Virus record (IMG/VR): IMGVR_UViG_2852743531_000003 | Location: 64,001-128,000 of that record | Reading direction: 5' to 3' (one strand) | DNA: 64,000 bases | From: a virus | Taxonomy: Duplodnaviria; Caudoviricetes | Part shown: positions 1 through 64,000 of the stretch, in pieces | Position numbering within the stretch: position 1 is the stretch's first letter | How the letters are laid out: every line of letters begins with the position of its first letter | Notes under the pieces: generated by a model | The model's input: the letters and a program-made list of their open reading frames with translations, nothing else | What the model was told of the DNA's origin: nothing | Databases searched by the model: none | Translations under genes and position numbers: made by a program

Positions 1-36
1 GAGCCGTCGGCCGCACCGCCCGAAGAACCCGTAAAT

Positions 37-3000
37 GTGGTGGACGAAACCAGTGCCGAGGCTGGCCCCGCCGGTGCCCACTTCGGTGATCAGGTCACCC
101 GGACCGTCCAGCAGCCGCAGCAGCTACCCGACTCGCCTGCGTTCCATGCGACGCATCCCAGGCAGGCGCACGACGATCAGGAGGACGAACGCGAAGAAGA
201 CAACGCCAGGGTCGGGCGCGTCGCCGCCCGCCTGGCCGTTGCCCAGCATGAACCCGATGAACGCGGCGTCGACATCCACCCTGATGAGGAACTGGAGCAG
301 CAGATCGAGGCCGACCTGCAGCAGCTCGAGCATATTGCTGGCCTCACGTTCTCCGACGAAGACACGACGGCCGGTCCGGCCGCACCAGCCGAAACAGCGG
401 CGCCAGCTGGCCCCCTGGCACCAGAAGACGCGGTCATGAAAATCGCCGACCGTCTGGCCGCGCAGGGCATGATGAGCGCCGGCGAACACCGGCGCTACCA
501 GACGCTCTCGCAGGCCTACAAAAAGATCGTTGCCCCGGATGGCAGGTCCACGCTCAGCGCCTTCGTCCAGATTCCGCCCGGGGACGTCCATATTGCCGAA
601 TCCCCCGCGATTACCGACATCCCCACGGTGCTCGACAAGACGATGCTCAGGTCGTCACTGCTCACCTTCGATCCGAAGTACATCAGGACCGTGATGCAGA
701 AGGACATCGCCGGCATGGTCCTGAACCTCCAGCACGCGGGGCTGTGTGTCACCGGCTATGACGTCGAGGATGTCGACGACGTCATGGGCGCATACCGGAT
801 CCATACCGCACGCGTGGTGCCTATCGAAGGTGCAGCTTCCACCCTTCGCTTCCGGCTGCCCGTCGTCGACGAGGACGGTACCTTCACCAGCAACGGCGTG
901 AAATACCGCATGCGCAAGCAGAAGGGGGACCTGCCCATCCGCAAGATCGCGCCGGGGCGCGTGGCGCTCACGAGCTATTACGGCAAGGTGTTCGTCTCAC
1001 GCTCGACGAAACGGGTCAACGACTATGCTACGTGGCTCACCAACGCCATCATGGCAGCCGGGCTCGATCCGCACGCCGGTCTGGTTACGCAGATGCATAC
1101 GGCGCCGGTGTTCGACAACCTCTTCGCGTGCCCACGCCTCTACAGCACGCTGGCCACGTCGTTCAGAAGTTTCCAGCTTGCTGGCTTCGAGTGGAACTTC
1201 GATCACACACGGCGCGAGACCCTCTATGGCACCGATACCCTGAGGCGCTACGAGCAACATGGTGAGCATGAAGGCGCCATCGTCTGCGGACAGTCGCTCA
1301 CCGACCCGGCCGCGCTGGCTGTCATGGACCAGCATGGCGCGCTGCGCGAAGTGCGAGAGGGCAAGGAACAGCCGCTGCCCACCTTCGAAGCGATGCTGCA
1401 GCTCGATGCCACAAAAGCGCCAGTCGATTTCGCCGAAGTGATGGTGCTCGGGCGCGCTATTCCGCTTGGTCTCGTGCTCGGCTACGAGATGGGGCTGGAG
1501 CCCCTCATGAAGCTGCTGCGCGTCACGCCGCGGCGCGTGCCCGCTGGCCAGCGTGTGAGCCTGCAGCCCGAAGAATATGCCCTGGTGTTCGCGGACGAAA
1601 CGCTCGTCTTTCCGAAGGCTAACACCTTCGCCTCGATGGTGCTCGCGGGCTTTAACGAATACCACCGCAGCATCCGCACCTTCAACGTTCACGAATTCGA
1701 CCGCCGCGGCGTCTACCTGAATGTGCTCGAGTCCGGCGGACAGTCGCAACGCTACCTGCGCGAGATCGACCTGCAGTACCAGCTCTTTGTCGACCCGATT
1801 ACGCGCGAGCTGCTCGTCGACATGAAGGAGCCCACGGACTATCAGGGACTGCTGCTGCGCGCCTGCGCGATGCTGCTCGCCGACCACCACCCCGACGAAC
1901 TCGATTCGGCCTGGATGCGCATCAAGGGCTACGAGCGCATGGCCGGTGCGGTCTATTCGGAAATCGTGCGCTCGATCCGGGTGCATCACGGCCGGCCCGG
2001 GAGAAACCGTCTGCCCATCGACCTGAATCCGTTCCAGGTCTGGAAGAACGTGACGCAGGATCCCGCCAAGCTCCAGATCTCGGAAATCAACCCGATCCAG
2101 AACATCAAGGAGATGGAAGCCGTTACCTATTCGGGTGTCGGCGGACGTGGCGCGCGCAGCATGGTCAAGCACACGCGAGCCTATCACCGCAACGACATGG
2201 GCACGATCTCCGAGGCAACGACGGACTCAAGCGATGTCGGTGTCAATACGTACACGAGTGCGGATCCCCAGTTCACGTCGCTGCGTGGCATCTCGCGCCG
2301 CTACGAGACAGGCAGGACCGGTGCCACCGCCCTTTTCTCGACGTCGGCGTTGCTTGCGCCGGCCGCCGACCGCGACGACCCCAAGCGGGTGAACTTCATC
2401 AGCATCCAGGGCAGCCACAAGATCGCCTGCCGGGGCTATCACCAGCCCGCGCTGCGCACTGGCTACGAGCAGGTGATCGCCCACCGGACCGGCGATATGT
2501 TCGCCGTGACGGCGAAAAAACCCGGCCGCGTGATCTCGGTCGGCCCCGAGGGGATGAAGGTCCAGTACGAGGACGGTGAAACCCAGGGCATCGAGCTCGG
2601 GCGGCGTTTTGGCAACGCGGCGGGTCTCGTTGTTCCCCACCAGATCAGGACGCAGATGCGCGCGGGCCAGACGTTCAGTCCTGGCGACGTAATCGCCTGG
2701 AACGAGGGTTTCTTCGAGCCAGACATCCTCAACCCCGCGAACGTCGTCATGAAAACCGGCGTCTCCATCAAGACGGTTTTCATGGAGAACCCGATGACGC
2801 TGGAAGACTCATCCGTCATCTCGAAGGAAACCGCGGCGCTCCTGATGACGAAGCAGACCCGGGTAAGAACCATCGTCATCAATTTCGACCAGGAGGTCCA
2901 CAAGCTGCGCAAGGTGGGAGACGAGGTTGGGTCCGACGATATTTTATGCGTCATTGAAGACGCTGTAACGGCTGGCAATCGCCTTTTTGATGAGGCATCG

Positions 3001-3498
3001 CTCGACACGCTACGCGTGCTGAGTGCGCAGACACCCCAGGCCAAGGCAAAGGGCGTCATTGAGCGCGTGGATGTGTTCTATCACGGTGAGGTCGAGGACA
3101 TGTCGCCGACGCTCGCGAAGATCGTGGCGACAACGGACGCGCAGATGATTCGCCGCGCGCGTGCAACCGGAAGGAAGGCCTTCACGGGAAGCGTTGACGA
3201 GGCGTTCCGGGTCGAGGGCAATCCGCTACAGCTAGACACAGCCGCGATCCAGATCTATATCACCTCGGATGTGCCGGCGGGCGTGGGCGACAAGGGCGTG
3301 TTCGGCAACCAGCTCAAGACCGTCTTCGGCGAGGTGATGGAGCGCGACATGTTCACCGAATCGGGTGTGAAGATCGGCGCCGTGTTTGGCGCCAAGTCGG
3401 TGGCCGACCGGATCGTCTCCTCACCCGAGCTCATTGGGACCACCACCACGGTACTCGACGTGATCGCGATGGCAGCGGTCGACCTGTATAGATCGTGA
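37..3498 (+). CDS. Virion RNA polymerase beta-like subunit (phiKZ gp178-like); true start probably upstream of the window
   Basis: >=1153 aa; beta-like motifs GTFTSNG, DRDDPKRVNF, LEDSSVIS and GDKGVFGNQLKT; frame is open to position 1; acidic N-terminal region. Confidence 0.88.
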   Translation: MVDETSAEAGPAGAHFGDQVTRTVQQPQQLPDSPAFHATHPRQAHDDQEDEREEDNARVGRVAARLAVAQHEPDERGVDIHPDEELEQQIEADLQQLEHIAGLTFSDEDTTAGPAAPAETAAPAGPLAPEDAVMKIADRLAAQGMMSAGEHRRYQTLSQAYKKIVAPDGRSTLSAFVQIPPGDVHIAESPAITDIPTVLDKTMLRSSLLTFDPKYIRTVMQKDIAGMVLNLQHAGLCVTGYDVEDVDDVMGAYRIHTARVVPIEGAASTLRFRLPVVDEDGTFTSNGVKYRMRKQKGDLPIRKIAPGRVALTSYYGKVFVSRSTKRVNDYATWLTNAIMAAGLDPHAGLVTQMHTAPVFDNLFACPRLYSTLATSFRSFQLAGFEWNFDHTRRETLYGTDTLRRYEQHGEHEGAIVCGQSLTDPAALAVMDQHGALREVREGKEQPLPTFEAMLQLDATKAPVDFAEVMVLGRAIPLGLVLGYEMGLEPLMKLLRVTPRRVPAGQRVSLQPEEYALVFADETLVFPKANTFASMVLAGFNEYHRSIRTFNVHEFDRRGVYLNVLESGGQSQRYLREIDLQYQLFVDPITRELLVDMKEPTDYQGLLLRACAMLLADHHPDELDSAWMRIKGYERMAGAVYSEIVRSIRVHHGRPGRNRLPIDLNPFQVWKNVTQDPAKLQISEINPIQNIKEMEAVTYSGVGGRGARSMVKHTRAYHRNDMGTISEATTDSSDVGVNTYTSADPQFTSLRGISRRYETGRTGATALFSTSALLAPAADRDDPKRVNFISIQGSHKIACRGYHQPALRTGYEQVIAHRTGDMFAVTAKKPGRVISVGPEGMKVQYEDGETQGIELGRRFGNAAGLVVPHQIRTQMRAGQTFSPGDVIAWNEGFFEPDILNPANVVMKTGVSIKTVFMENPMTLEDSSVISKETAALLMTKQTRVRTIVINFDQEVHKLRKVGDEVGSDDILCVIEDAVTAGNRLFDEASLDTLRVLSAQTPQAKAKGVIERVDVFYHGEVEDMSPTLAKIVATTDAQMIRRARATGRKAFTGSVDEAFRVEGNPLQLDTAAIQIYITSDVPAGVGDKGVFGNQLKTVFGEVMERDMFTESGVKIGAVFGAKSVADRIVSSPELIGTTTTVLDVIAMAAVDLYRS

Positions 3499-3517
3499 TG
3501 TCCCGGAGGGATGGACC

Positions 3518-3706
3518 ATGAAATCGCGGGAATCGGAAAAGACGCTCGTCACGCTCGCCAATGCCACGACGCTCGTGCGCTGCATCGTCCAGGGCGTAGT
3601 GGGCAACGATCTGGCCGACACCTTCGCCGGCGCGCCGCTGACGAACGACGTCATCGACCAGCTGGCCCAGGCCCGCTTTCAGGCGGCCGTTCAGCAATAC
3701 CTGTAG
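3518..3706 (+). CDS. Small hypothetical phage protein
   Basis: 62 aa ORF filling the gap between two co-oriented phage genes; GC3-rich codons. Confidence 0.65.
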   Translation: MKSRESEKTLVTLANATTLVRCIVQGVVGNDLADTFAGAPLTNDVIDQLAQARFQAAVQQYL

Positions 3707-3721
3707 AAGGGTCTCGCCATC

Positions 3722-5158
3722 ATGCTCAATGAACGCACCCTGCTCGCATCGCTCGCGCTGACCGAGCGGCTGGACGCGGCCGGCTTCGCTCTCCACCCGG
3801 TCGCGGGCACACCGCTCGCCGCCATGTGCGCGGCGACCACCTACGATACGGGACTCGCCCAGGTGCCGGACGGCAATTTCCAGACATATGCCACCCAGCT
3901 TGCGCAGAGAACCAGTCAGATCGATCCGCTCATGGACTGCTCCGAGCACGACGCGGTGCTCGATTCGATTGCGAACACCGCGATCGACGCAGTCAGGCGT
4001 CACGTCGCCTTTGCGCGCTCGGTCGTCGCACCCACAATCCAGAATCTCTACGAGCGCGTCAGGAACTCCGTCGAGAACCTGAGCGTCTCCTCCCTGCTCG
4101 GTCTTGAGGTGGAAGTCTGGCGCGAGCCAAAACCGGTGTTCAATACAGCGCTGCAAAGCGAGCTGCGCAAACTCGAAGACATCGCGCTCGATGATCCTCC
4201 CCTTTCCATGCGCATGCCCGACCTCACGATTGCGGAACTGATGGAGCTCATCAAGACCGGCAATGGCGGGCTTGACGCGGATATTGCCGAATGGGTCGCG
4301 ACCATTGGTGACGAGTTCTTCATGCAGGTCTGGCGCGACTTCTTCCAGCAGCACATGCCCGAAGATGGCGAGCGCAATCGCACCTTCACCGAGCGGGTGA
4401 CCGATCGTTTTACCGGCATGCCCGTCGCGCTCGCTGTCTACCTCCTTGCCCGCAAGCTACTCGACGAGAAGCCGCCTGAAGGTGTAGAGATGCCGCTGGC
4501 CAATTATCGTGCGCAGCTCGCCGGGTTCCGCAACCAGGCCGGCGGGGCGCTCACACGTGCGCTCGAGCGCATCGAGCGCGCGCTGAAAAATGGCCTTCTT
4601 GTCCGCGAGATCGCGGGCAGCAAGACCGTCGTCTACGAACCGGTCTACCGCGACTATCTGGAAAAAGGCGGCAGCAACGAAATGCTTTTCGCCAACGCCC
4701 TCTCGCGCCCTTTCATGATGTCCACCACCGATCTGCTCGAACACAAGAATGCACTCGCGAGCCGCTGGGCTACCCACAGCGCGCTGATCAGCACGGCAGA
4801 GTCCAACCAGCGTTACAACAAGGTCATCGAACTGCTGGAGCTGCATTTCCGTTCACAACTGAACGAAGCGACCGAAGGCGAAGACACCACGGCGCAGAAC
4901 CGCGACACGGTGCTCAAGCTTTTTCGCGACTGCCTGAAGCACGTCACGGAGAGCGATCTGAACGACCTGTACGCCGTATGCCTGAAGCTCGTGTGCCGGG
5001 CGAGGTTCTACACCACCGACGCCGAGCGCATCCTGACCGGCATGGAGCTTGCGAGGGCGCGCAATCCCTCACTCTCGCCGCGCGAAGCCGCCACGGCCAG
5101 TATCGTCGACTACATCGCCTGGTGGGTCGCCACGCAGATGCGGCTTGCGAGCTGTTAG
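3722..5158 (+). CDS. Conserved phiKZ-like protein (gp177-like by position)
   Basis: 478 aa, same codon bias as core genes, follows the vRNAP gene. Confidence 0.7.
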   Translation: MLNERTLLASLALTERLDAAGFALHPVAGTPLAAMCAATTYDTGLAQVPDGNFQTYATQLAQRTSQIDPLMDCSEHDAVLDSIANTAIDAVRRHVAFARSVVAPTIQNLYERVRNSVENLSVSSLLGLEVEVWREPKPVFNTALQSELRKLEDIALDDPPLSMRMPDLTIAELMELIKTGNGGLDADIAEWVATIGDEFFMQVWRDFFQQHMPEDGERNRTFTERVTDRFTGMPVALAVYLLARKLLDEKPPEGVEMPLANYRAQLAGFRNQAGGALTRALERIERALKNGLLVREIAGSKTVVYEPVYRDYLEKGGSNEMLFANALSRPFMMSTTDLLEHKNALASRWATHSALISTAESNQRYNKVIELLELHFRSQLNEATEGEDTTAQNRDTVLKLFRDCLKHVTESDLNDLYAVCLKLVCRARFYTTDAERILTGMELARARNPSLSPREAATASIVDYIAWWVATQMRLASC

Positions 5159-5463
5159 CTCCGGAGCCGGTTACACGCATTTTCAGGCCGATCGCGACTT
5201 CGGCTATTACGCGCAGCTAACCGCCGAAAAGATCACGATTAAGGACTTCGCCGGGCATCAGTTCTGGGAGGGAGGTGGGAATTGCCGCTCGGCCCTGCCA
5301 ACGAGGCGCTGGATTACCGTGTGCATCGCTACGTAGCCCGGTGCGGAACTGCATTATCGTTTGCGGCTCACCGTCTACACCGAACGTGCGGCGCCTCCCT
5401 ATGTTGAGGCGGTTGCAGGTTCGCAGCTAGCAGCGCCCCACGCTCACTTGTATTGCTGTTCGC

Positions 5464-5919
5464 TTAATTGTTTGGCAAGACTATCCACGTCAATCCGCCT
5501 TCCTGCGATTCGACAATTTTCGCGTTGTAGTTTGGAGTGATCACACGTGGGCGAGATTTGACGATGTCAGCAACTTTCCTGACTATCGGTTCATCCGCTT
5601 CGGACCAATCTAGTGCTGCGATGTCAGTGCCACTACCGGACAAAACAACCCGCTTCTCGCACTTGTACACTGCTGTAGGGATTCCTTCTGGAGCGCACTC
5701 GAGCAATATCACGCGCTCCGCATTGCGCAGTTCATCTAGGGTAGCTTTCCGTACAAGTACGCTGTAATCAAACGGGACGCCGTTGACGTCCAACGTGCAA
5801 ACAAATTTTGCGTCTCCTTCTATCCTGGTTGGATTTACCTCAATTAGCCAGCGGCCACAATCTGATTGAAGAAATGCCGCCAGTATCTCGTCCGCGTTAC
5901 TTTGTTTCACCTTTACCAC
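5464..5919 (-). CDS. Hypothetical protein, lower-GC insertion
   Basis: 151 aa, GTG start preceded by AGGAGG; AT-richer than flanks; opposite strand to the phage operon. Confidence 0.7.
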   Translation of the reverse strand: MVKVKQSNADEILAAFLQSDCGRWLIEVNPTRIEGDAKFVCTLDVNGVPFDYSVLVRKATLDELRNAERVILLECAPEGIPTAVYKCEKRVVLSGSGTDIAALDWSEADEPIVRKVADIVKSRPRVITPNYNAKIVESQEGGLTWIVLPNN

Positions 5920-6209
5920 ACTAGCCTCCTAATCTCAGCAGCAAACACTCGTGGCCGATAGAACTACCGGCGTGACTTTAGCATCCCCGGCCCAGTAACA
6001 CCGTGTTGTCCCTCCTTCTCGATATTGGACGGGATAACCCGAGCTCAACTGGAGGCCTCCCGCGCGGCGGTGCAAGCAAGTGTGTATCCGGGTCGGCATC
6101 AGTCCATCAACCCGCGAAATTCCTGTATTGCAGCGCAACTGCGGCAGCTGACATCAAACCGGAATGCAGACTCACTCTTTTTATATCGCGACAGCTCGCA
6201 GAGGGTGCG

Positions 6210-6935
6210 ATGGACCCGAAACACCTGGTACGCGACCCCGAGCGGGTCAGGAACGCCCTCGTGGAAACACCGGACGGCAAACTGGTGGCCCGGGATACCG
6301 TCAGGATCTACATCCCGGCCCGATTTGCGGAGCGGGGACTCGCCGAGGTTGGTATTGAAACATTCATCTACGGCGTCTATGCCATCACGGTCGAAGACAG
6401 CTACTACGGCGTCTCGCTCGTGAACGCCATGATCCGCATCGAGCCGACTTCCATGATGAAGATGCTCATCGGTGAGGACGAATACTACGAGTTTGAATTT
6501 GAGAAAGGCGCGGTCATCACGCCCTCGCTGAACCTGGTCAAGAACGATGCACTCGTCTACCGGATTTTCAACGAGATGCTCGCCGGTGCCCATGTGCCCT
6601 GGTACATCGGCTATAACGAAATGGCGTGCCTGCTCGACAGCGCGAAGTATCACGCCGGCGCCAATGTCGGTCGAAACCACGACATCACGGAGCTGCTTGT
6701 GTCGATCGTCTCGCGCAATCCGCACGATCGCCACGAGTTCTATCGTACGGTGGTGAAGGGGCAGCACGACCTGCTAGCCAACCCACCCGTTTTCATCCCC
6801 CTGCGTTCGATTGAATTCGCGGCCACCAGTGCGCTGAACAAGGTCGCGGGCAGCTATTTCAGCCGCGGCGTCGTCAGCGCGCTCGTGAGTCCCAGTACAC
6901 GCGTCGAGCGGCTCAATGACATTCTCGCCCGATAG
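6210..6935 (+). CDS. Conserved phiKZ-like protein (gp176-like by position)
   Basis: 241 aa from ATG 6210 (GAGGG RBS); lies between the gp177-like gene and the protease gene once cargo is ignored. Confidence 0.7.
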   Translation: MDPKHLVRDPERVRNALVETPDGKLVARDTVRIYIPARFAERGLAEVGIETFIYGVYAITVEDSYYGVSLVNAMIRIEPTSMMKMLIGEDEYYEFEFEKGAVITPSLNLVKNDALVYRIFNEMLAGAHVPWYIGYNEMACLLDSAKYHAGANVGRNHDITELLVSIVSRNPHDRHEFYRTVVKGQHDLLANPPVFIPLRSIEFAATSALNKVAGSYFSRGVVSALVSPSTRVERLNDILAR

Positions 6936-6940
6936 CCGCC

Positions 6941-7618
6941 TTATGCTTCCAGGGTTGCTCGTGTGAAAGCTTCCACGTTGTCGATCAGTTGATCCAGCCC
7001 AGCGCGCGAGGCCTCGATGTCGCCTGTGCTGATGGCGGACGCAATCACGGCATGCAGACGCGCGGTCTCCCCGAGATTCGCAAAGCGCTCGTAATGCGCG
7101 TACCAGAAGCGCCGCGAGAGCCCCTGCATCAGCTTCATCGTCGACGTCGCGTATTCGTTGTTGCCGCTTTCAAGCAGCATCCTGTTGAACTGGCGATCCA
7201 GCGACAAAAACTCCGTGCCGTTGTTGGACTTTCCCGCCGCCGCCATCAGATCGGCGATCAGTGCGAACCGGGCTTTCTGCGAAGGTGTTGCGTTTCTTGC
7301 CGCAGCGCCGACGAGCAGTCGCTCGACTTCACGGCGTACCTCAAGCAATCGCAACTGCTTGCGAACGTCGAGCTCGGAAACCATGATGCCGAGCTTTGGC
7401 ATGATCACGACCAGCCCTTCGCGCGATAACTGCTGCAGGGCTTCACGAACGGGTGTGCGACCCAAACCCAGGAGTTTGGACAGACTGTTCTCCGACACAA
7501 TCTGTCCAGGCCGCAAGGCGAGCGTGGCAATCCGCTCCTCGATCTGGGCATATGCCTGATCGGCAAGACTCTGCTCTTCCAGTGAATCGGGAGAAGGCAG
7601 CGGATTGGGTCCATTCAT
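6941..7618 (-). CDS. GntR/FadR-family transcriptional regulator (wHTH + FCD)
   Basis: LRPGQIVSENSLSKLLGLGRTPVREALQQL wHTH motif; FCD-like C-terminus. Confidence 0.93.
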   Translation of the reverse strand: MNGPNPLPSPDSLEEQSLADQAYAQIEERIATLALRPGQIVSENSLSKLLGLGRTPVREALQQLSREGLVVIMPKLGIMVSELDVRKQLRLLEVRREVERLLVGAAARNATPSQKARFALIADLMAAAGKSNNGTEFLSLDRQFNRMLLESGNNEYATSTMKLMQGLSRRFWYAHYERFANLGETARLHAVIASAISTGDIEASRAGLDQLIDNVEAFTRATLEA

Positions 7619-7634
7619 AGCTACATCCAGTAAG

Positions 7635-9332
7635 TTATCGGCGGCTGCCGGGCACCTCGCGCTCCCCCAGCACCGCGCCCTTTGAAAGCGGTTGTACCAG
7701 TTGCCGGTACATGGCAAGCCAGCCCTTTTCCTGGGTCGGCGGCAGCGGCGGCAGTGCAGCCATTCTTTCCCTGAGCACGGCGTCCGACAGTTCGAGGTCA
7801 ATCGTCTTGCGGTTCAGGTCGATCACAATCGTATCGCCGTTCTGTATTGCGGCAAGCGGGCCACCTTCGGCCGCCTCTGGCATCACCTGCCCGATCGTGA
7901 TGCCGCTGTTCAGGCCGGAGAGTTCACCATCGGTCACGACCGCAACGGACTCGCCCAGTCCCGCGCCCACGAGCGCTGCCATGAAACTCGCGGCAAATAC
8001 GGTGCCGGGTCCCCCCTTCGGGCCAAGCATACGCAGTACCACGACTGAACCGCGCTCGATTTTACCCTGCTCGATCGCATTAATCGCATCGTTCTCGTTT
8101 TCGTACACGGCCGCCGGGCCGATGAAACGCCGCACGCTCGCGGGCACCGCGGACAGCTTGACGATCGCCCCGTCGGGGGCCACATTGCCGCGAATGATGA
8201 CGAGGCCGGGCTCCGGGCGCATCGGTTGCGCCAGCGGCGCAATCACGCGTTCGTCCGGCGCGGGCTGCCCGGCCAGATTGTCGGCGAGGGTCCTTCCCGT
8301 CACGGTCAGCACCGACGTATCGAGCACGCTCGCAAGCTGCTTCATCGCACCCGCGCAGCCGCCGGCGGCCGCGAAGTCCTCGATGCGGTCCGGCCCGTTC
8401 GGGCGCACCTTCGTGATCTGCGGGACCAGGTGCGCGGCGAGTTCGAATTCGCGGATGATGTCGACATCGCACTCCGACTCGATCGCCGCGGCGATCAGGT
8501 GACGCATCACATTGACCGACGCGCCGATCGCCACTGCCACTCGCACCGCGTTGCGGAACGCGGCCGCCGTCATGATCTGCCGGGGCCGAAGATCCTGTTC
8601 GACCAGGGCCATGATCGCCTTGCCGGCGCTCGCAGCATACCCGTTGAGCTCGTCGCTGCCCGCGCGGATGGGCGCATTGCCGGTCAGCGCCATACCCAGT
8701 GCCTCGGCCATGCAGTGCATCGAGTTTGCCGTCGCGAGTCCCGCGCATACCCCCGGCCCCTTGATCGCATGACAGGTCATGTCGGTCAGTTTCTCGAGCG
8801 TGATCGTACGGGCCTTGTATGCGCCCACCGATTTATAGACTTCCTCGATATCAACGTGGTGGTCGCCGCACTGCGAGCCCAGCTGGAAGCCGCACGTCAC
8901 GATCAGCGACGGTACGTTGAGCCGGCCGGCCGCCATCAGCTGTGCCGGCGTGGTCTTGTCGCACGACGCAAGCAGCACCATGCCGTCGAGCTCGGCACCT
9001 TCAACCTGCACCTCGACGTCGTTGACGAGCAGATCGCGGGTCGGCATCAGGTAGCGGCCCTGCTTGCCCGCGCTGGTCACGAAATCGGACGGGGCAACCG
9101 TGCGGATTTCAAGCGGCACGCCGCCTGCGGCACGCACGGCGTCCTGCACGACCTGGGACACGCCGTCGAGATGCTGATAGCAGACCGACAGCTTGCTCGA
9201 CGAGTTCACGATCGCGATCTTCGGCTTTTCGAAATCCTCTTCGGACAGACCCATCGCGAGCCATTGCGCACGGCGCACGGCCCAGCGCGTGGTTCCAGGC
9301 GTAAAGCTGCTGCGGAGTTTCGGCTTGTTCAT
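7635..9332 (-). CDS. IlvD/Edd-family dihydroxy-acid or sugar-acid dehydratase
   Basis: 565 aa; SCDKTTPA, GPGVCAGLATANSM, GNVAPDGAIVK, GPKGGPG and PEAAEGGP family motifs. Confidence 0.93.
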   Translation of the reverse strand: MNKPKLRSSFTPGTTRWAVRRAQWLAMGLSEEDFEKPKIAIVNSSSKLSVCYQHLDGVSQVVQDAVRAAGGVPLEIRTVAPSDFVTSAGKQGRYLMPTRDLLVNDVEVQVEGAELDGMVLLASCDKTTPAQLMAAGRLNVPSLIVTCGFQLGSQCGDHHVDIEEVYKSVGAYKARTITLEKLTDMTCHAIKGPGVCAGLATANSMHCMAEALGMALTGNAPIRAGSDELNGYAASAGKAIMALVEQDLRPRQIMTAAAFRNAVRVAVAIGASVNVMRHLIAAAIESECDVDIIREFELAAHLVPQITKVRPNGPDRIEDFAAAGGCAGAMKQLASVLDTSVLTVTGRTLADNLAGQPAPDERVIAPLAQPMRPEPGLVIIRGNVAPDGAIVKLSAVPASVRRFIGPAAVYENENDAINAIEQGKIERGSVVVLRMLGPKGGPGTVFAASFMAALVGAGLGESVAVVTDGELSGLNSGITIGQVMPEAAEGGPLAAIQNGDTIVIDLNRKTIDLELSDAVLRERMAALPPLPPTQEKGWLAMYRQLVQPLSKGAVLGEREVPGSRR

Positions 9333-9341
9333 TGATGTTCC

Positions 9342-10691
9342 TCAGTTGGTAAGTTGTGCACCATCGCGATTCAGGAGCACGCGAACGTCGGCTCCATCGA
9401 GCCGACGCACGTCGATATGTTCGTTCACTGCAAGCGCCGCGGCGTGTCCTATTGCGTGCCCATACGAGAAGCACTGCGCGGTCACGCGCGCCGACGCGAC
9501 GGCTTCGTGCTCAGCCGACAGGCAGCGCCCGGCCACCAGCAGGTTCGTCCCGGACTCGGGTACGAAGCAGCCGAACGGAACCTCGTAGTAGTCGTTGAGC
9601 AGCCACTCGACACGCGGCTTGCTGCCGCTGTGCAGCTCGATCGGCCACGGCGAGCGCGCGATGCCATCACGAAATTTCGTGCCTGCGAGAATGTCCACAT
9701 TGCGCAGCGTGCTGACACCGGCCACCTGACGTGTCTGCCGCACGCCGACCTGCACGCCGGTATCGATGACGAAGCTCGCTTCGCAGCCGGTCAGATAATC
9801 CCGGAAGAAACGCGCGTATTCGCGGACCTGCAGACGGCCCTCGAATTCGGCCTCGGTAAAGTCGCGATGGATCACCGGATTCAGTTCGCGCCCATCGGCG
9901 CCCGTCACGCGCGTGCAGTTGCACAGCAGCTCGCCGGGCTGCGGCGTCGGAAAGAGCCAGATCTTGCCGCGCGGCAACCGGTAGCCCCGTGTGTTGGCTT
10001 GCGCGATCTGCTCCGAGACAGACGGCGGCATGATCGTGTCTGCGCCATACGCCTGAAGGAAACGGGCCACATCGACGCCGCCCAGCCGGAAGATCATCGT
10101 CGGGTTCTGCACGCGGCCGTTGTCGCCAATGGTCGTGCCGAGACCCGCCATGGACACGAGATCCGCATCGCCGCTGGCATCGATCGTCAGCGGCGTAAGC
10201 ACGCGCACCTTGCCCTGCCCGGTATGGAGCTGCGCGCCGCGGATTGCATCGCCCTCCTTCAGCACATCGGTTACCGTCGCGTGATAGATAACCGTCACGC
10301 CGGCATCGCGCAGCATCGCGTCAGCGACCTCCCGCCACACCAGCGGGTCGTGCACAAGCGTCCACGTCTTGCCGTATTTGACCGGCGCGCCAAGTCCGTT
10401 GCGCGCCCTCATCCGCGCGATGAAGTCATCGACGAAGCCGTGTACGACCTGCGTCGGGCCCGCCCCTGATTCCGTTGCCTCGTACAGTCCGCACACCGTG
10501 CCTGATAGGCCGGCGACGGCCCCACCACCGCAGAAGCCGTAGCGCTCTGCGAGCACAACGCGCAAGCCGTTTTTCGCGGCGGTAACTGCGGCCGCAAGCC
10601 CGGCGGCGCCACCGCCCGCGACAAACAGGTCGGCGTCAATTGTCTCCCTCACGCGGTCGTCGACGACCGCCATACCCATGAACTCGCTCAT
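9342..10691 (-). CDS. FAD-dependent oxidoreductase
   Basis: GGGAAGLAAA Rossmann motif, IDASGDADL, NLLVAGRCLS; GGAGGAG RBS before ATG 10691. Confidence 0.9.
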   Translation of the reverse strand: MSEFMGMAVVDDRVRETIDADLFVAGGGAAGLAAAVTAAKNGLRVVLAERYGFCGGGAVAGLSGTVCGLYEATESGAGPTQVVHGFVDDFIARMRARNGLGAPVKYGKTWTLVHDPLVWREVADAMLRDAGVTVIYHATVTDVLKEGDAIRGAQLHTGQGKVRVLTPLTIDASGDADLVSMAGLGTTIGDNGRVQNPTMIFRLGGVDVARFLQAYGADTIMPPSVSEQIAQANTRGYRLPRGKIWLFPTPQPGELLCNCTRVTGADGRELNPVIHRDFTEAEFEGRLQVREYARFFRDYLTGCEASFVIDTGVQVGVRQTRQVAGVSTLRNVDILAGTKFRDGIARSPWPIELHSGSKPRVEWLLNDYYEVPFGCFVPESGTNLLVAGRCLSAEHEAVASARVTAQCFSYGHAIGHAAALAVNEHIDVRRLDGADVRVLLNRDGAQLTN

Positions 10692-10714
10692 CTCTCCTCC
10701 ATCACAATCCATGG

Positions 10715-10749
10715 TTGACACTTTAGATATGGTGGCGATACTCTGTCAA
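10715..10749. promoter_or_regulatory. Overlapping divergent sigma70-type promoters
   Basis: + strand TTGACA(10715-20)-16 nt-GATACT; - strand TTGACA(10749-44)-18 nt-TAAAGT; lies between the divergent oxidoreductase and MFS genes. Confidence 0.6.
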
Positions 10750-10804
10750 CATGGTACTAACATATTAGCCAGATACAAGGCTTCACCACCTACAGGAGAC
10801 AGGT

Positions 10805-12136
10805 ATGAGATTACGTGTGGGCTATCGATGGATCATTGCGGTAGTACTGTTTATTGCGTACAGCATCCAGTATCTCGATCGCGTGAAAAGCAGCGTCCTG
10901 AACCCGGCGATCGCGCACGACATCGGCCTCACCACGGCTGACATCGGAACCGGCGCATTCCTGATGCTGCTGTTCTACGGACCGGCGCAGTACGTGTCAG
11001 GGCTGCTGACTGACCGCTTCGGCGCAAAGAAGATGCTGATTTTTTCGGTGGTGGCGTGGTCGGTGATGACCATGTTCATGGGGCTGATCCAGACGCGCGA
11101 TGAATATCTGTGGCGGATGGCGTTATTCGGCGTACTGGTCGGCACGGAGTACGTGCCGTCGGCTCGCGTGCTGATGCGCTGGTTCAACAAGGAAGGGCGG
11201 GCCCGCGCGCAATCGGTGCTGGCCTGGGCGTGGATCCTGACGCCGGCATGGGCGAGTGTGCTCGCGACACAGTTTGCCGCACATGCGAACAGCTGGCGTA
11301 TCGTTTTCTTCGTCACCGGTGCGCTTGGTGTCGTCCCCCTGCTGATGATCATCCTGTTCGTGTACGATCGGCCAGAGCAGTATCGTCATGCAACCGAGGC
11401 CGACCTCGAATACGCGTACCGTGACGAGCTCGAGGCGGGCACGATCCGGCGTGGGGAATATGCGTCAGCGCAAAAGACGATCCTGAAGGCAAGTAGTGTC
11501 CGCTTCCTCGATTTGTTCAAGAATCCTACCTACGTCGCCGTCATCTTTGTCGATATCGTGATGCAGATCACGCTATATGGTGCACTGGTCTGGATTCCGC
11601 TTTATCTTTCCGACACCTTCGGCTTCAAGCTGCAGACGATGGGCTGGTGGAGCAGCCTGTATTTTGCGGCGGGCGCGATCGGCAGCTTCGTGTCGTCCTG
11701 GCTGTCGGACAAGGTCTTCAGGGGCAACCGGAAGATCATGATCCTCGTGTGCTTCATCGGTCTCGCACCGTTTGTCGTTCTGCTCGGCACGCTGCAGCAC
11801 GCGAATCACATGCTGCTTGCGGTGGCGCTGTGTGGCATGGGCTTCTTCGGCAACATGGCATGGGGGCCGTTCCTCGCGCTGCCGGCGGAGATTTTCACGC
11901 CTGAGGTCTACGGAAAGGCGATGGGCTTTGTGAACGGCGCCGGCTATTTCGTTGCCGCATTCTCGGCGAAAATCTTTGCCGCGCTGGTGATGGTCGATGC
12001 ACTGGGCCACAAGGACTACACCTACGGGTGGTACTTCATCGCACTTTGCGTGGTGGCCGGGATCGTGGCGGCCAGCAGGATCAGGTCGACGCGCAAACCG
12101 GATCAACGGGTGAAGCAGGTGGCGGCGAGTCTTTAG
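10805..12136 (+). CDS. MFS transporter (anion:cation symporter-like)
   Basis: 443 aa, about 12 hydrophobic segments, YLDRV and GLLTDRFGAKK motif A. Confidence 0.93.
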   Translation: MRLRVGYRWIIAVVLFIAYSIQYLDRVKSSVLNPAIAHDIGLTTADIGTGAFLMLLFYGPAQYVSGLLTDRFGAKKMLIFSVVAWSVMTMFMGLIQTRDEYLWRMALFGVLVGTEYVPSARVLMRWFNKEGRARAQSVLAWAWILTPAWASVLATQFAAHANSWRIVFFVTGALGVVPLLMIILFVYDRPEQYRHATEADLEYAYRDELEAGTIRRGEYASAQKTILKASSVRFLDLFKNPTYVAVIFVDIVMQITLYGALVWIPLYLSDTFGFKLQTMGWWSSLYFAAGAIGSFVSSWLSDKVFRGNRKIMILVCFIGLAPFVVLLGTLQHANHMLLAVALCGMGFFGNMAWGPFLALPAEIFTPEVYGKAMGFVNGAGYFVAAFSAKIFAALVMVDALGHKDYTYGWYFIALCVVAGIVAASRIRSTRKPDQRVKQVAASL

Positions 12137-12179
12137 CACATCAGCAGTACATCCGTATCTTCAACCGGCTGAGCGATAA

Positions 12180-12250
12180 AGCGGGTGAAGGGAATCGAAC
12201 CCTCATCGAGAGTCCGGCATGGCTCTACCCTATCCCTAGGCTACACCAGC
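12180..12250 (-). pseudogene. Degenerate tRNA-Gly-like sequence
   Basis: 71 nt GCTGGTGTAG...GAGGGTTCGATTCCCTTCACCCGCT; intact T-arm, 6/7 acceptor pairs, central GCC, poor D and anticodon arms, no CCA. Confidence 0.6.
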
Positions 12251-12292
12251 GGATGACCCCCGCTTAAGCATCCGCAATCGCGGAAGACCAAG

Positions 12293-12326
12293 AGGCCCAG
12301 CGATCCCACATCGCCGGGCCTTTTTT
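12293..12326 (+). terminator. Rho-independent terminator
   Basis: AGGCCCAGCGAT-CCCAC-ATCGCCGGGCCT hairpin followed by a T run. Confidence 0.75.
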
Positions 12327-12532
12327 CATGGCGCTCGCACGTGAAGCATGTCAGCTAACGCCATATGGCCCGCAGCATATCGGACTGGCTATCCCGATGT
12401 AATAGAAGAATGTCGAACCTTGCACGGATATCTGATCGTGCGCAGCGGTTTCAGATGTCATGCCATCTCCCAGGCTAACCGGCAGGCCCACCTCCCAAAT
12501 TCTATGTCCTGAACATCGCGCGAGGCCCGGTC

Positions 12533-13288
12533 ATGACCAACTATGTGCGCTTTGGCCTCACGGCACTGAACGGCATGAACAAATCGGGCACCCTCAAGCC
12601 CGACGCCAACGGCTACTATCCCGTGGTCCTCGGCGGGTTGAACATGTTCAACTCGGTCAACCAGTACTACCCCTACGAGCCGGCCAGGGAGTTTTTCGAG
12701 GGTTCCAGCCAGTTCATGCGGCGCGTGCATTCCGGCAACCTGCGCGGCGAATATGGTCATCCGCGACGTTTGCCTGGCCAGAACATCGAAGATTACGCCC
12801 GGCGCATTCTCGATATCGACGTCAACAACGTTTCGCATCATATTGCCGAAGTCACGCTCGATTTCGAAAACTACAAGGACCCCGAAGGTCGCAACATCAT
12901 CGCGATCCTCGGACAGGTCAAACCTTCCGGCCCCCAGGGCGCCCATCTGAAAAACTCGCTCGACAACCCGAAGGAGAACGTGTGCTTCTCGATACGCTCC
13001 TTCACGCTTGACGTGCCAGTCGGGCGCACCGTGCGGCGCGAGCTCAGGAACGTGGTGACGTGGGACTACGTCAACGAGCCGGGGCTTTTCATCGCGAGTA
13101 AATTCAATTCGCCCGCGCTCGAGGAAATTGACGAGGCAATGTTTTCCAGGCCGCAGCTGGATCGCGCAGTCGCTGCGGCAAACGCCACGAATATCGGCAT
13201 GGAATCAGCCCAGCTGACCCTGGACGATCTCTATCAGTCGCTTGGATGGCTCACCGAAACCGTCACCCCGCCGTGGCTCGGATGGTAA
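12533..13288 (+). CDS. Prohead maturation protease (phiKZ gp175 / T4 gp21-like)
   Basis: GEYGHP, NVSHHI, CFSIRS and TWDYVNEPG motifs; C-terminal ALE/GME candidate self-cleavage sites. Confidence 0.88.
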   Translation: MTNYVRFGLTALNGMNKSGTLKPDANGYYPVVLGGLNMFNSVNQYYPYEPAREFFEGSSQFMRRVHSGNLRGEYGHPRRLPGQNIEDYARRILDIDVNNVSHHIAEVTLDFENYKDPEGRNIIAILGQVKPSGPQGAHLKNSLDNPKENVCFSIRSFTLDVPVGRTVRRELRNVVTWDYVNEPGLFIASKFNSPALEEIDEAMFSRPQLDRAVAAANATNIGMESAQLTLDDLYQSLGWLTETVTPPWLGW

Positions 13289-13304
13289 CTATACTGAATT
13301 AAAT

Positions 13305-13334
13305 GGGGCTGGCGCAGCCGGCCCCTATGCCGTC
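13305..13334 (+). terminator. Hairpin + CTATGCCGTC element
   Basis: GGGGCTGGC-GCA-GCCGGCCCC running into CTATGCCGTC just after the protease stop. Confidence 0.6.
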
Positions 13335-13373
13335 CACCGTTCGCTCCACCCCGATTCAATCCAGTTTGAACCC

Positions 13374-13381
13374 TATATCAC
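13374..13381 (+). promoter_or_regulatory. TATATCAC putative phage early promoter core
   Basis: Motif recurs upstream of + strand phage operons; resembles the phiKZ early consensus TATATTAC. Confidence 0.5.
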
Positions 13382-13474
13382 TGCACTGAGCCGCAAGTGG
13401 AAATCTGGCATGGAAAATTCTTACCGCGCCGAAATTTCCTATGCAGTGAATTCTTTCCTTCAACTGGAACACGT

Positions 13475-14014
13475 ATGGACACCGTCACCGTAACCGAACA
13501 CGTTGAACCCGTATTCATTTTCAAGGCACAGGAATACCGGCTCGAGGCCCTCAAGGCACAACTGCCGCGCGCACCGCTGGTTGAAATCAGCACGGCGGAC
13601 CTCAATCCGCCGGGAGTCGGGGAAGGTCCGTTTCAGGTGCAGTTCTTTTCCGGTGCAATGGATGGTGCGGGCGAGGAGGTCACGTTCTTCAGGCAGGAGG
13701 GCAAATTCACCGTCCTGCTGGGTCAGTCATATGTCCAGGCGCCGCTCAAAGACGGGACCCGGCACGTGCGCGGCCGCATCATTTCAAGCCCTGCGCTCAA
13801 GCGCGCCAGAATCGGATCGCCTTTCATCGAAGGATCCGCGCAGGCGCTGCAGGAACCCGTGCGCGAGCCTGTCGCCGTTCAGACCCCGGCTAATCGCCGC
13901 AACACCGGTCTAGCACGCACTGAACCTCGGCGCTGGCACACGAACCCGCGTCCACGGAATGGCGCTGGCGCCCGCGGGCAATCCGCAACGTCACGCTATC
14001 GCAAGGGAGGCTAA
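13475..14014 (+). CDS. Hypothetical phage protein with basic C-terminal tail
   Basis: 179 aa from ATG 13475. Confidence 0.7.
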   Translation: MDTVTVTEHVEPVFIFKAQEYRLEALKAQLPRAPLVEISTADLNPPGVGEGPFQVQFFSGAMDGAGEEVTFFRQEGKFTVLLGQSYVQAPLKDGTRHVRGRIISSPALKRARIGSPFIEGSAQALQEPVREPVAVQTPANRRNTGLARTEPRRWHTNPRPRNGAGARGQSATSRYRKGG

Positions 14015-14105
14015 CCGGACCACTATCACGGCGCCCCATGTTCACCGCCTCAGGCCCGGACCGAATCCCGGCCAGCCCATCTCTTCATTACCAGGAAATC
14101 CAGCA

Positions 14106-14573
14106 ATGAGCACAACCACACTGAGCCCTGACAAGCATGCGACATCCGCCGCGATCAGGAAGGATCTGAAGGTCAACGAAAAGGGCAGGACCGAGGTGCC
14201 CGACGACCTCTACGAAAAGCACCTGCCAGACGGCATCACCATCGAGACCGTCAATCGTCTCCACGAGCACAATCGCACCTTCTTTCTTGCAAGCCTCGAA
14301 GCCTTCGGAGAAGTCTCCGAAAGCGCGCTGAAGAAGCACAAGGATATCGATCGCACGTCAATGCAGATCAACGCAGGCGATGGTGCGCGTTTTTCGGCGC
14401 AGTATGCCCGATCGGTCAAGCGGGCTGCGACCGGCGAGGATGGCAAGGTCGGCAGCGAAACGACCTACGGCGCGCTCACCGGCAAGTACGTAATCAAGGG
14501 CGGCAATGCGGACGACTACAACGCCGTCAAGGAGCGGTTTGCGAAGCAGGCAAAGAAGCTGTTCGCGGAATAG
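14106..14573 (+). CDS. Hypothetical phage protein
   Basis: 155 aa from ATG 14106 with AGGA RBS; strong codon bias; followed by a terminator. Confidence 0.8.
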   Translation: MSTTTLSPDKHATSAAIRKDLKVNEKGRTEVPDDLYEKHLPDGITIETVNRLHEHNRTFFLASLEAFGEVSESALKKHKDIDRTSMQINAGDGARFSAQYARSVKRAATGEDGKVGSETTYGALTGKYVIKGGNADDYNAVKERFAKQAKKLFAE

Positions 14574-14601
14574 ATCGCTACACGAGGGATCGCTACACGA
14601 G
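14573..14601. repeat. 14-bp tandem direct repeat
   Basis: GATCGCTACACGAG at 14573-14586 and 14588-14601. Confidence 0.85.
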
Positions 14602-14604
14602 TCT

Positions 14605-14640
14605 GGCGGGATGGGCTTTCCCATCCCGCCTTTCTTTTTG
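14605..14640 (+). terminator. Rho-independent terminator
   Basis: GGCGGGATGGG-CTTT-CCCATCCCGCC followed by TTTCTTTTT. Confidence 0.85.
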
Positions 14641-14697
14641 CCCTTCTTCTTTCCGACTCTCATAGCCGGATCTCGTCAATTTTCACCGGAGTCAACA

Positions 14698-15153
14698 ATG
14701 CCAGTCGTCGTCACAGGGGAGTTTTTCAAGAAGGATGTGCATGCGCCCATGCAGACGCATTGCCGCCTCGATGGCGGTCCCCGTCTAAAGCGCGCCGTGC
14801 GCGTCGTCCTGATACGCAAGGCCAATACGCAGCGCTGGGTGGGCCTCGTGTCGGATAGTCCGGCGCAGGTTGGGGTATCGGTCTCGAACGCCGCTCAGGA
14901 GTACATCGAGGCCGCCTGCAGGCTCCCGTCCCGGCCACTTTTCCCCACATCCGTCGCATGGTTTCAGCGAGACTCGCAAGGAAGCTTCGATCGGCTTCAG
15001 TATTCCGGCAATGGTGTCGGGTTCACGGAACTGCAGATGCCAAACGTTCCTGCGCGAAGCTATGAGGCGATGGCCGCGGCCTTCCAGCACGAAGGCATCG
15101 ATGCGGATAACGCGTACGTGTCTGAAGCAATTCGTTGGGCACTCACTGACTGA
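14698..15153 (+). CDS. Hypothetical protein
   Basis: 151 aa, GGAG RBS. Confidence 0.7.
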   Translation: MPVVVTGEFFKKDVHAPMQTHCRLDGGPRLKRAVRVVLIRKANTQRWVGLVSDSPAQVGVSVSNAAQEYIEAACRLPSRPLFPTSVAWFQRDSQGSFDRLQYSGNGVGFTELQMPNVPARSYEAMAAAFQHEGIDADNAYVSEAIRWALTD

Positions 15154-15203
15154 TCATGCTCGTTGACAGTGCGCCGCCATGCCTTGCTGGCATGGGAGTA
15201 GGC

Positions 15204-15422
15204 ATGACACAAAACATCCTCACCGTTCTCGCCATTCTTCTGTGGTGCCTGATCGGCACCGTACGTCTGAATCGCATCCCCCTTCTCTCCGACGCCCGTC
15301 TCTACGCCAGGTACCGTCACGGCCCAGCTATCAACCAGCTTGTGATCGTGATTGTTCTCATCGCGCTCTGGCCAGCAAGCAGGCCCATCAGCGCATGGTT
15401 GACGAGCCGGATATCTCATTAG
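15204..15422 (+). CDS. Small putative membrane protein
   Basis: 72 aa with two hydrophobic stretches; GGAG RBS. Confidence 0.5.
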   Translation: MTQNILTVLAILLWCLIGTVRLNRIPLLSDARLYARYRHGPAINQLVIVIVLIALWPASRPISAWLTSRISH

Positions 15423-15482
15423 CCTCGCGGCGACACAAGGCCGCGACTTCCCTTCTGCACCCATCCAAACAGGAAACATGCC

Positions 15483-15983
15483 ATGTCCATGCTCGACAGG
15501 AAAGAGGTGGATCAACTCTTCCTCGCGCACAGCACCTTCATCGTGCCGGCGGACGGCCGCGGCTCACACGCCGTCATGTCCGTCGACCAGTTTCACGCGG
15601 CAATCGCGCAACTTGAATCGTCACTGCAGGCACACCAGCCCGTGGCCCCCGAAGCTGCAGGTGTTGTGAAGCTGCCCGACGGCAGCGCCTGCGCAATCGT
15701 GAGTCTTCCGCTACCAAAGGACCACTGGCTTTACGCGCCACACACCTACTCCGCGAACAGGCCTGGCCACGAGCCTGACGAGTTACGCGAGCCGGTACTG
15801 GGACCGCAATACCGTGATGCTGTCGTGGCCGCTGCGCGCTATGCGGTTCGCGCTGCAACGATGTGCGGCCAAGAGCCCGATTTCGATCCTGACGCGCTCG
15901 TACGCAATACCGTCTGCGCGCTCTGTGGTCCATACGCTCACGGCTCGCTCGCCAGGGATGACCGCACGCCCTCATCCACCTGA
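15483..15983 (+). CDS. Hypothetical phage/plasmid accessory protein
   Basis: 166 aa, AGGA RBS; SLPLPKDHWLY and DFDPDALV segments. Confidence 0.7.
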   Translation: MSMLDRKEVDQLFLAHSTFIVPADGRGSHAVMSVDQFHAAIAQLESSLQAHQPVAPEAAGVVKLPDGSACAIVSLPLPKDHWLYAPHTYSANRPGHEPDELREPVLGPQYRDAVVAAARYAVRAATMCGQEPDFDPDALVRNTVCALCGPYAHGSLARDDRTPSST

Positions 15984-16038
15984 TCACAACGCACCGCGAA
16001 GCAGCCCTGGCCGGCTTTCCGATCCTTCACAAGGGCCT

Positions 16039-16494
16039 ATGCCATCCCACCTCGTCATCATGGCGTGTTCCGCAACCAAGGGCGTGGTCGCTGCACCCGC
16101 AGTTGATCTCTACCAGGGCGTGATGTATTCGACATTGCGTGCGAACATGCCTGCACGGCCACCGCCCATTCTCATCCTGTCGGCAAGGCACGGCTTCGTC
16201 CTGCCAGACCAGCTTATTGGGCCCTATGAACAGCGGATGACGGAGGCACGTGCCAGCGAAATGCTCGCAAACCTGCCCGCCTTCGACACGGTCCAGTGGC
16301 CCTCAGATCCGGGCTCAATACTGTTAGCCGGTGGAGCAGCCTACCGGCGCGTAATGCGGGCGGCTATCCAGCGCCGTGTCCATCTCGGCCTGATCCCGGC
16401 CACCGCAACGACGGTCGAGACGACGGGCAGCATTGGCTATCAGCGGGCGCAGCTAGGTGCGTATCTGAGGTCCATGGCAGCGGGCGACGCATGA
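16039..16494 (+). CDS. DUF6884/YaaA-like protein
   Basis: LVIMACSATK..PAVDLYQG..ILSARHGF..PYEQRMT..IGYQR pattern. Confidence 0.7.
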   Translation: MPSHLVIMACSATKGVVAAPAVDLYQGVMYSTLRANMPARPPPILILSARHGFVLPDQLIGPYEQRMTEARASEMLANLPAFDTVQWPSDPGSILLAGGAAYRRVMRAAIQRRVHLGLIPATATTVETTGSIGYQRAQLGAYLRSMAAGDA

Positions 16495-16564
16495 CATCCG
16501 ACCCTGCATTCTGCCGGTTACAAGGGCGCATCAAAATTTAATGTACCTCATTGAAAGACACCGC

Positions 16565-16837
16565 ATGAAAACCATCACCATGCCGGTCATCGCGACCTGC
16601 CACATCACCCGGGCAACCGACCGGCTTCTGCAGGACGAAGGCGACCGCAACCCATGGACCATTGCCGCACCGTATGACGAAGGCGTTTTCATTTACGTCC
16701 AGTCCGAAGATGGGGAAGGCCAACCCGCGGAACTGGGTGATATCTTTGCCTGGGCCCGCAGGCACGGCCACGAGTGGGTTTGCATCGACGCGGCCGGAGA
16801 CGTCGTCGACGGGCTTCCGTTGTACGACTGGGACTGA
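16565..16837 (+). CDS. DUF5983-like small protein of plasmids/phages
   Basis: ATCHIT...YDEGVFI...WARRHGHEWVCIDA..GLPLYDW pattern. Confidence 0.6.
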   Translation: MKTITMPVIATCHITRATDRLLQDEGDRNPWTIAAPYDEGVFIYVQSEDGEGQPAELGDIFAWARRHGHEWVCIDAAGDVVDGLPLYDWD

Positions 16838-16885
16838 CGCCAGGCGGGAAGCACGACAGGCACATCGTTTACAGATCATTTTCCA

Positions 16886-16940
16886 GACGGCATAGTGCCC
16901 TCCCCATTGGGGAGGGCACTGATCACCTTTCTTTTTTTCT
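16886..16940. terminator. Bidirectional terminator; hairpin + CTATGCCGTC on the - strand
   Basis: GACGGCATAG at 16886-95 overlaps AGTGCCCTCCCC-ATT-GGGGAGGGCACT; T-rich tract follows on the + strand; lies between convergent genes. Confidence 0.75.
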
Positions 16941-16958
16941 TAACCCCAACCACCGCAA

Positions 16959-17933
16959 TCAGGACGTCACTGCGCTGCTTGGCGGCGTATTGACCGCGGC
17001 GAGCGCCGCGGCCGCGAGCGCGGCCGTCACATCCTGTCCTGTGGGCAGCACCGAGGTCGGGCTAACCTGATTCGCCGCGATCTGCGCGATCTCGTTCTGG
17101 TAGCCGGTCGTCGTGGCAGCCACATCCGGGTTGATCGCGTTGATGAACGCGTTCTGCGTGTAGGGATTGGCGTTCACGATGCTGATCGAGCTGAGCACCT
17201 GCTGTGCGAACGCATCCACCCCCAGACTCCATTGCGCGATGCCCGAGTAGGTAATGTCGACTGTCAGGTTCTCGAGCGCACTGGCCTGATCGCGCGAGCC
17301 CAGGATGTCACCGGTGCCCGTCGGGTACATGTTGGTCACGAGCCACGACTTCACCACCCGCGTATGTGTCGGGTCAGGCTCCATGAACAGCATCGTCGCC
17401 GAGTACATGTCAGCGAGCATGTCCGGTGGCGGACTCATGCCCGTGATGCCAGAGAGCGTGGCAATATTCGCAAACTTGGTGTCAGGGTCCATCATGAGAT
17501 TCGTGATCCACCCCTGATGAAACATCGACACCGGCATGCCGTATTTCTCGTTCCAGCTGAACTGAGGCTGCGAACGCTCGCGTTTGACATCCGTGAAGTC
17601 CTGCTGCATGTTCCCGCCGCCACCGACTGGCGTCTCCGCCATCTCCACCGTCAGGTGTGCGTTCAGGCCTGTGATACGCAGCGCGTGCAGCTCCACGAGC
17701 GCGCGCAGGGTGCCGATCCATACGTCCGGATTTGGCAGGTAGCTGAAACCCAGCGGAGCCTCGACCAGAATGCAGATCAGGTTGCGCCGGACGTACTGCT
17801 GGTTGCTGACCCACTGAACGTAGTTCGGAACGAACCCCATCTGACCACCAAAGCGGGGATCAAGCATCGGGTTGTTATGACCTTGCGCGAAACCGAACTG
17901 GTTTTGCAGAATCGCATTTGCGACGCGCCCCAT
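16959..17933 (-). CDS. Tail tube protein (phiKZ gp30-like)
   Basis: 324 aa directly downstream of the sheath gene; GGQMG..YVRRNLICIL.EAP and LFMEPDP segments recalled from phiKZ-like tube proteins. Confidence 0.8.
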   Translation of the reverse strand: MGRVANAILQNQFGFAQGHNNPMLDPRFGGQMGFVPNYVQWVSNQQYVRRNLICILVEAPLGFSYLPNPDVWIGTLRALVELHALRITGLNAHLTVEMAETPVGGGGNMQQDFTDVKRERSQPQFSWNEKYGMPVSMFHQGWITNLMMDPDTKFANIATLSGITGMSPPPDMLADMYSATMLFMEPDPTHTRVVKSWLVTNMYPTGTGDILGSRDQASALENLTVDITYSGIAQWSLGVDAFAQQVLSSISIVNANPYTQNAFINAINPDVAATTTGYQNEIAQIAANQVSPTSVLPTGQDVTAALAAAALAAVNTPPSSAVTS

Positions 17934-18005
17934 GACCGTATCTCCCTTTGCTCAGCATTGCTTACCGTTGCAGACGCTTCCCCAACGGGGCGAACTGGCT
18001 TGCGC

Positions 18006-20111
18006 TCAGGTCGTCGCTGTCGATGACTGGTCCAGCCGCACGGACTGGATCACGATGGTGGCAACCGTCTTCATGCCGGCGGCCGCGATCTGCAGGATCG
18101 AGGTCCAGCTGTAGTTGCGCTGCGCGTCCATGCCGGTGATCGTCGTGGTCGGCGTGATCGTGAAGCGGTTATCGAAGATGTTCGCCACGCGCGTCGTGAT
18201 GAAGTTGTTCACGTTCTTGATGAGCTGCGCGTTGGTCATCGATGACACTCCGCTGAACTGACGGCGTGCGAGGTCGCCGATCTTCTCGAGCGTGCAGATG
18301 GCACTGACCGTGAAGAAGCTGTTGAGCACCGACGTGTCGTTGTCGTAGATCGTCTTGAGCGCAGGGAAATACGCCTGACGGCGCGCGCAGGCTTCGACTC
18401 CCACCATGCCGTTGGCCCAGTCCTGGTTGCGCGCGGTCGCACTCCAGAAGGTCACGTTGATGTTCGAGAAGAGGTTGATCTGCGAGCCCGGCTGCATGTC
18501 GAAGGCGTAGCCAGACTTCCACTTGCCGCTGCTCGCGCCCATGTAGGCCGCAGCCTTCGACGCAAGCTCGATGGTGAGTGGCAGCTGGCCGGTGTAGAGC
18601 GAGCCCGTGAGCGAGCCCGAGCCTGGCACCACCATGCCCCGTGCGCAGGGCGTGCCAAAGTAGTCCGACTCGGGGTACTGCTGCAGGAACGCCTTGAGCG
18701 CCACCGCCATGGACGATTCCTCGGAGGCAGTAAGCGGCGGCGAGAGCGTCGAATAGGTCGACAGCGTGATGAACGTGTCCGGCCGTTGCGAGATGAACTG
18801 CGCCAGCGCCTTCTTGGTGTCGATCGGAAAACCCGAGTCCCAGAAGTGGGAATACGGATACATCACCATTTCCTGGATCGGATCAGCCGCGTCCGCAAAG
18901 CGCGCGGCATCCTCTGCCACGAGCGCCGCAAAGCTTGCATCGTCCATCGTGCCGTCGCTGCCGCCCGATGCCCACAGCGTGCTCGCCTGCCCCAGATACG
19001 CCGCATCCGGGTCCGACGTGTTGAGCTGGAAAGTCGAATAGGGCGCTCCCTTCGACGAGACGCCGCTGACGAAGTTGAAAAGCCACTGCTCGCCATGCGC
19101 ACCGGTAAAGTCAGAAAACGAATTGATGGCCGCGGCCTCCGCCGCGTAGAACATCCCGATGAGCGTGGCGAGATTGTCGTCGTAGACGTGCAGGCTGCCG
19201 AACAGGCCGTAGACGTCAGCCGTGCCCGCCGGATTGTTCAGGTCCTGCCAGGCATTCAGGAAGATGTCCTGGATGGATATCTGCGCATCAAGGGCCGTAT
19301 CGATCGCGTTGGGCTTGAACGTGACGTCGAGATACGTCGAGCCGTTGATCATGCGCGTGAGCGTACCCGTGCTCGAAGCCGAGGCGCGTGTAACGCACGA
19401 GACACGAAACGGATAGACGAGATCGTCCTCGATGAAGTTCGAATTGGCCGGCGTTGAGGAATTCACCGTCGGCGCCCACAGGCGCAAGCCATCGTTGTTG
19501 CCATACGCGCCAAAGCTTGGCACCAGCAGGTCCATCACCGGATAGCGCTGCGACGTATCTGAACCCGAGGATTGATCACCAGCCAGAATCTGTGCCTCGC
19601 CATAGTCGCTTGACCCGTCGGGGCTGTACGTCACCGTCGACACAACCCATTTCGCGATATAGCCCGCAAGCGTTGAGCCCGCGCCCGTAACCGGAACAGG
19701 CGCACCGCTCTCACCCGTCATGAATGAGCCGTCGGTATTGCGCTGGTACTGCTGGATTTGTGCCGGGAGCACATCCAGGCACAGACGCAACGACGCGGGC
19801 GGATTCGCGTCTCCCGGTTGCAGGCGCCTCACCATGATCGCGTTGCCCTGGGCATTTACTGCATTGGCAAGCACTGTCGCGTGATTGGCCCACGGTTTGC
19901 GCAGATCGAATGAATCGGCGCCATACAGGTTGGTCAGATCGACACCCGACACGACTTCCTCGGTTGTCGGGCCCATCTGCGTGTACAGATAGATGTAAGG
20001 GAGGTGCTGGGGAATCTGCTCCGGGGCCGGGGTCACCTGCTGCGTACTGAGATCATCGGTACGCTGGAAGATGGTCATCGGAGCGCCATTGACAATCATG
20101 GCTGTTGTCAT
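18006..20111 (-). CDS. Contractile tail sheath protein (phiKZ gp29-like)
   Basis: 701 aa; PQHLP, GGSDG, WDSGFP, YPESDYFGTP and FPALKTIY..DTSVL segments. Confidence 0.88.
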   Translation of the reverse strand: MTTAMIVNGAPMTIFQRTDDLSTQQVTPAPEQIPQHLPYIYLYTQMGPTTEEVVSGVDLTNLYGADSFDLRKPWANHATVLANAVNAQGNAIMVRRLQPGDANPPASLRLCLDVLPAQIQQYQRNTDGSFMTGESGAPVPVTGAGSTLAGYIAKWVVSTVTYSPDGSSDYGEAQILAGDQSSGSDTSQRYPVMDLLVPSFGAYGNNDGLRLWAPTVNSSTPANSNFIEDDLVYPFRVSCVTRASASSTGTLTRMINGSTYLDVTFKPNAIDTALDAQISIQDIFLNAWQDLNNPAGTADVYGLFGSLHVYDDNLATLIGMFYAAEAAAINSFSDFTGAHGEQWLFNFVSGVSSKGAPYSTFQLNTSDPDAAYLGQASTLWASGGSDGTMDDASFAALVAEDAARFADAADPIQEMVMYPYSHFWDSGFPIDTKKALAQFISQRPDTFITLSTYSTLSPPLTASEESSMAVALKAFLQQYPESDYFGTPCARGMVVPGSGSLTGSLYTGQLPLTIELASKAAAYMGASSGKWKSGYAFDMQPGSQINLFSNINVTFWSATARNQDWANGMVGVEACARRQAYFPALKTIYDNDTSVLNSFFTVSAICTLEKIGDLARRQFSGVSSMTNAQLIKNVNNFITTRVANIFDNRFTITPTTTITGMDAQRNYSWTSILQIAAAGMKTVATIVIQSVRLDQSSTATT

Positions 20112-20129
20112 GGTTGTGATCCTGAAATG

Positions 20130-20172
20130 AAATGCTATGGCTGGAAAGCGATGCGGCGCATCATATAAATTT
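20130..20172. promoter_or_regulatory. Divergent putative late promoters (AAAT..TATG)
   Basis: + strand AAATGCTATG 20130-39 and - strand AAATTTATATG 20172-62, between divergent structural operons. Confidence 0.45.
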
Positions 20173-20258
20173 GTGCGCTTCGTAATCCTCAGTAATTCAC
20201 GCGATACGGCATCGCGGGTCACAGGGCGGGCCGTTTCTTCTGGACGAGGGCGTGGAGA

Positions 20259-21215
20259 ATGAAACGCTATGCGACGGCGTACGACACCACGCAGTGCAGT
20301 GGCTACGTACTGGACAGGCTGGACTCAGGACTGAAGGCGGCGCTGCTCGCGGGAGCGCTTGCACCTTCCAACGAGGCGGCCACGATACTGGAGGTGCACG
20401 GAGGACAGCCGCTCGCGGACGCGGTGCCCGAGTTTGCCCACCCGTGGCTGATTACGCACGAAAAAGAACGCGAACAAACACATGGACACGATTGGCGCGG
20501 GACCATCGTGTTCGATGCCCGCCCGTTCGGCGCCTTCGACAGGATCAAGGGGCAATTTCTTGTCCGCAACGAGATCGAATACGGCCTGCAACGGCGCCGC
20601 GCGCAACTGAACGACATCTGGGTCAATGACGATCCGGCGCTGCTGCGTGATGTCTCTCCGGTGGCGATGAGCCTCTTCGCAGGCTGGATCAGCGAGAACC
20701 TGGCAAGACGCTTCGCGCTCGATCCCCGCGAGCAGTTGAACATGGCCATCCTCTCGGCCATTCACTACCTTTCGCTCTTTTCCGACGATGGGAACATCGA
20801 TACGCCCCAACGCATAAAGATGGCGATGCAGGTGTCGCGTGGCTTGCGCTGTCCGGCTGAGGAAGTCATGACGCTGCTCGAGAAGCGGCAGCACGAGGGG
20901 CCAGGGATCATCGGCCTGTGCGGGGCTGCCGCAGATGCCACCGGTAGCGTGAGACTGCGTGAGCTCAACCCCGGCATCCTGATCAGCATCGTCAAGGGCA
21001 CGTGGTTCGGCATCAACGCCGCCGAAATGCTGGCCGTGGCGCTTGAACATCCGCCCACCTGGCTGGCCCTCCTTGCCGCCGCGCACATCGAACGGACCTA
21101 CCGGAATTCAGGCCTCGCGCGCATGGTCGAGCGTCAGGCCCACAAGGAACCCAACCAGCTCTTCCTGCGCGCCGTGCTCAATCTTGCACAACTGGCCGAT
21201 CGCGGTTCGCGCTAA
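20259..21215 (+). CDS. Virion structural protein (phiKZ gp28-like)
   Basis: 318 aa, divergent from the sheath gene; VALEHPPTW segment; position in the block. Confidence 0.72.
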   Translation: MKRYATAYDTTQCSGYVLDRLDSGLKAALLAGALAPSNEAATILEVHGGQPLADAVPEFAHPWLITHEKEREQTHGHDWRGTIVFDARPFGAFDRIKGQFLVRNEIEYGLQRRRAQLNDIWVNDDPALLRDVSPVAMSLFAGWISENLARRFALDPREQLNMAILSAIHYLSLFSDDGNIDTPQRIKMAMQVSRGLRCPAEEVMTLLEKRQHEGPGIIGLCGAAADATGSVRLRELNPGILISIVKGTWFGINAAEMLAVALEHPPTWLALLAAAHIERTYRNSGLARMVERQAHKEPNQLFLRAVLNLAQLADRGSR

Positions 21216-21282
21216 GCGCCGCCCCCTTGCCCAGGCTTCGTTTCTGTCGCCCTTCGCGACGCTCTTTGTCCGGGATACGAGC

Positions 21283-23925
21283 ATGTACGACTATCTCGTC
21301 GATAACGCTTTGCGCAATGTCTGGTGTGCTCCCACCCAGGACCGGCAGGCCATACTCCAGCCTGCGCGGCTCACCCCCGATGGCGGGGTCGTCAATAGCG
21401 TGCAGATCGACTGGTCCCAGTACCGCCTGCCGGTCAGCAACACCGCGTATCACATCTACCAGATCGGACAGATCAGTCCATTCCTGCTGGGCCTGCTGTC
21501 GTGGGCCCGAACATGGACGCCGTTTGCTGTCGCCATGAACCGGCTGAACCTGATCGTGGATCTGTACGTCAACTCCGGCATCCAGCTCGCACGCTTCCAG
21601 TCGTACTTCATGATCACCCGTGACAACAATCTGGTCGTCGCGGTGCAGTTGCAGTCCACCATCGACATCAACCTGGATCACGAACCCCTGTGCCTGCGGC
21701 TCTACAGCAATGCCTTTTTCCAGAGCCCACGCGCTACCGCCGGCGCGACACAAAACTACATCCAGACCGGCGGCATCGTCCCCAGGATCAAGACCGATAT
21801 CCTGCCCGTCCAGAATACCGTGACGGCACTCAGGGCGCAGCCAGGCACCGTGTACTGCTTCGTGAATGGGTTCAAGGTCGACACGATCAACGTGGTTACC
21901 GCGCAGCCTGGTGACGTGATCGAGTACGTCTATGACAGCTCGGTCTATCGCGTCGCGGATTTCGCACTCACCGGATTGCCGGTGTTCAACAGTACGCTCG
22001 ACAGCAAGTACAAGTACCTGCTTCACTACAACGGACGCGGACGCCACACCATCGACTACGAGGACGACATCGACGTGTGGGTCATCTACACGCTGCCCAG
22101 TGGGCTCACACAGGGCGTCTTCTACCACCACAACGAGACAGATGCGATCCGCAACGTCACGCACCGCGACTACGCGTTGCCCACGGCCTATGTCGCAGGC
22201 TATCTGTCTGCACGCGGAAACTGGAACTCGGAGTCGAACGTCACGATCCGCCTCCACATTCGCAAGGCCGGACTCGAGCGGCCACTCATCCATGAGAACA
22301 ACCGCATCTTCGAGCTCTACAAGCTCGATGACGACCAGATTGTCAGCGCGATGGCGGGCGTCGATGCGACGCTCGAAAACTGGCAGGCAGCCACACTGGA
22401 AGCCGCGCCCTATACCCGGATCATGCGCGCATGCAGTGACAGAAGCGGTAACAGCATGTTTGATCGCCGGACGGTCGAGGAAGCGTACGGGTACAACGCG
22501 ACGAGCCGGCTGGTTGGCATGAGCCCTCTCATTCCGGTACTGGAATCGGGCCAGCTGATCGTCAGCCTGCCCTACAACCTGCAGAGCAACGTCACGGCGT
22601 GGGAATACAACGAAGACGGCACCCTGCTTGGGTATTACCCGCATGCAAGCGGTGGCGTGTATGTCTGCCAGAACAGCGACTGTGCACTCGTCGAGGTGAT
22701 CTACGGTGCGGCCAGCCAGCTGCCCGACGACACCTACGGACAGGCGTCGCAGGTGATCGACCCGCGGCTCGACTACCGGATGTACACGTGCGACATCGCG
22801 TCGGTGACTGGCAAGCCGCTCCTGAACTGGACCGATGTGACCGGCAGCAGCCAGTATGCGATCCAGGACGGCATTCTTACCTGGCTAATCGACACCACGA
22901 AGACTTACACTTGCGTGAGAAGCAACCGGACGATGCTCGCGTACACGCTCTACATCCAGCCGCAGGAAGGCATCCTGCCGATCACGATCCAGCAGCAGGG
23001 CATTCTTGACTACGTGCTCCAGCTCTTCTCGATGCAGATCCCGATGGGCCAGCTCGACGTGTTCGTGAACGGCCGCTCGATGATCCAGGACCTGGACTAT
23101 GTGATGCGGTTTCCGGTGATCATGATTAACAACGTCTCGGCCCTCTCCTTTCCGCAAGACAGACAGCAACAGATCACACTACGCTGGACGGGCTTCTGCA
23201 ATAGTGATCTGTCAATTCCGCTGCATCGCGATGTCGGCTGGGTGCAGTATGGGCTTCTGTCGAACAATAACCGCTACAACATCCGCGACGACGATGTCAC
23301 GCGCATCGTGGTCGGTGGCGGTGTATTTCCGAAGTCGAACCTGAAGTTCGCCGAGGATGACGCCAACATTCTCTCGCCGCTGCCGATCAATGGCCTGCCC
23401 TATCAGGTCCAGAAGGTGATCGTGCCGATGCTCGGCGTCACGAACGAGGACACCTGGACCTACTTCGACCGCGCCCTTGCCGTCGACCGCGCGGTCGAGG
23501 ACTACATGACCCTCTACTATCCACTGCCTGCACCTGGCGTAGCAAGTGGCCCCGATGTCATCGAAGCACTCTATCCGCTGTTCAGCCCCTTCTGCTGCAA
23601 GATCATCTACGACCTCGTGCTCGGCATCATCGACGAGACGCCCCTCCAGTCGTTCTACAACGACGACTTCGTGCGCGAGGTCTGTCAACCCTATGAGTAC
23701 CTGCTGGCGTTCGACCCGACCCAGCCAGCCAATACACAGGATCCGCGGTTCGTGACGATCCGGCCGCACAACCTCACGGTGACCATTGCGCTCGAGATCT
23801 ATGCGTACAACTTCGTGAATAACGCGATCCGGATCTACCTTGGAAACCAGGTGCTGCTGAACAACTACGTCTCCATCGCCGACCTCACGGGTAGCAACGC
23901 GATCACCAGCGCAACCAGCAGTTGA
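21283..23925 (+). CDS. Large virion/baseplate structural protein (phiKZ gp27-like)
   Basis: 880 aa from ATG 21283; NVWCAP.QDRQ N-terminus; position in the block. Confidence 0.78.
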   Translation: MYDYLVDNALRNVWCAPTQDRQAILQPARLTPDGGVVNSVQIDWSQYRLPVSNTAYHIYQIGQISPFLLGLLSWARTWTPFAVAMNRLNLIVDLYVNSGIQLARFQSYFMITRDNNLVVAVQLQSTIDINLDHEPLCLRLYSNAFFQSPRATAGATQNYIQTGGIVPRIKTDILPVQNTVTALRAQPGTVYCFVNGFKVDTINVVTAQPGDVIEYVYDSSVYRVADFALTGLPVFNSTLDSKYKYLLHYNGRGRHTIDYEDDIDVWVIYTLPSGLTQGVFYHHNETDAIRNVTHRDYALPTAYVAGYLSARGNWNSESNVTIRLHIRKAGLERPLIHENNRIFELYKLDDDQIVSAMAGVDATLENWQAATLEAAPYTRIMRACSDRSGNSMFDRRTVEEAYGYNATSRLVGMSPLIPVLESGQLIVSLPYNLQSNVTAWEYNEDGTLLGYYPHASGGVYVCQNSDCALVEVIYGAASQLPDDTYGQASQVIDPRLDYRMYTCDIASVTGKPLLNWTDVTGSSQYAIQDGILTWLIDTTKTYTCVRSNRTMLAYTLYIQPQEGILPITIQQQGILDYVLQLFSMQIPMGQLDVFVNGRSMIQDLDYVMRFPVIMINNVSALSFPQDRQQQITLRWTGFCNSDLSIPLHRDVGWVQYGLLSNNNRYNIRDDDVTRIVVGGGVFPKSNLKFAEDDANILSPLPINGLPYQVQKVIVPMLGVTNEDTWTYFDRALAVDRAVEDYMTLYYPLPAPGVASGPDVIEALYPLFSPFCCKIIYDLVLGIIDETPLQSFYNDDFVREVCQPYEYLLAFDPTQPANTQDPRFVTIRPHNLTVTIALEIYAYNFVNNAIRIYLGNQVLLNNYVSIADLTGSNAITSATSS

Positions 23926-23943
23926 AGCACAGCGGAGATTTTC

Positions 23944-25653
23944 ATGGCCGACATCTTATCCGGTGCCGTCGAGCTGCCGGTCGGCACCGACGGCGGCGTC
24001 CCGATCAGGGGTCCTGACAACAGTCTGTGGGAGATATGGGCATACCAGAATCTCTGGCTCGGCGCCGCGGGCACTAACAAGTACATCCCGAAGGTCAACG
24101 ACTACGTCTGTGACTACACCATCAACCAGTGGTGGCGCGTGACGCTCATCGACCCCATCACGTATGTACCGACACTGGTGCCGCTCACCACCACGCCCAA
24201 CGCGGCCATGACCGAAGGAGACCTGCTGCAGGGTGTAGGCCCGGGCACACTTGCCGACACCTTTCGTGTGTATCTGGACACCAGCGTCATTCCCTTCATT
24301 CTGGCCGTCGATGGCCGACTCTGGTACCCGGGGCCCGATGTGGCTTCGGTCAAGCTGTTCACGGGGTCGGATTTCACGACCAACGAAAACTGCGTCAGCG
24401 GCTACTACGATCAGTCCGGCACGCTCGTCTCCCAGGCCATCACACTCGCGCCCGTCACAGTCCAGTTTCCCGATGGTTCGACCGGCACCGTTTCAGGTGT
24501 GCCGGTTTGCTATACGAACGTGCGTCTGGCCGACGCCACGCCGGTGACCGCCGTCGCCTATTCATCGACAGGCGCGGTCGTCTCCATCCGCCAGTTGCTG
24601 ATCCAGAATACCGGCTGCATCCGCCTGGCCGACTCCGGCGTGAAGTATGTCGTCGGCATCGAGCTCAGGACACCCTTCCTGTCGAGCTCAGACCCGACGC
24701 TCATCCAGTTCCCCATTAACGTGATCCTCGCGAACCTGAACCTGATGGGCATCGTGCGGTACAGCGACGGCACGAGCGCCATGCTGCCAGTCGACAACAC
24801 AAAATTCCAGATACTCGGCTTCAACGCCTTCGTCTCGACGATCGTCGGGCAGTCGTTTGACGTGGTGCTCAAGTACAACCTTTCACCCGACGAAGCGGTC
24901 TTCAATGCGAACTCGGTCGATCAGGTCGGCTTCATCACGCGGGCCTACCGCATGACGTCCATCAATTCGGCCGGCGCCTACGCGCTGAAGCTTCTCGCGT
25001 TTCCCGTGTGGCGTGACAGCATCACGGGTTACCGGCTCGACTGGTTCCTGTACAACCTCGATCGCAGCACGTGGTGGAACGTCACGAGCCTGGTGCAGTT
25101 CTCGCCGGCGTTCCCGCCATTCCAGCCGCTGCAATATGGTGTCCAGCAGGACATCAACGCGCAGGTACAGTTGAACAAGGTGGATCCCAGCTTTACGAAC
25201 TATCTGTTCAGCGCAACCGTGGCCATCACCCTGCTCGGGCCCGGTATGCAGGATTCCCCGTGGCAGATCCAGTTCGAACCCGGGCAGATGCCCCCTTACG
25301 GTCCCGGCAACGTCGCGGCCGTTAATGAAGTTCAGGCCAACCAGTACACCATCAATATCGCGAGCGGCTACCGGAAGCAGGCTGACTGGCTGCAGGCCCT
25401 CTACTACAACACGCTGCCTCTCACCGACCCGGCCACCGAGGCGCAACTGCCCGTGCCGACGCATTTCGCCATCCAGATGCCAGATGGCAGTGCTCCGATC
25501 GTGTGCCCGATTTCGCAATGGGCGTCGACCTTCAGCACAGGCGTGACGATTCCCGACGACAGCACGCTCTATGTGACCTTCTACATGCGCACGACGACAA
25601 ACGACCTGCAGCTGAGCATCTGCGGCCTGCCGGTGCGCTATCCAGGTACGTAG
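23944..25653 (+). CDS. Virion structural protein (phiKZ gp26-like)
   Basis: 569 aa, beta-rich, between the gp27-like gene and terminase. Confidence 0.75.
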   Translation: MADILSGAVELPVGTDGGVPIRGPDNSLWEIWAYQNLWLGAAGTNKYIPKVNDYVCDYTINQWWRVTLIDPITYVPTLVPLTTTPNAAMTEGDLLQGVGPGTLADTFRVYLDTSVIPFILAVDGRLWYPGPDVASVKLFTGSDFTTNENCVSGYYDQSGTLVSQAITLAPVTVQFPDGSTGTVSGVPVCYTNVRLADATPVTAVAYSSTGAVVSIRQLLIQNTGCIRLADSGVKYVVGIELRTPFLSSSDPTLIQFPINVILANLNLMGIVRYSDGTSAMLPVDNTKFQILGFNAFVSTIVGQSFDVVLKYNLSPDEAVFNANSVDQVGFITRAYRMTSINSAGAYALKLLAFPVWRDSITGYRLDWFLYNLDRSTWWNVTSLVQFSPAFPPFQPLQYGVQQDINAQVQLNKVDPSFTNYLFSATVAITLLGPGMQDSPWQIQFEPGQMPPYGPGNVAAVNEVQANQYTINIASGYRKQADWLQALYYNTLPLTDPATEAQLPVPTHFAIQMPDGSAPIVCPISQWASTFSTGVTIPDDSTLYVTFYMRTTTNDLQLSICGLPVRYPGT

Positions 25654-25720
25654 CGGACACAGAGCCGGCATGCGGCCCCCTCCCCTGCGAGGGAGGCAAG
25701 CCTCAAGCGGAGGCGACCAG

Positions 25721-27967
25721 ATGATCCTCTTCCTCGACGACTTCAGACAGTATCCGCAGGCGATCATCGACACCGACACTTCCAACCAGAGCTTTCTGAG
25801 GCTTGCGACGATCTACCGCCGGATGTCGGTGCACAACAATGCGTTTCTCCTCGCCCTCATCAACCCGGATCTTCAGGGCGTGGATCCCTTCTCCGCCGAT
25901 CTCACGCTCGAACAGATGGCTGCAATCGCGCTCGAGTGCAAGTCAAACCCCTTCTATTTCTTCCGCGAGGTATGCCGTATCCCGGTGAGCGGCACCAACG
26001 AGGCAGTCCCCTTCCAGGCCAACCGCGGCAACATCGCGCTCATCTGGTGTTTCTTCAATCACCTGATGATCTTCCTGATGATGATCCGGCAGACCGGCAA
26101 GTCTGTGGCGGTCGACTCGCTCATGGTTCTGCTGCTGAATTTCATCTGCGTGAACACCGAGCTCAACCTGCTCACCAAGGACGAGGTCCTGCGCCGCACG
26201 AACGTCGACCGCGTCAAGAAGATCATCGACGAACTCCCTCCCTACCTCCAGCAGCGCACCCGCCAGGACACCCACAACGGCGAAGAGATCACGATCAACC
26301 GCCTTGGGAACAAGTACAAGACGCACGTGCCCCAGGGTTCCGAAAAGGGTGCCTACAAGGTCGGGCGCGGCCTTACCACCCCCGTGATACAGATCGACGA
26401 GGGGCCGTTCCAGCCGAACGTGAGCATTGCCGTTCCCTCGGCGCTTGCCGCGCGCAACGCGGCGGTCGACGCCGCGCGTGCGAACGGCTCGCCCTATGGC
26501 GTGATCTTCACCAACACCGCGGGCAAGATCGACGACCGTGATGGCGCCTTCATCTACCGGATGCAGGGCAGCGCCGCACCATGGACGGAGAAATTCTACG
26601 ACGCGGAAAACGCCGAAGAGCTCGAGCGTCTGGTGCGAAAGTCCTCGCATGGGGAAAAGACCCCGGACGGCAGCCGGCGCAGCGTGTACCGTGTCAATAT
26701 CACGTTCAATCACCGACAGCTCGGCAAGACGGACGGATGGTTGCGCGAGAAGATCGAGGAGGCCGCCGTAACCGGCGATGATGCGAACCGCGACTTCTTC
26801 AACATGTGGACCTCCGGCACGCAAACGCATCCCCTGCGGCGCGAGATCCTCGAGCTGATCGTGAGAAGCCGGCAGGAACCGAAACACATGGAGATCAGCC
26901 GGGAAGGCTACATCACACGCTGGTATGTGCAGGAGCGCGAGATCGAGGCCAGAATGCGCCTGGGCCGCTTCGTGATCGGACTCGATCCGTCCAACGCTTC
27001 GGGCGGCGACGACATCTCTCTCGTGGCACTGGACATCGACACCCTCGAAGTGATCGCCGCCGGCACCTACAATGAGACCAACATCCTGCTCTTCTGCGGC
27101 TGGGTAGCCCAGTGGCTTATCCGCTGGGATACCACGACACTCGTCATCGAGAACCGCAGCCTCGGCCAGGCGCTGATCGACTACCTGCTCTACATGCTGC
27201 CAGGCCACGGCATCGACCCGTTCCGGCGGCTCTTCAACCGCATCGTCCAGGAGTACGACGAGCTCCCGGCCCGCTATCATGAAATTCAGGTGCCCATGGG
27301 GCGCCGCCCGACGGATATCTACACACGCTACAAGAAGGCGTTCGGCTTTACGACCTCCGGCGGCGGCACCTATGCGCGCAGTGAGCTCTACTCGGCCTCG
27401 CTGCAGCTCGCCGCAAAACGTGCTGGCTCCAATGCCCACGATCCGGTGCTCATCCAGCAGGTCGCGCACCTGACCACCCGCAACGGCCGTATCGATCACG
27501 AAGAAGGGCTGCACGACGACATGGTGATTGGATGGCTCCTCGCGCACTGGCTGCTGACCCGCGGCAAGATGCTGTCCTTCTACGGCATCGACGATCGCCG
27601 CATCGGCTCGGCGCTGAATGCCGGAGGGCAGGAAACCATGATCGACCATCAGCGTCGCCGCGAACAGCAGGCGATCCAGGATGAAATCGGGCGTCTGGCC
27701 GACGAGCTCTCACGCGAGCCCAATGAATGGGTCGCCGCGCGCATCGAGCATCAGATGCGGCTACTCGATCGACGGATCGTGCTCGAGGAAGGAGAGATCT
27801 TCAGCATGGACACGCTTATCAACCAGGCCAAAGAGAAGAAGCGCGAGCGACGGCTCCTGCGCCGCGCAGCTACGCCGGCGGATCCCCCCAACCCGTCGCC
27901 CCTGGGATTCTTCAGCGATACCCCGCCCGGTGCCAACATCCACACCCTCAAACGTGGTGGCTGGTAG
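25721..27967 (+). CDS. terL: Large terminase subunit (phiKZ gp25-like)
   Basis: 748 aa; Walker A RQTGKS, Walker B IQIDEGP, motif III TNTAG, nuclease motifs IGLDPS and HDDMVI. Confidence 0.92.
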   Translation: MILFLDDFRQYPQAIIDTDTSNQSFLRLATIYRRMSVHNNAFLLALINPDLQGVDPFSADLTLEQMAAIALECKSNPFYFFREVCRIPVSGTNEAVPFQANRGNIALIWCFFNHLMIFLMMIRQTGKSVAVDSLMVLLLNFICVNTELNLLTKDEVLRRTNVDRVKKIIDELPPYLQQRTRQDTHNGEEITINRLGNKYKTHVPQGSEKGAYKVGRGLTTPVIQIDEGPFQPNVSIAVPSALAARNAAVDAARANGSPYGVIFTNTAGKIDDRDGAFIYRMQGSAAPWTEKFYDAENAEELERLVRKSSHGEKTPDGSRRSVYRVNITFNHRQLGKTDGWLREKIEEAAVTGDDANRDFFNMWTSGTQTHPLRREILELIVRSRQEPKHMEISREGYITRWYVQEREIEARMRLGRFVIGLDPSNASGGDDISLVALDIDTLEVIAAGTYNETNILLFCGWVAQWLIRWDTTTLVIENRSLGQALIDYLLYMLPGHGIDPFRRLFNRIVQEYDELPARYHEIQVPMGRRPTDIYTRYKKAFGFTTSGGGTYARSELYSASLQLAAKRAGSNAHDPVLIQQVAHLTTRNGRIDHEEGLHDDMVIGWLLAHWLLTRGKMLSFYGIDDRRIGSALNAGGQETMIDHQRRREQQAIQDEIGRLADELSREPNEWVAARIEHQMRLLDRRIVLEEGEIFSMDTLINQAKEKKRERRLLRRAATPADPPNPSPLGFFSDTPPGANIHTLKRGGW

Positions 27968-27978
27968 TGCGACTGTCA

Positions 27979-28019
27979 CGGCAGACAAGCCGCGTCGGGC
28001 TTTTCTGCCGCTATACCGC
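27979..28019 (+). terminator. Hairpin + CTATACCGC variant element
   Basis: CGGCAGACAAGCC...GGCTTTTCTGCCG hairpin then CTATACCGC after the terminase stop. Confidence 0.5.
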
Positions 28020-28037
28020 TAGTGCACGTACGAGCAC

Positions 28038-28301
28038 TTACTCGCCGGCCGGGCCCTGCGCTCGCTTCGCCGGGTGCTTTTTGTGATGGTGGTGAGCGCC
28101 CTTGCTAGGGACACCCTCATGAGCAGGCTGCGCGTCCTGATCGACTACAGGCGGCTGGGCCTGGACGTCCCTCGCATGTTGCACAATCTGTGCAGCGACA
28201 TTGTCGTCATGGGTCATGACAATGCCGTTTTCCGTCGTTTGTGCCGATGCTGCGCCTGCCACGAACAACGAAGCGAGCAGCGCAAAAGAGATTTTTTTCA
28301 T
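28038..28301 (-). CDS. Small exported bacterial-type protein with His/Lys-rich tail
   Basis: 87 aa; Sec signal peptide MKKISFALLASLFVAGAASA. Confidence 0.8.
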   Translation of the reverse strand: MKKISFALLASLFVAGAASAQTTENGIVMTHDDNVAAQIVQHARDVQAQPPVVDQDAQPAHEGVPSKGAHHHHKKHPAKRAQGPAGE

Positions 28302-28504
28302 GGTCAGTTTCTTCACGTTGACAATTGGTCGCGAGCCGCTCCACAAAAGTTTGTCACGGCCCGCGCCCGGATTATCCATCAGGGCGTATAGAAAGTGGAA
28401 CGAGATTCAGGTCAGGAATCGCGTCGTCAGGCAGCGTCCGGTCTCATTTATTTTGAGACAGTTGCGTCTTGACAAGAAATGACAATTCAAAGGGGTCCGA
28501 ACCG

Positions 28505-28533
28505 TTGATCCTGACACGATCAAACGTTATAAA
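28505..28533 (+). promoter_or_regulatory. Sigma70-type promoter upstream of vgrG
   Basis: TTGATC-17 nt-TATAAA, about 100 bp before the vgrG start. Confidence 0.5.
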
Positions 28534-28632
28534 GTCAGGTGGACCAATCGCGGTCGCAGTCACGGCTCATCTCAGATTGCAGTTCTACCCTCCGGGCCGT
28601 GCCTTCCTTAAATTCCAGGGAGCCACACGCCT

Positions 28633-31101
28633 ATGGCGGACTTGCTGAACGCATTGCAATCCATATCGGGACGGCAGGCGTATTTCCTCGAAGTACCCGG
28701 CACCGACACTGCGTCGGCACTGTCGGTCGTGTCATTTGACGCCAATGAGATGATGGGGGCGCCCAATGAAGTGAGCATCGAGATGACCCATCCGATGCAG
28801 CTCTCACGAGCGGACTATCTGAATCGCGATGCGGTCTTCACGATCGTGCCCGACGATGGTGTGCCAAAAAAATTCTCGGGCTACATCGAGCGCTTCTCGA
28901 CGATCCAGACAACAAAGGACTTCACCCGGTATCGGGCCGTACTGAAATCGCACTTCGGGCGCCTGCAGGCCGTCACGAACACGCAGGTCTTCCAGCACCT
29001 CACCACCCCGCAGATCATCAGGAAGATCCTCAGCGCCCACGGCATCCGGGATCACCAGATGTCGTTCCGGCTGCGCGGCAAGTACATGAAGCATCTGTGG
29101 CGCTTCCAGCACCAGATGACGGACTATGACTATGTGCACATGCTCATGGAGAAGGCCGGCATCTACTGCTATATCGTCGAGTCCGAATACGGCGACCAGA
29201 TCGTCTTTGGCGACGACATCGACCACTACATCTACGATCCGCGGTTGATTGTTCCTTACCGTGAAGCGGCCGGCCTCGAGGCGGGTGGCGTGGAAGCGGT
29301 AACGTCCATCAGCACGCACTCCGTGATCGTGCCGCAATCCGTCGTCGTTGCCGATTACAACCCTGAGCAGGCCTGGGAACGTCTTCGCGACCAGGCCAAT
29401 ATCGCACCGCAGGACGAGACCACTTATGGCCAGAGCTACGTCTATGGTACCAATCATCTGGACCAGGATGGCGCGAAGTGGGAAGCGCAACTGCGTCACG
29501 AGGCAGCCATCGCCCGCCAGGTAATCTTCGAAGGCAAGAGCACCGTTTTCGCTCTGCAGTGCGCCCGTGTGCTGGAGACCGACATCGCGCTGCCCGATGC
29601 GCCGAAGGGCGAAGTGATCGTTGAGATCAGCCACAGCGGCGCGCGCGACAAGGCCTATTCGAACAGCTACAAGGCCATCCCGGCCGACCGGCGCTTCCGG
29701 CTCCAACTGGAGCCGGCGAAGTGGGCAAAAATCGCGGGCACACTCAGTGCACGCGTTTGCAGCCCGGACAAGTACACGTATGGCTACCTGAATTCGGTTG
29801 GTTACTACGTGGTACGGCTCGATGCCGACTTCGGAGAGTGGCCCCGCGGTGGCGAGAGCGTGCCGCTGCGTCTGGCAAAGCCGTTTGCAGGCAAGCTGCA
29901 GACCGGCATGCATTTCGTCGCGCTGGATAATGACGAGGCAAAGATCTCATTCCGAAACGGGGATCCCGACAAGCCCGAAATCAGCGGCTTCCACCACCAC
30001 AGCCAGGCGCGCGACCTTGTCACCAACGATCGTCGCTGGCTCTCGCGCAACATGATCCGTACGCAGAAGAACAACAAGCTGCGCATGGAGGACTGGGAGG
30101 GCCAGGAAGGCATCAAGCTGAGCACGGAGCACTCGGGCAAATCACAGCTCAATCTGGGCTATCTGGTGAACCAGAAGCTCGAATACCGCGGTGAAGGCTA
30201 TGAGCTCAGGACATCGGGATACGGCGTAAACCGCGCAGGCAAAGGGCTCTATCTGACGGCGTACGATCGCCCGGCCGCCAATGGCGCCCAGCGCGAGATG
30301 CAGGAGTCGATGGCCCAGCTTGAAAGCGCACTGGAGCTCGCCAAAGCGCTTGCCAATTCGGCAAGCAGCGCGAAAGCGGAGCCTGCCGACACAACCGCCC
30401 AGCAGCAGGTCAAGGACGATCTCGACGGCCTGAAGAAGCCCGGCCTCCTCATGAGCACGCCAGCATCGGCGGGTCTCGTGGCGGCCGGGGGGATCCAGTT
30501 TTCGGCGAAAGACGACATCGCGGGCGTGGCCGGCCGGAATGCTGACTTCAGCGTTATGAAGCGCTTTACTGCGGCGGTGGGCGAAAGGATATCGCTCTTT
30601 GCGCAAAAGCTAGGCATCAAGATTTTCGCAGCGAAAGGCCCTGTTGAGTTTCAGGCGCAGGGCGGCCCGATGTCGCTCACTGCGGCCAAGGACGTCAACC
30701 TCGGCAGCGTCAACGGGAAGGTCAACCTGACAGCGGCCAAGGAGATCATCCTTGAGTGCGGCGGCGCTTTCATCCAGATCAAGGACGGCAGCATAACACT
30801 TGGCGGTCCGCTCGATCTTTTCATCAAGACCATCACGATCCAGAAGCAAGGCACAGCTTCGATGCAAACGGCGATGCCGACACTACCGAAGTTTATTGAA
30901 CACCTTTTCGATCGCCCTGTTTGGGTCGTAGACGAACGTGGATATTCGATTCCGAATCGGCCTGTTCGAGTCCATTTGAAGAACGGCGAAATCTTGAACG
31001 GAAAGACCGATCACGACGGAATTACGCAGCTCGCCATCAGTGACGAAGCCGACGTATTGAAAATCGAAGTGCTGAAAAAACTCAGCGGGAAAAACGTATG
31101 A
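28633..31101 (+). CDS. vgrG: Type VI secretion spike protein VgrG with DUF2345 and TTR-like C-terminal extension
   Basis: 822 aa; gp27-like hub, LRLAKPFAG..GMHF, NGDPDKPEI, NKLRMED..GQEGIKLSTE..KSQLNLG and GIKIFAAKGPVEFQAQ segments. Confidence 0.93.
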   Translation: MADLLNALQSISGRQAYFLEVPGTDTASALSVVSFDANEMMGAPNEVSIEMTHPMQLSRADYLNRDAVFTIVPDDGVPKKFSGYIERFSTIQTTKDFTRYRAVLKSHFGRLQAVTNTQVFQHLTTPQIIRKILSAHGIRDHQMSFRLRGKYMKHLWRFQHQMTDYDYVHMLMEKAGIYCYIVESEYGDQIVFGDDIDHYIYDPRLIVPYREAAGLEAGGVEAVTSISTHSVIVPQSVVVADYNPEQAWERLRDQANIAPQDETTYGQSYVYGTNHLDQDGAKWEAQLRHEAAIARQVIFEGKSTVFALQCARVLETDIALPDAPKGEVIVEISHSGARDKAYSNSYKAIPADRRFRLQLEPAKWAKIAGTLSARVCSPDKYTYGYLNSVGYYVVRLDADFGEWPRGGESVPLRLAKPFAGKLQTGMHFVALDNDEAKISFRNGDPDKPEISGFHHHSQARDLVTNDRRWLSRNMIRTQKNNKLRMEDWEGQEGIKLSTEHSGKSQLNLGYLVNQKLEYRGEGYELRTSGYGVNRAGKGLYLTAYDRPAANGAQREMQESMAQLESALELAKALANSASSAKAEPADTTAQQQVKDDLDGLKKPGLLMSTPASAGLVAAGGIQFSAKDDIAGVAGRNADFSVMKRFTAAVGERISLFAQKLGIKIFAAKGPVEFQAQGGPMSLTAAKDVNLGSVNGKVNLTAAKEIILECGGAFIQIKDGSITLGGPLDLFIKTITIQKQGTASMQTAMPTLPKFIEHLFDRPVWVVDERGYSIPNRPVRVHLKNGEILNGKTDHDGITQLAISDEADVLKIEVLKKLSGKNV

Positions 31102-32450
31102 TCAACAACAACCCGTTCCAAATTCCGGAAGTATCTCAGACTGACGCAGATACGTTCCCGCCATTTACACGGCCCGTTCCTGCTGAGAATAGCGAGTACC
31201 GTAACGATCTTTACGGTACTCCGTTCGCTTACGAGTCAGGATTCGCCTGTACCGTTACACTTGCCGACGAGTTACTGGAAAAGCTTCGGAAGAACGGGGA
31301 GGACACCGAGGTGCAGCATCGCGACGACGTACCACTGACGCCAACAGCTGCCCCGGCATCGTCGAATGGACAGCCACCGCAAAGCTCTCCAAAGTCTCCA
31401 CCCTCTACTGGAGCACCGGCAGCACCTAACAAGAGAAACAAAAATGATGCGAATGATCATCAACAACTTATAAATAAATTAAATAAGAACCCGCACGTCG
31501 TTGAATTTAAAGGTGCGGTTCTAGATAGGAACGAACGTCTTAAGATTATCGCCGCTGTCGCAATGTGCGAAAGTGGGCGAGATCCATTTGGCGCCGAAAA
31601 TACCGACCAGGAATTTGTTGGCCGAAAAGACGGAAACAAGGGAATTGAAACTAGTTATTCACGTATTGTTCATATTGGGTTGTCGTATGGAATTATTCAA
31701 TTTACACAAGATGGCGGCGCCCTCGGAGGGGTGTTAAAGAAGTGTAATGAAAAGAATCATGAAAAATTCGTTGAGATTTTTGGTGACAACTGGCAAGAAT
31801 TGCTCACCCTAACGAGCCCCGGAATTTTTGTCCCCGGTGTTGATTATATATCTGGCCTTGACCACTGGCACGCGATCTCAAAAACCAAGGAAGGTGTCGA
31901 GATTAGCAAGTCGGCGTCAAAAGGCCAATTGCCAGTTGGGCGTGAAATTCGCGGGAAGCGCGTCCAGCCAATATCCGTACAGGTTGGTGGGGTGAAGCAG
32001 GATCTCTGGATTGGCACGTGGAAGCAACGTTTCGTGGATGCAGCACGTGTAGTAGACTTTCAGGAAGCACAATTGGCGTATGCCGTTGAAAATTATCTGA
32101 ACCCCACATTTCCATTCTGTAAAACCAATAATGTTCGCTCTGGAATTGGAATTGCGTTCGCGGTTGCATGTTATGTGCGTGGTGTAAGCAAGCAACTCCT
32201 GACTGATGCCGCCAGACAAAAAGGTTTAAAAATCCCCTTTGAGTCTTCCGCTGACGAAAAAGCGGCTGTTGTCGCGATCTCTAAGGGTGAAATTAAAGAA
32301 TATCAGGTAACTCGCAAAGGTAAGACGAAGAGCCTGAAGATTGCAGGCGAAGAGATCACGCGGGCGCGGAAGCTAGACAAGGACGAGACGGGATTTCTCG
32401 TCGAGGATATGTACTGGACTGACACATTTGATGACGGGAGCGACAAGTGA
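31098..32450 (+). CDS. Putative T6SS effector, lysozyme-like peptidoglycan hydrolase
   Basis: 450 aa, low GC, overlaps the vgrG stop; AMCESG..GLSYGIIQFTQDGG.L lysozyme-fold-like motif. Confidence 0.62.
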   Translation: MINNNPFQIPEVSQTDADTFPPFTRPVPAENSEYRNDLYGTPFAYESGFACTVTLADELLEKLRKNGEDTEVQHRDDVPLTPTAAPASSNGQPPQSSPKSPPSTGAPAAPNKRNKNDANDHQQLINKLNKNPHVVEFKGAVLDRNERLKIIAAVAMCESGRDPFGAENTDQEFVGRKDGNKGIETSYSRIVHIGLSYGIIQFTQDGGALGGVLKKCNEKNHEKFVEIFGDNWQELLTLTSPGIFVPGVDYISGLDHWHAISKTKEGVEISKSASKGQLPVGREIRGKRVQPISVQVGGVKQDLWIGTWKQRFVDAARVVDFQEAQLAYAVENYLNPTFPFCKTNNVRSGIGIAFAVACYVRGVSKQLLTDAARQKGLKIPFESSADEKAAVVAISKGEIKEYQVTRKGKTKSLKIAGEEITRARKLDKDETGFLVEDMYWTDTFDDGSDK

Positions 32451-32974
32451 CCAATGCTGCCCAAATAAAGTATGGGATTCTTTTCGCGTTGGTTGCATTG
32501 ACCAGTTCCGCACATGCAGCTGGTCTGTGCAGGTCCAACGAGGCCACAATATTCAACTGCGATATAAAGGAAAGCAAGAAGATTGCATCGATATGCACTT
32601 CGAATGATTTTGCAGAAGATCGAGGGTACATTCAGTATCGATACGGGACACCAAATAAAATTGATCTCGAATTTCCTAAAGATCTTCAAAATTCTCGAAG
32701 TGAGTTCGGTTATGATGAATACTCGCGTCCCGATCTCTCAACTTTTGTTGTGGGCTTCAAGAATGGGGGCTACCGATATGAAATATCGGAGACGACCGAA
32801 GGAGGGGACGAAGGTATCACGACGCGATCACTCTTGGTGAGCTCCGAAAAGAGAAACCGAGGTACAAAGTTGACATGCCTCGACAATGGAAACGTTGTTT
32901 CTTCAATATCCACGCTCGATCAGATATTGAAATGCGACAAAGAGCACGAAATAGTTGATGGCTCATGCGACTAG
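32447..32974 (+). CDS. Putative periplasmic immunity protein
   Basis: 175 aa with signal peptide (..SSAHA) and six Cys; translationally coupled to the effector; low GC. Confidence 0.65.
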   Translation: MTNAAQIKYGILFALVALTSSAHAAGLCRSNEATIFNCDIKESKKIASICTSNDFAEDRGYIQYRYGTPNKIDLEFPKDLQNSRSEFGYDEYSRPDLSTFVVGFKNGGYRYEISETTEGGDEGITTRSLLVSSEKRNRGTKLTCLDNGNVVSSISTLDQILKCDKEHEIVDGSCD

Positions 32975-33061
32975 TGGAGCATCCATGCGTGGAAATATGG
33001 CGGAGCGTGGTATGCCGATCACGTCGCAGGTCACTAGAACAATTTTTGTCGTCCGGGTATT

Positions 33062-33375
33062 TATTGCTGTTTGCGAATCGTCAATGGCGAGACTCAGTTG
33101 CCGCCTTCAGTGGAATTGAGTAACCACGAAATTATCTCGGCAAATGCACTCAAAATTGAGATAACTGATAGCAAGGGAAAGGCAATTAGAATTCGAGTTC
33201 CGTTTAAATTTTGGTAAAACTATTTCGAGCTTGTCTAAAATTGCCTTTCCAGAGTCAAACTCCCTCGTAATTGACGGTCGAGAATTTGTTCTCGTTATTG
33301 TCGGCGAGCCCTCAAGCAGCCAGCCAACGGGGTATTGTGGAGCTGGCATTGAGGGCAAACTAAACGTTCGCGCGA
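33062..33375 (+). pseudogene. Possible frameshifted, truncated second immunity-like gene
   Basis: Low-GC segment; one frame reads ..VELSNHEII..IRVPFKFW*, and another continues LNFGKTISSLSKIAF..PTGYCGAGIE. Confidence 0.35.
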
Positions 33376-33468
33376 CTCTGTCCCCGGCGGTTGGCAACAT
33401 CTCCCCCGAGGGCATTGGCCGCGACCGTCTCGAAGGACCAGTAGCGTGGATCGTGATGGAACGCAAAG

Positions 33469-34128
33469 ATGACGTCGAAGAACGAGCAGCCCGAACCTAG
33501 CCGGTACTTTTCTCTTTTTCCTCTGCTCGCGCTGGCCCGCGACGTGGCCGGTGGCCAATACGATGTATCGTGCGAGGCGGGTGAAGACGGGCCATCGGTA
33601 GCCTGTTACACCAATCCCGTCACCGCGGTCATCGATGCGACGCAGTATGCCCGGGCCCGGGAACCGGGGTACGCGCCCAGGTTGGCCGGCTCGTTGGAGC
33701 GGGCGCTGTTCTACCGCGCTGACTGCCGCTGCCTGATGACCGACGTCCGCATCGGCTGGCCCGTGTTGAATCGCAGGATCATCCTGCGAACAGACAGAAC
33801 GTTATCGTCGGTTTCGAGGCACATCCGGGTTCCCGTGTTGCACGGCGAAGCGCCAGACTCGTTCGAGCTGGATGAAGCTGGACTCCAATGGCTCGATGAC
33901 ATTCATGAACGTGCGGGGCTCTTTGCCTGGCGCGAGACGGCGCGTGCGGTCGCTTCGTGGCCCCCCGACAGGGTAGCCCAGGCAGCGAATCGCGCGCTGC
34001 GCTCCATCGAAGTGACGGTATGTGATCCCGCCTTGTGCGATGAGGTCGCGCTGTTCGATCCGGAAACCGGGCAATGGCACTTCGTGCCATCGAGAGATTT
34101 CGTGAAGGCGAAGTACCTGAAAGTATGA
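33469..34128 (+). CDS. Hypothetical protein
   Basis: 219 aa ORF ending convergently at a hairpin. Confidence 0.65.
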   Translation: MTSKNEQPEPSRYFSLFPLLALARDVAGGQYDVSCEAGEDGPSVACYTNPVTAVIDATQYARAREPGYAPRLAGSLERALFYRADCRCLMTDVRIGWPVLNRRIILRTDRTLSSVSRHIRVPVLHGEAPDSFELDEAGLQWLDDIHERAGLFAWRETARAVASWPPDRVAQAANRALRSIEVTVCDPALCDEVALFDPETGQWHFVPSRDFVKAKYLKV

Positions 34129-34213
34129 AACAGTGCGAGGAATCTGTCCGGGGGTCGCTGCCGATCGCATCTGCTTATCGCGGTGCACCCCACGGGATAA
34201 CGAGCTGATGAAT

Positions 34214-34257
34214 GACGGCATAGGGCCGGAGGACTTTCGATTCTCCGGCCCTATGCC
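34214..34257. terminator. Hairpin with GACGGCATAG/CTATGCC arms
   Basis: GGCATAGGGCCGGAG / CTCCGGCCCTATGCC perfect 15-bp stem between convergent genes. Confidence 0.75.
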
Positions 34258-34273
34258 TGTATGGCTTCCAACA

Positions 34274-35503
34274 TCAGCTGCCTGTGTAGTGCCGCATGGT
34301 CATCGTACGGATCACGAGATAGAGCAGCACCGCGGTGCGCACCGACGCAATCACGCTGTCGTTCCGGTTGCCCGTCGCCTGCTTCACACACCACTCAGCC
34401 TTTTCCCTGAGCGAAAAGAGAGCAGGATCAATGCTGCGCGATGATGTATAGACGCCGCGCAACCTCGCAAGCAGCGTCGGCAGATCGACGTGAGTGCGAA
34501 CCATGGTGCGCTCTTCGGCGAGATAATCGAAACTGTGGATAAGCGTCTCATCGAGAAGTTCGCCAACGCGCTTTGCGCGCGCCTGCCGGTAGTTGTCCGA
34601 GATCCACTCGAGCGTCTGCCGGAAGAGCCGCGGCGGCGTTGTGTACATGAGCTTGCAGATCAGCTCCAGCAGTTCCTCCTTGATGAAGGAATGCCGGTCG
34701 GAGACAATCGACTGCAAGTATCGCGTGTAGGCGAGCAGATTCCGGTTACGGTCCTTGAGCACCACCTCGCCGTCGTAGTCGACCAGCGCCGAGCTCGACT
34801 GGATCCGCATACCCTGATGATGGACCTGCAGAAAGACGTCGTAGATGTTCTTGAGCATGTCGCGGATGCGGCTCTGCGTATCGTTGAGCAGGTAGATCAC
34901 CTCAAGGTCGTTGTCCATCTTCGAGATAGCCTTGAAGTGCAGCCCCTGGGGCGAAATCAGATCGCGCGTGCGCTGCTCAAGTACCGCATTCCAGGTGCCG
35001 TACTGCTTGATCGCGAACTTGCCCGAGAGCAGCGCGTACGTGGCCTCGGCCGTCGCGCGATCCGCCGGATAGCGGAAATGCCGGAAGAGGCGCGAGGTAA
35101 GAAATTTGTACTGCAGCACGAGCCCGACGTCCATCATCGCAGCCTGCTTCTGCGTGTCGTTGAGTTTCGGGCTCGCGTAAAGCGTATGCATCAACCACGC
35201 GCACGAGAGGTTCATCGTATCGCTCGACACCTTGAACGTCGGGTTCACTGTCGGCAGCGCGACGAGCTCCTGGGCGAGCACGCCCTCTTCCACCTTCAGG
35301 ATTTCCTCGAACCACCTGTCGCGGTCGTCATCGGTAAAGCGCACGACCTCCACACCCGTGAGATTGCCGCCAAAAAACTTGATGTGGTCGGCATTCTTGA
35401 AGACAAAGGCATGCCGGTACTGGCTGATCCTGCGGGCAAACATGGCATCGATCACCAGGTCGTGACAGGCCTCGGCGAACACGCCCTCGATGTTTTTCGC
35501 CAT
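34274..35503 (-). CDS. Conserved phiKZ-like putative structural protein
   Basis: 409 aa; FFGGNLTGV.VVRF segment recalled from phiKZ-like phages; GGAG RBS. Confidence 0.75.
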   Translation of the reverse strand: MAKNIEGVFAEACHDLVIDAMFARRISQYRHAFVFKNADHIKFFGGNLTGVEVVRFTDDDRDRWFEEILKVEEGVLAQELVALPTVNPTFKVSSDTMNLSCAWLMHTLYASPKLNDTQKQAAMMDVGLVLQYKFLTSRLFRHFRYPADRATAEATYALLSGKFAIKQYGTWNAVLEQRTRDLISPQGLHFKAISKMDNDLEVIYLLNDTQSRIRDMLKNIYDVFLQVHHQGMRIQSSSALVDYDGEVVLKDRNRNLLAYTRYLQSIVSDRHSFIKEELLELICKLMYTTPPRLFRQTLEWISDNYRQARAKRVGELLDETLIHSFDYLAEERTMVRTHVDLPTLLARLRGVYTSSRSIDPALFSLREKAEWCVKQATGNRNDSVIASVRTAVLLYLVIRTMTMRHYTGS

Positions 35504-35550
35504 GAGCGCTCCATGCGAGAACCTGCCGGGGATAGCCGGGGAAGATGGAA

Positions 35551-36186
35551 TCAGGACCCGTGTCTGCGCGCGAGCCAGTCTTTCGCGAACGCTTCAAGCG
35601 ACGGGTAGACCCTCGCACCCCAGGCGTTCACCAGTGTCTCGAGCGCCTGCCCCAGCTCGACGACACGCGGCTCCGGATTGCTGTTATCGCTGCCGTTCAC
35701 CGAGGGCTGCGTCGCGACCATGACCACCACGTAGTTGTCGGGACCGGTGCCATGCTGGCCCCGGGCAGCCAGGTCCTGGCTGACTTCGACGATGTCCTCG
35801 GGTTTCACGTCGGCAGCTGACACGCCATAGACGGTCGTGCCCGGACTGCCGGACTGCGCATCTGTGCCGGCAAGCTCGACATTGCTGATCAGCTGGGCGA
35901 GCGCGAGCGCATCATTGGCCTGTGATTCAAGCGCCTGCGACTGCCCGCTCACGCCTGTCTGTTCACCGCCATCCTGGACGCCAGGCGATGCCACTGCATC
36001 CTTTGAACCGGCAGTGGCATCGCCTGCGCCCGGTTCGGCCGGTGGCACGTCGGGACGCGCATAGACCTGGTTCAGGGCTTGGGAAAACACCTCCGACAGG
36101 GGCCCCTTGAGCTCCATCAGTTCCTTCTCGTCCTCTGGAGGGTTGCCCAGCTCGCCCTCCAGTGCTGCCCTTAGCAAGGAAGCCAT
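35551..36186 (-). CDS. Acidic putative head protein with protease-site-like motifs
   Basis: 211 aa; GGAGG RBS; repeated ALE/SLE motifs matching the S/A/G-X-E cleavage consensus of phiKZ gp175. Confidence 0.7.
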   Translation of the reverse strand: MASLLRAALEGELGNPPEDEKELMELKGPLSEVFSQALNQVYARPDVPPAEPGAGDATAGSKDAVASPGVQDGGEQTGVSGQSQALESQANDALALAQLISNVELAGTDAQSGSPGTTVYGVSAADVKPEDIVEVSQDLAARGQHGTGPDNYVVVMVATQPSVNGSDNSNPEPRVVELGQALETLVNAWGARVYPSLEAFAKDWLARRHGS

Positions 36187-36294
36187 GAGTCCTCCCTTCA
36201 CGCAAACTCGCGCAAACCGCGTCACACGATTCGCGTCAGGAGAAATTTATGGTTGGTACTTCTCGCGCGTATACGAGAAGCATCCTTAGAGAAA

Positions 36295-36323
36295 AGAGAG
36301 CAGATACTCCGTATCTGCTCTCT
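36295..36323. repeat. Perfect 13-bp inverted repeat adjoining an AT-rich tract
   Basis: AGAGAGCAGATAC-TCC-GTATCTGCTCTCT. Confidence 0.85.
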
Positions 36324-36694
36324 ATAGAATCAATACATTAAGCTAAAAGCTATACTTAATAACGCTTAACGCGCGCGCGGGCGTGCGCGAATTTCCGGCG
36401 ACGGTAAAATTTGTCGAAGGTCCCCAGTACGCCTTCCTCGAAGAACCACAAACCTCACCAGCCCCTCAAGATCGCCCTCCCTCCGACTCGCGAAATGCTG
36501 TTCCGGGCCGCGAGAATCGTTCGCATGCCGATTCTGGAAGCCGGACAATACGAAGGCATCCATCGACCGTACCGATGGCATACAGCCCGTTCTGGCAAAA
36601 CACCGGGCCAGGAGTGCAGGGATAAAGAATACGTGACCAGCAACTCCTATGCACGGGGGTTTGTATCCGCCCGTCCCGACACCCTGGCGCGATA

Positions 36695-37498
36695 TCACCG
36701 GGGTCCGCCAATCTGCATGCGCAGGATTCTCAACCACCTCTCCCCGTCGTTCATGATCGCGATCTTTGCCCACTTCTCTTTCAGGTAGTCCTCGTAGTTC
36801 TGCTCGGCGTCGGCGTAGCTGTCGATGACCTCCTTGATCTTGCCAAGATTCTGGCCCCCCCTGAGCTCCCCGATGTCGAGTTGCACCGTGTAGGTGTTGT
36901 AGATGTACGACTTGACCGCGTACTCCACCAGCTTGCAGAACGCGTGGAAGCTGCGTAGCTGGATGTTGTTCAGGTTTTCGTCATTCGCCACGATGCAGCG
37001 CAGGTACGAGTTTGACGGTACGGTCAGCACGTCGCGCACGTGCACCACGTTCTCGCTGATCAGCTCGATGCGCGCGGTCGAGGTGATCGGCACCATGCCC
37101 ATCGCATCAACCACCGCGTTACCCACCTGCAGCATCGTGTTGGCCTGGTTAAGCGCGGCGATGCCGACTGACGAGATACGCGTCGGATCGGCGAACGACA
37201 CGTTCAGCGCCGTGAGGATGCTACGCCCGTTGGTACGCTTCTTGGGAATGCGGAAAACCGTGTCGAACGGTGTTTCCCCGCGCTGGCCGCACCCGTCCAG
37301 CAAAACCCACACTTCCGTGCCTCCAAGCAGGTTGCAGTCGATGAGCACGCGGGGCCTCACCACGAGACTCAGGATCTGGTCCTCGATACCTGCCGTTGTA
37401 TCGCGCCAGTACTCCTCGCGCCTGAAAAAAACCACATGCAGCACCTCCGGCGGAATTCTGTAGCGCACGTCAAAGATGCTCTTCGAAATGGCATTCAT
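36695..37498 (-). CDS. Conserved phiKZ-like putative virion protein
   Basis: 267 aa upstream of and divergent from the phuZ operon; AVKSYIYN segment. Confidence 0.75.
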   Translation of the reverse strand: MNAISKSIFDVRYRIPPEVLHVVFFRREEYWRDTTAGIEDQILSLVVRPRVLIDCNLLGGTEVWVLLDGCGQRGETPFDTVFRIPKKRTNGRSILTALNVSFADPTRISSVGIAALNQANTMLQVGNAVVDAMGMVPITSTARIELISENVVHVRDVLTVPSNSYLRCIVANDENLNNIQLRSFHAFCKLVEYAVKSYIYNTYTVQLDIGELRGGQNLGKIKEVIDSYADAEQNYEDYLKEKWAKIAIMNDGERWLRILRMQIGGPR

Positions 37499-37555
37499 GC
37501 AACGGCTCCCGCCCCGCGCCGCGATCGCGCGGTGCGGCCAAGTTAAAAAAAGAAC

Positions 37556-37569
37556 GGTGATATATCACC
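37556..37569 (+). promoter_or_regulatory. Palindrome GGTGATATATCACC containing TATATCAC
   Basis: Perfect 14-bp palindrome about 50 bp upstream of the operon leading to phuZ, preceded by an A tract. Confidence 0.6.
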
Positions 37570-37617
37570 CATCCGGAGCAGCTCGAATCTCCAAACAATT
37601 TCTTTCATGAGGAAACC

Positions 37618-37959
37618 ATGAACGCCGAGATAACGGATCTGTTTGACCTCTATAGCGATTATTTCAGAGCACTCGACGAGATGGTTGGCATCGACACAGC
37701 CATCAACTACCGCCAGGTCTATCTGGAGAACTACAAGATCGTCCAGCTGGGCCTTCGCAATTCCGACGGCAGCCGCAAGCTAACGACCCGCGTATTCGAT
37801 CGCGACGGCCATCCCGTAGGGAAAGTGAGACTGCCTTACACCGATCAGCGCAAGTGGCACACGCGGCTCGTCGTCGAGGAAGGATTTCCCCTCGAAACCG
37901 TCAGGGAGCTGCTCGATGAGAACAGCCTGGACTTCTACTGGCGCGAACGCATGGAGTAG
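37618..37959 (+). CDS. Hypothetical protein
   Basis: 113 aa, GAGGA RBS. Confidence 0.78.
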   Translation: MNAEITDLFDLYSDYFRALDEMVGIDTAINYRQVYLENYKIVQLGLRNSDGSRKLTTRVFDRDGHPVGKVRLPYTDQRKWHTRLVVEEGFPLETVRELLDENSLDFYWRERME

Positions 37960-37987
37960 ACGAAGGCCCTGTTTCCGGAGACTTGAG

Positions 37988-38404
37988 ATGAACTATCACG
38001 GCACTGCACGTACGAACTACGTGAGCATCATCGACATCGATGGCCTTCGTGCGGCCATCGGACCATTCAACATCGACGTGTGCGAGCACCCCGAATTCGC
38101 CGGCAAATATGCCTTCTTCGTCAGCAACGGCCAGGGCTGGCCCGATCACAGCGTGGATGACGACGGCAAAGATATCGGGCTGAACGTCTGCAAGGTCATC
38201 ATGCCTTTCGTGTACGACGGCGAAGTACTCGTCCTGATGGATTCCGGCAATCAGGGGCACCGCTACGTCTGTGGGCGTGCCGAGGCCTGGCGTCGCCATG
38301 CAAACGAGACGGAATCGGTTGCGATCTGCCTGCACTCAATCTACGCCATCGCCGCGGACAGGTTCGCTGTCCCGGTTGGCCACATCAGCGACGCGCTGCA
38401 CTGA
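37988..38404 (+). CDS. Hypothetical protein
   Basis: 138 aa from ATG 37988, GGAG RBS. Confidence 0.7.
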   Translation: MNYHGTARTNYVSIIDIDGLRAAIGPFNIDVCEHPEFAGKYAFFVSNGQGWPDHSVDDDGKDIGLNVCKVIMPFVYDGEVLVLMDSGNQGHRYVCGRAEAWRRHANETESVAICLHSIYAIAADRFAVPVGHISDALH

Positions 38405-38509
38405 GTCGATACCGCTTCAGGCGGCATTCCATGGCGAAAGCCATATTTCCCCAAGGCCCCCACGTCAGTGGCGGGCCTTCTTCTCCAACTTTATCTGAGG
38501 TAAGCAAGC

Positions 38510-39529
38510 ATGGATATTCACGAGCGCGCACGCGGCGAGGTTCGACTTTTCTGCTGCGGCGGCGGTGGCATGAACATCGGCCACAAGGTCGCCAGTTATG
38601 CCAGCGACAACAATAAGAGTGACAAGTTTGCCAAGCTCGATGTGGTGTACATGGACACGTCGAAGGCGAACCTGCGCTCCGACATCAATCCCGAGAAGTT
38701 CTATCTGGTCAATCGCCCAGGCACCATCGAAGGCTCGGGGCAGGAGCGCGCCGAAAACTTCGATCCGATCAGCGCTCGCGTGGGCAACATTCTGCAGAAG
38801 TTCAAGCCGGTCGATCTGAATATCGTTCTCTCCACCGGCGGAGGTGGATCCGGCGCGGTGATAGCAGCCTCGATCGTGTCGGAGCTGCTTGCGCACGACG
38901 CGTCGACCCTCGCGATCTGCGTGGGCGATGACAGTACGAGGAAGTTCGCTCAAAACACGCTCAAGACGCTGAAGTCGTATGAGCGCATCGCCACGGAAAC
39001 GCGGCACTCGCCGGTGAACCTCGTCTATCTGCAAAATAGCCGGGACATGACGCGTGCGGCCATCGACAGCCGCATCCAGCACGTCGTCGCCGCACTGTGC
39101 ATGCTCTATTCGGCCCGTAACCGCGAACTCGACGCCAAGGATCTCGAAAACTGGCTGCGCTACCAGAAGGTCACCTCCTACAGGCCGGCACTCGCCTCGC
39201 TCACGCTCATCAGCGATCTGGGCCGCGCGTGTCTCGATGATCTCGGCAATCTCATCAGCGTCGCGACGCTCACCCAGGCCGATCACGACCCAACGCTGCC
39301 CGTTCGCAACGATGTGCAGTACATCGGCTATCTGGAAGGCACGCTGCCGGAAAAACTGAACCTGAAGGCACCGTATCACTACGTCATCTCGGACGGCATC
39401 CTGCCCAGAGTCGCAGCCGACCTGAATGCGGTGCTGCAGGAGATGCAGGAGCAGAGCGACACGCGCATTCTGCCCAATGCGATCAGCTCAACGACGGACG
39501 TGAGCACCAGCAACGGCGTCGTGCTGTAA
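38510..39529 (+). CDS. phuZ: PhuZ phage tubulin
   Basis: 339 aa; CGGGGMNIG, MDTS, GSGQER and tubulin signature STGGGGSG; short hydrophobic C-terminal tip; phage context. Confidence 0.92.
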   Translation: MDIHERARGEVRLFCCGGGGMNIGHKVASYASDNNKSDKFAKLDVVYMDTSKANLRSDINPEKFYLVNRPGTIEGSGQERAENFDPISARVGNILQKFKPVDLNIVLSTGGGGSGAVIAASIVSELLAHDASTLAICVGDDSTRKFAQNTLKTLKSYERIATETRHSPVNLVYLQNSRDMTRAAIDSRIQHVVAALCMLYSARNRELDAKDLENWLRYQKVTSYRPALASLTLISDLGRACLDDLGNLISVATLTQADHDPTLPVRNDVQYIGYLEGTLPEKLNLKAPYHYVISDGILPRVAADLNAVLQEMQEQSDTRILPNAISSTTDVSTSNGVVL

Positions 39530-39550
39530 GCGCCGCCGCGCAGATTCATC

Positions 39551-39580
39551 CTCCCGGGGGCGCGGCTGGCCCCCGGGGAG
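39551..39580 (+). terminator. GC-rich hairpin after phuZ
   Basis: CTCCCGGGGGC...GCCCCCGGGGAG; no U tract. Confidence 0.4.
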
Positions 39581-39637
39581 CACGTACATCACCCGCACGA
39601 ACTCCATTCCACAATTTCACACAAGGATCGAAACCAT

Positions 39638-39931
39638 ATGTTTGCCAAGATGATGATGGGCGCTACGAACGAAAACCGGCACGTGGGGGTGCCATGTTCG
39701 ATGGTCGAAGGTGAGCAAATCGAGTTCTTCTACGACCGAAGCGGACGTCCTTTCATGAAGGTCTGGAAAGCTGGATTCCTCAAGGAGATGCCGGTATTCG
39801 GCGATGTGTTCCTCATGAACGAAACCGGCGAGACCTTCTCGCGTTTCAGCCCGCCGCTCGAATTCGTCGGCCGTAACGCCGATGGATGGAGGACGATGGA
39901 TGTGACGCCGGTGGCGATTGGGGTACCCTGA
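39638..39931 (+). CDS. Hypothetical protein
   Basis: 97 aa, AAGGA RBS. Confidence 0.65.
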   Translation: MFAKMMMGATNENRHVGVPCSMVEGEQIEFFYDRSGRPFMKVWKAGFLKEMPVFGDVFLMNETGETFSRFSPPLEFVGRNADGWRTMDVTPVAIGVP

Positions 39932-39955
39932 CACGCTATGGAACAGGGAGGCAGC

Positions 39956-40462
39956 ATGTCTGACTATCCAAGGAAAATCATCGTGCTTCGCGAGGCCGAG
40001 AAATCCACTGGCGATGGCGATCAGGGCCTCTCGCCGGTTGGCCGCAGACGTGCGGAACGGATTTCCGAATTTGTGATCCGGAATTTTGGCAGGCCGGATT
40101 GCATTTTCGCGACCACGCCAACCAGGCATAGCCTGCGTGCGCTACTTACGGTACTGCCACTGTGGCAAAGCCTCGAGGGCGTGCCTCTGAACGCGTGGGT
40201 GAGCCCTGGCACCGAGATGGAGTTATGCTGGTCCATCGCCGGTGTCAAGCAGCGCGGCAAAACAATCGGTGGCGACGAGTACGCTGGAAAAAGCATCGTC
40301 ATCTGCCTGTATCGTGAGGTGATACCGATGTTCATGCGCTCACTCGGTGCGGCGGCAAGCGATTGCCCGAGCCCATGGCCCGAGGATGATTTCGGCAGCG
40401 TTTATGTCCTCGCACGCGACAACGAACGGGTCATTACGACCCGCTTCGAGATGTTCTTCTAG
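39956..40462 (+). CDS. Degenerate histidine-phosphatase-fold protein
   Basis: IIVLREAEK..GLSPVGRRRAE..PDCIFA..R...TVLP..WPEDDF pattern; RH motif appears as RE. Confidence 0.6.
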   Translation: MSDYPRKIIVLREAEKSTGDGDQGLSPVGRRRAERISEFVIRNFGRPDCIFATTPTRHSLRALLTVLPLWQSLEGVPLNAWVSPGTEMELCWSIAGVKQRGKTIGGDEYAGKSIVICLYREVIPMFMRSLGAAASDCPSPWPEDDFGSVYVLARDNERVITTRFEMFF

Positions 40463-40660
40463 TCATTCGCCACCTCCGGCCGCCATTGCGTTCGAGTGAT
40501 TTTTCCGGCAGCGCGGGCAGGTGAATTGCTGCTCAGGTAATCACCTGCCCTGTTTGCTTCCACCACACCAGACAGCCCGATCTTTCAGGGCGACACATGC
40601 ATCTGCCTGAAGTTGTTTAATACAGGTAGTTGCCATTCTTTGCCCGGGGAACCCGCCACC

Positions 40661-41119
40661 ATGTTTCGTCAGGCCACCCTGATTCAGGACGTGACCCTTT
40701 ACCGGCACAGCCTTGCACCCTGGCTGGCCGAACTCATCACACAACACGCCCATACAGGCTGTGTCGAGGAGGACGTGCTGGAATGGGTTATCGCCCACCA
40801 GATCGAGGAGTGCTACTGCGTTGTCATCGCCAACCATCATCGCAACTATCGCGAATATTCGGAACTTCACGACAGACTGAAGCATGCCCTGCCTTTTGCG
40901 CTGGAGCGCCTCACCCGGCATCTCGTCAAGGTACCCAATATCTATGGCGACCAGACGCTTACACTGAAACTCACACGGCGCGATCTTTACCTGCACTACC
41001 ACCTCGACGCCCCACCCGCCTTTGATCATCATGAACGCAAGAGTCGAGTATCCGGTCATCCGGTCGCTGGTGATCGATCCCCTCCCGACCGCCTTCATCA
41101 TCGAGAGAATCCTCGGTGA
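40661..41119 (+). CDS. Hypothetical phage protein (tandem family member)
   Basis: 152 aa; 3' end overlaps the next gene. Confidence 0.65.
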   Translation: MFRQATLIQDVTLYRHSLAPWLAELITQHAHTGCVEEDVLEWVIAHQIEECYCVVIANHHRNYREYSELHDRLKHALPFALERLTRHLVKVPNIYGDQTLTLKLTRRDLYLHYHLDAPPAFDHHERKSRVSGHPVAGDRSPPDRLHHRENPR

Positions 41120-41696
41120 TTACCTGATTCCTCCACTGGAGGGCATCTACACGCTCGGACAGGCCGTGCCCGTCATGCGGCCCGATCGAACGTATTACCA
41201 GCAACGCATGGACGCGCACGGCGAACAGCAACGTGCCGCCGTTTCGCACCTTGAGGATGTCCAGCAGGGCACGCCCGTCATCGACGATCAGGGCGAAGTT
41301 GCGGTCACCGCCAGCCAGATTCCGTTCCTCTGCTCAGCTTCCCCGTATCCCGTACGCGCGATCGAAGTAATCGAGCGCACCCTGCGCGAGGTCCTCAGGC
41401 ACTACGGCGATCCGGATGACCGACGGCTTAACACCGATCCCTGCTCGCTGTATCTGGATCTGCTGCGCCCGGAGTGGCGCCACGAGCTCGAAATCGTCGA
41501 CCAGATCCTCCTGCTTGTAAGCGGCCTCAGAAGTCAGGTCAAGGAATTCGCCGGACACGACAGGTGGATCATCCATTTTCTCAGACGCCAGCGCACTACC
41601 ATGATCATCGAACAATCCATTGACTGGCGCATCGTCCAGTACTACAGGCTCAGGGACGAGCTTCGCGAAGAAGCCCGGGAGCAGCCAGATGGGTAA
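41031..41696 (+). CDS. Hypothetical phage protein
   Basis: 221 aa in a tightly packed operon. Confidence 0.75.
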   Translation: MNARVEYPVIRSLVIDPLPTAFIIERILGDYLIPPLEGIYTLGQAVPVMRPDRTYYQQRMDAHGEQQRAAVSHLEDVQQGTPVIDDQGEVAVTASQIPFLCSASPYPVRAIEVIERTLREVLRHYGDPDDRRLNTDPCSLYLDLLRPEWRHELEIVDQILLLVSGLRSQVKEFAGHDRWIIHFLRRQRTTMIIEQSIDWRIVQYYRLRDELREEAREQPDG

Positions 41697-42186
41697 GGCA
41701 ATCGGATATCAGCCTTGCACGGACTCAGTGTCGTCCCCAGCGACGTCCCGTGTAACCACGCTCATTTCATTTGCCGGTATCGTCACCGTGCTCCGACACC
41801 GGATCAGGGAGTGTCTGTCGCGGGACGAATCGGGCTGGGCGTTCGAGAATATCCGCTATCTCACCGACGGACAGATCGACGTGTCGGATTATCTTGCCGT
41901 GCTGCTCACGGAGGTCCTCACGGGCAACCAGAGCTATATGAGGCATCCCTGTCCGCAAAGCCAGAGCCAGTCAGTTCTGCGCCACATGGGGCTCGATGAC
42001 GATTGCGCCCGGGAGCTCAACAGGGAGATGTTTTTCGCGGCGCTGGAGCGGATCCTGGATCACCTGCCGCAATCCGCGTTCAACGATCGCGGCGAATTCG
42101 ATTTCCTGCTGACCCGGTTCGACCTCATCGCGATCAGAAACCTCAACGGGACCCACGCCTCCACCGCCGCGGGGCCAGTGCCATGA
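41689..42186 (+). CDS. Hypothetical phage protein (tandem family member)
   Basis: 165 aa, overlapping start/stop junctions. Confidence 0.7.
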   Translation: MGKAIGYQPCTDSVSSPATSRVTTLISFAGIVTVLRHRIRECLSRDESGWAFENIRYLTDGQIDVSDYLAVLLTEVLTGNQSYMRHPCPQSQSQSVLRHMGLDDDCARELNREMFFAALERILDHLPQSAFNDRGEFDFLLTRFDLIAIRNLNGTHASTAAGPVP

Positions 42187-42623
42187 AAGCAATCGTTCTC
42201 GACACACGTCCATTGGTGAACGAATATCGCGAGTACGAGCCGTTCTTCGCATTCTACGAAAACGGTATCCGGGATCTGCTCAAGGAAGCGGTACTTATCC
42301 ATTCAACGAGCAGCCCTTTTTCTACCACCTGGCATCCGAAGGGGCTCGTCGGAAAGGTCGAGGCGGATTTCGACTATGCACTGGACTGCTACCGCGACTC
42401 GTGCGAGGAGACGGCCATGCCCCTGTTCGACGAGCGGTTTCTTTTCAGCAACCTTGATGTGATCCGCTTCGCCGCCCAGTCCATGGAGGATGCGGTCGAG
42501 AAGCTCTTTCGTCTCCATCTTCCCACACGCTTCTTCGAGATCGCCGACGAGCATCAGGGTCAGGCATTCAGCCCGCGCTGGATCGGCTCGGACCTCCTTG
42601 TTCATGTGCGGCTTTTAAGCTAG
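42183..42623 (+). CDS. Hypothetical phage protein (tandem family member)
   Basis: 146 aa, ATGA overlap; begins MKAIVLDTRPL. Confidence 0.75.
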   Translation: MKAIVLDTRPLVNEYREYEPFFAFYENGIRDLLKEAVLIHSTSSPFSTTWHPKGLVGKVEADFDYALDCYRDSCEETAMPLFDERFLFSNLDVIRFAAQSMEDAVEKLFRLHLPTRFFEIADEHQGQAFSPRWIGSDLLVHVRLLS

Positions 42624-42633
42624 GGGAACTAAC

Positions 42634-43053
42634 ATGGATATGGTGCAACCTGGACCGATCCTGGTGTGCGCCGCGATCCCGCGCTATGTCGTCATGGAGA
42701 CTCCACGGGAGCTTCAGGAACTCAGGGAATGGGTGGAACACCCCTCGAAACCTACGGTCGACATCGAGGCCTTCTACACGCAGCTTTTCGACAGCGTGAG
42801 TCTCGCCGGCAGACTCGCAGCCGACGAACTGCATGAGTTCGCAAGTGACGTGGGTTATGGCGATGCACTCTACGGCCAGCACGAGCTACTGAGATACGAA
42901 CAGCACCGGCTCGCGATGCTGGTCGTGGAGGCGGGCTACGCAATCACGAGGCAGCTCAACGCACTGTGTCTTTACGATGCCGACGGCATTTTCCCTTACT
43001 ACTTCAGGGCTTGTTACCCAAATGGGCTACTCCTTTTCGAAAACTACGACTGA
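42634..43053 (+). CDS. Hypothetical phage protein (tandem family member)
   Basis: 139 aa, GGGGA RBS. Confidence 0.75.
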   Translation: MDMVQPGPILVCAAIPRYVVMETPRELQELREWVEHPSKPTVDIEAFYTQLFDSVSLAGRLAADELHEFASDVGYGDALYGQHELLRYEQHRLAMLVVEAGYAITRQLNALCLYDADGIFPYYFRACYPNGLLLFENYD

Positions 43054-43549
43054 TCCGGAAAGCGTGATTCTCGAAACACGCCCTCTTCTTGATGACCTCT
43101 TCACCCGCTATCCGGATCTTGAGGAAAACCATGAGGAGTTCATCGGGCGCATCGTCGACTGCCTTGCCTACGAGAATCGCGCCCCTGAACGGCTCGAGGA
43201 CATGTGCTCTCAGATGGTACAGGATGCGCTGCAGTTCGTTCCTCGCGAAAACGACGGGGCCTGCGTGTCACAGACCGACGAGGACGATGAACACAGGCGC
43301 CGCATCAACGCTGTCATGCGCACGGCCAACGAGATGTACCGGGTTGGCATGCAGCTCCATGCGCTCATCCGACAGCTCGGACTCTACCGGGATGGCTACC
43401 TGCATTACCAGTTCGCAGATCTCGTCGGCCACGCCATTATCCTTCAACGCCTGATGGCGCCGCTGCTCGTCCTGCGTGGGCCGGTCGATTATCTGACCGA
43501 CGATGAGCTCTGGGCCTGGAGCGATACCATCCGGCGGCGTCGTCACTGA
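43022..43549 (+). CDS. Hypothetical phage protein (tandem family member); start uncertain
   Basis: Contains VILETRPL, similar to the 42183 protein. Confidence 0.7.
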   Translation: MGYSFSKTTTDPESVILETRPLLDDLFTRYPDLEENHEEFIGRIVDCLAYENRAPERLEDMCSQMVQDALQFVPRENDGACVSQTDEDDEHRRRINAVMRTANEMYRVGMQLHALIRQLGLYRDGYLHYQFADLVGHAIILQRLMAPLLVLRGPVDYLTDDELWAWSDTIRRRRH

Positions 43550-43557
43550 GGTGCGCC

Positions 43558-43965
43558 ATGGAACGTCGCAAACCCGACGGACAATACCCGTCGCGGATTG
43601 TGCTGCCCACCGCGGATCTGATCCGCGCGTTTCGCCGGCAGCTGCGAGGCGTGACGCTGTCGGACGCCGGCTTTGAGGAGATCGTCCGGCAGGTGCTTGA
43701 CGTATTTCTGGACTGGGACGGCGACGGGCAGAAGCTTGCCGCGCTGCCCGACATTCACCGGTTGACCCTTCCCGAACTCGAGGAAGACCCGGCACACACC
43801 ATCCATATCCGTCTGATCAACGCCACGCAGTCTTTCGCGCACCAATTCTTTGAGCGCCTGATGACGTATGGCCTGTTTCGTGCGGGCAACCCGCTGACCG
43901 ACCTGGATTACGGGTTCGACTGTTTTCTTGGCGACGACATCGTGCTGTTTCACTGCCCGTACTGA
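43558..43965 (+). CDS. Hypothetical phage protein (tandem family member)
   Basis: 135 aa, GAGG RBS. Confidence 0.75.
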   Translation: MERRKPDGQYPSRIVLPTADLIRAFRRQLRGVTLSDAGFEEIVRQVLDVFLDWDGDGQKLAALPDIHRLTLPELEEDPAHTIHIRLINATQSFAHQFFERLMTYGLFRAGNPLTDLDYGFDCFLGDDIVLFHCPY

Positions 43966-43980
43966 TAAACGGGAGGTATC

Positions 43981-44388
43981 GTGTCGTATAACTACCAGAT
44001 CGGGCAGGTCCTCACATTCGATGTGTACCCTGCTCCCGTGCTCGGCAACAATTTCCAGAATGCAACCGTGCAGGGCATCCTGAACCAGGAAAGCGCCAAT
44101 CAGGTGATCGACACGGTGGGGATGCATATCAAGGTCTGGCCCTGGCTTGAAGCTCAGGGCACGCCCAACGATCCATCACAGTACAACTACATCAAGATCA
44201 GAACGCAGTCGGGATCGGTGACCGCGCTGGGGATGCCGTGGATCAACGAAAGCACCATCCGCGCCTCCACGAGCCAGACCATCACGGCACTCATCGGCAA
44301 CGTCACGGCGGGCGATATCCAGGGTGTGCAGAACGCGCTGATCAGCAATGGGTACACCGCGATCGACGTTTCTATCTCAAGCTCGTGA
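43981..44388 (+). CDS. Conserved phiKZ-like small beta-rich protein preceding the DNA polymerase gene
   Basis: 135 aa, GTG start with GGAGG RBS; TFDVYPAPVLG and LGMPWINEST segments. Confidence 0.78.
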   Translation: MSYNYQIGQVLTFDVYPAPVLGNNFQNATVQGILNQESANQVIDTVGMHIKVWPWLEAQGTPNDPSQYNYIKIRTQSGSVTALGMPWINESTIRASTSQTITALIGNVTAGDIQGVQNALISNGYTAIDVSISSS

Positions 44389-44771
44389 ATCAGGTCACGC
44401 GCCTGAAACGACGCTTCTTTTTTTGGATACTTTTTACAGGCATTCACCATGATGTGTGGGGCAATCGCGCATCTTATGGCTTGGATACAGCACAGATTGC
44501 GGGTGGTAGAAAGGGCATGGGCCGTGTCCGGTTTGCCTGCTGGCCGACGCGACAGGCAACGTCGCGTCGAGGCAGGAACTTCAGTGGGGACTGAGGAAGT
44601 GCCGCCGGAGACAACGTAGTTATCGTGCGCGCAACCGCCGTGGCGATCTTATCCTTGGGGTCGCCCGCAGCGGGACTGGGCGTGATGGCGTCTGGCGTGC
44701 GCAGGTGCGTTGTCTTCTCCAGCGTGGAGGTGGGCCGCAGGTCACACTGCGGCCCACCTCCTTTTTTTCCG

Positions 44772-45206
44772 CTAACGGGTCTGCTCACCCAGCATCGTGC
44801 CCCTGCAATCATCGCCGCCGCACCGGCATGCATACTCCGCGAGCGTTGCCTCATCCAGACCGGCGTCCACTTCGAGCGCGTAATTGATGAAGAGCTCTTC
44901 TCCGGGATCGATGTCGCGTGTGGCTTCGATATAGACGCGTCCGCCCTCTTCTTCGATGGCCTCACAGTTTGCGGCGCAGGAATGGTTCAGCCACCGCGTC
45001 GCGTTACCACCACGGCCACCGTCGATTACCCGCCCATCAGAACGCCCGAAAAGAAACGTGTGCCCCTCGTGCTGATGGCGCGACGCCTCCTTCCACGTCG
45101 TCACCAGCCCTTTGTATTCAAGAATGCGCTCTCCGGTGATGAGCGGGCGAAGCGCGAATACTCCCTTGCCGTGTATCGAGGAGCGCCTGACAGTGACACG
45201 TTTCAT
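44772..45206 (-). CDS. SET-domain protein lysine methyltransferase
   Basis: SSIHGKGVFA, EYKG, RWLNHSCAANC, EELFINY and post-SET CRCGGDDC motifs. Confidence 0.93.
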   Translation of the reverse strand: MKRVTVRRSSIHGKGVFALRPLITGERILEYKGLVTTWKEASRHQHEGHTFLFGRSDGRVIDGGRGGNATRWLNHSCAANCEAIEEEGGRVYIEATRDIDPGEELFINYALEVDAGLDEATLAEYACRCGGDDCRGTMLGEQTR

Positions 45207-45346
45207 GTTTTCTGAAGATGGAAAGTTATCTGAAGTATAGCTTGCGAACTACCGCCCGGAAGGGCCGCGCGGGATCGTCCATCAGGTGACATGCAAACTT
45301 TTACCGGCGCTGGGGATGGTGTGCCAGATCTCATGGATGGCAAGAC

Positions 45347-47548
45347 ATGGGCAATGCGACCCCCACCCCTTTTACTCTGCGCGCCGATCAGTACGCGAGA
45401 GATATCGACGTGCTCGGGCACTATGTCCGGCAGACCGTCAGCTACCTGACAGCAATGACGGGGGCATCCCGCGACGAATGCCTGAGGTTCGTTCAGTCAA
45501 ACCTTGAGTCCGATGGTACGTTTGCCTTTCAGGACCCAGATGTCACTTACCTTCAGCGCAATGAGCGCGGCGACCGGGAACTCAGGACGGGCACACTGCA
45601 GGCCTTTCTCGCGACGACCGTCGCGCAACGTGAACTGATTGCCCCGACTTTCACGACCTATCTTCATCCGCAGGTCAGGGAGTCGCTGCTGACCGGCTTT
45701 ATCGGGGCGAACAAGGTGCAGCGGGGCGTCGCCAAACGCGCAATGTTCCAGGCGCGCAGCGACGGCAACACGCTGCTCGAGATCCTCAAGGATAACGAGC
45801 AGACCAACATGAAGCTCGCGAGCAATGCCTGCTCGGGCGCGCACGTTTCTGCTTCCACGCCCCTCTTCAACCTCTCGGCGCACTCCACCCTCACCTCAAA
45901 CTGCCGCGTCACTGCGAGCTACGGTTCCGCGAACAACGAGAAGCTGCTCGCTGGCAACCGCCACTACTGGTCGCCCGACGTCGTGAAAAACAACATCACG
46001 TCGATCAGGTTGAATACCGACTACGGGGCGCTTGATGCCGCCATGAAGCGTCACGGTATCCGGCATCCGGAGCTCGAGGAGACGATGGCTTGCATACTGC
46101 GTTCCACCCACTTCTATTTCCGCGACCCCGCACATCATCGGCTCATCGGGCAGTACGTCAGCCAGCTCACGCCAGCCGAGCGCAGTGCGTTCGTCTACAC
46201 GGGCGACCTGTATCACCTGCGGTACTACAACGACGCCGTTATCCGTACCTTCATCAGCCGACTGGCTTCGCGCATCGAGCTCGTGCATCCCGATCCTGGC
46301 ACCGTGCTTGCGTCGGCATCACCTGAAGTCATTGCACTCGCTGTGCAGCTGTGTCCACAGGAGATGCGTGGCAGGAAGCTTGACGGGGTTGCCGGCACAA
46401 ACGCACATGGCATCGTCGCATCGACCGTCATCAATATCCAGACGGTGCTCGACGAATACCGCGATCTCATCCGCGCGTTCTTTGTCACAAAAAACGTGCC
46501 TGCGTCGGTGGCGGCGTTTCCTGAAAGCATCCGACGTGTGGCGCTGATGGGCGACACGGACTCGACACTCTTTACGGTCCAGGAGTGGGTGATCTGGTTC
46601 AACGATGGGCGTCTGGGGTTCGATGCGCGCTCGCAGGCCGTGGCCGCGGTCCTCGTGTTCCTTGCCTCCATGACGGTGGCGCATCTGCTCGCACGAATGT
46701 CGGCCAACTTTGGTGTCGAGGAACAGCGCCTGTTCGATACCGTGATGAAAAACGAATACCGGTTTGTCACCTTCACGCCAACACCCGTTGCCAAACACTA
46801 TTACGCGCTCATCGACTGCCGCGAAGGCCAGCTTTACACCGAGCCCGAAGCGGAGATCAAGGGCGTGCATCTGAAGTCGTCGAGTGCTCCGCCGGCCGTC
46901 ACGGCACGCGCAAAACTGCTCATGATCGACATCATGAAAACGGTCGCGCATGAGGAGAAGCTCTCGATCATGAAGATCCTCGGCGAGATATCAGCGATCG
47001 AACACGACATCATCGACTCGATCATGAAACGCTCGAGCTGCGAGTATTTCCGTATCGGACAGATCAAGCCCGCGGGGGCCTATACGCTGCCGCCCGAGCG
47101 GTCCGTTTACGCGCACTATCTATTCTGGAACGCCACCTTCGGGATGAAGTACGGCATGGCGGGAACACCCCCCTATACAGCGATCAAGATTCCGGTCGAC
47201 ATGGGCTCGCCGGCACGCATCAAGGCGTGGCTCACGGCAATGGCCGACCAGGAACTGGCAGCACGTCTTGGCGCATGGCTCGCTTCGCACGGCAGAAGTT
47301 CGCTCACGACTTTCTACGTTCCAGAAGAAGCCATTCATGCGGGAGGTGTTCCACGTGAAATCCTTGAACGCGTTGCCATTCGCAAGCTCGTGAAGGACAC
47401 CATGAAGACTTTCTACCTGGTGCTCGAAAGTCTCGGTGTCGCCATGGAGAACAGGCAGATCACGCGGCTCGTGAGCGACGACTATCCGCCTCTCGTGAAA
47501 GCAACGGCAGCCGATGGCACTGCGCTGCTAAACACAATGACGGCATAG
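45347..47548 (+). CDS. Family-B DNA polymerase, polymerase-domain subunit (phiKZ gp50-like)
   Basis: 733 aa; K...N.CSG motif B-like, GDTDSTLF motif C, AKHYY..EIKGV. Confidence 0.88.
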   Translation: MGNATPTPFTLRADQYARDIDVLGHYVRQTVSYLTAMTGASRDECLRFVQSNLESDGTFAFQDPDVTYLQRNERGDRELRTGTLQAFLATTVAQRELIAPTFTTYLHPQVRESLLTGFIGANKVQRGVAKRAMFQARSDGNTLLEILKDNEQTNMKLASNACSGAHVSASTPLFNLSAHSTLTSNCRVTASYGSANNEKLLAGNRHYWSPDVVKNNITSIRLNTDYGALDAAMKRHGIRHPELEETMACILRSTHFYFRDPAHHRLIGQYVSQLTPAERSAFVYTGDLYHLRYYNDAVIRTFISRLASRIELVHPDPGTVLASASPEVIALAVQLCPQEMRGRKLDGVAGTNAHGIVASTVINIQTVLDEYRDLIRAFFVTKNVPASVAAFPESIRRVALMGDTDSTLFTVQEWVIWFNDGRLGFDARSQAVAAVLVFLASMTVAHLLARMSANFGVEEQRLFDTVMKNEYRFVTFTPTPVAKHYYALIDCREGQLYTEPEAEIKGVHLKSSSAPPAVTARAKLLMIDIMKTVAHEEKLSIMKILGEISAIEHDIIDSIMKRSSCEYFRIGQIKPAGAYTLPPERSVYAHYLFWNATFGMKYGMAGTPPYTAIKIPVDMGSPARIKAWLTAMADQELAARLGAWLASHGRSSLTTFYVPEEAIHAGGVPREILERVAIRKLVKDTMKTFYLVLESLGVAMENRQITRLVSDDYPPLVKATAADGTALLNTMTA

Positions 47549-47574
47549 AGGCCGCGCGGCATCTGCCGTGGCCT
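47539..47574 (-). terminator. Hairpin + CTATGCCGTC element
   Basis: GACGGCATAG at 47539-48 followed by an imperfect AGGCCGCGCGGC/GCCGTGGCCT hairpin. Confidence 0.5.
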
Positions 47575-47587
47575 GTCGGGAATAAAC

Positions 47588-47923
47588 GTGGAGACGAACG
47601 TGAAGACACCCTTTGCCCAGCGTACACGTGAACACTGGGAAAGTTCACCCATCGAGACAGATGACCTTCCGTGCGGCTGGACTGACGTACTGATCCAGCT
47701 GATCGAGAACGGACCCGTAGACGATGGTGATGTTGCGAGCAAGCCTGCCCGTGACGCACTGATCGAATGCGGCTTCGCTGCAAAGGTCATTATTGGCCAG
47801 CAGGAAGCCGGCACGTGCGCCACATACTACGGCCGCGAACTTTACTGCCAGCTCATTGACGAATGGGGGCTGCACGAGGCCATCGCGAAGCGTCAGGCAA
47901 CATCGGCTCTGAAACGTTATTGA
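47588..47923 (+). CDS. Hypothetical protein
   Basis: 111 aa; GPVDDGDVASKPARDALIECG segment. Confidence 0.65.
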   Translation: METNVKTPFAQRTREHWESSPIETDDLPCGWTDVLIQLIENGPVDDGDVASKPARDALIECGFAAKVIIGQQEAGTCATYYGRELYCQLIDEWGLHEAIAKRQATSALKRY

Positions 47924-47950
47924 ATGACCCGGTGCGCAATCTACCAGTAC

Positions 47951-49069
47951 TCACGCAAGACTCGTGCTATCCGCGTGGACAGGATTTGCCTTGTGACGGA
48001 TTGCATCGAACTCGTCGAGTACCGCCTGGTATGTAAGCGCATTCATCACGCCTTCGAAAAGACGCTCCTGCTGCCAGCCAAGAAAGGTGCGGTTCAGCAG
48101 GTTGATTTCCGACTGGTTAAGCGTACCTGGCGTGTCACCCGATGCGCCCAGTACGAAGTCGAGCATCGGCAGGCGAGCGATGGCGAGCGCCCACATGACC
48201 TGTCTCGTCGGCGCCATGTCAGGTAGATGCATGGCCTCTTCAAGAGTGTGATGTGCTGCTACCGGCACGCTTTGTAAAACCCCGATGAAATTCTTGCGTT
48301 GCCTTGTGAGGCCCACTAGGATTTCTTCATAGCAGTGATCAAGTCGCACCGAGTAATCGGCCAGCGCAAACGGATGTTTCCGTGTCGACCACCCCGCAGG
48401 TACACGCGCCTGCAGGCGGCGAATCCGGTTAAGGAGAGTTTGATCGAGTTGACTGAAGAGCATGTTGGGTAGCACGAACCTGTGCACGAACATCGTGACG
48501 GACTTTTCATCCACGCGACCCGCGCTTCTTTTTTCTTCTTCACGAAACGCGCGATACTGAACCATCAGCATGGGAAGATTGATAGCGATTACAGCCATTC
48601 CCGTTTCCGACCCTGTGAAGTGACCGTCGGGTAAATTCATTTCCAGATCACTTCTGGCATGTCTCAATACACGTAGAGGTGTGGCATTGCGCCAATCCCG
48701 ATGGGCCAGCGCGAGATCAAAGTACTCCGTATGGACAACGAGTATCTCGTCATGGCCCGCGCCGTAAAACTCACCGTTCCAGACTTTTCCCCTGAATATC
48801 GAGGACGTCATTTTCATTGCCATCGACAGGTTGAGCGCCATCGCGTCGACATTGGCATGGTAACGCTCGAGCGCGAGTGAGAGCGGAACATCGACGCTCT
48901 GAACCAGTTTCACCAACGGATGACTGCTTTTGACTGCCCCCGGCGCATGCCGGTAGTACCGGATGACCTGTCCCAGATTGCGACGCAGGCCATCCCGGAT
49001 GGCGTGCCACGCTCCCGGCACCTGAATGCCCTGGAGCGAGCGTGGTGACAGGTTGAATAGCGTGTGCAT
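47951..49069 (-). CDS. Conserved phiKZ-like protein (gp52-like by position)
   Basis: 372 aa, divergent from chimallin, between the polymerase and chmA genes. Confidence 0.75.
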   Translation of the reverse strand: MHTLFNLSPRSLQGIQVPGAWHAIRDGLRRNLGQVIRYYRHAPGAVKSSHPLVKLVQSVDVPLSLALERYHANVDAMALNLSMAMKMTSSIFRGKVWNGEFYGAGHDEILVVHTEYFDLALAHRDWRNATPLRVLRHARSDLEMNLPDGHFTGSETGMAVIAINLPMLMVQYRAFREEEKRSAGRVDEKSVTMFVHRFVLPNMLFSQLDQTLLNRIRRLQARVPAGWSTRKHPFALADYSVRLDHCYEEILVGLTRQRKNFIGVLQSVPVAAHHTLEEAMHLPDMAPTRQVMWALAIARLPMLDFVLGASGDTPGTLNQSEINLLNRTFLGWQQERLFEGVMNALTYQAVLDEFDAIRHKANPVHADSTSLA

Positions 49070-49386
49070 GGTTCGATATATCGGATGACAGAACTTCGCC
49101 CATAACATTGAAGCGACCCCGTGCCGGCACCCAGTACGGGATGCGCCGGACGCGTGCGCGGGTTGCTGTCCACCCATTGGAGAGAACTGCGTCGGGTAAG
49201 AATTTACCGCCGCTGTCTATATCCTTTGGAGGGGACACTTCGCATTCCTTTCCATCTGGCTGACCGAAACAGGCCCGGCCAGGGAATGCCGTGTCATGTC
49301 TCTTTGAACAGATGTGATCTTCCGAACGCCTGAGCGCACTTGCGTGATATCGGCGCGGGTGGTTCGATTCAACGGAATTTCACTGA

Positions 49387-49394
49387 TATATCAC
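49387..49394 (+). promoter_or_regulatory. TATATCAC putative early promoter of chimallin
   Basis: TGATATATCACC about 65 bp upstream of the chmA ATG. Confidence 0.6.
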
Positions 49395-49459
49395 CTCATT
49401 GTCATTAGCAGGACTGCTAAGGACCACATGTGTGTTTAACCCAATCGCAAGGAAAAGCC

Positions 49460-51508
49460 ATGGCAGTGAATCAACCTTCGAAGAATGCTGCGCGCGACGC
49501 GGGCGCGGACCCGGGCATGGTGCATGCATTCAATCAGGGAATGGATCCCGAAGGCCAGCAGCAGGAGCAGGCACCCGGCGCATCCGCTTCCCGGACCCGT
49601 GGCCAGAGCGGCCAGTTCTCGTTCACGTCGGCCAATGATTACGTCCCGTCCGTGATCTCCCGGCACAAGGGCGGTGAGGCTCTCGGGAAGATCACCGAGA
49701 TGCTCAGGAGCGAGTTCAAGGAACGAGATCCGGACCACGAACTGGAGCTCATCCCGATCAACTGGAAAGATACCGTTGACCTGTATTTCTCGGCCGTAGT
49801 GGTCACCCTGCGCCACAAGGCCTGGCTCGACCGTGGCGTCGCCTACTACACCCTCATCATCGAGGGCTCGGCGCCGGCACTGGAGTCTGTGTCGCGCTTT
49901 GTGGCCAACGAGACCATCACCGAGCTGCGGCTGACCGGCGATACGAACAACCAGATACTCAACAACGAAGTCAGGAATCGCCTCGAGAAGGTGTACCCGA
50001 TGGTTCCGCAATGGGGCGCCGGTGTCTGCGTGGTACCGCGTGACTTCAACCCGGCGAACGAAGAGCTCGCGCACAAGCTGGCCGTCTGTGCCGGCAACGC
50101 GTGCTCGTCCGAGCTCTCACGTAACAAGCCGGGCGGATGGCATGACCTGAACCTTGCTGACGCGGTCGGCAACGAGGTCCTGACGGTGCGCCCGAAGTTC
50201 GGCAATGAGCAGATCTACAACGCCGTGGGCCATCCGGTGCGGGCCGATGTCGAAATCCGCACCACGGTTCCTGGCCAGCTGGTCCAGGGCCAGCAGGATG
50301 CGGCCGTGCGCGACACGACCGTCACGCTCGTTCGTGGCTTCGTGGATCTGGTCTGGGCACCGGTTGACCAGCAGAACCAGCCCTACGCCCAGTGGGTTGC
50401 GCCACAGCAACTTCAACCGGGTGGCGTCCATCCGTCGCAGTACCAGAAGTACCTGCCGCGGTTTGTGGCAACACAAAGCGAGTCGGAGAAGGTGCCCACC
50501 CTCGGCGGCCAGCTACTCTCGCTCGTTTCTGCGGCGTGTCTGTCCACGAACATGCTGTGGGCTGAAGCCTTCCGTCCTGCGAAGGAGCGCAGCGGTGGCA
50601 GCGACGTCGACTGGAAAAATATCGGGGCGCTCAATATCGAAGCGAACTTCGAGAATAGTGCAACGGGTTACGGCGTGCCTCTGGACAGCACGCTCGATTC
50701 ATTCACCCGGCAGAACCCCCAGAATGGCAGCGAGTTCCACAAGCTCATCGCCAGCACGATCCGGCAGCGGCTGGCCGTCTCGGTCGACATCCCCGAGTGC
50801 GGTCCGGAGACGGCGCTCTCTGAGGCGATCCTGCTCGCCGGCGACAGCGACGCCGAAAACCGCCGTACGGGCAACCGGATGCTCGTCGGCTCCTCCATGG
50901 ACCTGACCAACGGCCTGTTCGTCAAGAACTACATGGCTCTCGTCGATACCCTGGCGCGGCAACAGCATCCGGACGCCCTGAGCCGACAACGGCTGCAGCT
51001 GGAGGACCACCGGCTCGTGACCGACGAGTACAACCGGATTCACCTCGGTTACTTCATCTACAGGACCGGCGAGAAGCTCGATATCCGCTTTATCGACTAT
51101 CTCGCGCTGCTGGCAACCCAGGGCACCAGCAACCACCAGGATGTCCTCGAATGGTCCGATACCTTCTCCGACGTCAACCTGCCGCTGAACCTGCGGATTT
51201 CCCGCCGCCAGAAGATCATCGAGGGAATCGTTGGCGAACGCAACGTGACGTACACGGGCTTTGCGCGTCGCTGCACGCTCGACAACATCTTCTTCACTGC
51301 GCTCCTGATGTCGATTGCCGAACTCAAGATCAAGATGAACGTCGACTCGGTGGCCGGCCATCAGCCGCAGTACCGGCGCCCGATCAATCCGTTCGTCGCA
51401 GACGCCGCCCTCGATCCCGGTATCAATCTCGGGCTCTTTGGCTCCAGCTACGCAGGGCCGTCGCAGCAGTACGGCAACCGTGCGGGCTTTAACCGCTTCA
51501 TGTACTGA
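49460..51508 (+). CDS. chmA: Chimallin, phage nucleus shell protein
   Basis: 682 aa; VGHPVRADV, WAEAFRP..KNIGAL, IHLGYF..GEKLDIRFIDYLA and VTYTGFARRCT match recalled ChmA segments; Q-rich N-tail; aromatic C-terminus; directly upstream of the nvRNAP beta' gene. Confidence 0.9.
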   Translation: MAVNQPSKNAARDAGADPGMVHAFNQGMDPEGQQQEQAPGASASRTRGQSGQFSFTSANDYVPSVISRHKGGEALGKITEMLRSEFKERDPDHELELIPINWKDTVDLYFSAVVVTLRHKAWLDRGVAYYTLIIEGSAPALESVSRFVANETITELRLTGDTNNQILNNEVRNRLEKVYPMVPQWGAGVCVVPRDFNPANEELAHKLAVCAGNACSSELSRNKPGGWHDLNLADAVGNEVLTVRPKFGNEQIYNAVGHPVRADVEIRTTVPGQLVQGQQDAAVRDTTVTLVRGFVDLVWAPVDQQNQPYAQWVAPQQLQPGGVHPSQYQKYLPRFVATQSESEKVPTLGGQLLSLVSAACLSTNMLWAEAFRPAKERSGGSDVDWKNIGALNIEANFENSATGYGVPLDSTLDSFTRQNPQNGSEFHKLIASTIRQRLAVSVDIPECGPETALSEAILLAGDSDAENRRTGNRMLVGSSMDLTNGLFVKNYMALVDTLARQQHPDALSRQRLQLEDHRLVTDEYNRIHLGYFIYRTGEKLDIRFIDYLALLATQGTSNHQDVLEWSDTFSDVNLPLNLRISRRQKIIEGIVGERNVTYTGFARRCTLDNIFFTALLMSIAELKIKMNVDSVAGHQPQYRRPINPFVADAALDPGINLGLFGSSYAGPSQQYGNRAGFNRFMY

Positions 51509-51520
51509 AGCATCCAGACT

Positions 51521-51555
51521 GCCGGCAGGGGAGGCTTCCCCTGCCGGCGTTTTTT
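51521..51555 (+). terminator. Rho-independent terminator after chmA
   Basis: GCCGGCAGGGGA-GGCT-TCCCCTGCCGGC then GTTTTTT. Confidence 0.88.
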
Positions 51556-51680
51556 CCGCCACAGCAAGGATGTTCCGGCGCAATGACAGCAACACCGTCG
51601 AACGACAGGCATTTTTTTATTGAACCGGGCAATCCAGTGCAGCAACCGCCCTTCCCAGGTGCCCCTGCTGGAGAACCAAC

Positions 51681-53180
51681 GTGGCAATCAGTTCCCGACT
51701 CGTCAGTCACGATGAGATCTTTCATTACCGTACGTCGCGCGAACCCATCATCATCAATGATCTTCCCGACATCACCAGCGAAGAGAAGGAGCACGTCGAT
51801 AACCTCATATTCACCCGCTACGATCTCATCCACTCGGATTCTCTCTCGAACATCCCGTCGTGCGCATGCGGCAACACCCTCGGCGTCGACAAGCTTGGCG
51901 ACGGCCGCGGCGTTCCTGCGATGGTCTGCCCCGACTGCCACACCGAGGTCACCGCCCCCTACCAGGGCGATCTGGAGCCGCTCATCTGGCTGCGTGCGCC
52001 AAGAGGCGTCAAGGCGCTCATCAACCCGCATGTCTGGACCATGCTGCGCGAGGGATTCCAGAAGAACAGTTTCGATGTGATCCGGTGGCTCTGCGATCGC
52101 ACCTGGAAAGCACCAGTCAGGGAACCGCCGGTGATGGAGGCGATCCGCTCATCGGGACTGCCACGGGGCTACAACAACTTCGTGGAGAATTTCGACGCCA
52201 TCATGGCCTTCCTGTTCAACCTGAAGGACTACGCGAAGAAGGAGCTCGCGCCCCTCAAGGCGTGCCTCGAGCAGTACCGGCACTGCGTCTTCTCGCAGTA
52301 CCTGCCACTACCAAACCGGTCGCTGCTGGTGCTCGAAGACACGCATCACGCGGGCTACACCGACAGCACGACGCCCATCGCGGTGGACGCCATTCGCATG
52401 ATGGTGGGAATTGATTCCCCGATGTCGCCTCACTCGGACATCGTGCGCGAGAACCGCACCATCCGCATGATTGCCCAGACGGCTGAATACTACGACATCG
52501 CCATACGTGACCTGCTTGCGTCGAAGACCGGCGTGTACCGCAAGAACATGTACGGCACGCGCTGCCACTTCGCGTTCCGGGCCGTCATCAGTTCGTACAC
52601 CGACCCGCACGACTATACCGGGGTGCATATCCCGTGGAGCGTCGGCGTCGTCGTGTTCGAGTTGCATCTGAAGAATTTCCTGCTTCGCGAAGGCATGACG
52701 CCGTGGGAAGCCGAGACCTATCTGAACGCGCACGTCAATCAGTACAGCGAGAAGCTTGACCACTTCTTCCAGCGGATCATCGCGGGTTCGCGCGGGCCAG
52801 GTGTGCCGGTGACCATGCAGCGCAACCCGAGCCTGCACCGCGCAAGTATCCAGCTGCTCTTCATCACGCGCGTCACCACCGACGTGAGCGTGCCAACCGT
52901 CTTCTTCAGCATTCTCGATGTGACCGGGCCGAATGCCGACTTCGACGGCGACATGATGAATCTCGTGCTGACGCTCGATCACGTACTGACCGACGAGCTC
53001 TACAGCCTGATGCCGCATCAGAGCACCTTCAGCATGAACGAGCCGCGTGCCCTCTCGAAGAATCTCTCGATGCCGAAGACCGTCGTGCTCACGATCAGCA
53101 ACTGGATCCACTGGCCGGAACCCGATACACCCGATCCAGAAGTGCTGCGGCGCATGGCACTTATCCCCGAAGCTGCCTGA
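51681..53180 (+). CDS. Non-virion RNA polymerase beta'-like N-terminal subunit (phiKZ gp55/56-like)
   Basis: 499 aa; CxC..CPDC zinc finger, RNPSLHR and catalytic NADFDGD. Confidence 0.92.
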   Translation: MAISSRLVSHDEIFHYRTSREPIIINDLPDITSEEKEHVDNLIFTRYDLIHSDSLSNIPSCACGNTLGVDKLGDGRGVPAMVCPDCHTEVTAPYQGDLEPLIWLRAPRGVKALINPHVWTMLREGFQKNSFDVIRWLCDRTWKAPVREPPVMEAIRSSGLPRGYNNFVENFDAIMAFLFNLKDYAKKELAPLKACLEQYRHCVFSQYLPLPNRSLLVLEDTHHAGYTDSTTPIAVDAIRMMVGIDSPMSPHSDIVRENRTIRMIAQTAEYYDIAIRDLLASKTGVYRKNMYGTRCHFAFRAVISSYTDPHDYTGVHIPWSVGVVVFELHLKNFLLREGMTPWEAETYLNAHVNQYSEKLDHFFQRIIAGSRGPGVPVTMQRNPSLHRASIQLLFITRVTTDVSVPTVFFSILDVTGPNADFDGDMMNLVLTLDHVLTDELYSLMPHQSTFSMNEPRALSKNLSMPKTVVLTISNWIHWPEPDTPDPEVLRRMALIPEAA

Positions 53181-53288
53181 GGTACCTGAGCGAATGGCGC
53201 TGCCTTAATGCAGCCCGATCAATCAGGATCACAACCCATCAATCAAGGAAGAAACGACCATGTCTGAATGTTATCTCCGGAGGCAGCC

Positions 53289-53906
53289 ATGATGCTCACC
53301 GCAGGCGACGAGAGTGATTTTGATGCGCTTGTCTATGGCGGCAGCAAGCATCCCGGCACGATCGCCTATCTCCAGAAGCAGCTGGAACCGTTCAGTGGCG
53401 GGCTAACCGAGTTTGGCAGACAGTTCGCCGGTTCAGCGCGCAACCTCTTCGATGCGTTCAACGGATCCGAAGCCATGCGGCTCGCCCGTGCGGCCGTACG
53501 GCGTGTCGACAGCCTGTTCATGAGCGACACGATCCAGACGATCTGGGACATCGGCAGGCTGCAGAACGCGCCCCTGACCATGCAGCGCTGGATCATGGCC
53601 GAGCCTGAGACCCGAAGGCTTTATCACCAGCAACGCTGCGACGGCTATTCAGAAAGCTACGTCGATATGGACCCCGGCCTGAGTGGCGAGGACCACTACG
53701 ACTGGCGCCGCATCCATGACGGCGTGGCGCAGGAAACGGCCGACGGTCAGGTGGTGTTCGAACAATACTGGGAACCGCTCAGAGATGGCGACCGGCATCT
53801 GGAGCTCGACGAACAGAGCGACATCATCGCCACGCACGAGTTCGCCCGCGCGTATGCGCTCGCCGGCAAGGAGGATCACACGAGCAAGGAAGGGGGCATG
53901 CTGTAG
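53289..53906 (+). CDS. Conserved chimallivirus protein
   Basis: 205 aa; LQNAP..MQRWIMAEP..CDGYSE segment; GGAGG RBS. Confidence 0.78.
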   Translation: MMLTAGDESDFDALVYGGSKHPGTIAYLQKQLEPFSGGLTEFGRQFAGSARNLFDAFNGSEAMRLARAAVRRVDSLFMSDTIQTIWDIGRLQNAPLTMQRWIMAEPETRRLYHQQRCDGYSESYVDMDPGLSGEDHYDWRRIHDGVAQETADGQVVFEQYWEPLRDGDRHLELDEQSDIIATHEFARAYALAGKEDHTSKEGGML

Positions 53907-54044
53907 TCGCCAGTCTGATACCCGGCAGCCGCACCAACGCGCCTGCCGGGTACCGTCCCACTGCTCACCCGAGGCAACGACGCGGCCACCTTTCTCCAGA
54001 AGGCCACCCGCCTTTAGCGTGAATTCGCGTGCAGGTAACCCATC

Positions 54045-54491
54045 ATGACCACGCCCGTACCGACACTCTCGACCGCTGGCTGGATCGTTTCGCCCCAGCA
54101 GAAGGCTGACCGGTTAATGGCTCATCTGTACGAGAGCCAGGCCAACCAGTCGTACATTTTCAACGGCAACGTAACGAGCCTGCAGTACCTCATCGCGAAG
54201 AACGCGGGCAACATTCCCGGTACCTGCACTGCGCTGCAGGCCGCCCTGACCTCCTTTTTTTCGCGCTACTACGATCTCGCGAGCGTGCAGGTCGCGAGCG
54301 ACGATGTGCTGAATGGTAACGAAAGCAGCCTGATCACGCTCTACGTCTATGCGGAGCTCACCGAGGATGGCGTCGTGTATCCGCTCAGCGGCCTGATCGA
54401 GCTGTCCAGTTCAAGACTGGTGCGTGTGCTGGCGCTGAACAATGCCGGCGTCACGGCAGCGCAGACAGTGCTTCAGGACATCGCGTCATGA
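54045..54491 (+). CDS. Conserved chimallivirus protein (possibly baseplate/gp25-like)
   Basis: 148 aa; VPTLSTAGW..QSYIF.GNVTSL segment. Confidence 0.72.
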   Translation: MTTPVPTLSTAGWIVSPQQKADRLMAHLYESQANQSYIFNGNVTSLQYLIAKNAGNIPGTCTALQAALTSFFSRYYDLASVQVASDDVLNGNESSLITLYVYAELTEDGVVYPLSGLIELSSSRLVRVLALNNAGVTAAQTVLQDIAS

Positions 54492-55180
54492 ACATCGAAC
54501 CGCAAGAACCGGGCGGTGTGCCGGCTCCCGTTGCCTACGGCGACCCGCGTCGCCTTAACAGCAACGGAGGAAGCCCCTGTACCGATGGCCAGTTACGGCC
54601 CGATGCCCCCATACCGGCGCGGGTCGAGAGTTGCGTGCGGCGCCTCGAGCGCGCGATCTACGGTGCCATGATGTTCGACCAGCACGAGTACCTCGAGCAT
54701 CGGCGATTGCCTCATACCCTCCGGACCTGGGAAGTCCGTACCACACCCTGGCTGCTCGAGGATGGCTACATCCTCGCGCTGACCGATTTTCCCGTGGCAA
54801 CGGAGACCTGCTGCGTTGTCGCCTTTACGCCAGTCTACGCGGATGGGCGCACGGCAATGGACCGGAGCACGCAAACCGATGCGATGTCGCTGGAAGTCGT
54901 GGACTACGAGGTGTTCACTTATCAGGAGCGGGGCCACACCGCGTATGAAAACGCCCGCATGATTCTTCACCCGCGTTACCTCGCCGAACTCAGACGGCAG
55001 GCCTTTGCACTGAAGCTTCAGTACATCCAGTTTTTCTACTTCACCCAGCTCATTCCGAAAGTTCGCGAAGCCTTCGAGGATCCTGAAGGCCATCTCGAAA
55101 GGATTCTTGAACGATTGCGCGAGGTATCCCGCGCGGGATCGTCACCGGATCAGCCAACGCCCGTCGGCGGCGCAGGATGA
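54488..55180 (+). CDS. Hypothetical phage protein
   Basis: 230 aa, ATGA overlap with the previous gene. Confidence 0.72.
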   Translation: MNIEPQEPGGVPAPVAYGDPRRLNSNGGSPCTDGQLRPDAPIPARVESCVRRLERAIYGAMMFDQHEYLEHRRLPHTLRTWEVRTTPWLLEDGYILALTDFPVATETCCVVAFTPVYADGRTAMDRSTQTDAMSLEVVDYEVFTYQERGHTAYENARMILHPRYLAELRRQAFALKLQYIQFFYFTQLIPKVREAFEDPEGHLERILERLREVSRAGSSPDQPTPVGGAG

Positions 55181-55223
55181 ATGGCGCGGGTATCGATCCG
55201 GGCCGGACGTCCATTCCCCCATC

Positions 55224-55826
55224 ATGAAACCATCTACTGAAACCCCCGCTTCACCCGACGCCCACCCGGGTGACTTCATCAATACGGTGGCGCAGAACCT
55301 GCATGAGATCGCCAGCCAGGACGTCGCCAAACTGCCCGAGGACCAGTTCGTCCACGTTTTTCTGCCGCTGCTCGCACGCGATGCCGAACTGCCGTATCCC
55401 GTCACCATGGCCGACTGGATCTCCATTGCCGGTGGCCCCTGCAAGCCGGTCGACGTGTTCGACAACGCAACGGGCCAGACGCTGTTTCGCGTCCCCCCCT
55501 TCCTCGACTACCACGGCATCAATCCCGTCAGGGACATCCACAACCGCGCTGCTGGCCAGGCCGCCTTCACCGACATCGTCGCGACTGCCGCGAAACTTGC
55601 GGGACTGCACCCGAATCAGGCGAAGGCGTTTATCGAGCAGTCACTACGTGAGCGCGCCAGTTTCATGAACAACACCGCGGTGCTCGCGCTCCATGTTCTT
55701 CAGTGGAACGCCATTCTCGGGCGCTACGGTCGCGAACCGTTGTACGCCGAATCAGAAAAGGCGGCCGGCGCTGCGCTCGCCGCTAAGGGCGGCCCCGTTA
55801 CTCCCGACGTGTATGAGGACTTCTGA
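55224..55826 (+). CDS. Conserved chimallivirus protein
   Basis: 200 aa; LPE..FV..FLP..WISIAGG..LFRVPP segment. Confidence 0.75.
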   Translation: MKPSTETPASPDAHPGDFINTVAQNLHEIASQDVAKLPEDQFVHVFLPLLARDAELPYPVTMADWISIAGGPCKPVDVFDNATGQTLFRVPPFLDYHGINPVRDIHNRAAGQAAFTDIVATAAKLAGLHPNQAKAFIEQSLRERASFMNNTAVLALHVLQWNAILGRYGREPLYAESEKAAGAALAAKGGPVTPDVYEDF

Positions 55827-56928
55827 TATCCATCTCGCGGTTGCCAGCGACATCCATCTCGGCAACCGGCGCACGCCTACGCAAGGCATCCTGCGCAACC
55901 TGCGGGCCGCCTTCCCCGATAACGAAGAAACGGCACAGCTGGACGTGATCTGTCTGGCAGGCGATGTCTTTGACACCCTCTTCCCGCTCAACGATGAAGA
56001 TGTGCCGCAGATCGACTTCTGGATCCGCGATCTGCTGCTGCTCTGCAAAAAGCACGACATCATCCTGTACGTGCTGGAGGGTACACGCAGTCACGACTGG
56101 GAGCAGTCGGCACGCTTTGTCACGATCAATGAGATCGCCGGCATCAACGCCAGACTCAGATATGTGCGCGAGATCAGCATCGAGTATGAACCAGCTCTCG
56201 ATCTCTGGATCGGGTTCGTACCAGATGAGGCCACGCCCGACACCGACAGGACGCTCAGCGAATTCCGCAGCCTGATGAAGGCAAAGGGGATCGGGAAGGT
56301 CGACCTGATGTTCATGCATGGTCACTTCGAGTTCCAGCTTCCGGCGGCCGCGCGCGTACCGAAACACGATTCAGCCGCGTGGCTGGCGATTACACGTTAT
56401 CTGGCGTTCATTGGTCACAACCACCGGCATTCATCCTTCGACCGCATCTACGCGCAGGGCTCCTTCGACCGGTACTCACACGGACACGAAGAGCCGAAAG
56501 GTCACCTGAGGGCGGTGTTGCATACCTCGGGAGACCATGAAGTCACCTTTATCGAAAATACCGGCGCGCGTCTGTACATCACGATCGACTGCACCGACCT
56601 TGATGTGGAAGCCGCATTACGCGCAATTGACGGGCGTGTTCGCGAGCTGCCAGAACATTCTGCGGTTCGCATCCAGGCCATGCATGACCATCCACTGCTC
56701 GCAGACATGGACGCGCTCATCAGGCTTTATCCGTTCTTCAGCTGGAGCAAGCTTCCGGTTCGTCCCGACGAGGAAGAGCGCAAGGCTTACGACGACAGCG
56801 AGGTCTTTGAACCCGTCACCATTCATGCCGGCAACATCCTGCAGCTGCTCACGGAACGCATGATCGCCTCGGGCGTGAGTCCAACGGTCGTCGCCGTCGC
56901 ACAACAGAAAATCCAGGAGGCTATGTGA
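55813..56928 (+). CDS. sbcD: SbcD/Mre11-like metallophosphoesterase nuclease
   Basis: SDIHLG, AGDVFD, EGTRSHD, MHG and GHNH motifs. Confidence 0.87.
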   Translation: MRTSDIHLAVASDIHLGNRRTPTQGILRNLRAAFPDNEETAQLDVICLAGDVFDTLFPLNDEDVPQIDFWIRDLLLLCKKHDIILYVLEGTRSHDWEQSARFVTINEIAGINARLRYVREISIEYEPALDLWIGFVPDEATPDTDRTLSEFRSLMKAKGIGKVDLMFMHGHFEFQLPAAARVPKHDSAAWLAITRYLAFIGHNHRHSSFDRIYAQGSFDRYSHGHEEPKGHLRAVLHTSGDHEVTFIENTGARLYITIDCTDLDVEAALRAIDGRVRELPEHSAVRIQAMHDHPLLADMDALIRLYPFFSWSKLPVRPDEEERKAYDDSEVFEPVTIHAGNILQLLTERMIASGVSPTVVAVAQQKIQEAM

Positions 56929-57827
56929 TGTCCGCCACCGCTGGCCTCACCGCCCGTGCCATGGGCTATTTCCCGCTCTCCGTTGGCACGTCTCTCGCAC
57001 TCGAAGGCGCGTTCGGCATTCATCCTGACCACCAGGAGTCTCCGGCGCCAATCCTTCGTTATGACGAACTCTGGTGCAACCTGAAGACGCTCTTGCGCAA
57101 CTGCATGGGCGCGCTGGATAAAACGACGGCAGGCGCCGTGTTTCCCGACGAGCTGGCATGGACACTTCAGGAAGAGCTCAGCCAGCTTTCGGAGCTCGTC
57201 GCCGAAGCCACACAGAACCGTTGCAGGACCGTGTACTACGTAAGCAATTACGCGGGGCTCGCGCAGAAATATCCCTTCGCTACGTTGCGCACGGATTCGA
57301 CCGCACGCCAGAAGCAGTATGCCGCGATCCAGAAAGACACTATCGCCCTCATGCTGAAGACAGCACGGGCGCAGGAACGACAGGAGGATGAGCAGCGGCA
57401 TGACCGGATCGCTGTCTTTGATCTTAAGCTTGCGCCAGCGACTCCGGATCCCAAATCATCGTCGCCAAAAATCCTGCTGCTGACCCACTACGCCTACGAC
57501 CTCTTCTCCGCGAAGCGCTTCAGGGAAATGACGCTGCTCGAGTCACATACCGGGCGGCTCAAGGAGAAAGCCCTCTGGCACACCAAGTACGCCCAGGGGC
57601 GCGAGCTCACGATGATCCCCTTTCGCGAGGATCTCATCCAGGTGTTCGGCGATTCGGAACTCTTTGCTCCCATGCGTCTGGAACTTCGACGCGAACTGCT
57701 GCAGATCGCACAGAAAATGCAGTGGAACCCGACCACCACCTTCGAGCGCATCGCGCTCGGCGTGGATCTCATGAAAAACCCCTATGCCCGCGAAGTCCTG
57801 AAGAAGATCATTTCCAGCCGCTACTAG
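56925..57827 (+). CDS. Conserved chimallivirus protein (gp66-like by position, possibly nuclease fold)
   Basis: 300 aa; PLSVGTSLALE, LLLTH..YDL and LLESHTG segments. Confidence 0.72.
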   Translation: MMSATAGLTARAMGYFPLSVGTSLALEGAFGIHPDHQESPAPILRYDELWCNLKTLLRNCMGALDKTTAGAVFPDELAWTLQEELSQLSELVAEATQNRCRTVYYVSNYAGLAQKYPFATLRTDSTARQKQYAAIQKDTIALMLKTARAQERQEDEQRHDRIAVFDLKLAPATPDPKSSSPKILLLTHYAYDLFSAKRFREMTLLESHTGRLKEKALWHTKYAQGRELTMIPFREDLIQVFGDSELFAPMRLELRRELLQIAQKMQWNPTTTFERIALGVDLMKNPYAREVLKKIISSRY

Positions 57828-57915
57828 ATCACGCGATCAGCGACACGGAAATTTTTATTGAACGCGGCCATGCTGTGTCATGCGACCGTGCCAATCCAAC
57901 CATTGAGGATTCCCC

Positions 57916-58599
57916 ATGCCTGAAAACCGCAAGGCGCGCAGCAAAACCATACTCGACAGCCGCCGGCTCATGCTTTCCGCACCGCTTCAGGGCAAGACCG
58001 GCAATGACGGCAAGAAGATCTGGGCGTCACTGTATGTCACTGTGTTTGCCAATACACCGTTCATCACGGTGTTTACCAATGATCCCGATGATCGCGATAA
58101 CGATGGCGGGCGTATCAGCGCCGAAATTTCGCCGGTCGAATTCATTGGCACGCTCATCGACTTCGAACGGGTGATCGCCGGACCCGATGGCAAGGAAAAC
58201 AAACGCCAGCTTTGCAACGTCGAGCGTGACCGCAATCCGGCCCAGGGCGAGAAGCCCGCGGTACGCTCTGCATTCTGCTACGGCAAGGATGAGGACGGAA
58301 TCGTCTGGGTTGCGCTGTCGGCCAAAGGGCGGCCCAATATCCGGTTCGATTTCGGTTACAGCCGCTATCACTTCCTGCAGCACAAGGCCGGCGAGCAGTA
58401 CAGCAAGGCAGAGGCATCCCAGCTCTTTGCGCTCGGCTGGATACATCTCGTTCGACAGTTCGTCACCGACCTGATGCGAACGGAGTACGAACATCCGCAA
58501 CCCCAGAACGATGGTGGTGGCAAAAATAACAGGGGCCGGGCTTCAACTTCTGCAAAGTCCCACTATGCTGAAGTTGAGGAGGACGATATTCCCTATTAG
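57916..58599 (+). CDS. chmC: Probable ChmC-like nucleic-acid-binding protein
   Basis: 227 aa directly before the gp68-like gene, where ChmC is recalled to lie; beta-rich core with G/N-rich tail ending EEDDIPY. Confidence 0.6.
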   Translation: MPENRKARSKTILDSRRLMLSAPLQGKTGNDGKKIWASLYVTVFANTPFITVFTNDPDDRDNDGGRISAEISPVEFIGTLIDFERVIAGPDGKENKRQLCNVERDRNPAQGEKPAVRSAFCYGKDEDGIVWVALSAKGRPNIRFDFGYSRYHFLQHKAGEQYSKAEASQLFALGWIHLVRQFVTDLMRTEYEHPQPQNDGGGKNNRGRASTSAKSHYAEVEEDDIPY

Positions 58600-58688
58600 C
58601 GAGTCAGGAGTCGCCCCGCCTTCTGCATTGCCCGGATAACTTCCCTTGCGTCGCCATCGTCGGCAGCAGCCAGGACAGAACAACTCCG

Positions 58689-58716
58689 GCAGGTCAGTCA
58701 GACCGGGCTGACCTGC
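58689..58716 (+). terminator. Intergenic hairpin
   Basis: GCAGGTCAGTC-AGACCG-GGCTGACCTGC. Confidence 0.45.
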
Positions 58717-58761
58717 CCTATTCCCCCAACAGAACGAGCCCGACGAATCGAAACGAATCTG

Positions 58762-58774
58762 GGTGACATATCAC
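58762..58774 (+). promoter_or_regulatory. GGTGACATATCAC putative early promoter variant
   Basis: One mismatch to the GGTGATATATCAC motif, about 40 bp upstream of the gp68-like gene. Confidence 0.55.
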
Positions 58775-58815
58775 TATCTTGCTGAAATGCCGACGCGTTT
58801 TAAGGGAGATAGAAA

Positions 58816-60381
58816 TTGAAACTGCGAATCAGCAGAATCGGCCTGACTGACAACAATCTCACCGAGGTTGCACTGGAGCATGGTGGAGAGAGTCTCGAAT
58901 GGAATATTTCTGAATTCAAGAACATCGTCAGGAATCTCGACTACGACGTTTTTGACCAGATCAACCAGTACTGGGCGAGGATGCCACCGGAGCGGCAGGA
59001 CGAAGCTTACGCGGTATATGCGGAGATCCGTGATGTGTTCCGGGAGTGCTACGAAACACATGCCCTGACGCGCAGGCTGCATGCTCCGGTTGCCCGACTC
59101 TGCGAGTTGCATCCACTCGAAGATATCCGGCACTGGATTGCGTTTTACAGCAATCTTCGCTGCCCGGACGATGTGAAGGACGAGTTCGTGCCGTACGAGA
59201 TGCCCGGCACGCGTGACGGTACCTATGTACGCGAGGAATATGAATGGCTCGTCGCTCTGTCGATTGCGCTGCGGGTGATCTTTCCCGTGTGGGGCGAATT
59301 CATCGCGCGCATCCGTGCCGAGGTGCCGACCGGCTGGAAGGAGTTCTACGCCTGGCAGCTACTCGCAGCTACCGGCCTCGGTCAGAGCCCCCCGATGGAG
59401 CGTCTGCGCGGTTACGTGGAGTACTGGTCGCGTGTCGGCGCGGGACGGCACGATGTCGAGAAGTCCGCGCACGTCTTCAGGGGCATCAGTACCGAAGACT
59501 ATCCGACGCTGCTCACGGCACTTGTGCTGGTGCGCAAACTCACCATTGCCGATGTGCGAGGGCTCGACACGTCGTCGAACCTCGTCTCCTGCGTATTCAC
59601 CTTCATCAGGCACAAGACACGGCCCGGTTCGGAAGGAGGCTTTAACGCGATCATCAAGGAGAAGAAAGAAACCGAAACGTATGGTCAGGATATCGAGAAC
59701 CAGCAGTCGCGACTCGAGGCATGCAAGGAGAAGATGCCGGTCGCCGACGGCAAGATTGCGCCCATCAGGTATTACGCGCGCGACATGCGCCACATCGCGC
59801 GGCAGATTGCACCAGACATGCCAGCCGATTGCCTGGAGATGTCGTTCGAGTCCGTGAAGGTGCTCGAGCACGTCAGGGAGCGCAAGGTCCAGATGACCCT
59901 GACCATGTATGTCCTGCAGTACCGCAAGCAGTTGCAACCCCGCGCCCTCTTCCATTTGCCGCGCGCCTCGATCCTGCAGGCGTTCGCCGTCGCCCAGGCC
60001 GTGTACTGGCACAAGGGCTATCGCGAGCTGGCCGCGCTCGTGAGTGCGCTCCCGGTATCCGATGCCGACGTCATGTATCTCGGCAGCCTCGAGGCACGCT
60101 CAAAAATTCCGGCCGCCATGATCGCGGAACTGGAACGATGGTTTCCCTACCGGCGCATGCCGGGCGGCAAATCGAAAACAGCGCGTGTACCGACCTGTGC
60201 CGAGCTGGCGATTGATGACGTGGTCAGGCAGCTCGGCGAAACCGGCTGGCGCCTGACCCTTCCCCCCGAATGGGTGGCCGAGCTCACCCGCAATCCACGC
60301 GAACGGCATTACGCGGTGCCCGGCAACATCCGGATCAAACTCGCGCAACTCAGCATTGCGCTTGCATCAAGGAGCTTTTAA
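58816..60381 (+). CDS. nvRNAP promoter-specificity (sigma-like) subunit, phiKZ gp68-like
   Basis: 521 aa, TTG start with GGAG RBS; size and position; VFDQINQYW and PVWGEFI segments. Confidence 0.7.
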   Translation: MKLRISRIGLTDNNLTEVALEHGGESLEWNISEFKNIVRNLDYDVFDQINQYWARMPPERQDEAYAVYAEIRDVFRECYETHALTRRLHAPVARLCELHPLEDIRHWIAFYSNLRCPDDVKDEFVPYEMPGTRDGTYVREEYEWLVALSIALRVIFPVWGEFIARIRAEVPTGWKEFYAWQLLAATGLGQSPPMERLRGYVEYWSRVGAGRHDVEKSAHVFRGISTEDYPTLLTALVLVRKLTIADVRGLDTSSNLVSCVFTFIRHKTRPGSEGGFNAIIKEKKETETYGQDIENQQSRLEACKEKMPVADGKIAPIRYYARDMRHIARQIAPDMPADCLEMSFESVKVLEHVRERKVQMTLTMYVLQYRKQLQPRALFHLPRASILQAFAVAQAVYWHKGYRELAALVSALPVSDADVMYLGSLEARSKIPAAMIAELERWFPYRRMPGGKSKTARVPTCAELAIDDVVRQLGETGWRLTLPPEWVAELTRNPRERHYAVPGNIRIKLAQLSIALASRSF

Positions 60382-61875
60382 GTGATGGACATCCCAACCC
60401 GCATCGTCGTCCGGCGGCTGATCATCAGCCCGACGGGCACCTACAACACCCAGTACATGCGCCCCTACGACAACACGCTCCAGGGGCCGGGTCTCAATGC
60501 CATATGCGAAACGCTCTGCGGTGAGAACCGTTATACGCCGGCACGTCTTGCCGGCATCGCCAACCAGATCGTGTCGCCCGCAGCGACGCCCGAAAAGGCT
60601 ATCGGCATCGTCAATGGCTGGGACGCCACACGCTGCCGGTATTTCATGGAAGTGGAATCACACAGCATGGGAGGCGCTGTGTCTGTCGTCAAGGTGCTCG
60701 GCTGGACCAACTACATGGGGATCGTCAACACGGGCAGCTGCCATATCGATCCCAACATGGAGTTCTATGTGAATTCCGTGGTCCAGGTTCGCGAATATAT
60801 CGAGACCACCCCACTGGGCAACCAGCCTCATACCAACGTCGCGGAGAATGCGCACGTGCTGGTCGATCCGACGTACTTCGATGCGTATGTCAAAGAGAAG
60901 ACGATGAGCATGCGGCCCGAGGACATGTACGCAACGATGAGTCTGAACCATCTGCACAACATGGGCGACACGCTCGACACACGCACGACACTGACGCGCG
61001 TACCGGTTGCGTCGACCCGGAGCAATTCCATTGCGGCGTTTTACGCGGCCGCAGTGCTCGACAACTACAAGAAGGCGGCGGACAGCAACAACTTTGGCCT
61101 CCAGCCGGAAACCGAGGTACTCGATTCGGCACGCGGTTACGCGCAGGACAGCGTCCTGGCGCTCAACCCGTTTTTCCGCGCGATGCAGGAGTATCGTGAG
61201 GGCATGCTCACGAACTTCTTTACCTGGAGTGACCTGTGCCGGCTCGACCCGGATGTGGTCCACAAGGTCAAGGCACTGGAACTGCCGGCCAGCACCCGTG
61301 TGCATCGCGTGGGTAGCGGCATGTCCCAGGACTGGGGGGGATCCGACCGGCTCACGCAGGTGGCGACGATCCTGGCCCAGTCCGTGCTAGCCCTGATGTC
61401 CGTGTACACACTGACCCGATTCGCCTTTACCGCTACCAATCGCCAGGTGTTTTCATCGAATGCGCCCAGCGGCGTGGACGGGCACTCCTCCATCACGTTC
61501 ATTCCGGGTGATGCAGAGAGTTTTTCGAGGCGCGATCTCTCGCCTTTCATCGAGCAGTTCAGGATCAACCTGGAGCACATGATCCTGAAGGACGTGTCGC
61601 ACAACAACCAGATCGACTTCTGGCTGGAGATGAGAATCAATCTGCTGGGCGAGACGTGGATAGATATCTCGCTCGACGGCGGCCCTGTCATCACTTATGT
61701 GTCACCCAGCTTCGCCGATGCATTAATGGTGCCGGTCGTGACGACCCAGACCCATCTGGGCCAGCGGCTTGCCGGGGACTTCCACGAAATCTGCACGACC
61801 ATCGCCAACTACGACGGCATGACCAGCACCCAGCCGGCAGCCATGCCCCAGAAGCCACGCTACGGGCTCATCTGA
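60382..61875 (+). CDS. picA: Probable phage-nucleus protein import factor PicA/Imp1 (phiKZ gp69-like)
   Basis: 497 aa directly after the gp68-like gene; RPY, IVNGW..R..F and MRPED segments; called mainly on gene order. Confidence 0.65.
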   Translation: MMDIPTRIVVRRLIISPTGTYNTQYMRPYDNTLQGPGLNAICETLCGENRYTPARLAGIANQIVSPAATPEKAIGIVNGWDATRCRYFMEVESHSMGGAVSVVKVLGWTNYMGIVNTGSCHIDPNMEFYVNSVVQVREYIETTPLGNQPHTNVAENAHVLVDPTYFDAYVKEKTMSMRPEDMYATMSLNHLHNMGDTLDTRTTLTRVPVASTRSNSIAAFYAAAVLDNYKKAADSNNFGLQPETEVLDSARGYAQDSVLALNPFFRAMQEYREGMLTNFFTWSDLCRLDPDVVHKVKALELPASTRVHRVGSGMSQDWGGSDRLTQVATILAQSVLALMSVYTLTRFAFTATNRQVFSSNAPSGVDGHSSITFIPGDAESFSRRDLSPFIEQFRINLEHMILKDVSHNNQIDFWLEMRINLLGETWIDISLDGGPVITYVSPSFADALMVPVVTTQTHLGQRLAGDFHEICTTIANYDGMTSTQPAAMPQKPRYGLI

Positions 61876-61948
61876 ATCCGGCCTGATCCCAAACCAGAAA
61901 CCTGACACTCACAGAGCGGGAGCGCGAGAAGCGCTCCCGATTCAATCC

Positions 61949-63316
61949 ATGACACCAACCCTGCTCGAAGTCTATCGACAACTGCTGAAAACGGCGAATC
62001 TCACCGTCACCGCCGACAACATGATTTCCGGAACCATCCTCGCAGAAACGGAACCTGTTCTCGTCGAGGGAAAGCGGCTTGTGCTGCCCACCCCCGAATT
62101 TCAGGCGATGGACAAATCGGAGATCGTGCTCTTTCACCCGCTGAGCGAAATGATTACCCGGGGCAAATCTCCGGTACTGGAGAAGTTTCGTTCCCTGCTG
62201 ATCTACCGTTTCAACGAAGTCGCAAGCGGTCATATCGTCAAGCTGCTGCGTATCGCGGTGGAGAAAGAGAATCACAAACACCTCACGCCAGACCAGTCAG
62301 AATTCCTTTCGCTCGTCAAGCACGCCGACCAGAGCACGCGGGATCTCGCCAGCAAGGTTCTCGATGCCATGGAAGTGGGTCAGACCGCGCGCCAGATTGT
62401 CACCCTCTTCCTGAAGAAGACCGGTCTGGTTGCAGGCAAGAGTCACAAGCGCGTGGGCGTCGTGAGCTTTCCGCTATATGAGGAGCTGAAAAAGCCGGAG
62501 CATGACATCTGGGGGATCAAGTGCCGGGTGAAGGACAAGGAGACCCTCGCCGCGCTGCTGGAGTTCATCTTCCCCCGGATCGGCGAAGCGCAGGCGTACG
62601 ATCGCGGCACGGACTCCGATATCGCACCCAACCTTCACGCGCTGATGCAGGCATCGCTTGGCATTATCCAGGCGCTCAACGACATCACCGAAAAGTTCGA
62701 GAGCCAGATCAGCACGCCCGAAGTCCCGGCGAGTGTTCATCTGATCGACGCCGACTGGCAGGAAACGTTCATGAATCTCGGGATGATGCAGGCGCAGATC
62801 TGGCGCGTTCCGCCGCAGGCAGGCAACGAGGGTGTCCCCTGGGACGAACCGGAGCCAGCTGCGTCCACCACGCAGGCGCCACAGCCGGCGGATCATGCGC
62901 CTCGCCCGGTAGCCGCATCCGCACCCGGCGTACATGTTCCGCCGGCACGTGTGTCGCTTGACGAAGTGATGGCGCGCGGGGCATCTGCTGCACAGTCTCA
63001 GGCGCAGCCCCAGCCCCAGCCCCAGCCACCGCAGTCTGATCTGCGCTATACCGACCGGGGCCTCGACTTCAGTTCCGTCATCCGTAGCAATCCCGCACTG
63101 GCCAGCGTCGAGCCGTTCGCACCGGTTCAGCCGCCACCACCGCCGCAAACGTCGGAATGGGCCCAGCGCGCCACGCTCGCGCTTAACCGTCAGTCGGTCT
63201 ACCCGGGCAACTATCCCAGCAATTACCCGGGCACCTACCCTGCTGCCTGGCCCGGCAACCCCACCGGCCCGGGTCCATACGGCGGAGCGCCAGGCACAAG
63301 GCGCGGACTGATCTGA
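61949..63316 (+). CDS. Conserved chimallivirus protein with Pro/Gln-rich disordered C-terminus (gp70-like)
   Basis: 455 aa; GKRLVLPT..FHPLSE..RGKS.V segment; tail with QP and YPxN repeats. Confidence 0.75.
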   Translation: MTPTLLEVYRQLLKTANLTVTADNMISGTILAETEPVLVEGKRLVLPTPEFQAMDKSEIVLFHPLSEMITRGKSPVLEKFRSLLIYRFNEVASGHIVKLLRIAVEKENHKHLTPDQSEFLSLVKHADQSTRDLASKVLDAMEVGQTARQIVTLFLKKTGLVAGKSHKRVGVVSFPLYEELKKPEHDIWGIKCRVKDKETLAALLEFIFPRIGEAQAYDRGTDSDIAPNLHALMQASLGIIQALNDITEKFESQISTPEVPASVHLIDADWQETFMNLGMMQAQIWRVPPQAGNEGVPWDEPEPAASTTQAPQPADHAPRPVAASAPGVHVPPARVSLDEVMARGASAAQSQAQPQPQPQPPQSDLRYTDRGLDFSSVIRSNPALASVEPFAPVQPPPPPQTSEWAQRATLALNRQSVYPGNYPSNYPGTYPAAWPGNPTGPGPYGGAPGTRRGLI

Positions 63317-63389
63317 GTCCGTAACGAGGATGGAGAGGGGAGCCCTTTCTCCATTTCTCCCTTGGAAGGATCTTTACGAAGGATAGCTA

Positions 63390-63638
63390 ATGATAAAAAT
63401 GCTGGATCGTGCCCAGGCTGAAGCCGCCTTCTCAGCCATGGTCGCGATGAACAACGTCTGCGGCACCGTTCACGTCCGCATGGGACTCAAGGATGACGGC
63501 CACCTGCATGTTGCCGAGCACAGGGATGGCCGCGTTCACGTGTACATCCGGGGATCGACCAGCCGCTACCGCGTAGGTACCTCTGAATGCTACACAAGCC
63601 AGAACGCCTTCGCGAAAGCCTACGGCCTTGAGGACTGA
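63390..63638 (+). CDS. Hypothetical protein
   Basis: 82 aa, AAGGA RBS. Confidence 0.7.
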   Translation: MIKMLDRAQAEAAFSAMVAMNNVCGTVHVRMGLKDDGHLHVAEHRDGRVHVYIRGSTSRYRVGTSECYTSQNAFAKAYGLED

Positions 63639-63684
63639 CCCCCTCCTCTTCCCAACAGCTTCATTTAACGAACAGGAACACAAG

Positions 63685-63942
63685 ATGAATGTAAGGCAAT
63701 CCGACCCACGACTGACCCATTTCATCGTCGTGGACGGCGGCGAGTGGGGAAAGGGCACGACACTTCTGGCGGCAGCGAGTGCACGTCCGTACTCGAAGGA
63801 CAGACCCATAGGTCGTGCGGCACAGGCCTGGCGCGTTTGCGCGGACGCGCACATTACCGACGAAGGCCAGATCGCGTATCCCACGGGTCAGGCACGTCCC
63901 CTTCGTGTCGATGTCAGGACTGGAGAACCGGTCCCGGAATAA
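63685..63942 (+). CDS. Hypothetical protein
   Basis: 85 aa, AGGA RBS. Confidence 0.6.
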   Translation: MNVRQSDPRLTHFIVVDGGEWGKGTTLLAAASARPYSKDRPIGRAAQAWRVCADAHITDEGQIAYPTGQARPLRVDVRTGEPVPE

Positions 63943-64000
63943 GGAAGTCTGGCAGCCTCAGCCCCCTCTGCCAGGAGGGGGCGAGATGGACTAACCGCTC

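Follow-up and report, generated by a model that had tools for sequence, protein, structure and literature searches.

Phage Backbone Genes

The window, meaning the whole 64,000-nucleotide stretch of DNA analyzed here, spans positions 64,001-128,000 of IMG/VR record IMGVR_UViG_2852743531_000003 (C1); a record position minus 64000 gives the equivalent window position. The phage genes and features below lie within it. FLC9 is a lytic Burkholderia phage, and G001:C5 and G543:C11 are Paraburkholderia contigs described later.

1..3498 (+), large RNA polymerase beta-type subunit (phrog_3148, 1357 bits; FLC9 gp40, 52% aa)
3722..5158 (+), conserved chimallivirus protein, function not assigned (phrog_3841, 1e-73; FLC9 homologue, 39%)
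6003..6935 (+), virion structural protein (phrog_2926, 1.6e-79; FLC9 homologue, 57%)
12180..12250 (-), tRNA-like gene whose anticodon loop is unusual (ARAGORN tRNA-???; Rfam RF00005, 35.1 bits, gathering score 29)
12533..13288 (+), prohead protease, Peptidase S80, phiKZ type (PF20034, 2.6e-76)
16959..17933 (-), tail tube protein (PF23806, 5e-110)
18006..20222 (-), tail sheath, phiKZ gp29 type (PF20961, 7e-41)
21043..23925 (+), DUF7193 protein (PF23823, 2.5e-258; kept in FLC9, G001:C5, and G543:C11)
23944..25653 (+), virion structural protein, intact here (phrog_3430, 1.5e-164)
25670..27967 (+), terminase large subunit (phrog_2, 1.2e-49; FLC9, 56% aa)
34274..35503 (-), conserved chimallivirus protein (phrog_2921, 1e-135; top FLC9 identity, 67%)
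36695..37498 (-), DUF7484 protein (PF24302, 4e-78; kept in FLC9, G001:C5, and G543:C11)
38510..39529 (+), PhuZ-like tubulin (phmmer against PDB: 9pm9, 3.8e-25; phiKZ TubZ 3zbp, 3e-17; PhuZ201, 5e-12)
45347..47548 (+), divergent family B DNA polymerase (PF20286, 2.5e-228)
49430..51508 (+), chimallin, the phage nuclear shell protein (PF25677, 73 bits, cut-off 27)
51681..53180 (+), RNA polymerase beta-prime-type subunit fragment (PF00623, Rpb1 domain 2; phrog_2987, 1.3e-135)
55693..56928 (+), SbcD-like nuclease subunit (phrog_100, 7.9e-52)

Matches to profiles, PDB entries, and homologues confirm all of the gene calls in the original prediction, which had recognized the core of a nucleus-forming jumbo phage; the RNA polymerase pieces at 1..3498 and 51681..53180 are called as one class, virion and non-virion subunits together. 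The first of these ORFs begins upstream of the window at C1:63071 and encodes 1475 aa (dN/dS of 0.088 relative to G001:C5). Chimallin also matches the solved chimallin/PhuN chains 7sqt (4e-14) and 8fne (2e-15) by phmmer and is 30% identical at the amino acid level to its FLC9 counterpart and 58% to that of G001:C5. The Pfam Tubulin and TubZ_C_2 matches of the PhuZ-like protein fall under the cut-off. The window is collinear with FLC9 at 22-67% aa identity; 31 of its 60 called ORFs, and 65 of 129 over the whole record, have FLC9 matches in the same order. Taken together, these likenesses are best explained if the window comes from the middle of the ∼280 kb genome of an FLC9-related chimallivirus, one of the nucleus-forming jumbo phages.

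The record holds about half of a genome (CheckV, 53%), so the earlier judgment that the core is intact can be made for only that half. There it stands: none of the 105 orthologues common to the record and its closest relative, G001:C5, is split over frames. Computation of dN/dS, a check proposed in the original prediction, places both the phage genes and the partition genes described below under purifying selection. The median over 85 orthologue pairs is 0.116, and 77 pairs lie below 0.3, among them the sheath, tube (0.008, 99.7% aa identity), terminase, protease, and RNA polymerases; chimallin is at 0.385. The partition genes give 0.026 for ParA (98% aa identity) and 0.073 for ParB.

Cargo Islands between Core Genes

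The bacterial modules that had been noted between core genes do sit in islands flanked by collinear core genes.

7635..9332 (-), IlvD/Edd-family dehydratase, sugar-acid type (PF00920, PF24877)
9342..10721 (-), FAD-dependent oxidoreductase (PF12831, 5.6e-117)
10805..12136 (+), MFS transporter, divergent from the oxidoreductase (PF07690, 2.5e-62)
28633..31101 (+), VgrG, type VI secretion spike (Phage_GPD, T6SS_Vgr, DUF2345; TIGR01646, 196.6 bits, cut-off 121.8)
31098..32450 (+), putative peptidoglycan-hydrolase effector, its start overlapping the vgrG stop (GC3 0.47)
32447..32974 (+), small ORF (GC3 0.47)
44772..45206 (-), SET-domain protein (PF00856, 75.5 bits)

The first three genes form a 4.5 kb catabolic cassette, and 3 of 213 Paraburkholderia genomes contain all of it as a single collinear block at 77-82% nucleotide identity. 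Its dehydratase falls in the NCBIfam dihydroxy-acid dehydratase subfamily, under the equivalog cut-offs, and has no counterpart in FLC9 or G001:C5. VgrG is 65-68% identical (aa) to VgrGs of Paraburkholderia chromids. The putative effector itself has no Pfam, PHROG, or NCBIfam match; its 114 homologues are chiefly Burkholderia/Paraburkholderia hypothetical proteins, one is named "lysozyme family protein", and distant homologues bear LysM, PG_binding, or PF01374 domains. The small ORF, which matches no Pfam or NCBIfam family, is a candidate immunity protein by position. The SET domain is as predicted. The gene is not private cargo, being shared with G001:C5 (83% aa identity, dN/dS of 0.116), and the G001:C5 orthologue has no match in FLC9 or G543:C11.

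The original prediction had also argued from sigma70-like promoters at two or more cargo modules. This argument is weak, because such sites do not exceed chance: the catabolic cassette has 2, against 1.5 ± 1.2 in shuffled sequences, and the VgrG island has 7, against 3.7 ± 2.3, with none just upstream of vgrG. Both cassette sites lie within an 84 bp divergent intergenic region. No consensus sigma70 site was found upstream of parA.

A Plasmid Replication and Partition Cassette

At 7.7-13 kb to the right of the window (C1:135.7-141.0 kb), still inside the phage backbone, the record carries a rep-parB-parA cassette and a RelB-like gene.

C1:135755-137005 (-), candidate Rep, 416 aa (tblastn matches in 121 PLSDB records, the best 58% aa, "Replication protein O")
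C1:137257-138276 (-), ParB (ParB_N, HTH_ParB, and TIGR00180 matches, all under cut-offs)
C1:138249-139451 (-), ParA (AAA_31, 3e-38; TIGR03453 full-length, 213 bits, under cut-off)
C1:140651-140992 (+), RelB-like ORF (NF048017, 37 bits, under the cut-off of 50)

The candidate Rep is placed with very high confidence in the Atlas cluster "Replication protein O". It reaches no curated family threshold and has no solved relative, and a comparison with 50,697 phage records gave no homologue; its proposed role draws on its plasmid homologues, their annotation, and synteny. ParA is 66% identical (aa) to a Caballeronia megaplasmid ParA, Rep reaches 58% aa identity to its homologues on Caballeronia plasmids, and the parA-parB-rep order is shared with NZ_CP084262.1. 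The best 25 phage ParA matches listed come from N15-, PY54-, and phiKO2-type phage-plasmids and similar elements, with no jumbo phage among them. By these homologies, the cassette is of the Burkholderiaceae megaplasmid type.

The phage/plasmid junctions are real. One 102,264 bp contig in each of two runs crosses the phage/plasmid junction with no differences and extends 55,430 bp beyond the right end of the record, which argues against the misassembly that the original prediction had allowed for.

Relatives Sharing the Slot

A search for repA/parAB and for related strains had been suggested; it uncovered the cassette and a slot conserved in relatives. A rep/par cassette occupies the same backbone slot in G001:C5, in G543:C11 (a 286,074 bp Paraburkholderia contig), and in the IMG/VR records G643 and G644, and probably also in G571, where it is split over two contigs. 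The ParA genes in this slot have at least two origins, which points to cassette exchange rather than simple vertical descent. G644, a metagenome-derived genome, is 278,988 bp long, bears direct terminal repeats, and has a CheckV completeness of 100%.

G001:C5 (284,264 bp) is the smallest of five contigs in an isolate assembly of Paraburkholderia adhaesiva, with FLC9-like genes on both sides of its cassette (176.6-178.1 and 194.4-196.5 kb). KfrA and AbiJ adjoin its par genes, its cargo includes a 68 kb portion encoding catabolic functions and a set of type VI secretion genes, and an insert absent from the present record holds three adjacent tyrosine recombinases. A 1,289 bp host IS interrupts its orthologue of the virion gene at 23944..25653, and the other four replicons carry at least 24 more full-length copies, all at 100% identity; given this insertion, G001:C5 may no longer be able to make virions. 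A tyrosine integrase (PF00589) was found neither in the record nor in G543:C11 or G644, the latter two being complete and without inserts. G643 has a tyrosine recombinase match (35.4 bits) ∼5.5 kb from its par genes.

Lifestyle

Hundreds of chimallivirus genomes have been reported in isolate assemblies and read as persistent virulent infections without plasmid genes, with Seoulvirus and Goslarvirus contigs described as carrier or persistent infections (10.1101/2024.12.31.630880; PMC12768965). Because chimalliviruses are already known from isolate assemblies, presence in an assembly alone is no evidence of a plasmid state. In the first source, however, a screen of assembly chimalliviruses with plasmid replication and partition profiles gave only lone ParB matches and no ParA, whereas the present lineage has a full, conserved rep-parB-parA.

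Plasmid replication and partition genes together with host-benefit cargo in a phage genome suggest a life as a plasmid in Paraburkholderia-type soil bacteria. Our preferred reading, which we hold to be probable on sequence grounds, is that these elements are a clade of phage-plasmid chimalliviruses and that the lineage is kept as a low-copy circular plasmid in Paraburkholderia- and Caballeronia-type cells. The original prediction had placed the element in its host for the long term, either as a prophage or as a phage-plasmid. The plasmid half gains support from the conserved cassette, the shared slot, and the occurrence of G001:C5 as a separate replicon with a host IS and cargo; the integrated half gains no support, with no integrase in the record or the two complete relatives. 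Such a lifestyle is not described for the nucleus-forming phage family, and we found no published case of a plasmid-resident member.

The interrupted virion gene of G001:C5, along with its large cargo, recombinase insert, KfrA, and AbiJ, would also suit a former chimallivirus that is now a megaplasmid without infectious virions, its phage genes being leftovers or repurposed. We regard this as unlikely, since the constraint on sheath, tube, terminase, protease, and RNA polymerase genes, the lack of frame-split shared genes, and the terminal repeats of the complete metagenome genome G644 argue against it, as do three full-length elements near-equal in size despite their differing content, which is expected if they are still packaged. 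Three such sizes are suggestive of a headful limit. Somewhat less likely still is a virulent phage in a carrier or persistent infection, in which rep/par would do no more than prolong this unstable condition or assist lytic growth. The persistent infections cited above are precedents, a plasmid and a carried phage look alike as a separate assembly contig, and neither a repressor nor a lysis/lysogeny switch was identified; against this stand the lone ParB matches of the earlier screen, the complete and strongly constrained cassette, the host IS within a virion gene of the G001:C5 assembly sequence, and the large host-benefit cargo.

IMG/VR labels the record a provirus, both of its ends fall exactly at gene boundaries, and the DNA continues for at least 55 kb beyond the right end, all as expected of an integrated prophage flanked left and right by genuine host DNA. 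We consider this very improbable: besides the record having no integrase, only about half of the backbone lies between the record ends, and the relatives form separate contigs of 279-286 kb. Moreover, the ends map to ∼49.6 kb (left) and ∼185.5 kb (right) on the single replicon G001:C5, both at cargo islands, with phage genes again from 194.4 kb. The label is probably best explained by a marker-based trimmer that mistook plasmid and bacterial cargo for host DNA. A chimera assembled from lytic phage and host or plasmid DNA would account for the codon GC3 of the cargo and plasmid module, which is unlike that of the core genes, but is least credible, because the same phage/plasmid junctions recur in five or more independent records or assemblies, a single 102 kb contig spans the junction, and collinear core genes flank the cargo islands.

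Under the phage-plasmid reading, Rep would fire a plasmid origin in the resting state using host replication proteins, ParB and ParA would segregate the copies, and the RelB-like module (with KfrA in G001:C5) would add stability. Host RNA polymerase would express the cassette and the cargo, namely the sugar-acid-type catabolic operon, VgrG and its putative peptidoglycan-hydrolase effector, and DNA methylases, and in the relative AbiJ as well as all of a type VI secretion system. The lytic program (phage RNA polymerases, chimallin shell, PhuZ spindle, and virion genes) would be held silent by some switch, and induction would have to begin with the bare episome already in the cell, with no virion RNA polymerase being injected. 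These elements are rare: among species genomes, chimallin occurs in 2 of 213 from Paraburkholderia, 1 of 69 from Caballeronia, and none of 94 from Burkholderia.

Phage Backbone and Core Genes

Every gene named in the original prediction is present in the window, namely, chimallin (the phage nuclear shell protein), a PhuZ-like tubulin, pieces of RNA polymerase, terminase, tail, protease, and polymerase genes, and the bacterial cargo. The shell, tubulin, and RNA polymerase genes are as follows.

Core genes (window coordinates)
1-3498: RNA polymerase piece (phrog_3148, 1357 bits)
38510-39529: PhuZ-like tubulin (below the Pfam cut-offs; phiKZ TubZ at 3e-17, PhuZ201 at 5e-12)
49430-51508: chimallin (PF25677, 73 bits with the cut-off at 27; phmmer matches to solved chimallin/PhuN chains, 4e-14 and 2e-15)
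51681-53180: RNA polymerase piece (phrog_2987, Rpb1 domain 2)

An Rpb2 domain 6 was found just outside the window, and the other core genes encode a terminase, virion proteins, a tube, a gp29-type sheath, an S80 protease, a divergent B-family polymerase, and an SbcD-like nuclease. Chimallin, RNA polymerase pieces split into beta and beta-prime, and a phiKZ-type virion module (S80 protease, gp29-type sheath, tube, and terminase) together place the element in the Chimalliviridae; the major capsid and portal genes lie outside the record.

A crude GC3-based caller gave 129 ORFs in the record and 60 in the window. The nearest sequenced phage, Burkholderia phage FLC9 (LC667451.1; 321,833 bp; host Burkholderia glumae), matches 65 of the former and 31 of the latter at 22-67% amino acid identity and in collinear order, with C1:613-134454 (C1 being the whole record) following FLC9 from 87.7 kb down to 1 and then from 321.8 down to 297.3 kb. 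The likeness covers chimallin, the PhuZ-like tubulin, the RNA polymerases, and the virion genes, with the chimallins just 30% identical in amino acids. FLC9 counterparts are missing for blocks that include the catabolic cassette, the VgrG island, the SET-bearing stretch, and everything to the right of C1:134,454, and FLC9 has no match to the Rep, ParB, or ParA described next. Megablast of 24 kb against phage records returned no similarity, and a search of IMG/VR with chimallin alone gave no relative.

Predicted Plasmid Replication and Partition Cassette

Just past the right end of the window, the minus strand carries a plasmid module.

Plasmid module (record coordinates)
C1:135755-137005, minus strand: Rep candidate, 416 aa
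C1:137257-138276, minus strand: ParB
C1:138249-139451, minus strand: ParA, 400 aa, aligned over its full length to plasmid RepA/SopA-type ParA models

ParA and ParB make up a partition system, and both are strongly constrained. The parA-parB-rep order is that of Burkholderiaceae megaplasmids and chromids such as Caballeronia sp. SL2Y3 NZ_CP084262.1 and C. insecticola NC_021289.1, whose ParA is 66% and Rep 54-58% identical to ours in amino acids, and in which the module often sits at or near position 1 of the record. These, however, are bacterial plasmids of 0.24-2 Mb, and a tblastn search with chimallin gave no match in 72,556 PLSDB records.

The Rep candidate matches 121 PLSDB records at 47-59% amino acid identity, all but four of them from Burkholderiaceae (the rest from Delftia, Comamonas, and Diaphorobacter). 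Its best matches, at 58%, are genes named "Replication protein O" that lie beside parAB, and its nearest Atlas cluster carries the same name, which we treat as a lead only. No homologue was found in 50,697 phage records. The protein falls below every curated family threshold (sub-threshold PadR and HVO_A0261 matches in Pfam, none in NCBIfam), and a search of the PDB gave no solved relative, just a chance-level match (E 0.49). Among 86 compared stretches with a ParA homologue (our record, 80 loci fetched from genomes, and five contigs from the relatives described below, namely, C5, C11, and three of G571), a Rep homologue lies within 6 kb in 55. The best 25 phage matches to ParA that were listed, with 159 further records beyond them, are phage-plasmids of N15, PY54, and phiKO2 type and similar at 28-35% amino acid identity, and no jumbo phage is among these 25.

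The module genes have a GC3 of ∼0.65 versus 0.75-0.82 in the core genes. The final gene of the record encodes a RelB-like ribbon-helix-helix protein; no toxin partner was found for it, and the next ORFs in the relative C5 have no family. A repeat search of the rep/par region for an origin, iterons, or parS gave nothing convincing beyond a GGGCAGG-containing motif, present four times at C1:139,736-140,610, within the 1.2 kb that separates parA from the RelB-like gene; this motif is a candidate parS or iteron. The initial 247 bp upstream of parA are conserved with C5.

Relatives That Share the Backbone and the Slot

A ParA scan of species-representative genomes found a 98% match on a 284,264-bp contig (C5) of Paraburkholderia adhaesiva ZD32-2 (G001). 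C1:831-140979 is collinear with C5:49,737-185,495 (28 blastn pieces of at least 300 bases, 66-88% identical), and the C5 chimallin is 58-60% identical to ours. The FLC9-like backbone of C5 extends from 49.6 to 266 kb, and Rep, ParB, and ParA lie inside it at 179.4-183.1 kb, flanked by FLC9 homologues at 176.6-178.1 kb and 194.4-196.5 kb. In FLC9 itself, the corresponding slot between gp368 and gp360-361 holds only small ORFs.

Chimallin occurs in 2 of 213 Paraburkholderia genomes, the second being G543, on a 286,074-bp contig (C11). Here chimallin is 36-40% identical, 132 of 271 C5 ORFs have a match, and ParA, ParB, and Rep, in the same slot, are 46, 45, and 51% identical to those of C5. With 142 of its 301 ORFs matching FLC9 and the 68-kb insert of C5 missing, C11 has the look of an ordinary jumbo phage with the cassette. 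One of 69 Caballeronia genomes (G571) also encodes chimallin, on contig C275, which stops right after the genes that precede rep; a separate 11.6-kb contig from this genome contains the end of the last of these genes and, after it, rep, parB, and parA in the expected order. It is thus probable, though not proven, that G571 holds the cassette in the same slot across two contigs. A search of 94 Burkholderia genomes for chimallin found none, and in a 400-genome sample of the family it was present in G001 only.

Two further relatives come from IMG/VR, and both have the cassette in the same slot. G643 is a 138,880-bp "provirus" (52% complete) with a ParA 98% identical to ours, and G644 is a 278,988-bp metagenome genome with direct terminal repeats and 100% completeness (ParA 90%, ParB 84%, Rep 61%, and chimallin 37-45% identical to ours). 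This brings the number of elements to six, one of them probable.

We note that the sizes of C5, C11, and G644 agree within 2.5%, even though one of the three contains 68 kb of bacterial cargo and another has ∼70 kb of small ORFs. Such similar totals are what a headful packaging limit would give.

Topology of C5 and Ends of the Record

The edges of the C5 backbone (266.2 and 49.6 kb) adjoin in C11, at 191.3 and 190.7 kb, and are ∼6 kb apart in FLC9. By gene order, the 68 kb at the C5 contig ends are therefore one insert in a circle. Gene order likewise carries on across the C11 ends when read along C5, as order only, the end DNA having no counterpart. The G001 assembly has exactly five contigs, namely, C5 and four larger ones (3.38 Mb, 1.91 Mb, 909 kb, and 493 kb), and C5 encodes one ParA of this type and one Rep, with KfrA_N and AbiJ proteins adjoining the par genes. 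Pfam scans of 49 ORFs in the 68-kb insert identified type VI secretion genes (TssA, TssF, TssG, TssK, TssM, VipA, VipB, a ClpV-like ATPase, and VgrG) as well as an aldehyde dehydrogenase, KdgT, PdxA, enolase-superfamily and GMC enzymes, MFS transporters, porins, and LysR regulators.

The IMG/VR record itself, in which the window occupies C1:64001-128000, spans 140,992 bp, is classed as "provirus", and has a CheckV completeness of 53%. Its first position is the ATG of one ORF and its final three bases are the TGA of another, which indicates that the record is almost certainly a gene-boundary cut out of a longer contig. A longer source is confirmed on the right, where an identical 102,264-bp contig in two public runs covers C1:128001-140992 at its positions 33,843-46,834 with 0 differences and therefore continues 55,430 bp past the end of the record; these runs may be the record's own source and are not independent of it. 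An exact 32-base pattern from the right end had no match in the metagenome or genome contigs searched. The left end of the record maps to the insertion point of the 68 kb in C5, and the right end falls in a cargo stretch beside the par genes. We infer that a marker-based trimmer cut the record at these cargo sites, which would explain both the position of the ends and the size of about half a genome.

The run contig starts inside vgrG, at window ∼30159 (C1:94,159), where near-identical vgrG copies elsewhere in the genome may break the assembly graph. In 2-kb steps, the GC content of the window ranges from 52 to 65% and drops at 30-34 kb. The "provirus" label is attached to both our record and G643, at 52-53% completeness, and both are seemingly cut a few kilobases beyond the par genes (∼8 kb past parA in G643), which suggests that marker-based provirus callers systematically mis-trim such genomes.

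Bacterial Cargo in the Window

Cargo genes (window coordinates)
7635-12136: catabolic cassette (IlvD/Edd dehydratase, FAD oxidoreductase, and MFS transporter)
28633-31101: VgrG (gp27/gp5-like hub, T6SS Vgr domain, and DUF2345; TIGR01646 above cut-off)
44772-45206: SET-domain ORF

The original prediction regarded all three as bacterial modules set between core genes. All three are indeed present, but the SET ORF is not private to this element: it is common to the record and C5 (83% amino acid identity, dN/dS 0.116) and is therefore cargo of the lineage. The 4.5-kb catabolic cassette occurs as a single collinear block with 77-82% nucleotide identity in 3 of 213 Paraburkholderia species genomes, a tally that counts one genome flagged as unpublished (G218), from which no conclusion is drawn. 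At its right edge, outside the block common to Paraburkholderia chromosomes, is a tRNA-like gene (12180-12250, minus strand; Rfam 35.1 bits) whose anticodon ARAGORN could not name.

VgrG is 65-68% identical in amino acids to VgrGs of Paraburkholderia chromids. We considered that it might be the phage's own tail spike and rejected this, given that the same position has no VgrG in FLC9, C5, or C11, that the protein carries T6SS-specific domains and matches chromid VgrGs most closely, and that the genes downstream have a low GC3. The start of the next ORF (31098-32450; GC3 0.47) overlaps the vgrG stop. Its 114 homologues are mostly Burkholderia and Paraburkholderia hypothetical proteins, but one is named a lysozyme family protein and distant ones bear LysM or peptidoglycan-binding domains, which makes a peptidoglycan-hydrolase effector plausible. 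By position only, 32447-32974 is a candidate immunity protein.

The suggestion that sigma70-like promoters drive the cargo fared less well, since the sites are no more frequent than expected by chance from shuffled sequence. The catabolic region has 2 promoter-like sites versus 1.5 ± 1.2 in shuffles, both with a score of 10 of 12 and both within the 84 bp between divergent genes; in the VgrG island there are 7 versus 3.7 ± 2.3, none of them directly upstream of vgrG. Promoter scans of the cargo and of the region upstream of parA lent no support.

Selection on the Backbone and History of the Cassette

Comparison of our record with C5 yielded 89 reciprocal best pairs, 85 of which align over at least 70% of their length. 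The median dN/dS (NG86) of these 85 is 0.116, with 77 below 0.3 and a maximum of 0.75; dS is mostly 0.6-1.1, so that the estimates are rough. Individual values are 0.026 for ParA, 0.073 for ParB, 0.33 for Rep, 0.008 for the tube, 0.069 for the sheath, 0.074 for the terminase, and 0.385 for chimallin. By tblastn, 105 of the 129 genes in the shared block of C5 match our record, with no gene divided between two frames, which agrees with the earlier description of the core genes as uninterrupted ORFs.

Of all core proteins, chimallin differs most from its C5 counterpart, and by a wide margin, at 58% amino acid identity, whereas the core genes around it are 85-99% identical with a dN/dS of 0.01-0.12. 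In G643, ParA is 98% but chimallin only 50% identical to ours. Chimallin may be under diversifying pressure or may have been swapped between lineages.

A quick maximum-likelihood tree built from 85 ParA sequences pairs ours with that of C5 (support 100), and this pair is sister to the large group from Burkholderiaceae megaplasmids (support 91); the ParAs of C11 and the G571 contig (92% identical) pair with each other, likewise with support 100, within another group. These well-supported branches force at least two origins for the ParAs in the slot. G644 combines a C11-like backbone with a ParA 90% identical to ours. Taken together, these observations point to an old slot whose cassette has been exchanged with resident plasmids, and incompatibility pressure would favor such exchange.

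A Phage-Plasmid Reading and Its Alternatives

The proposal that the element resides in its host as a prophage or phage-plasmid is supported in its second half by the rep and parAB genes within the backbone, and a phage-plasmid is the reading that we consider most likely, with somewhat better than even confidence. An integrated prophage is very improbable and was rejected, since PF00589 detected no tyrosine integrase in G644, C11, or our record. In G643, a single PF00589 match (35.4 bits) lies ∼5.5 kb from the par genes, and C5 has, in a 3.7-kb insert missing from our record, three adjacent tyrosine recombinase genes (57,743-60,125) that resemble a "recombinase in trio" mobile element. An assembly chimera, also rejected, is the least probable of all.

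Two alternatives deserve more weight, though we regard both as unlikely. A phage-derived megaplasmid that no longer makes virions finds a point in its favor in C5, for that element alone: a 1,289-bp host insertion sequence with an rve-type transposase interrupts the orthologue of the window virion gene at 23944-25653 at about codon 133, and at least 24 further full-length copies with 100% identity are present on the other four replicons of G001. Indirect signs (intact genes, low dN/dS, and a metagenome genome with terminal repeats) suggest that virions may still be made. We rank next a virulent phage in a carrier state, for which the cassette would merely prolong carriage. Chimalliviruses of the Seoulvirus, Goslarvirus, and "Bapsvirus" groups are described as separate contigs in isolate assemblies that persist with the host (10.1101/2024.12.31.630880; PMC12768965), and the many such genomes in Enterobacteriaceae assemblies are read there, in the available text, as nontemperate persistent or carrier-like infections by lytic phages. 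The first of these papers screened 373 phages with plasmid replication and partition profiles and reports 15 ParB and one Rop, none with a cognate partner such as ParA (10.1101/2024.12.31.630880, available text). As far as that text goes, those elements differ from ours in having Enterobacteriaceae hosts and, in that screen, lone ParB matches rather than a full rep-parB-parA cassette. "Burkholderia" does not occur in the main text of either paper, whose supplementary tables could list other hosts.

Classical phage-plasmids (P1, N15, PY54, phiKO2, and SSU5 types) resemble the element under the phage-plasmid reading in their plasmid initiator, ParAB, addiction modules, and extrachromosomal upkeep. 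Those listed among the ParA matches, however, are 42-60 kb versus ∼280 kb here, and the present cassette is of the Burkholderiaceae megaplasmid type, unlike those of P1 or N15. Our element also has genes for the shell protein chimallin, for PhuZ, and for multisubunit RNA polymerases of its own, whereas classical phage-plasmids depend on the host RNA polymerase and, to our knowledge, form no nucleus.

Extending the phage-plasmid reading to all six elements, we give even chances to a clade of nucleus-forming jumbo phages that is temperate in plasmid form, maintained by the cassette, paying its way with cargo, and still capable of lysis. In Paraburkholderia or Caballeronia, each member would persist as a low-copy megaplasmid of ∼280 kb that depends for replication and partition on an exchangeable rep-parAB cassette of Burkholderiaceae type, and it would repay its host with weapons for type VI secretion, with catabolic operons, and with genes against other phages. 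The switch to the lytic cycle with a chimallin nucleus would start from a resident, unshielded episome with no injected virion RNA polymerase.

To the best of our knowledge, chimalliviruses are treated as strictly lytic, and this assumption is one reason for favoring them both in phage therapy and as model systems for the phage nucleus. If the proposal is true, this would be the first temperate lifestyle in the Chimalliviridae, and a plasmid replicon embedded in the backbone would overturn the assumption for part of the family. It would also be a new way for bacterial genes to move inside phage capsids, in blocks of 50-70 kb, with jumbo phages carrying whole secretion systems and metabolic operons between bacteria, and it raises the question of how a genome that hides in a shell and brings its own RNA polymerase is silenced, copied by host enzymes, and reactivated. 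One carrier, P. adhaesiva ZD32-2, is in culture. Because virus-calling pipelines halve such genomes and give them the label "provirus", further cases may have escaped notice. No chimallivirus carrying a plasmid replicon is described in the literature that we searched, with the proviso that supplementary tables could list other hosts. The words temperate, lysogen, plasmid, and partition do not occur in the available text of a 2026 jumbo phage review (PMC13282480) or a 2025 chimallin/PhuZ survey (PMC12625630), and that of PMC7412058 mentions only a ParB-like nuclease.

Additional Features to the Left of the Window

Two large ORFs with a low GC3 (0.52-0.57) occupy C1:48787-51944, one of them with an N6/N4 DNA methylase domain; neither has a counterpart in FLC9 or C5. 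A further N6 methylase-like ORF lies at C1:10361-11581. An NlpC/P60 peptidase ORF at C1:38112-38798 (minus strand), which has no FLC9 counterpart, could encode a lysis or tail-associated peptidoglycan peptidase.

Follow-up and report, generated by a model that had tools for sequence, protein, structure and literature searches.

We analyzed a 64,000-nucleotide stretch of viral DNA (hereafter, the window) that belongs to a 141-kb IMG/VR record (G000), which is itself part of a 282,688-bp contig. Positions 49460-63316 of the window contain an intact block of genes in the order of gp54-gp70 of phage PhiKZ. Comparison by blastp extended the order match to PhiKZ gp50..gp75, including the reverse-strand gp52, which bears out the chimallivirus gene order claimed in a preliminary description of this DNA. 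A PHROG family was assigned to nine of the ten ORFs scanned, and the block genes are 22-37% identical to their PhiKZ-type counterparts. The block is almost certainly the one that PhiKZ-like (chimallivirus) jumbo phages conserve for the nucleus and for non-virion transcription. All seven genes named in the preliminary description were recovered as uninterrupted ORFs at the positions given there; both their identifications and the absence of frameshifts were confirmed.

The conserved series starts with a DNA polymerase gene homologous to PhiKZ gp50 (45347..47548, plus strand; blastp identity of 36-37% over 716-734 aa) and a minus-strand gp52-like gene (47951..49177; blastp 30%, E 4e-35), whose product is called 'structural head protein' in the PhiKZ annotation. 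The subsequent genes all lie on the plus strand. The first, chmA (49460..51508), encodes the major nuclear-shell protein, and pattern matching alone placed a strong terminator-like hairpin directly 3' of it (51520..51549, plus strand; a stem of 13 pairs, 10 of them G-C, and then a T run). Further downstream are genes for a non-virion RNA polymerase (nvRNAP) subunit homologous to PhiKZ gp55 (51681..53180; PHROG 2987, 1.3e-135; Pfam RNA_pol_Rpb1_2; 32% to gp55), a gp62 homologue (54045..54491; PHROG 3294, 5.7e-27; 26%), a 230-aa ORF with neither PHROG nor Pfam match (54488..55180; 69% identical to the closest relative described below, with dN/dS of 0.23), an SbcD-like nuclease subunit homologous to gp65 (55693..56928; PHROG 100, 7.9e-52; 35-36%), and a gp66 homologue (56925..57827; PHROG 3229, 2.2e-75; 28%) that gave zero matches in a PDB search. 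The remaining part encodes a ChmC/Imp6 homologue (57916..58599; PHROG 3284, 3e-34; 24-29% to PhiPA3 gp61 and PhiKZ gp67, E 1e-11 to 1e-12), a gp68 homologue (58816..60381), a predicted protein-import factor homologous to PicA/Imp1 (gp69; 60382..61875; PHROG 3141, 1.6e-82; 24-27% to gp69 and PhiPA3 gp63, E 4e-35), for which no relative of solved structure was found, and a homologue of gp70 and of the shell-associated PhiPA3 gp64 (61949..63316; blastp 30-31%; zero matches in Pfam and PDB searches). The block also has a member missing from the earlier gene list, a gp59/Imp3 homologue at 53268..53906 (PHROG 3254, 1.2e-46; 29-30% to gp59 and PhiPA3 gp55); in the part of the report available, gp59/Imp3 is named as a core import factor in PhiKZ (10.1101/2024.03.27.586873).

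ChmA was identified by PHROG 4795 ('nuclear shell protein', 3.5e-68), Pfam PF25677 (73.1 bits; cut-off, 27), and matches to four distinct chimallin sequences in PDB (8fne, 7sqt, 7sqq, and 8igg). Its reported length of 682 aa from the ATG at 49460 was confirmed, and the relatives begin at the same ATG. A GTG upstream at 49430 would give a protein of 692 aa; the relatives favor the ATG. The short insertion suggested in the preliminary description proved to be real upon alignment and comprises residues 494-513, which have no counterpart in PhiKZ gp54, PhiPA3 gp53, or eight other relatives. It is clade-specific, and ChmA of the two closest relatives has shorter versions of it. In the predicted model, a folded core (residues ~75-630) is flanked by disordered tails (1-72 and 632-682). 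Compared with PhiKZ and PhiPA3, the protein of the window differs by a 20-aa insertion and longer tails.

Two functional assignments were revised. The gp68-like protein, listed in the preliminary description within the phage-nucleus module, is no shell factor; it is a subunit (the fifth) of the non-virion RNA polymerase, as it matches PHIKZ068 in PDB 7ogp_B over its full length (residues 8-516 on 6-516; 7.6e-40) as well as PHROG 3209 (2.8e-102), in agreement with the available part of a published report (10.1101/2024.03.27.586873). The ChmC-like protein, which has 660 representative relatives, had been put forward as a probable RNA-binding factor. Its predicted model (pLDDT 89.1) consists of two beta-sheet-plus-helix repeats (strands 20-70 with helix 73-88, and strands 92-145 with helix 164-189) and a disordered tail (pLDDT ~53). 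This predicted topology would fit the tandem beta-beta-beta-alpha (Whirly/PUR-like) fold and disordered C-terminal tail of ChmC, and the nearest named Atlas cluster is 'Whirly' (0.88), which serves as a lead only. However, only one of the six RNA-binding residues of PhiPA3 ChmC (K30, K48, K59, R35, R44, and R63) is aligned with K/R in the window's protein, in a register that is uncertain at 24-29% identity; two of these columns contain K/R in 45 and 53 of 62 sequences. Thus, an RNA-binding role appears weaker than previously put, as judged from the alignment.

Besides the block, a PhuZ tubulin homologue (38510..39529, plus strand; PHROG 4733 'tubulin PhuZ', 3.1e-77; 30% to PhiPA3 PhuZ, E 2e-18), a vRNAP beta subunit (window 1-3498; PHROG 3148), and further nvRNAP homologues (gp71/73 and gp74) were detected, and the record contains terminase, tail sheath, and virion protein genes. 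Three genetic features of Chimalliviridae occur together: a chimallin, multisubunit nvRNAP and vRNAP, and PicA/Imp1, ChmC/Imp6, and Imp3 in a conserved block (names as in the available parts of PMC11087766, PMC11077065, and 10.1101/2024.03.27.586873). All 14 block genes tested have dN/dS values of 0.07-0.39 relative to the closest relative, and the value for ChmA is 0.39. Homologues of gp50, 52, 54, 55, 59, 62, 65, 66, 67, 68, 69, 70, 71/73, 74, and 75 share both order and orientation with PhiKZ and PhiPA3; compared with PhiKZ, a single fused ORF corresponds to gp71 and gp73, and the homing-endonuclease gene gp56 is missing. Taken alone, the block is ordinary for a chimallivirus.

It is the genomic context that is unusual. 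At 135755-139451 of G000, 8.4 kb beyond the block and just after the gp75-type helicase, a parA-parB-rep module lies between phage genes, a position at which PhiKZ and PhiPA3 have no plasmid module. Burkholderiaceae plasmids have such genes in identical order, at 55-66% identity. ParA (AAA_31, 3e-38) matches Caballeronia/Burkholderia megaplasmid ParA/RepA with 66% identity across 99% of its length, ParB is 54-60% identical to plasmid ParB, and the counterpart of Rep (416 aa, adjacent to ParB) is annotated 'Replication protein O' in 118 Burkholderiaceae plasmid records (56-59% identity), whereas none of 50,697 phage records matched Rep. The dN/dS values were 0.026, 0.073, and 0.33 for ParA, ParB, and Rep, respectively, indicating purifying selection. 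The module occupies the equivalent position in the gene order of two relatives (G008:C5 and G002:C11), and this position is kept among relatives with only 35% identity in ChmA. No ParA homologue was found in any of three isolated lytic relatives (FLC9, PhiKZ, and PhiPA3).

Contigs with this type of phage are 282,688, 284,264, 286,074, and 275,198 bp long. The closest relative, G008:C5, is the fifth of five contigs in a Paraburkholderia assembly, and 103 of 120 ORFs are common to it and G000 with their order kept. It consists of 222.8 kb of phage and 61.5 kb of bacterial-type DNA (1-48.3 kb and 271.07-284.3 kb) encoding a T6SS cluster, transporters, porins, and regulators, and both phage/bacterial junctions are sharp. 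Each of the other four contigs (C1-C4) encodes a ParA/ParB pair of its own, and the sole pair on C5 is the phage-borne one. No end overlap was found for C5, the circularity of which is inferred from the five-contig assembly; a more distant relative, G002:C11, is self-closing at 285,949 bp (125-bp end overlap). At the left edge of G000, a C40/NlpC-type bacterial gene abuts a 1035-aa phage gene, the same phage gene as at the G008:C5 junction, and a Logan contig extends 2,338 bp further leftward of the record. The bacterial flank is absent from the whole of contig G001:C275 and from the 10 largest unique ORFs of G002:C11. Among 213 species genomes in the genus, 2 carry ChmA. An assembly join could also account for the 61.5-kb bacterial-type segment.

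We considered how this phage lives. It probably represents a resident phage-plasmid, that is, an extrachromosomal replicon of ~283 kb in a Paraburkholderia-type bacterium, and neither a free lytic virus nor an integrated provirus. Virion and packaging genes occur together with ParA, ParB, and Rep on G000, which is the gene combination of a phage-plasmid. With regard to the residence in bacteria raised in the preliminary description, the support is real but indirect (the 282,688-bp contig, the abutting bacterial gene, parA-parB-rep, and a relative assembled as a separate contig), and the integrated form was not upheld: residence looks plasmid-like, unlike the integrated provirus implied by the IMG/VR label. 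Host-type islands inside the window's phage and an insertion with three recombinases in the relative are further signs of residence. What distinguishes this element is that a PhiKZ-like phage also bears the replication and partition genes of a bacterial plasmid and is apparently resident as a separate 280-kb molecule in Paraburkholderia-type bacteria. Of the other classes compared, the integrated prophage has an integrase, att repeats, and an empty site; G000 showed no integrase, the junctions no repeats, and the related genomes inspected no empty site. The assembly-associated lytic phage occurs as a contig in an isolate assembly, as seen here, but lacks plasmid genes, whereas parA-parB-rep is present.

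It is unlikely, albeit not negligibly so, that the element is a chimallivirus of strictly lytic lifestyle whose DNA was assembled along with that of its host culture (carrier state or pseudolysogeny), with accessory plasmid-like genes and flanks produced by assembly joins. Complete genomes of strictly lytic chimalliviruses are known in isolate assemblies without being plasmids, according to the available parts of two reports (PMC12768965; 10.1101/2024.12.31.630880), and presence in a bacterial assembly alone proves little. The virion and packaging gene set is full, G002:C11 is self-closing and apparently phage-only, and G001:C275 is phage throughout. In addition, the 141 kb contain no HTH_3 repressor above the cut-off, S24 peptidase, or integrase; therefore, a lysis-lysogeny switch was not identified. 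However, as far as the accessible text of 10.1101/2024.12.31.630880 goes, the persistent phages screened there have no ParA or replication proteins, whereas the clade described here has parA-parB-rep under strong purifying selection. Moreover, bacterial-type genes lie beside the same phage gene in two independent assemblies, and the G008 element is one of only five contigs, with no other partition system on it.

Integration as a provirus in a chromosome or chromid, at a site between the 1035-aa gene and the homologue of G002:C11 192.2-194.1 kb, is improbable. The IMG/VR class of the record is 'provirus', a bacterial-type gene is present at its left edge, and bacterial-type genes flank both sides of the phage part of G008:C5 with sharp homology boundaries. 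Nevertheless, the boundaries of the label are unreliable because the right-hand one cuts through phage genes. Tyrosine and serine recombinases (PF00589 and PF00239) were found neither in G000 nor on G002:C11, and the three recombinases of G008:C5 belong to an insertion that G000 does not have. The junctions have no direct repeats. The two flanks were adjacent in no genome inspected from the 213 searched, in which an empty site was not found either; for example, they are separated by 240 kb on opposite strands in G133 and by 200 kb in G106, and lie on different contigs in G010. Furthermore, G008:C5 forms a complete contig and has partition genes of its own.

It is very improbable that the element is domesticated or defective, with a Paraburkholderia plasmid having taken up a chimallivirus genome and no longer producing virions or a nucleus: host-type islands within the phage (IlvD, FAD oxidoreductase, and MFS transporter; VgrG and four ORFs), the recombinase-trio insertion in the relative, and T6SS and metabolic cargo on the same contig would fit it, but every block, virion, or packaging gene examined has its full length, with dN/dS of 0.03-0.39 where measured (dS 0.3-1.1), synteny with the relative is extensive, and the plasmid module lies amid phage core genes, outside the bacterial-type segment.

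Under the phage-plasmid reading, parA-parB-rep would replicate and partition the replicon in the plasmid state, with tens of kb of bacterial-type cargo carried beside one fixed site of the phage map. The nucleus genes would then be silent and the DNA without a shell, since ParA-type partition presumably uses the nucleoid; such a ParAB-partitioned state would argue against a permanently enclosed genome. Expression of the block would begin when the phage turns lytic, and ChmA would build the shell around phage DNA. Homologues of gp55, gp68, gp71/73, and gp74 would transcribe within the shell, those of PicA/Imp1, ChmC/Imp6, and Imp3 would act at the shell in importing proteins and possibly in handling mRNA, and PhuZ would position the nucleus; these lytic roles are assigned on the basis of homology and gene order shared with PhiKZ and PhiPA3. 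A bolder proposal, which we regard as tentative, is a temperate-like nucleus-forming phage that exists in turn as a quiescent plasmid partitioned by ParAB and as a lytic phage within a ChmA shell, packaging the whole ~283-kb replicon including ~55-60 kb of bacterial cargo such as a T6SS cluster. If so, a headful limit would explain why replicon size is nearly constant at 275-286 kb, and the rapid evolution of ChmA would be a sign of conflict with the resident host.

Nucleus-forming phages have been treated as obligately lytic, the shell being viewed as a shield in a short and violent infection, and the words 'temperate' and 'lysogen' are absent from two surveys. If a plasmid replicon functions in a chimallivirus lineage, the lytic nucleus lifestyle would be compatible with long-term residence in the host. 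Such a lineage would also offer a natural system for studying how shell, import, and transcription genes are silenced and switched on, whether a resident genome without a shell withstands restriction and CRISPR of the host, and whether jumbo phages transfer large sets of bacterial genes, for example T6SS clusters. Labels such as 'provirus' and 'lytic phage in assembly' can both overlook such a third state.

Among 99 phage records, the best ChmA match is Burkholderia phage FLC9 (30.5% over 96%), an isolated jumbo phage of 321,833 bp with a Burkholderia host and the closest record in the phage collection; it differs in having no ParA homologue anywhere in its record and no similarity to the window at the DNA level. 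Seoulvirus, Goslarvirus, and 'Bapsvirus' are chimallin-encoding jumbo genomes likewise found as whole contigs in isolate assemblies. In the available parts of the two reports (PMC12768965; 10.1101/2024.12.31.630880), they are described without ParA or plasmid replication genes and as phages of Enterobacteriaceae, and the word 'Burkholderia' does not occur; in contrast, the phage analyzed here has parA-parB-rep and is joined to bacterial-type DNA. N15, PY54, phiKO2, and P1 resemble it in having their own partition ATPase and replication functions; they are kept extrachromosomally, as it probably is, and the best phage-collection matches of its ParA are plasmid-prophages (29-33%). P1 is a plasmid prophage. 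However, these four are 40-100 kb in size, form no nucleus, and are not chimalliviruses, and the nearest counterparts of the module are Burkholderiaceae megaplasmid genes (55-66%), ahead of those of any phage. The parA-parB-rep order is also present on the circular plasmid p2 of Burkholderia sp. RPE67 (AP014580.1), whose ParB and Rep are 55-58% identical, whereas the 66% matches of ParA are to other Burkholderiaceae megaplasmids; unlike on this plasmid, the module of the window's phage resides on a phage genome.

The block at window positions 49460-63316 contains twelve ORFs, all on the plus strand and none interrupted, and a PHROG family was found for 9 of the 10 ORFs scanned. Its first gene, a 682-aa ORF (49460-51508), encodes chimallin (ChmA): it matches PHROG 4795, 'nuclear shell protein' (3.5e-68), scores 73.1 bits against Pfam PF25677 (cut-off, 27) and matches four distinct chimallin sequences in PDB. 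Local blastp against the annotated regions of the model chimalliviruses PhiKZ and PhiPA3 paired each gene of the block with a positional counterpart. The series starts ahead of the block with the counterparts of gp50 (DNA polymerase; 45347-47548, 36-37% identity) and gp52 (47951-49177, reverse strand, 30%), and continues on the plus strand with those of gp54 (ChmA, 23-25%), gp55 (51681-53180, 32%), gp59 (53268-53906, 29-30%), gp62 (54045-54491, 26%), gp65 (SbcD; 55693-56928, 35-36%), gp66 (56925-57827, 28%), gp67 (57916-58599, 24-29%), gp68 (58816-60381, 22-23%), gp69 (60382-61875, 24-27%) and gp70 (61949-63316, 30-31%). Downstream of the window end follow homologues of a fused gp71/gp73, gp74 and the gp75 helicase.

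The names of several of these genes are fixed by published work. ChmC is PhiPA3 gp61 and PhiKZ gp67 (PMC11077065, accessible text), and PicA is PhiKZ gp69 and PhiPA3 gp63 (PMC11087766, accessible text). The accessible portion of a third paper equates Imp1, Imp6 and Imp3 with gp69, gp67 and gp59, and describes gp68 as a polymerase member and gp70 as not binding Imp1 (10.1101/2024.03.27.586873). The gp68 homologue matches the PHIKZ068 chain of the solved non-virion RNA polymerase over its entire length (7.6e-40). The gp66-like, PicA-like and gp70-like proteins have no sequence relatives in PDB. The preliminary description had proposed a complete-looking phage-nucleus module here; the ChmA matches, the positional blastp pairs and the names fixed by these papers confirm it, and, judged from its sequence, the block is almost certainly a textbook chimallivirus module. 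The gene list first proposed holds in its identities and needs two amendments: gp68 belongs among the polymerase subunits, and an Imp3 homologue is additionally present. By pattern matching only, a strong terminator-like hairpin lies directly 3' of chmA, and one sigma-70-like site was observed in the block against 4.2 expected. The homologues of PhiKZ gp71 and gp73, which are pieces of the non-virion RNA polymerase beta subunit, form one 766-aa ORF at positions 128566-130866 of the IMG/VR record (G000), outside the window, with no gp72-like gene between the two parts.

ChmA was aligned with 13 relatives and, in a second alignment, also with PhiKZ gp54 and PhiPA3 gp53. A short insertion relative to the Pseudomonas phage proteins, suspected beforehand, was located at residues 494-513; its counterpart is absent in PhiKZ gp54, PhiPA3 gp53 and eight other relatives, and shortened forms of it occur in the two closest relatives. 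The 14-sequence alignment served to build an AlphaFold2 model (mean pLDDT 69.7, pTM 0.74), in which the insertion makes a helix longer (487-502) and contributes a loop, while pLDDT drops from 84 to 64. The model has a folded core at about residues 75-630 and disordered tails at 1-72 and 632-682; in chimallins, lattice contacts are mediated by the tails. Between G000 and G008:C5, the fifth contig of a five-contig Paraburkholderia assembly and the closest relative, the median identity of ORFs of at least 200 aa (n = 63) is 82.9%, and ChmA, at 58.4%, ranks ninth lowest. Its dN/dS of 0.39 in this comparison is the highest in the block (others, 0.07-0.23), and its dS of 0.75 is ordinary and similar to that of its neighbours. 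Relaxed constraint is one possible cause of such fast change, and host conflict is another. The divergence from G008:C5 is distributed over the entire protein.

For the ChmC-like protein (57916-58599), 660 representative relatives were found at E values up to 0.001, and no solved relative was found in PDB either with the single sequence or with a 60-sequence profile. A confident model based on the 60-sequence alignment (pLDDT 89.1, pTM 0.81) has two repeats, each a sheet with a helix, and a tail of low confidence in which G, N and acidic residues abound; this is the topology with a tail described for ChmC in the accessible text of PMC11077065. This topology, together with an Atlas lead to Whirly at 0.88, is the basis for tentatively assigning the protein to the Whirly fold. 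Six basic residues are essential for RNA binding by PhiPA3 ChmC, as mutants abolish it, and one of the six aligns with K/R in what is a low-identity alignment. The role first suggested for this protein, that of a probable RNA-binding factor, thus agrees with the predicted topology and may apply, but the count of retained basic residues speaks against it and against the Whirly assignment.

G000 (140,992 bp) is classed by IMG/VR as a 'provirus' with an estimated completeness of 53%, and the window represents its bases 64001-128000. An identical ChmA sequence is also on record on a 282,688-bp contig, and further relatives are a protein named by NCBI as Paraburkholderia adhaesiva (58% identity, 284,264-bp contig), a JGI protein (50%, 275,198 bp) and a Paraburkholderia sp. 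BCC1886 protein (35%, 286,074 bp). The ChmA of G008:C5 is letter-for-letter identical to the 58% relative. A scan of viral and of genome contigs with the single ChmA protein returned no relative, and an alignment-based scan returned three. Profile scanning, with one genome for each species, also detected contigs of Caballeronia arationis and of a Rhodoferax MAG. ChmA was present in 2 of 213 species genomes of the genus. Its best match in the phage collection was Burkholderia phage FLC9 (30.5%); the block had no megablast match in 50,697 phage records, and ChmA had none in 72,556 PLSDB plasmids. G008:C5 is collinear with G000 over 49.9-185.4 kb, with 103 of 120 ORFs matching. G002:C11, a contig of a more distant relative, closes at 285,949 bp because its ends overlap exactly by 125 bp, and its 10 largest ORFs with no counterpart in G008:C5 encode tail fibres, NAPRTase, RecJ and similar proteins. 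Another such contig, G001:C275 (143,740 bp), has the gene order of G002:C11 throughout.

At 135755-139451 of G000, on the minus strand and 8.4 kb past the block (outside the window), ParA, ParB and a 416-aa Rep-like protein are encoded consecutively. ParA (400 aa) matches AAA_31 (3e-38), ParB has ParB_N and HTH_ParB matches that are both below Pfam cut-offs, and the Rep-like protein (135755-137005) belongs to no Pfam family. In PLSDB, ParA matches ParA/RepA proteins of Caballeronia and Burkholderia megaplasmids at 66% identity over 99% of its length, their gene often standing first in the record, and the identity of ParB to plasmid ParB proteins is 54-60%. For the 416-aa protein, 118 Burkholderiaceae plasmid records hold proteins of 56-59% identity that are called 'Replication protein O' or lie, unnamed, next to parAB; among the 50,697 phage records it had no match. 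The circular plasmid AP014580.1 has the same parA-parB-rep order. The phage matches of ParA (29-33%) are for the most part plasmid-prophages already known, N15, PY54 and phiKO2 among them, and no ParA homologue was found in FLC9, PhiKZ or PhiPA3.

The module occupies the same gene-order position on G008:C5 and G002:C11, and so is older than the divergence of lineages whose ChmA proteins share 35% identity. Values of dN/dS (ParA, 0.026; ParB, 0.073; Rep, 0.33) indicate purifying selection. Rep of G000 is nearer to the distant G002:C11 (65%) than to the close G008:C5 (57%), the opposite of most other genes, which hints that replication initiators may have been swapped between lineages. The intergenic region between parB and rep holds an exact 14-nt direct repeat with a palindromic core, CAGTTTCCAGCTGG, in two copies 65 bp apart (G000 137095-137173, or 9095-9173 of its stretch L056, outside the window). 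This repeat may be a putative centromere-like or iteron-like site, or may have arisen by chance; nothing else convincing was found among repeats around parAB-rep.

The assembly G008 consists of exactly five contigs (3.38, 1.91, 0.91, 0.49 and 0.28 Mb). A ParA/ParB pair of its own is present on each of contigs 1-4, and the only pair on contig 5 is the phage-borne one. The contigs of four relatives measure 275-286 kb and are read as putative separate replicons of similar size. We lean toward the phage being a phage-plasmid, and this apparent plasmid lifestyle is the surprising part. In the accessible texts, whole chimallivirus genomes have been reported in isolate assemblies, with carrier-like persistence proposed (10.1101/2024.12.31.630880; PMC12768965), and a screen for plasmid replication and partition proteins returned lone ParB matches only (10.1101/2024.12.31.630880). 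The word 'Burkholderia' is absent from the accessible parts of both. Lytic carriage, the kind of persistence that these reports propose, is an unlikely account of the present phage, which bears the parA-parB-rep module. The terms 'temperate' and 'lysogen' do not occur in two surveys. Within a partial coverage of the literature, we found no work pairing 'chimallin' with 'Paraburkholderia' and, supplements being outside that coverage, no description of such a phage-plasmid chimallivirus.

In G008:C5 the first 48.3 kb and the last 13.2 kb are bacterial-type, encoding oxidoreductases, MFS and ABC transporters, porins, IclR, LysR and DeoR regulators and a T6SS cluster (TssF, TssA, TssM, Tle3, VgrG, TssC, TssK, TssL-OmpA, Clp-type ATPase and TssE); no plasmid replication or partition genes were found among the ORFs scanned in this segment. 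Homology to genus genomes ends sharply at 48,285-48,314 on the left (48,795 in one genome) and begins at 271,071-271,074 on the right. Phage genes fill the 222.8 kb between, their map being opened between two genes that adjoin in G002:C11 and G001:C275. The start of G000 falls at the same phage site; its bases 1-830 are unmatched in G008:C5 and the match begins at 831. The first ORF of G000 returned 87 proteins, namely itself and 86 Burkholderia/Paraburkholderia relatives, some named C40/NlpC peptidase. A 96,257-bp Logan contig (from two runs, which may be the source) extends 2,338 bp leftward beyond the start of G000. Since the right end of G000 lies within phage genes, its 'provirus' boundaries cannot both be real.

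Several results count against integration, which we consider improbable. Neither G000 nor G002:C11 has a PF00589 or PF00239 match, and the 141-kb G000 has no HTH_3 above cut-off and no S24 peptidase. The tyrosine recombinases of G008:C5, three in tandem (57743-60125), are located in a 3.7-kb insertion absent from G000. The two phage-bacterial junctions of G008:C5 show no att-like repeats, only chance-level matches of 13-17 nt. An empty-site search of 213 genomes found both flanks to be widespread and never adjacent in the genomes inspected. Integration therefore does not fit well, and the plasmid module fits better. The tandem recombinases (17743-20125 of L015, a stretch of G008:C5) are inside the phage part of that relative and presumably resemble a recombinase-in-trio mobile element. 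In sequencing run X3, from another organism and another study, the first gene of the phage has a relative at 91% identity (906-4000 of L055, a stretch of G000), so a further strain holds a closer relative than the genomes read; the likeness likewise ends near G000 position 906.

A defective remnant is less probable still. From its gene content, the remainder of the window is a complete-looking phage. It also encodes a vRNAP beta subunit, tail sheath, virion proteins, large terminase and PhuZ (PHROG 4733, 3.1e-77). Two host-type islands in the window are missing at the corresponding place in G008:C5. The metabolic island (7635-12250; GC 0.65 versus about 0.60 around it) comprises an IlvD/Edd dehydratase (7635-9332, minus strand), an FAD-dependent oxidoreductase (9342-10721, minus), an MFS transporter (10805-12136, plus) and, beside them, a tRNA (12180-12250, minus; Rfam, 35.1 bits) for which ARAGORN gave no clear anticodon and which was the only hit of an Rfam scan of the whole window. 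As the island DNA (window 7400-12400) matched 1 of 31 sampled genus genomes, at 72% identity, no recent donor was found. The second island (28633-34128), of low GC (0.52-0.54), is directly 3' of the large terminase gene and looks like a phage-carried vgrG-effector-immunity island. It begins with a full T6SS-type VgrG (Phage_GPD, T6SS_Vgr and DUF2345), and four ORFs without a Pfam family come after it. This VgrG shares 38% identity with the one in the bacterial-type segment of G008:C5.
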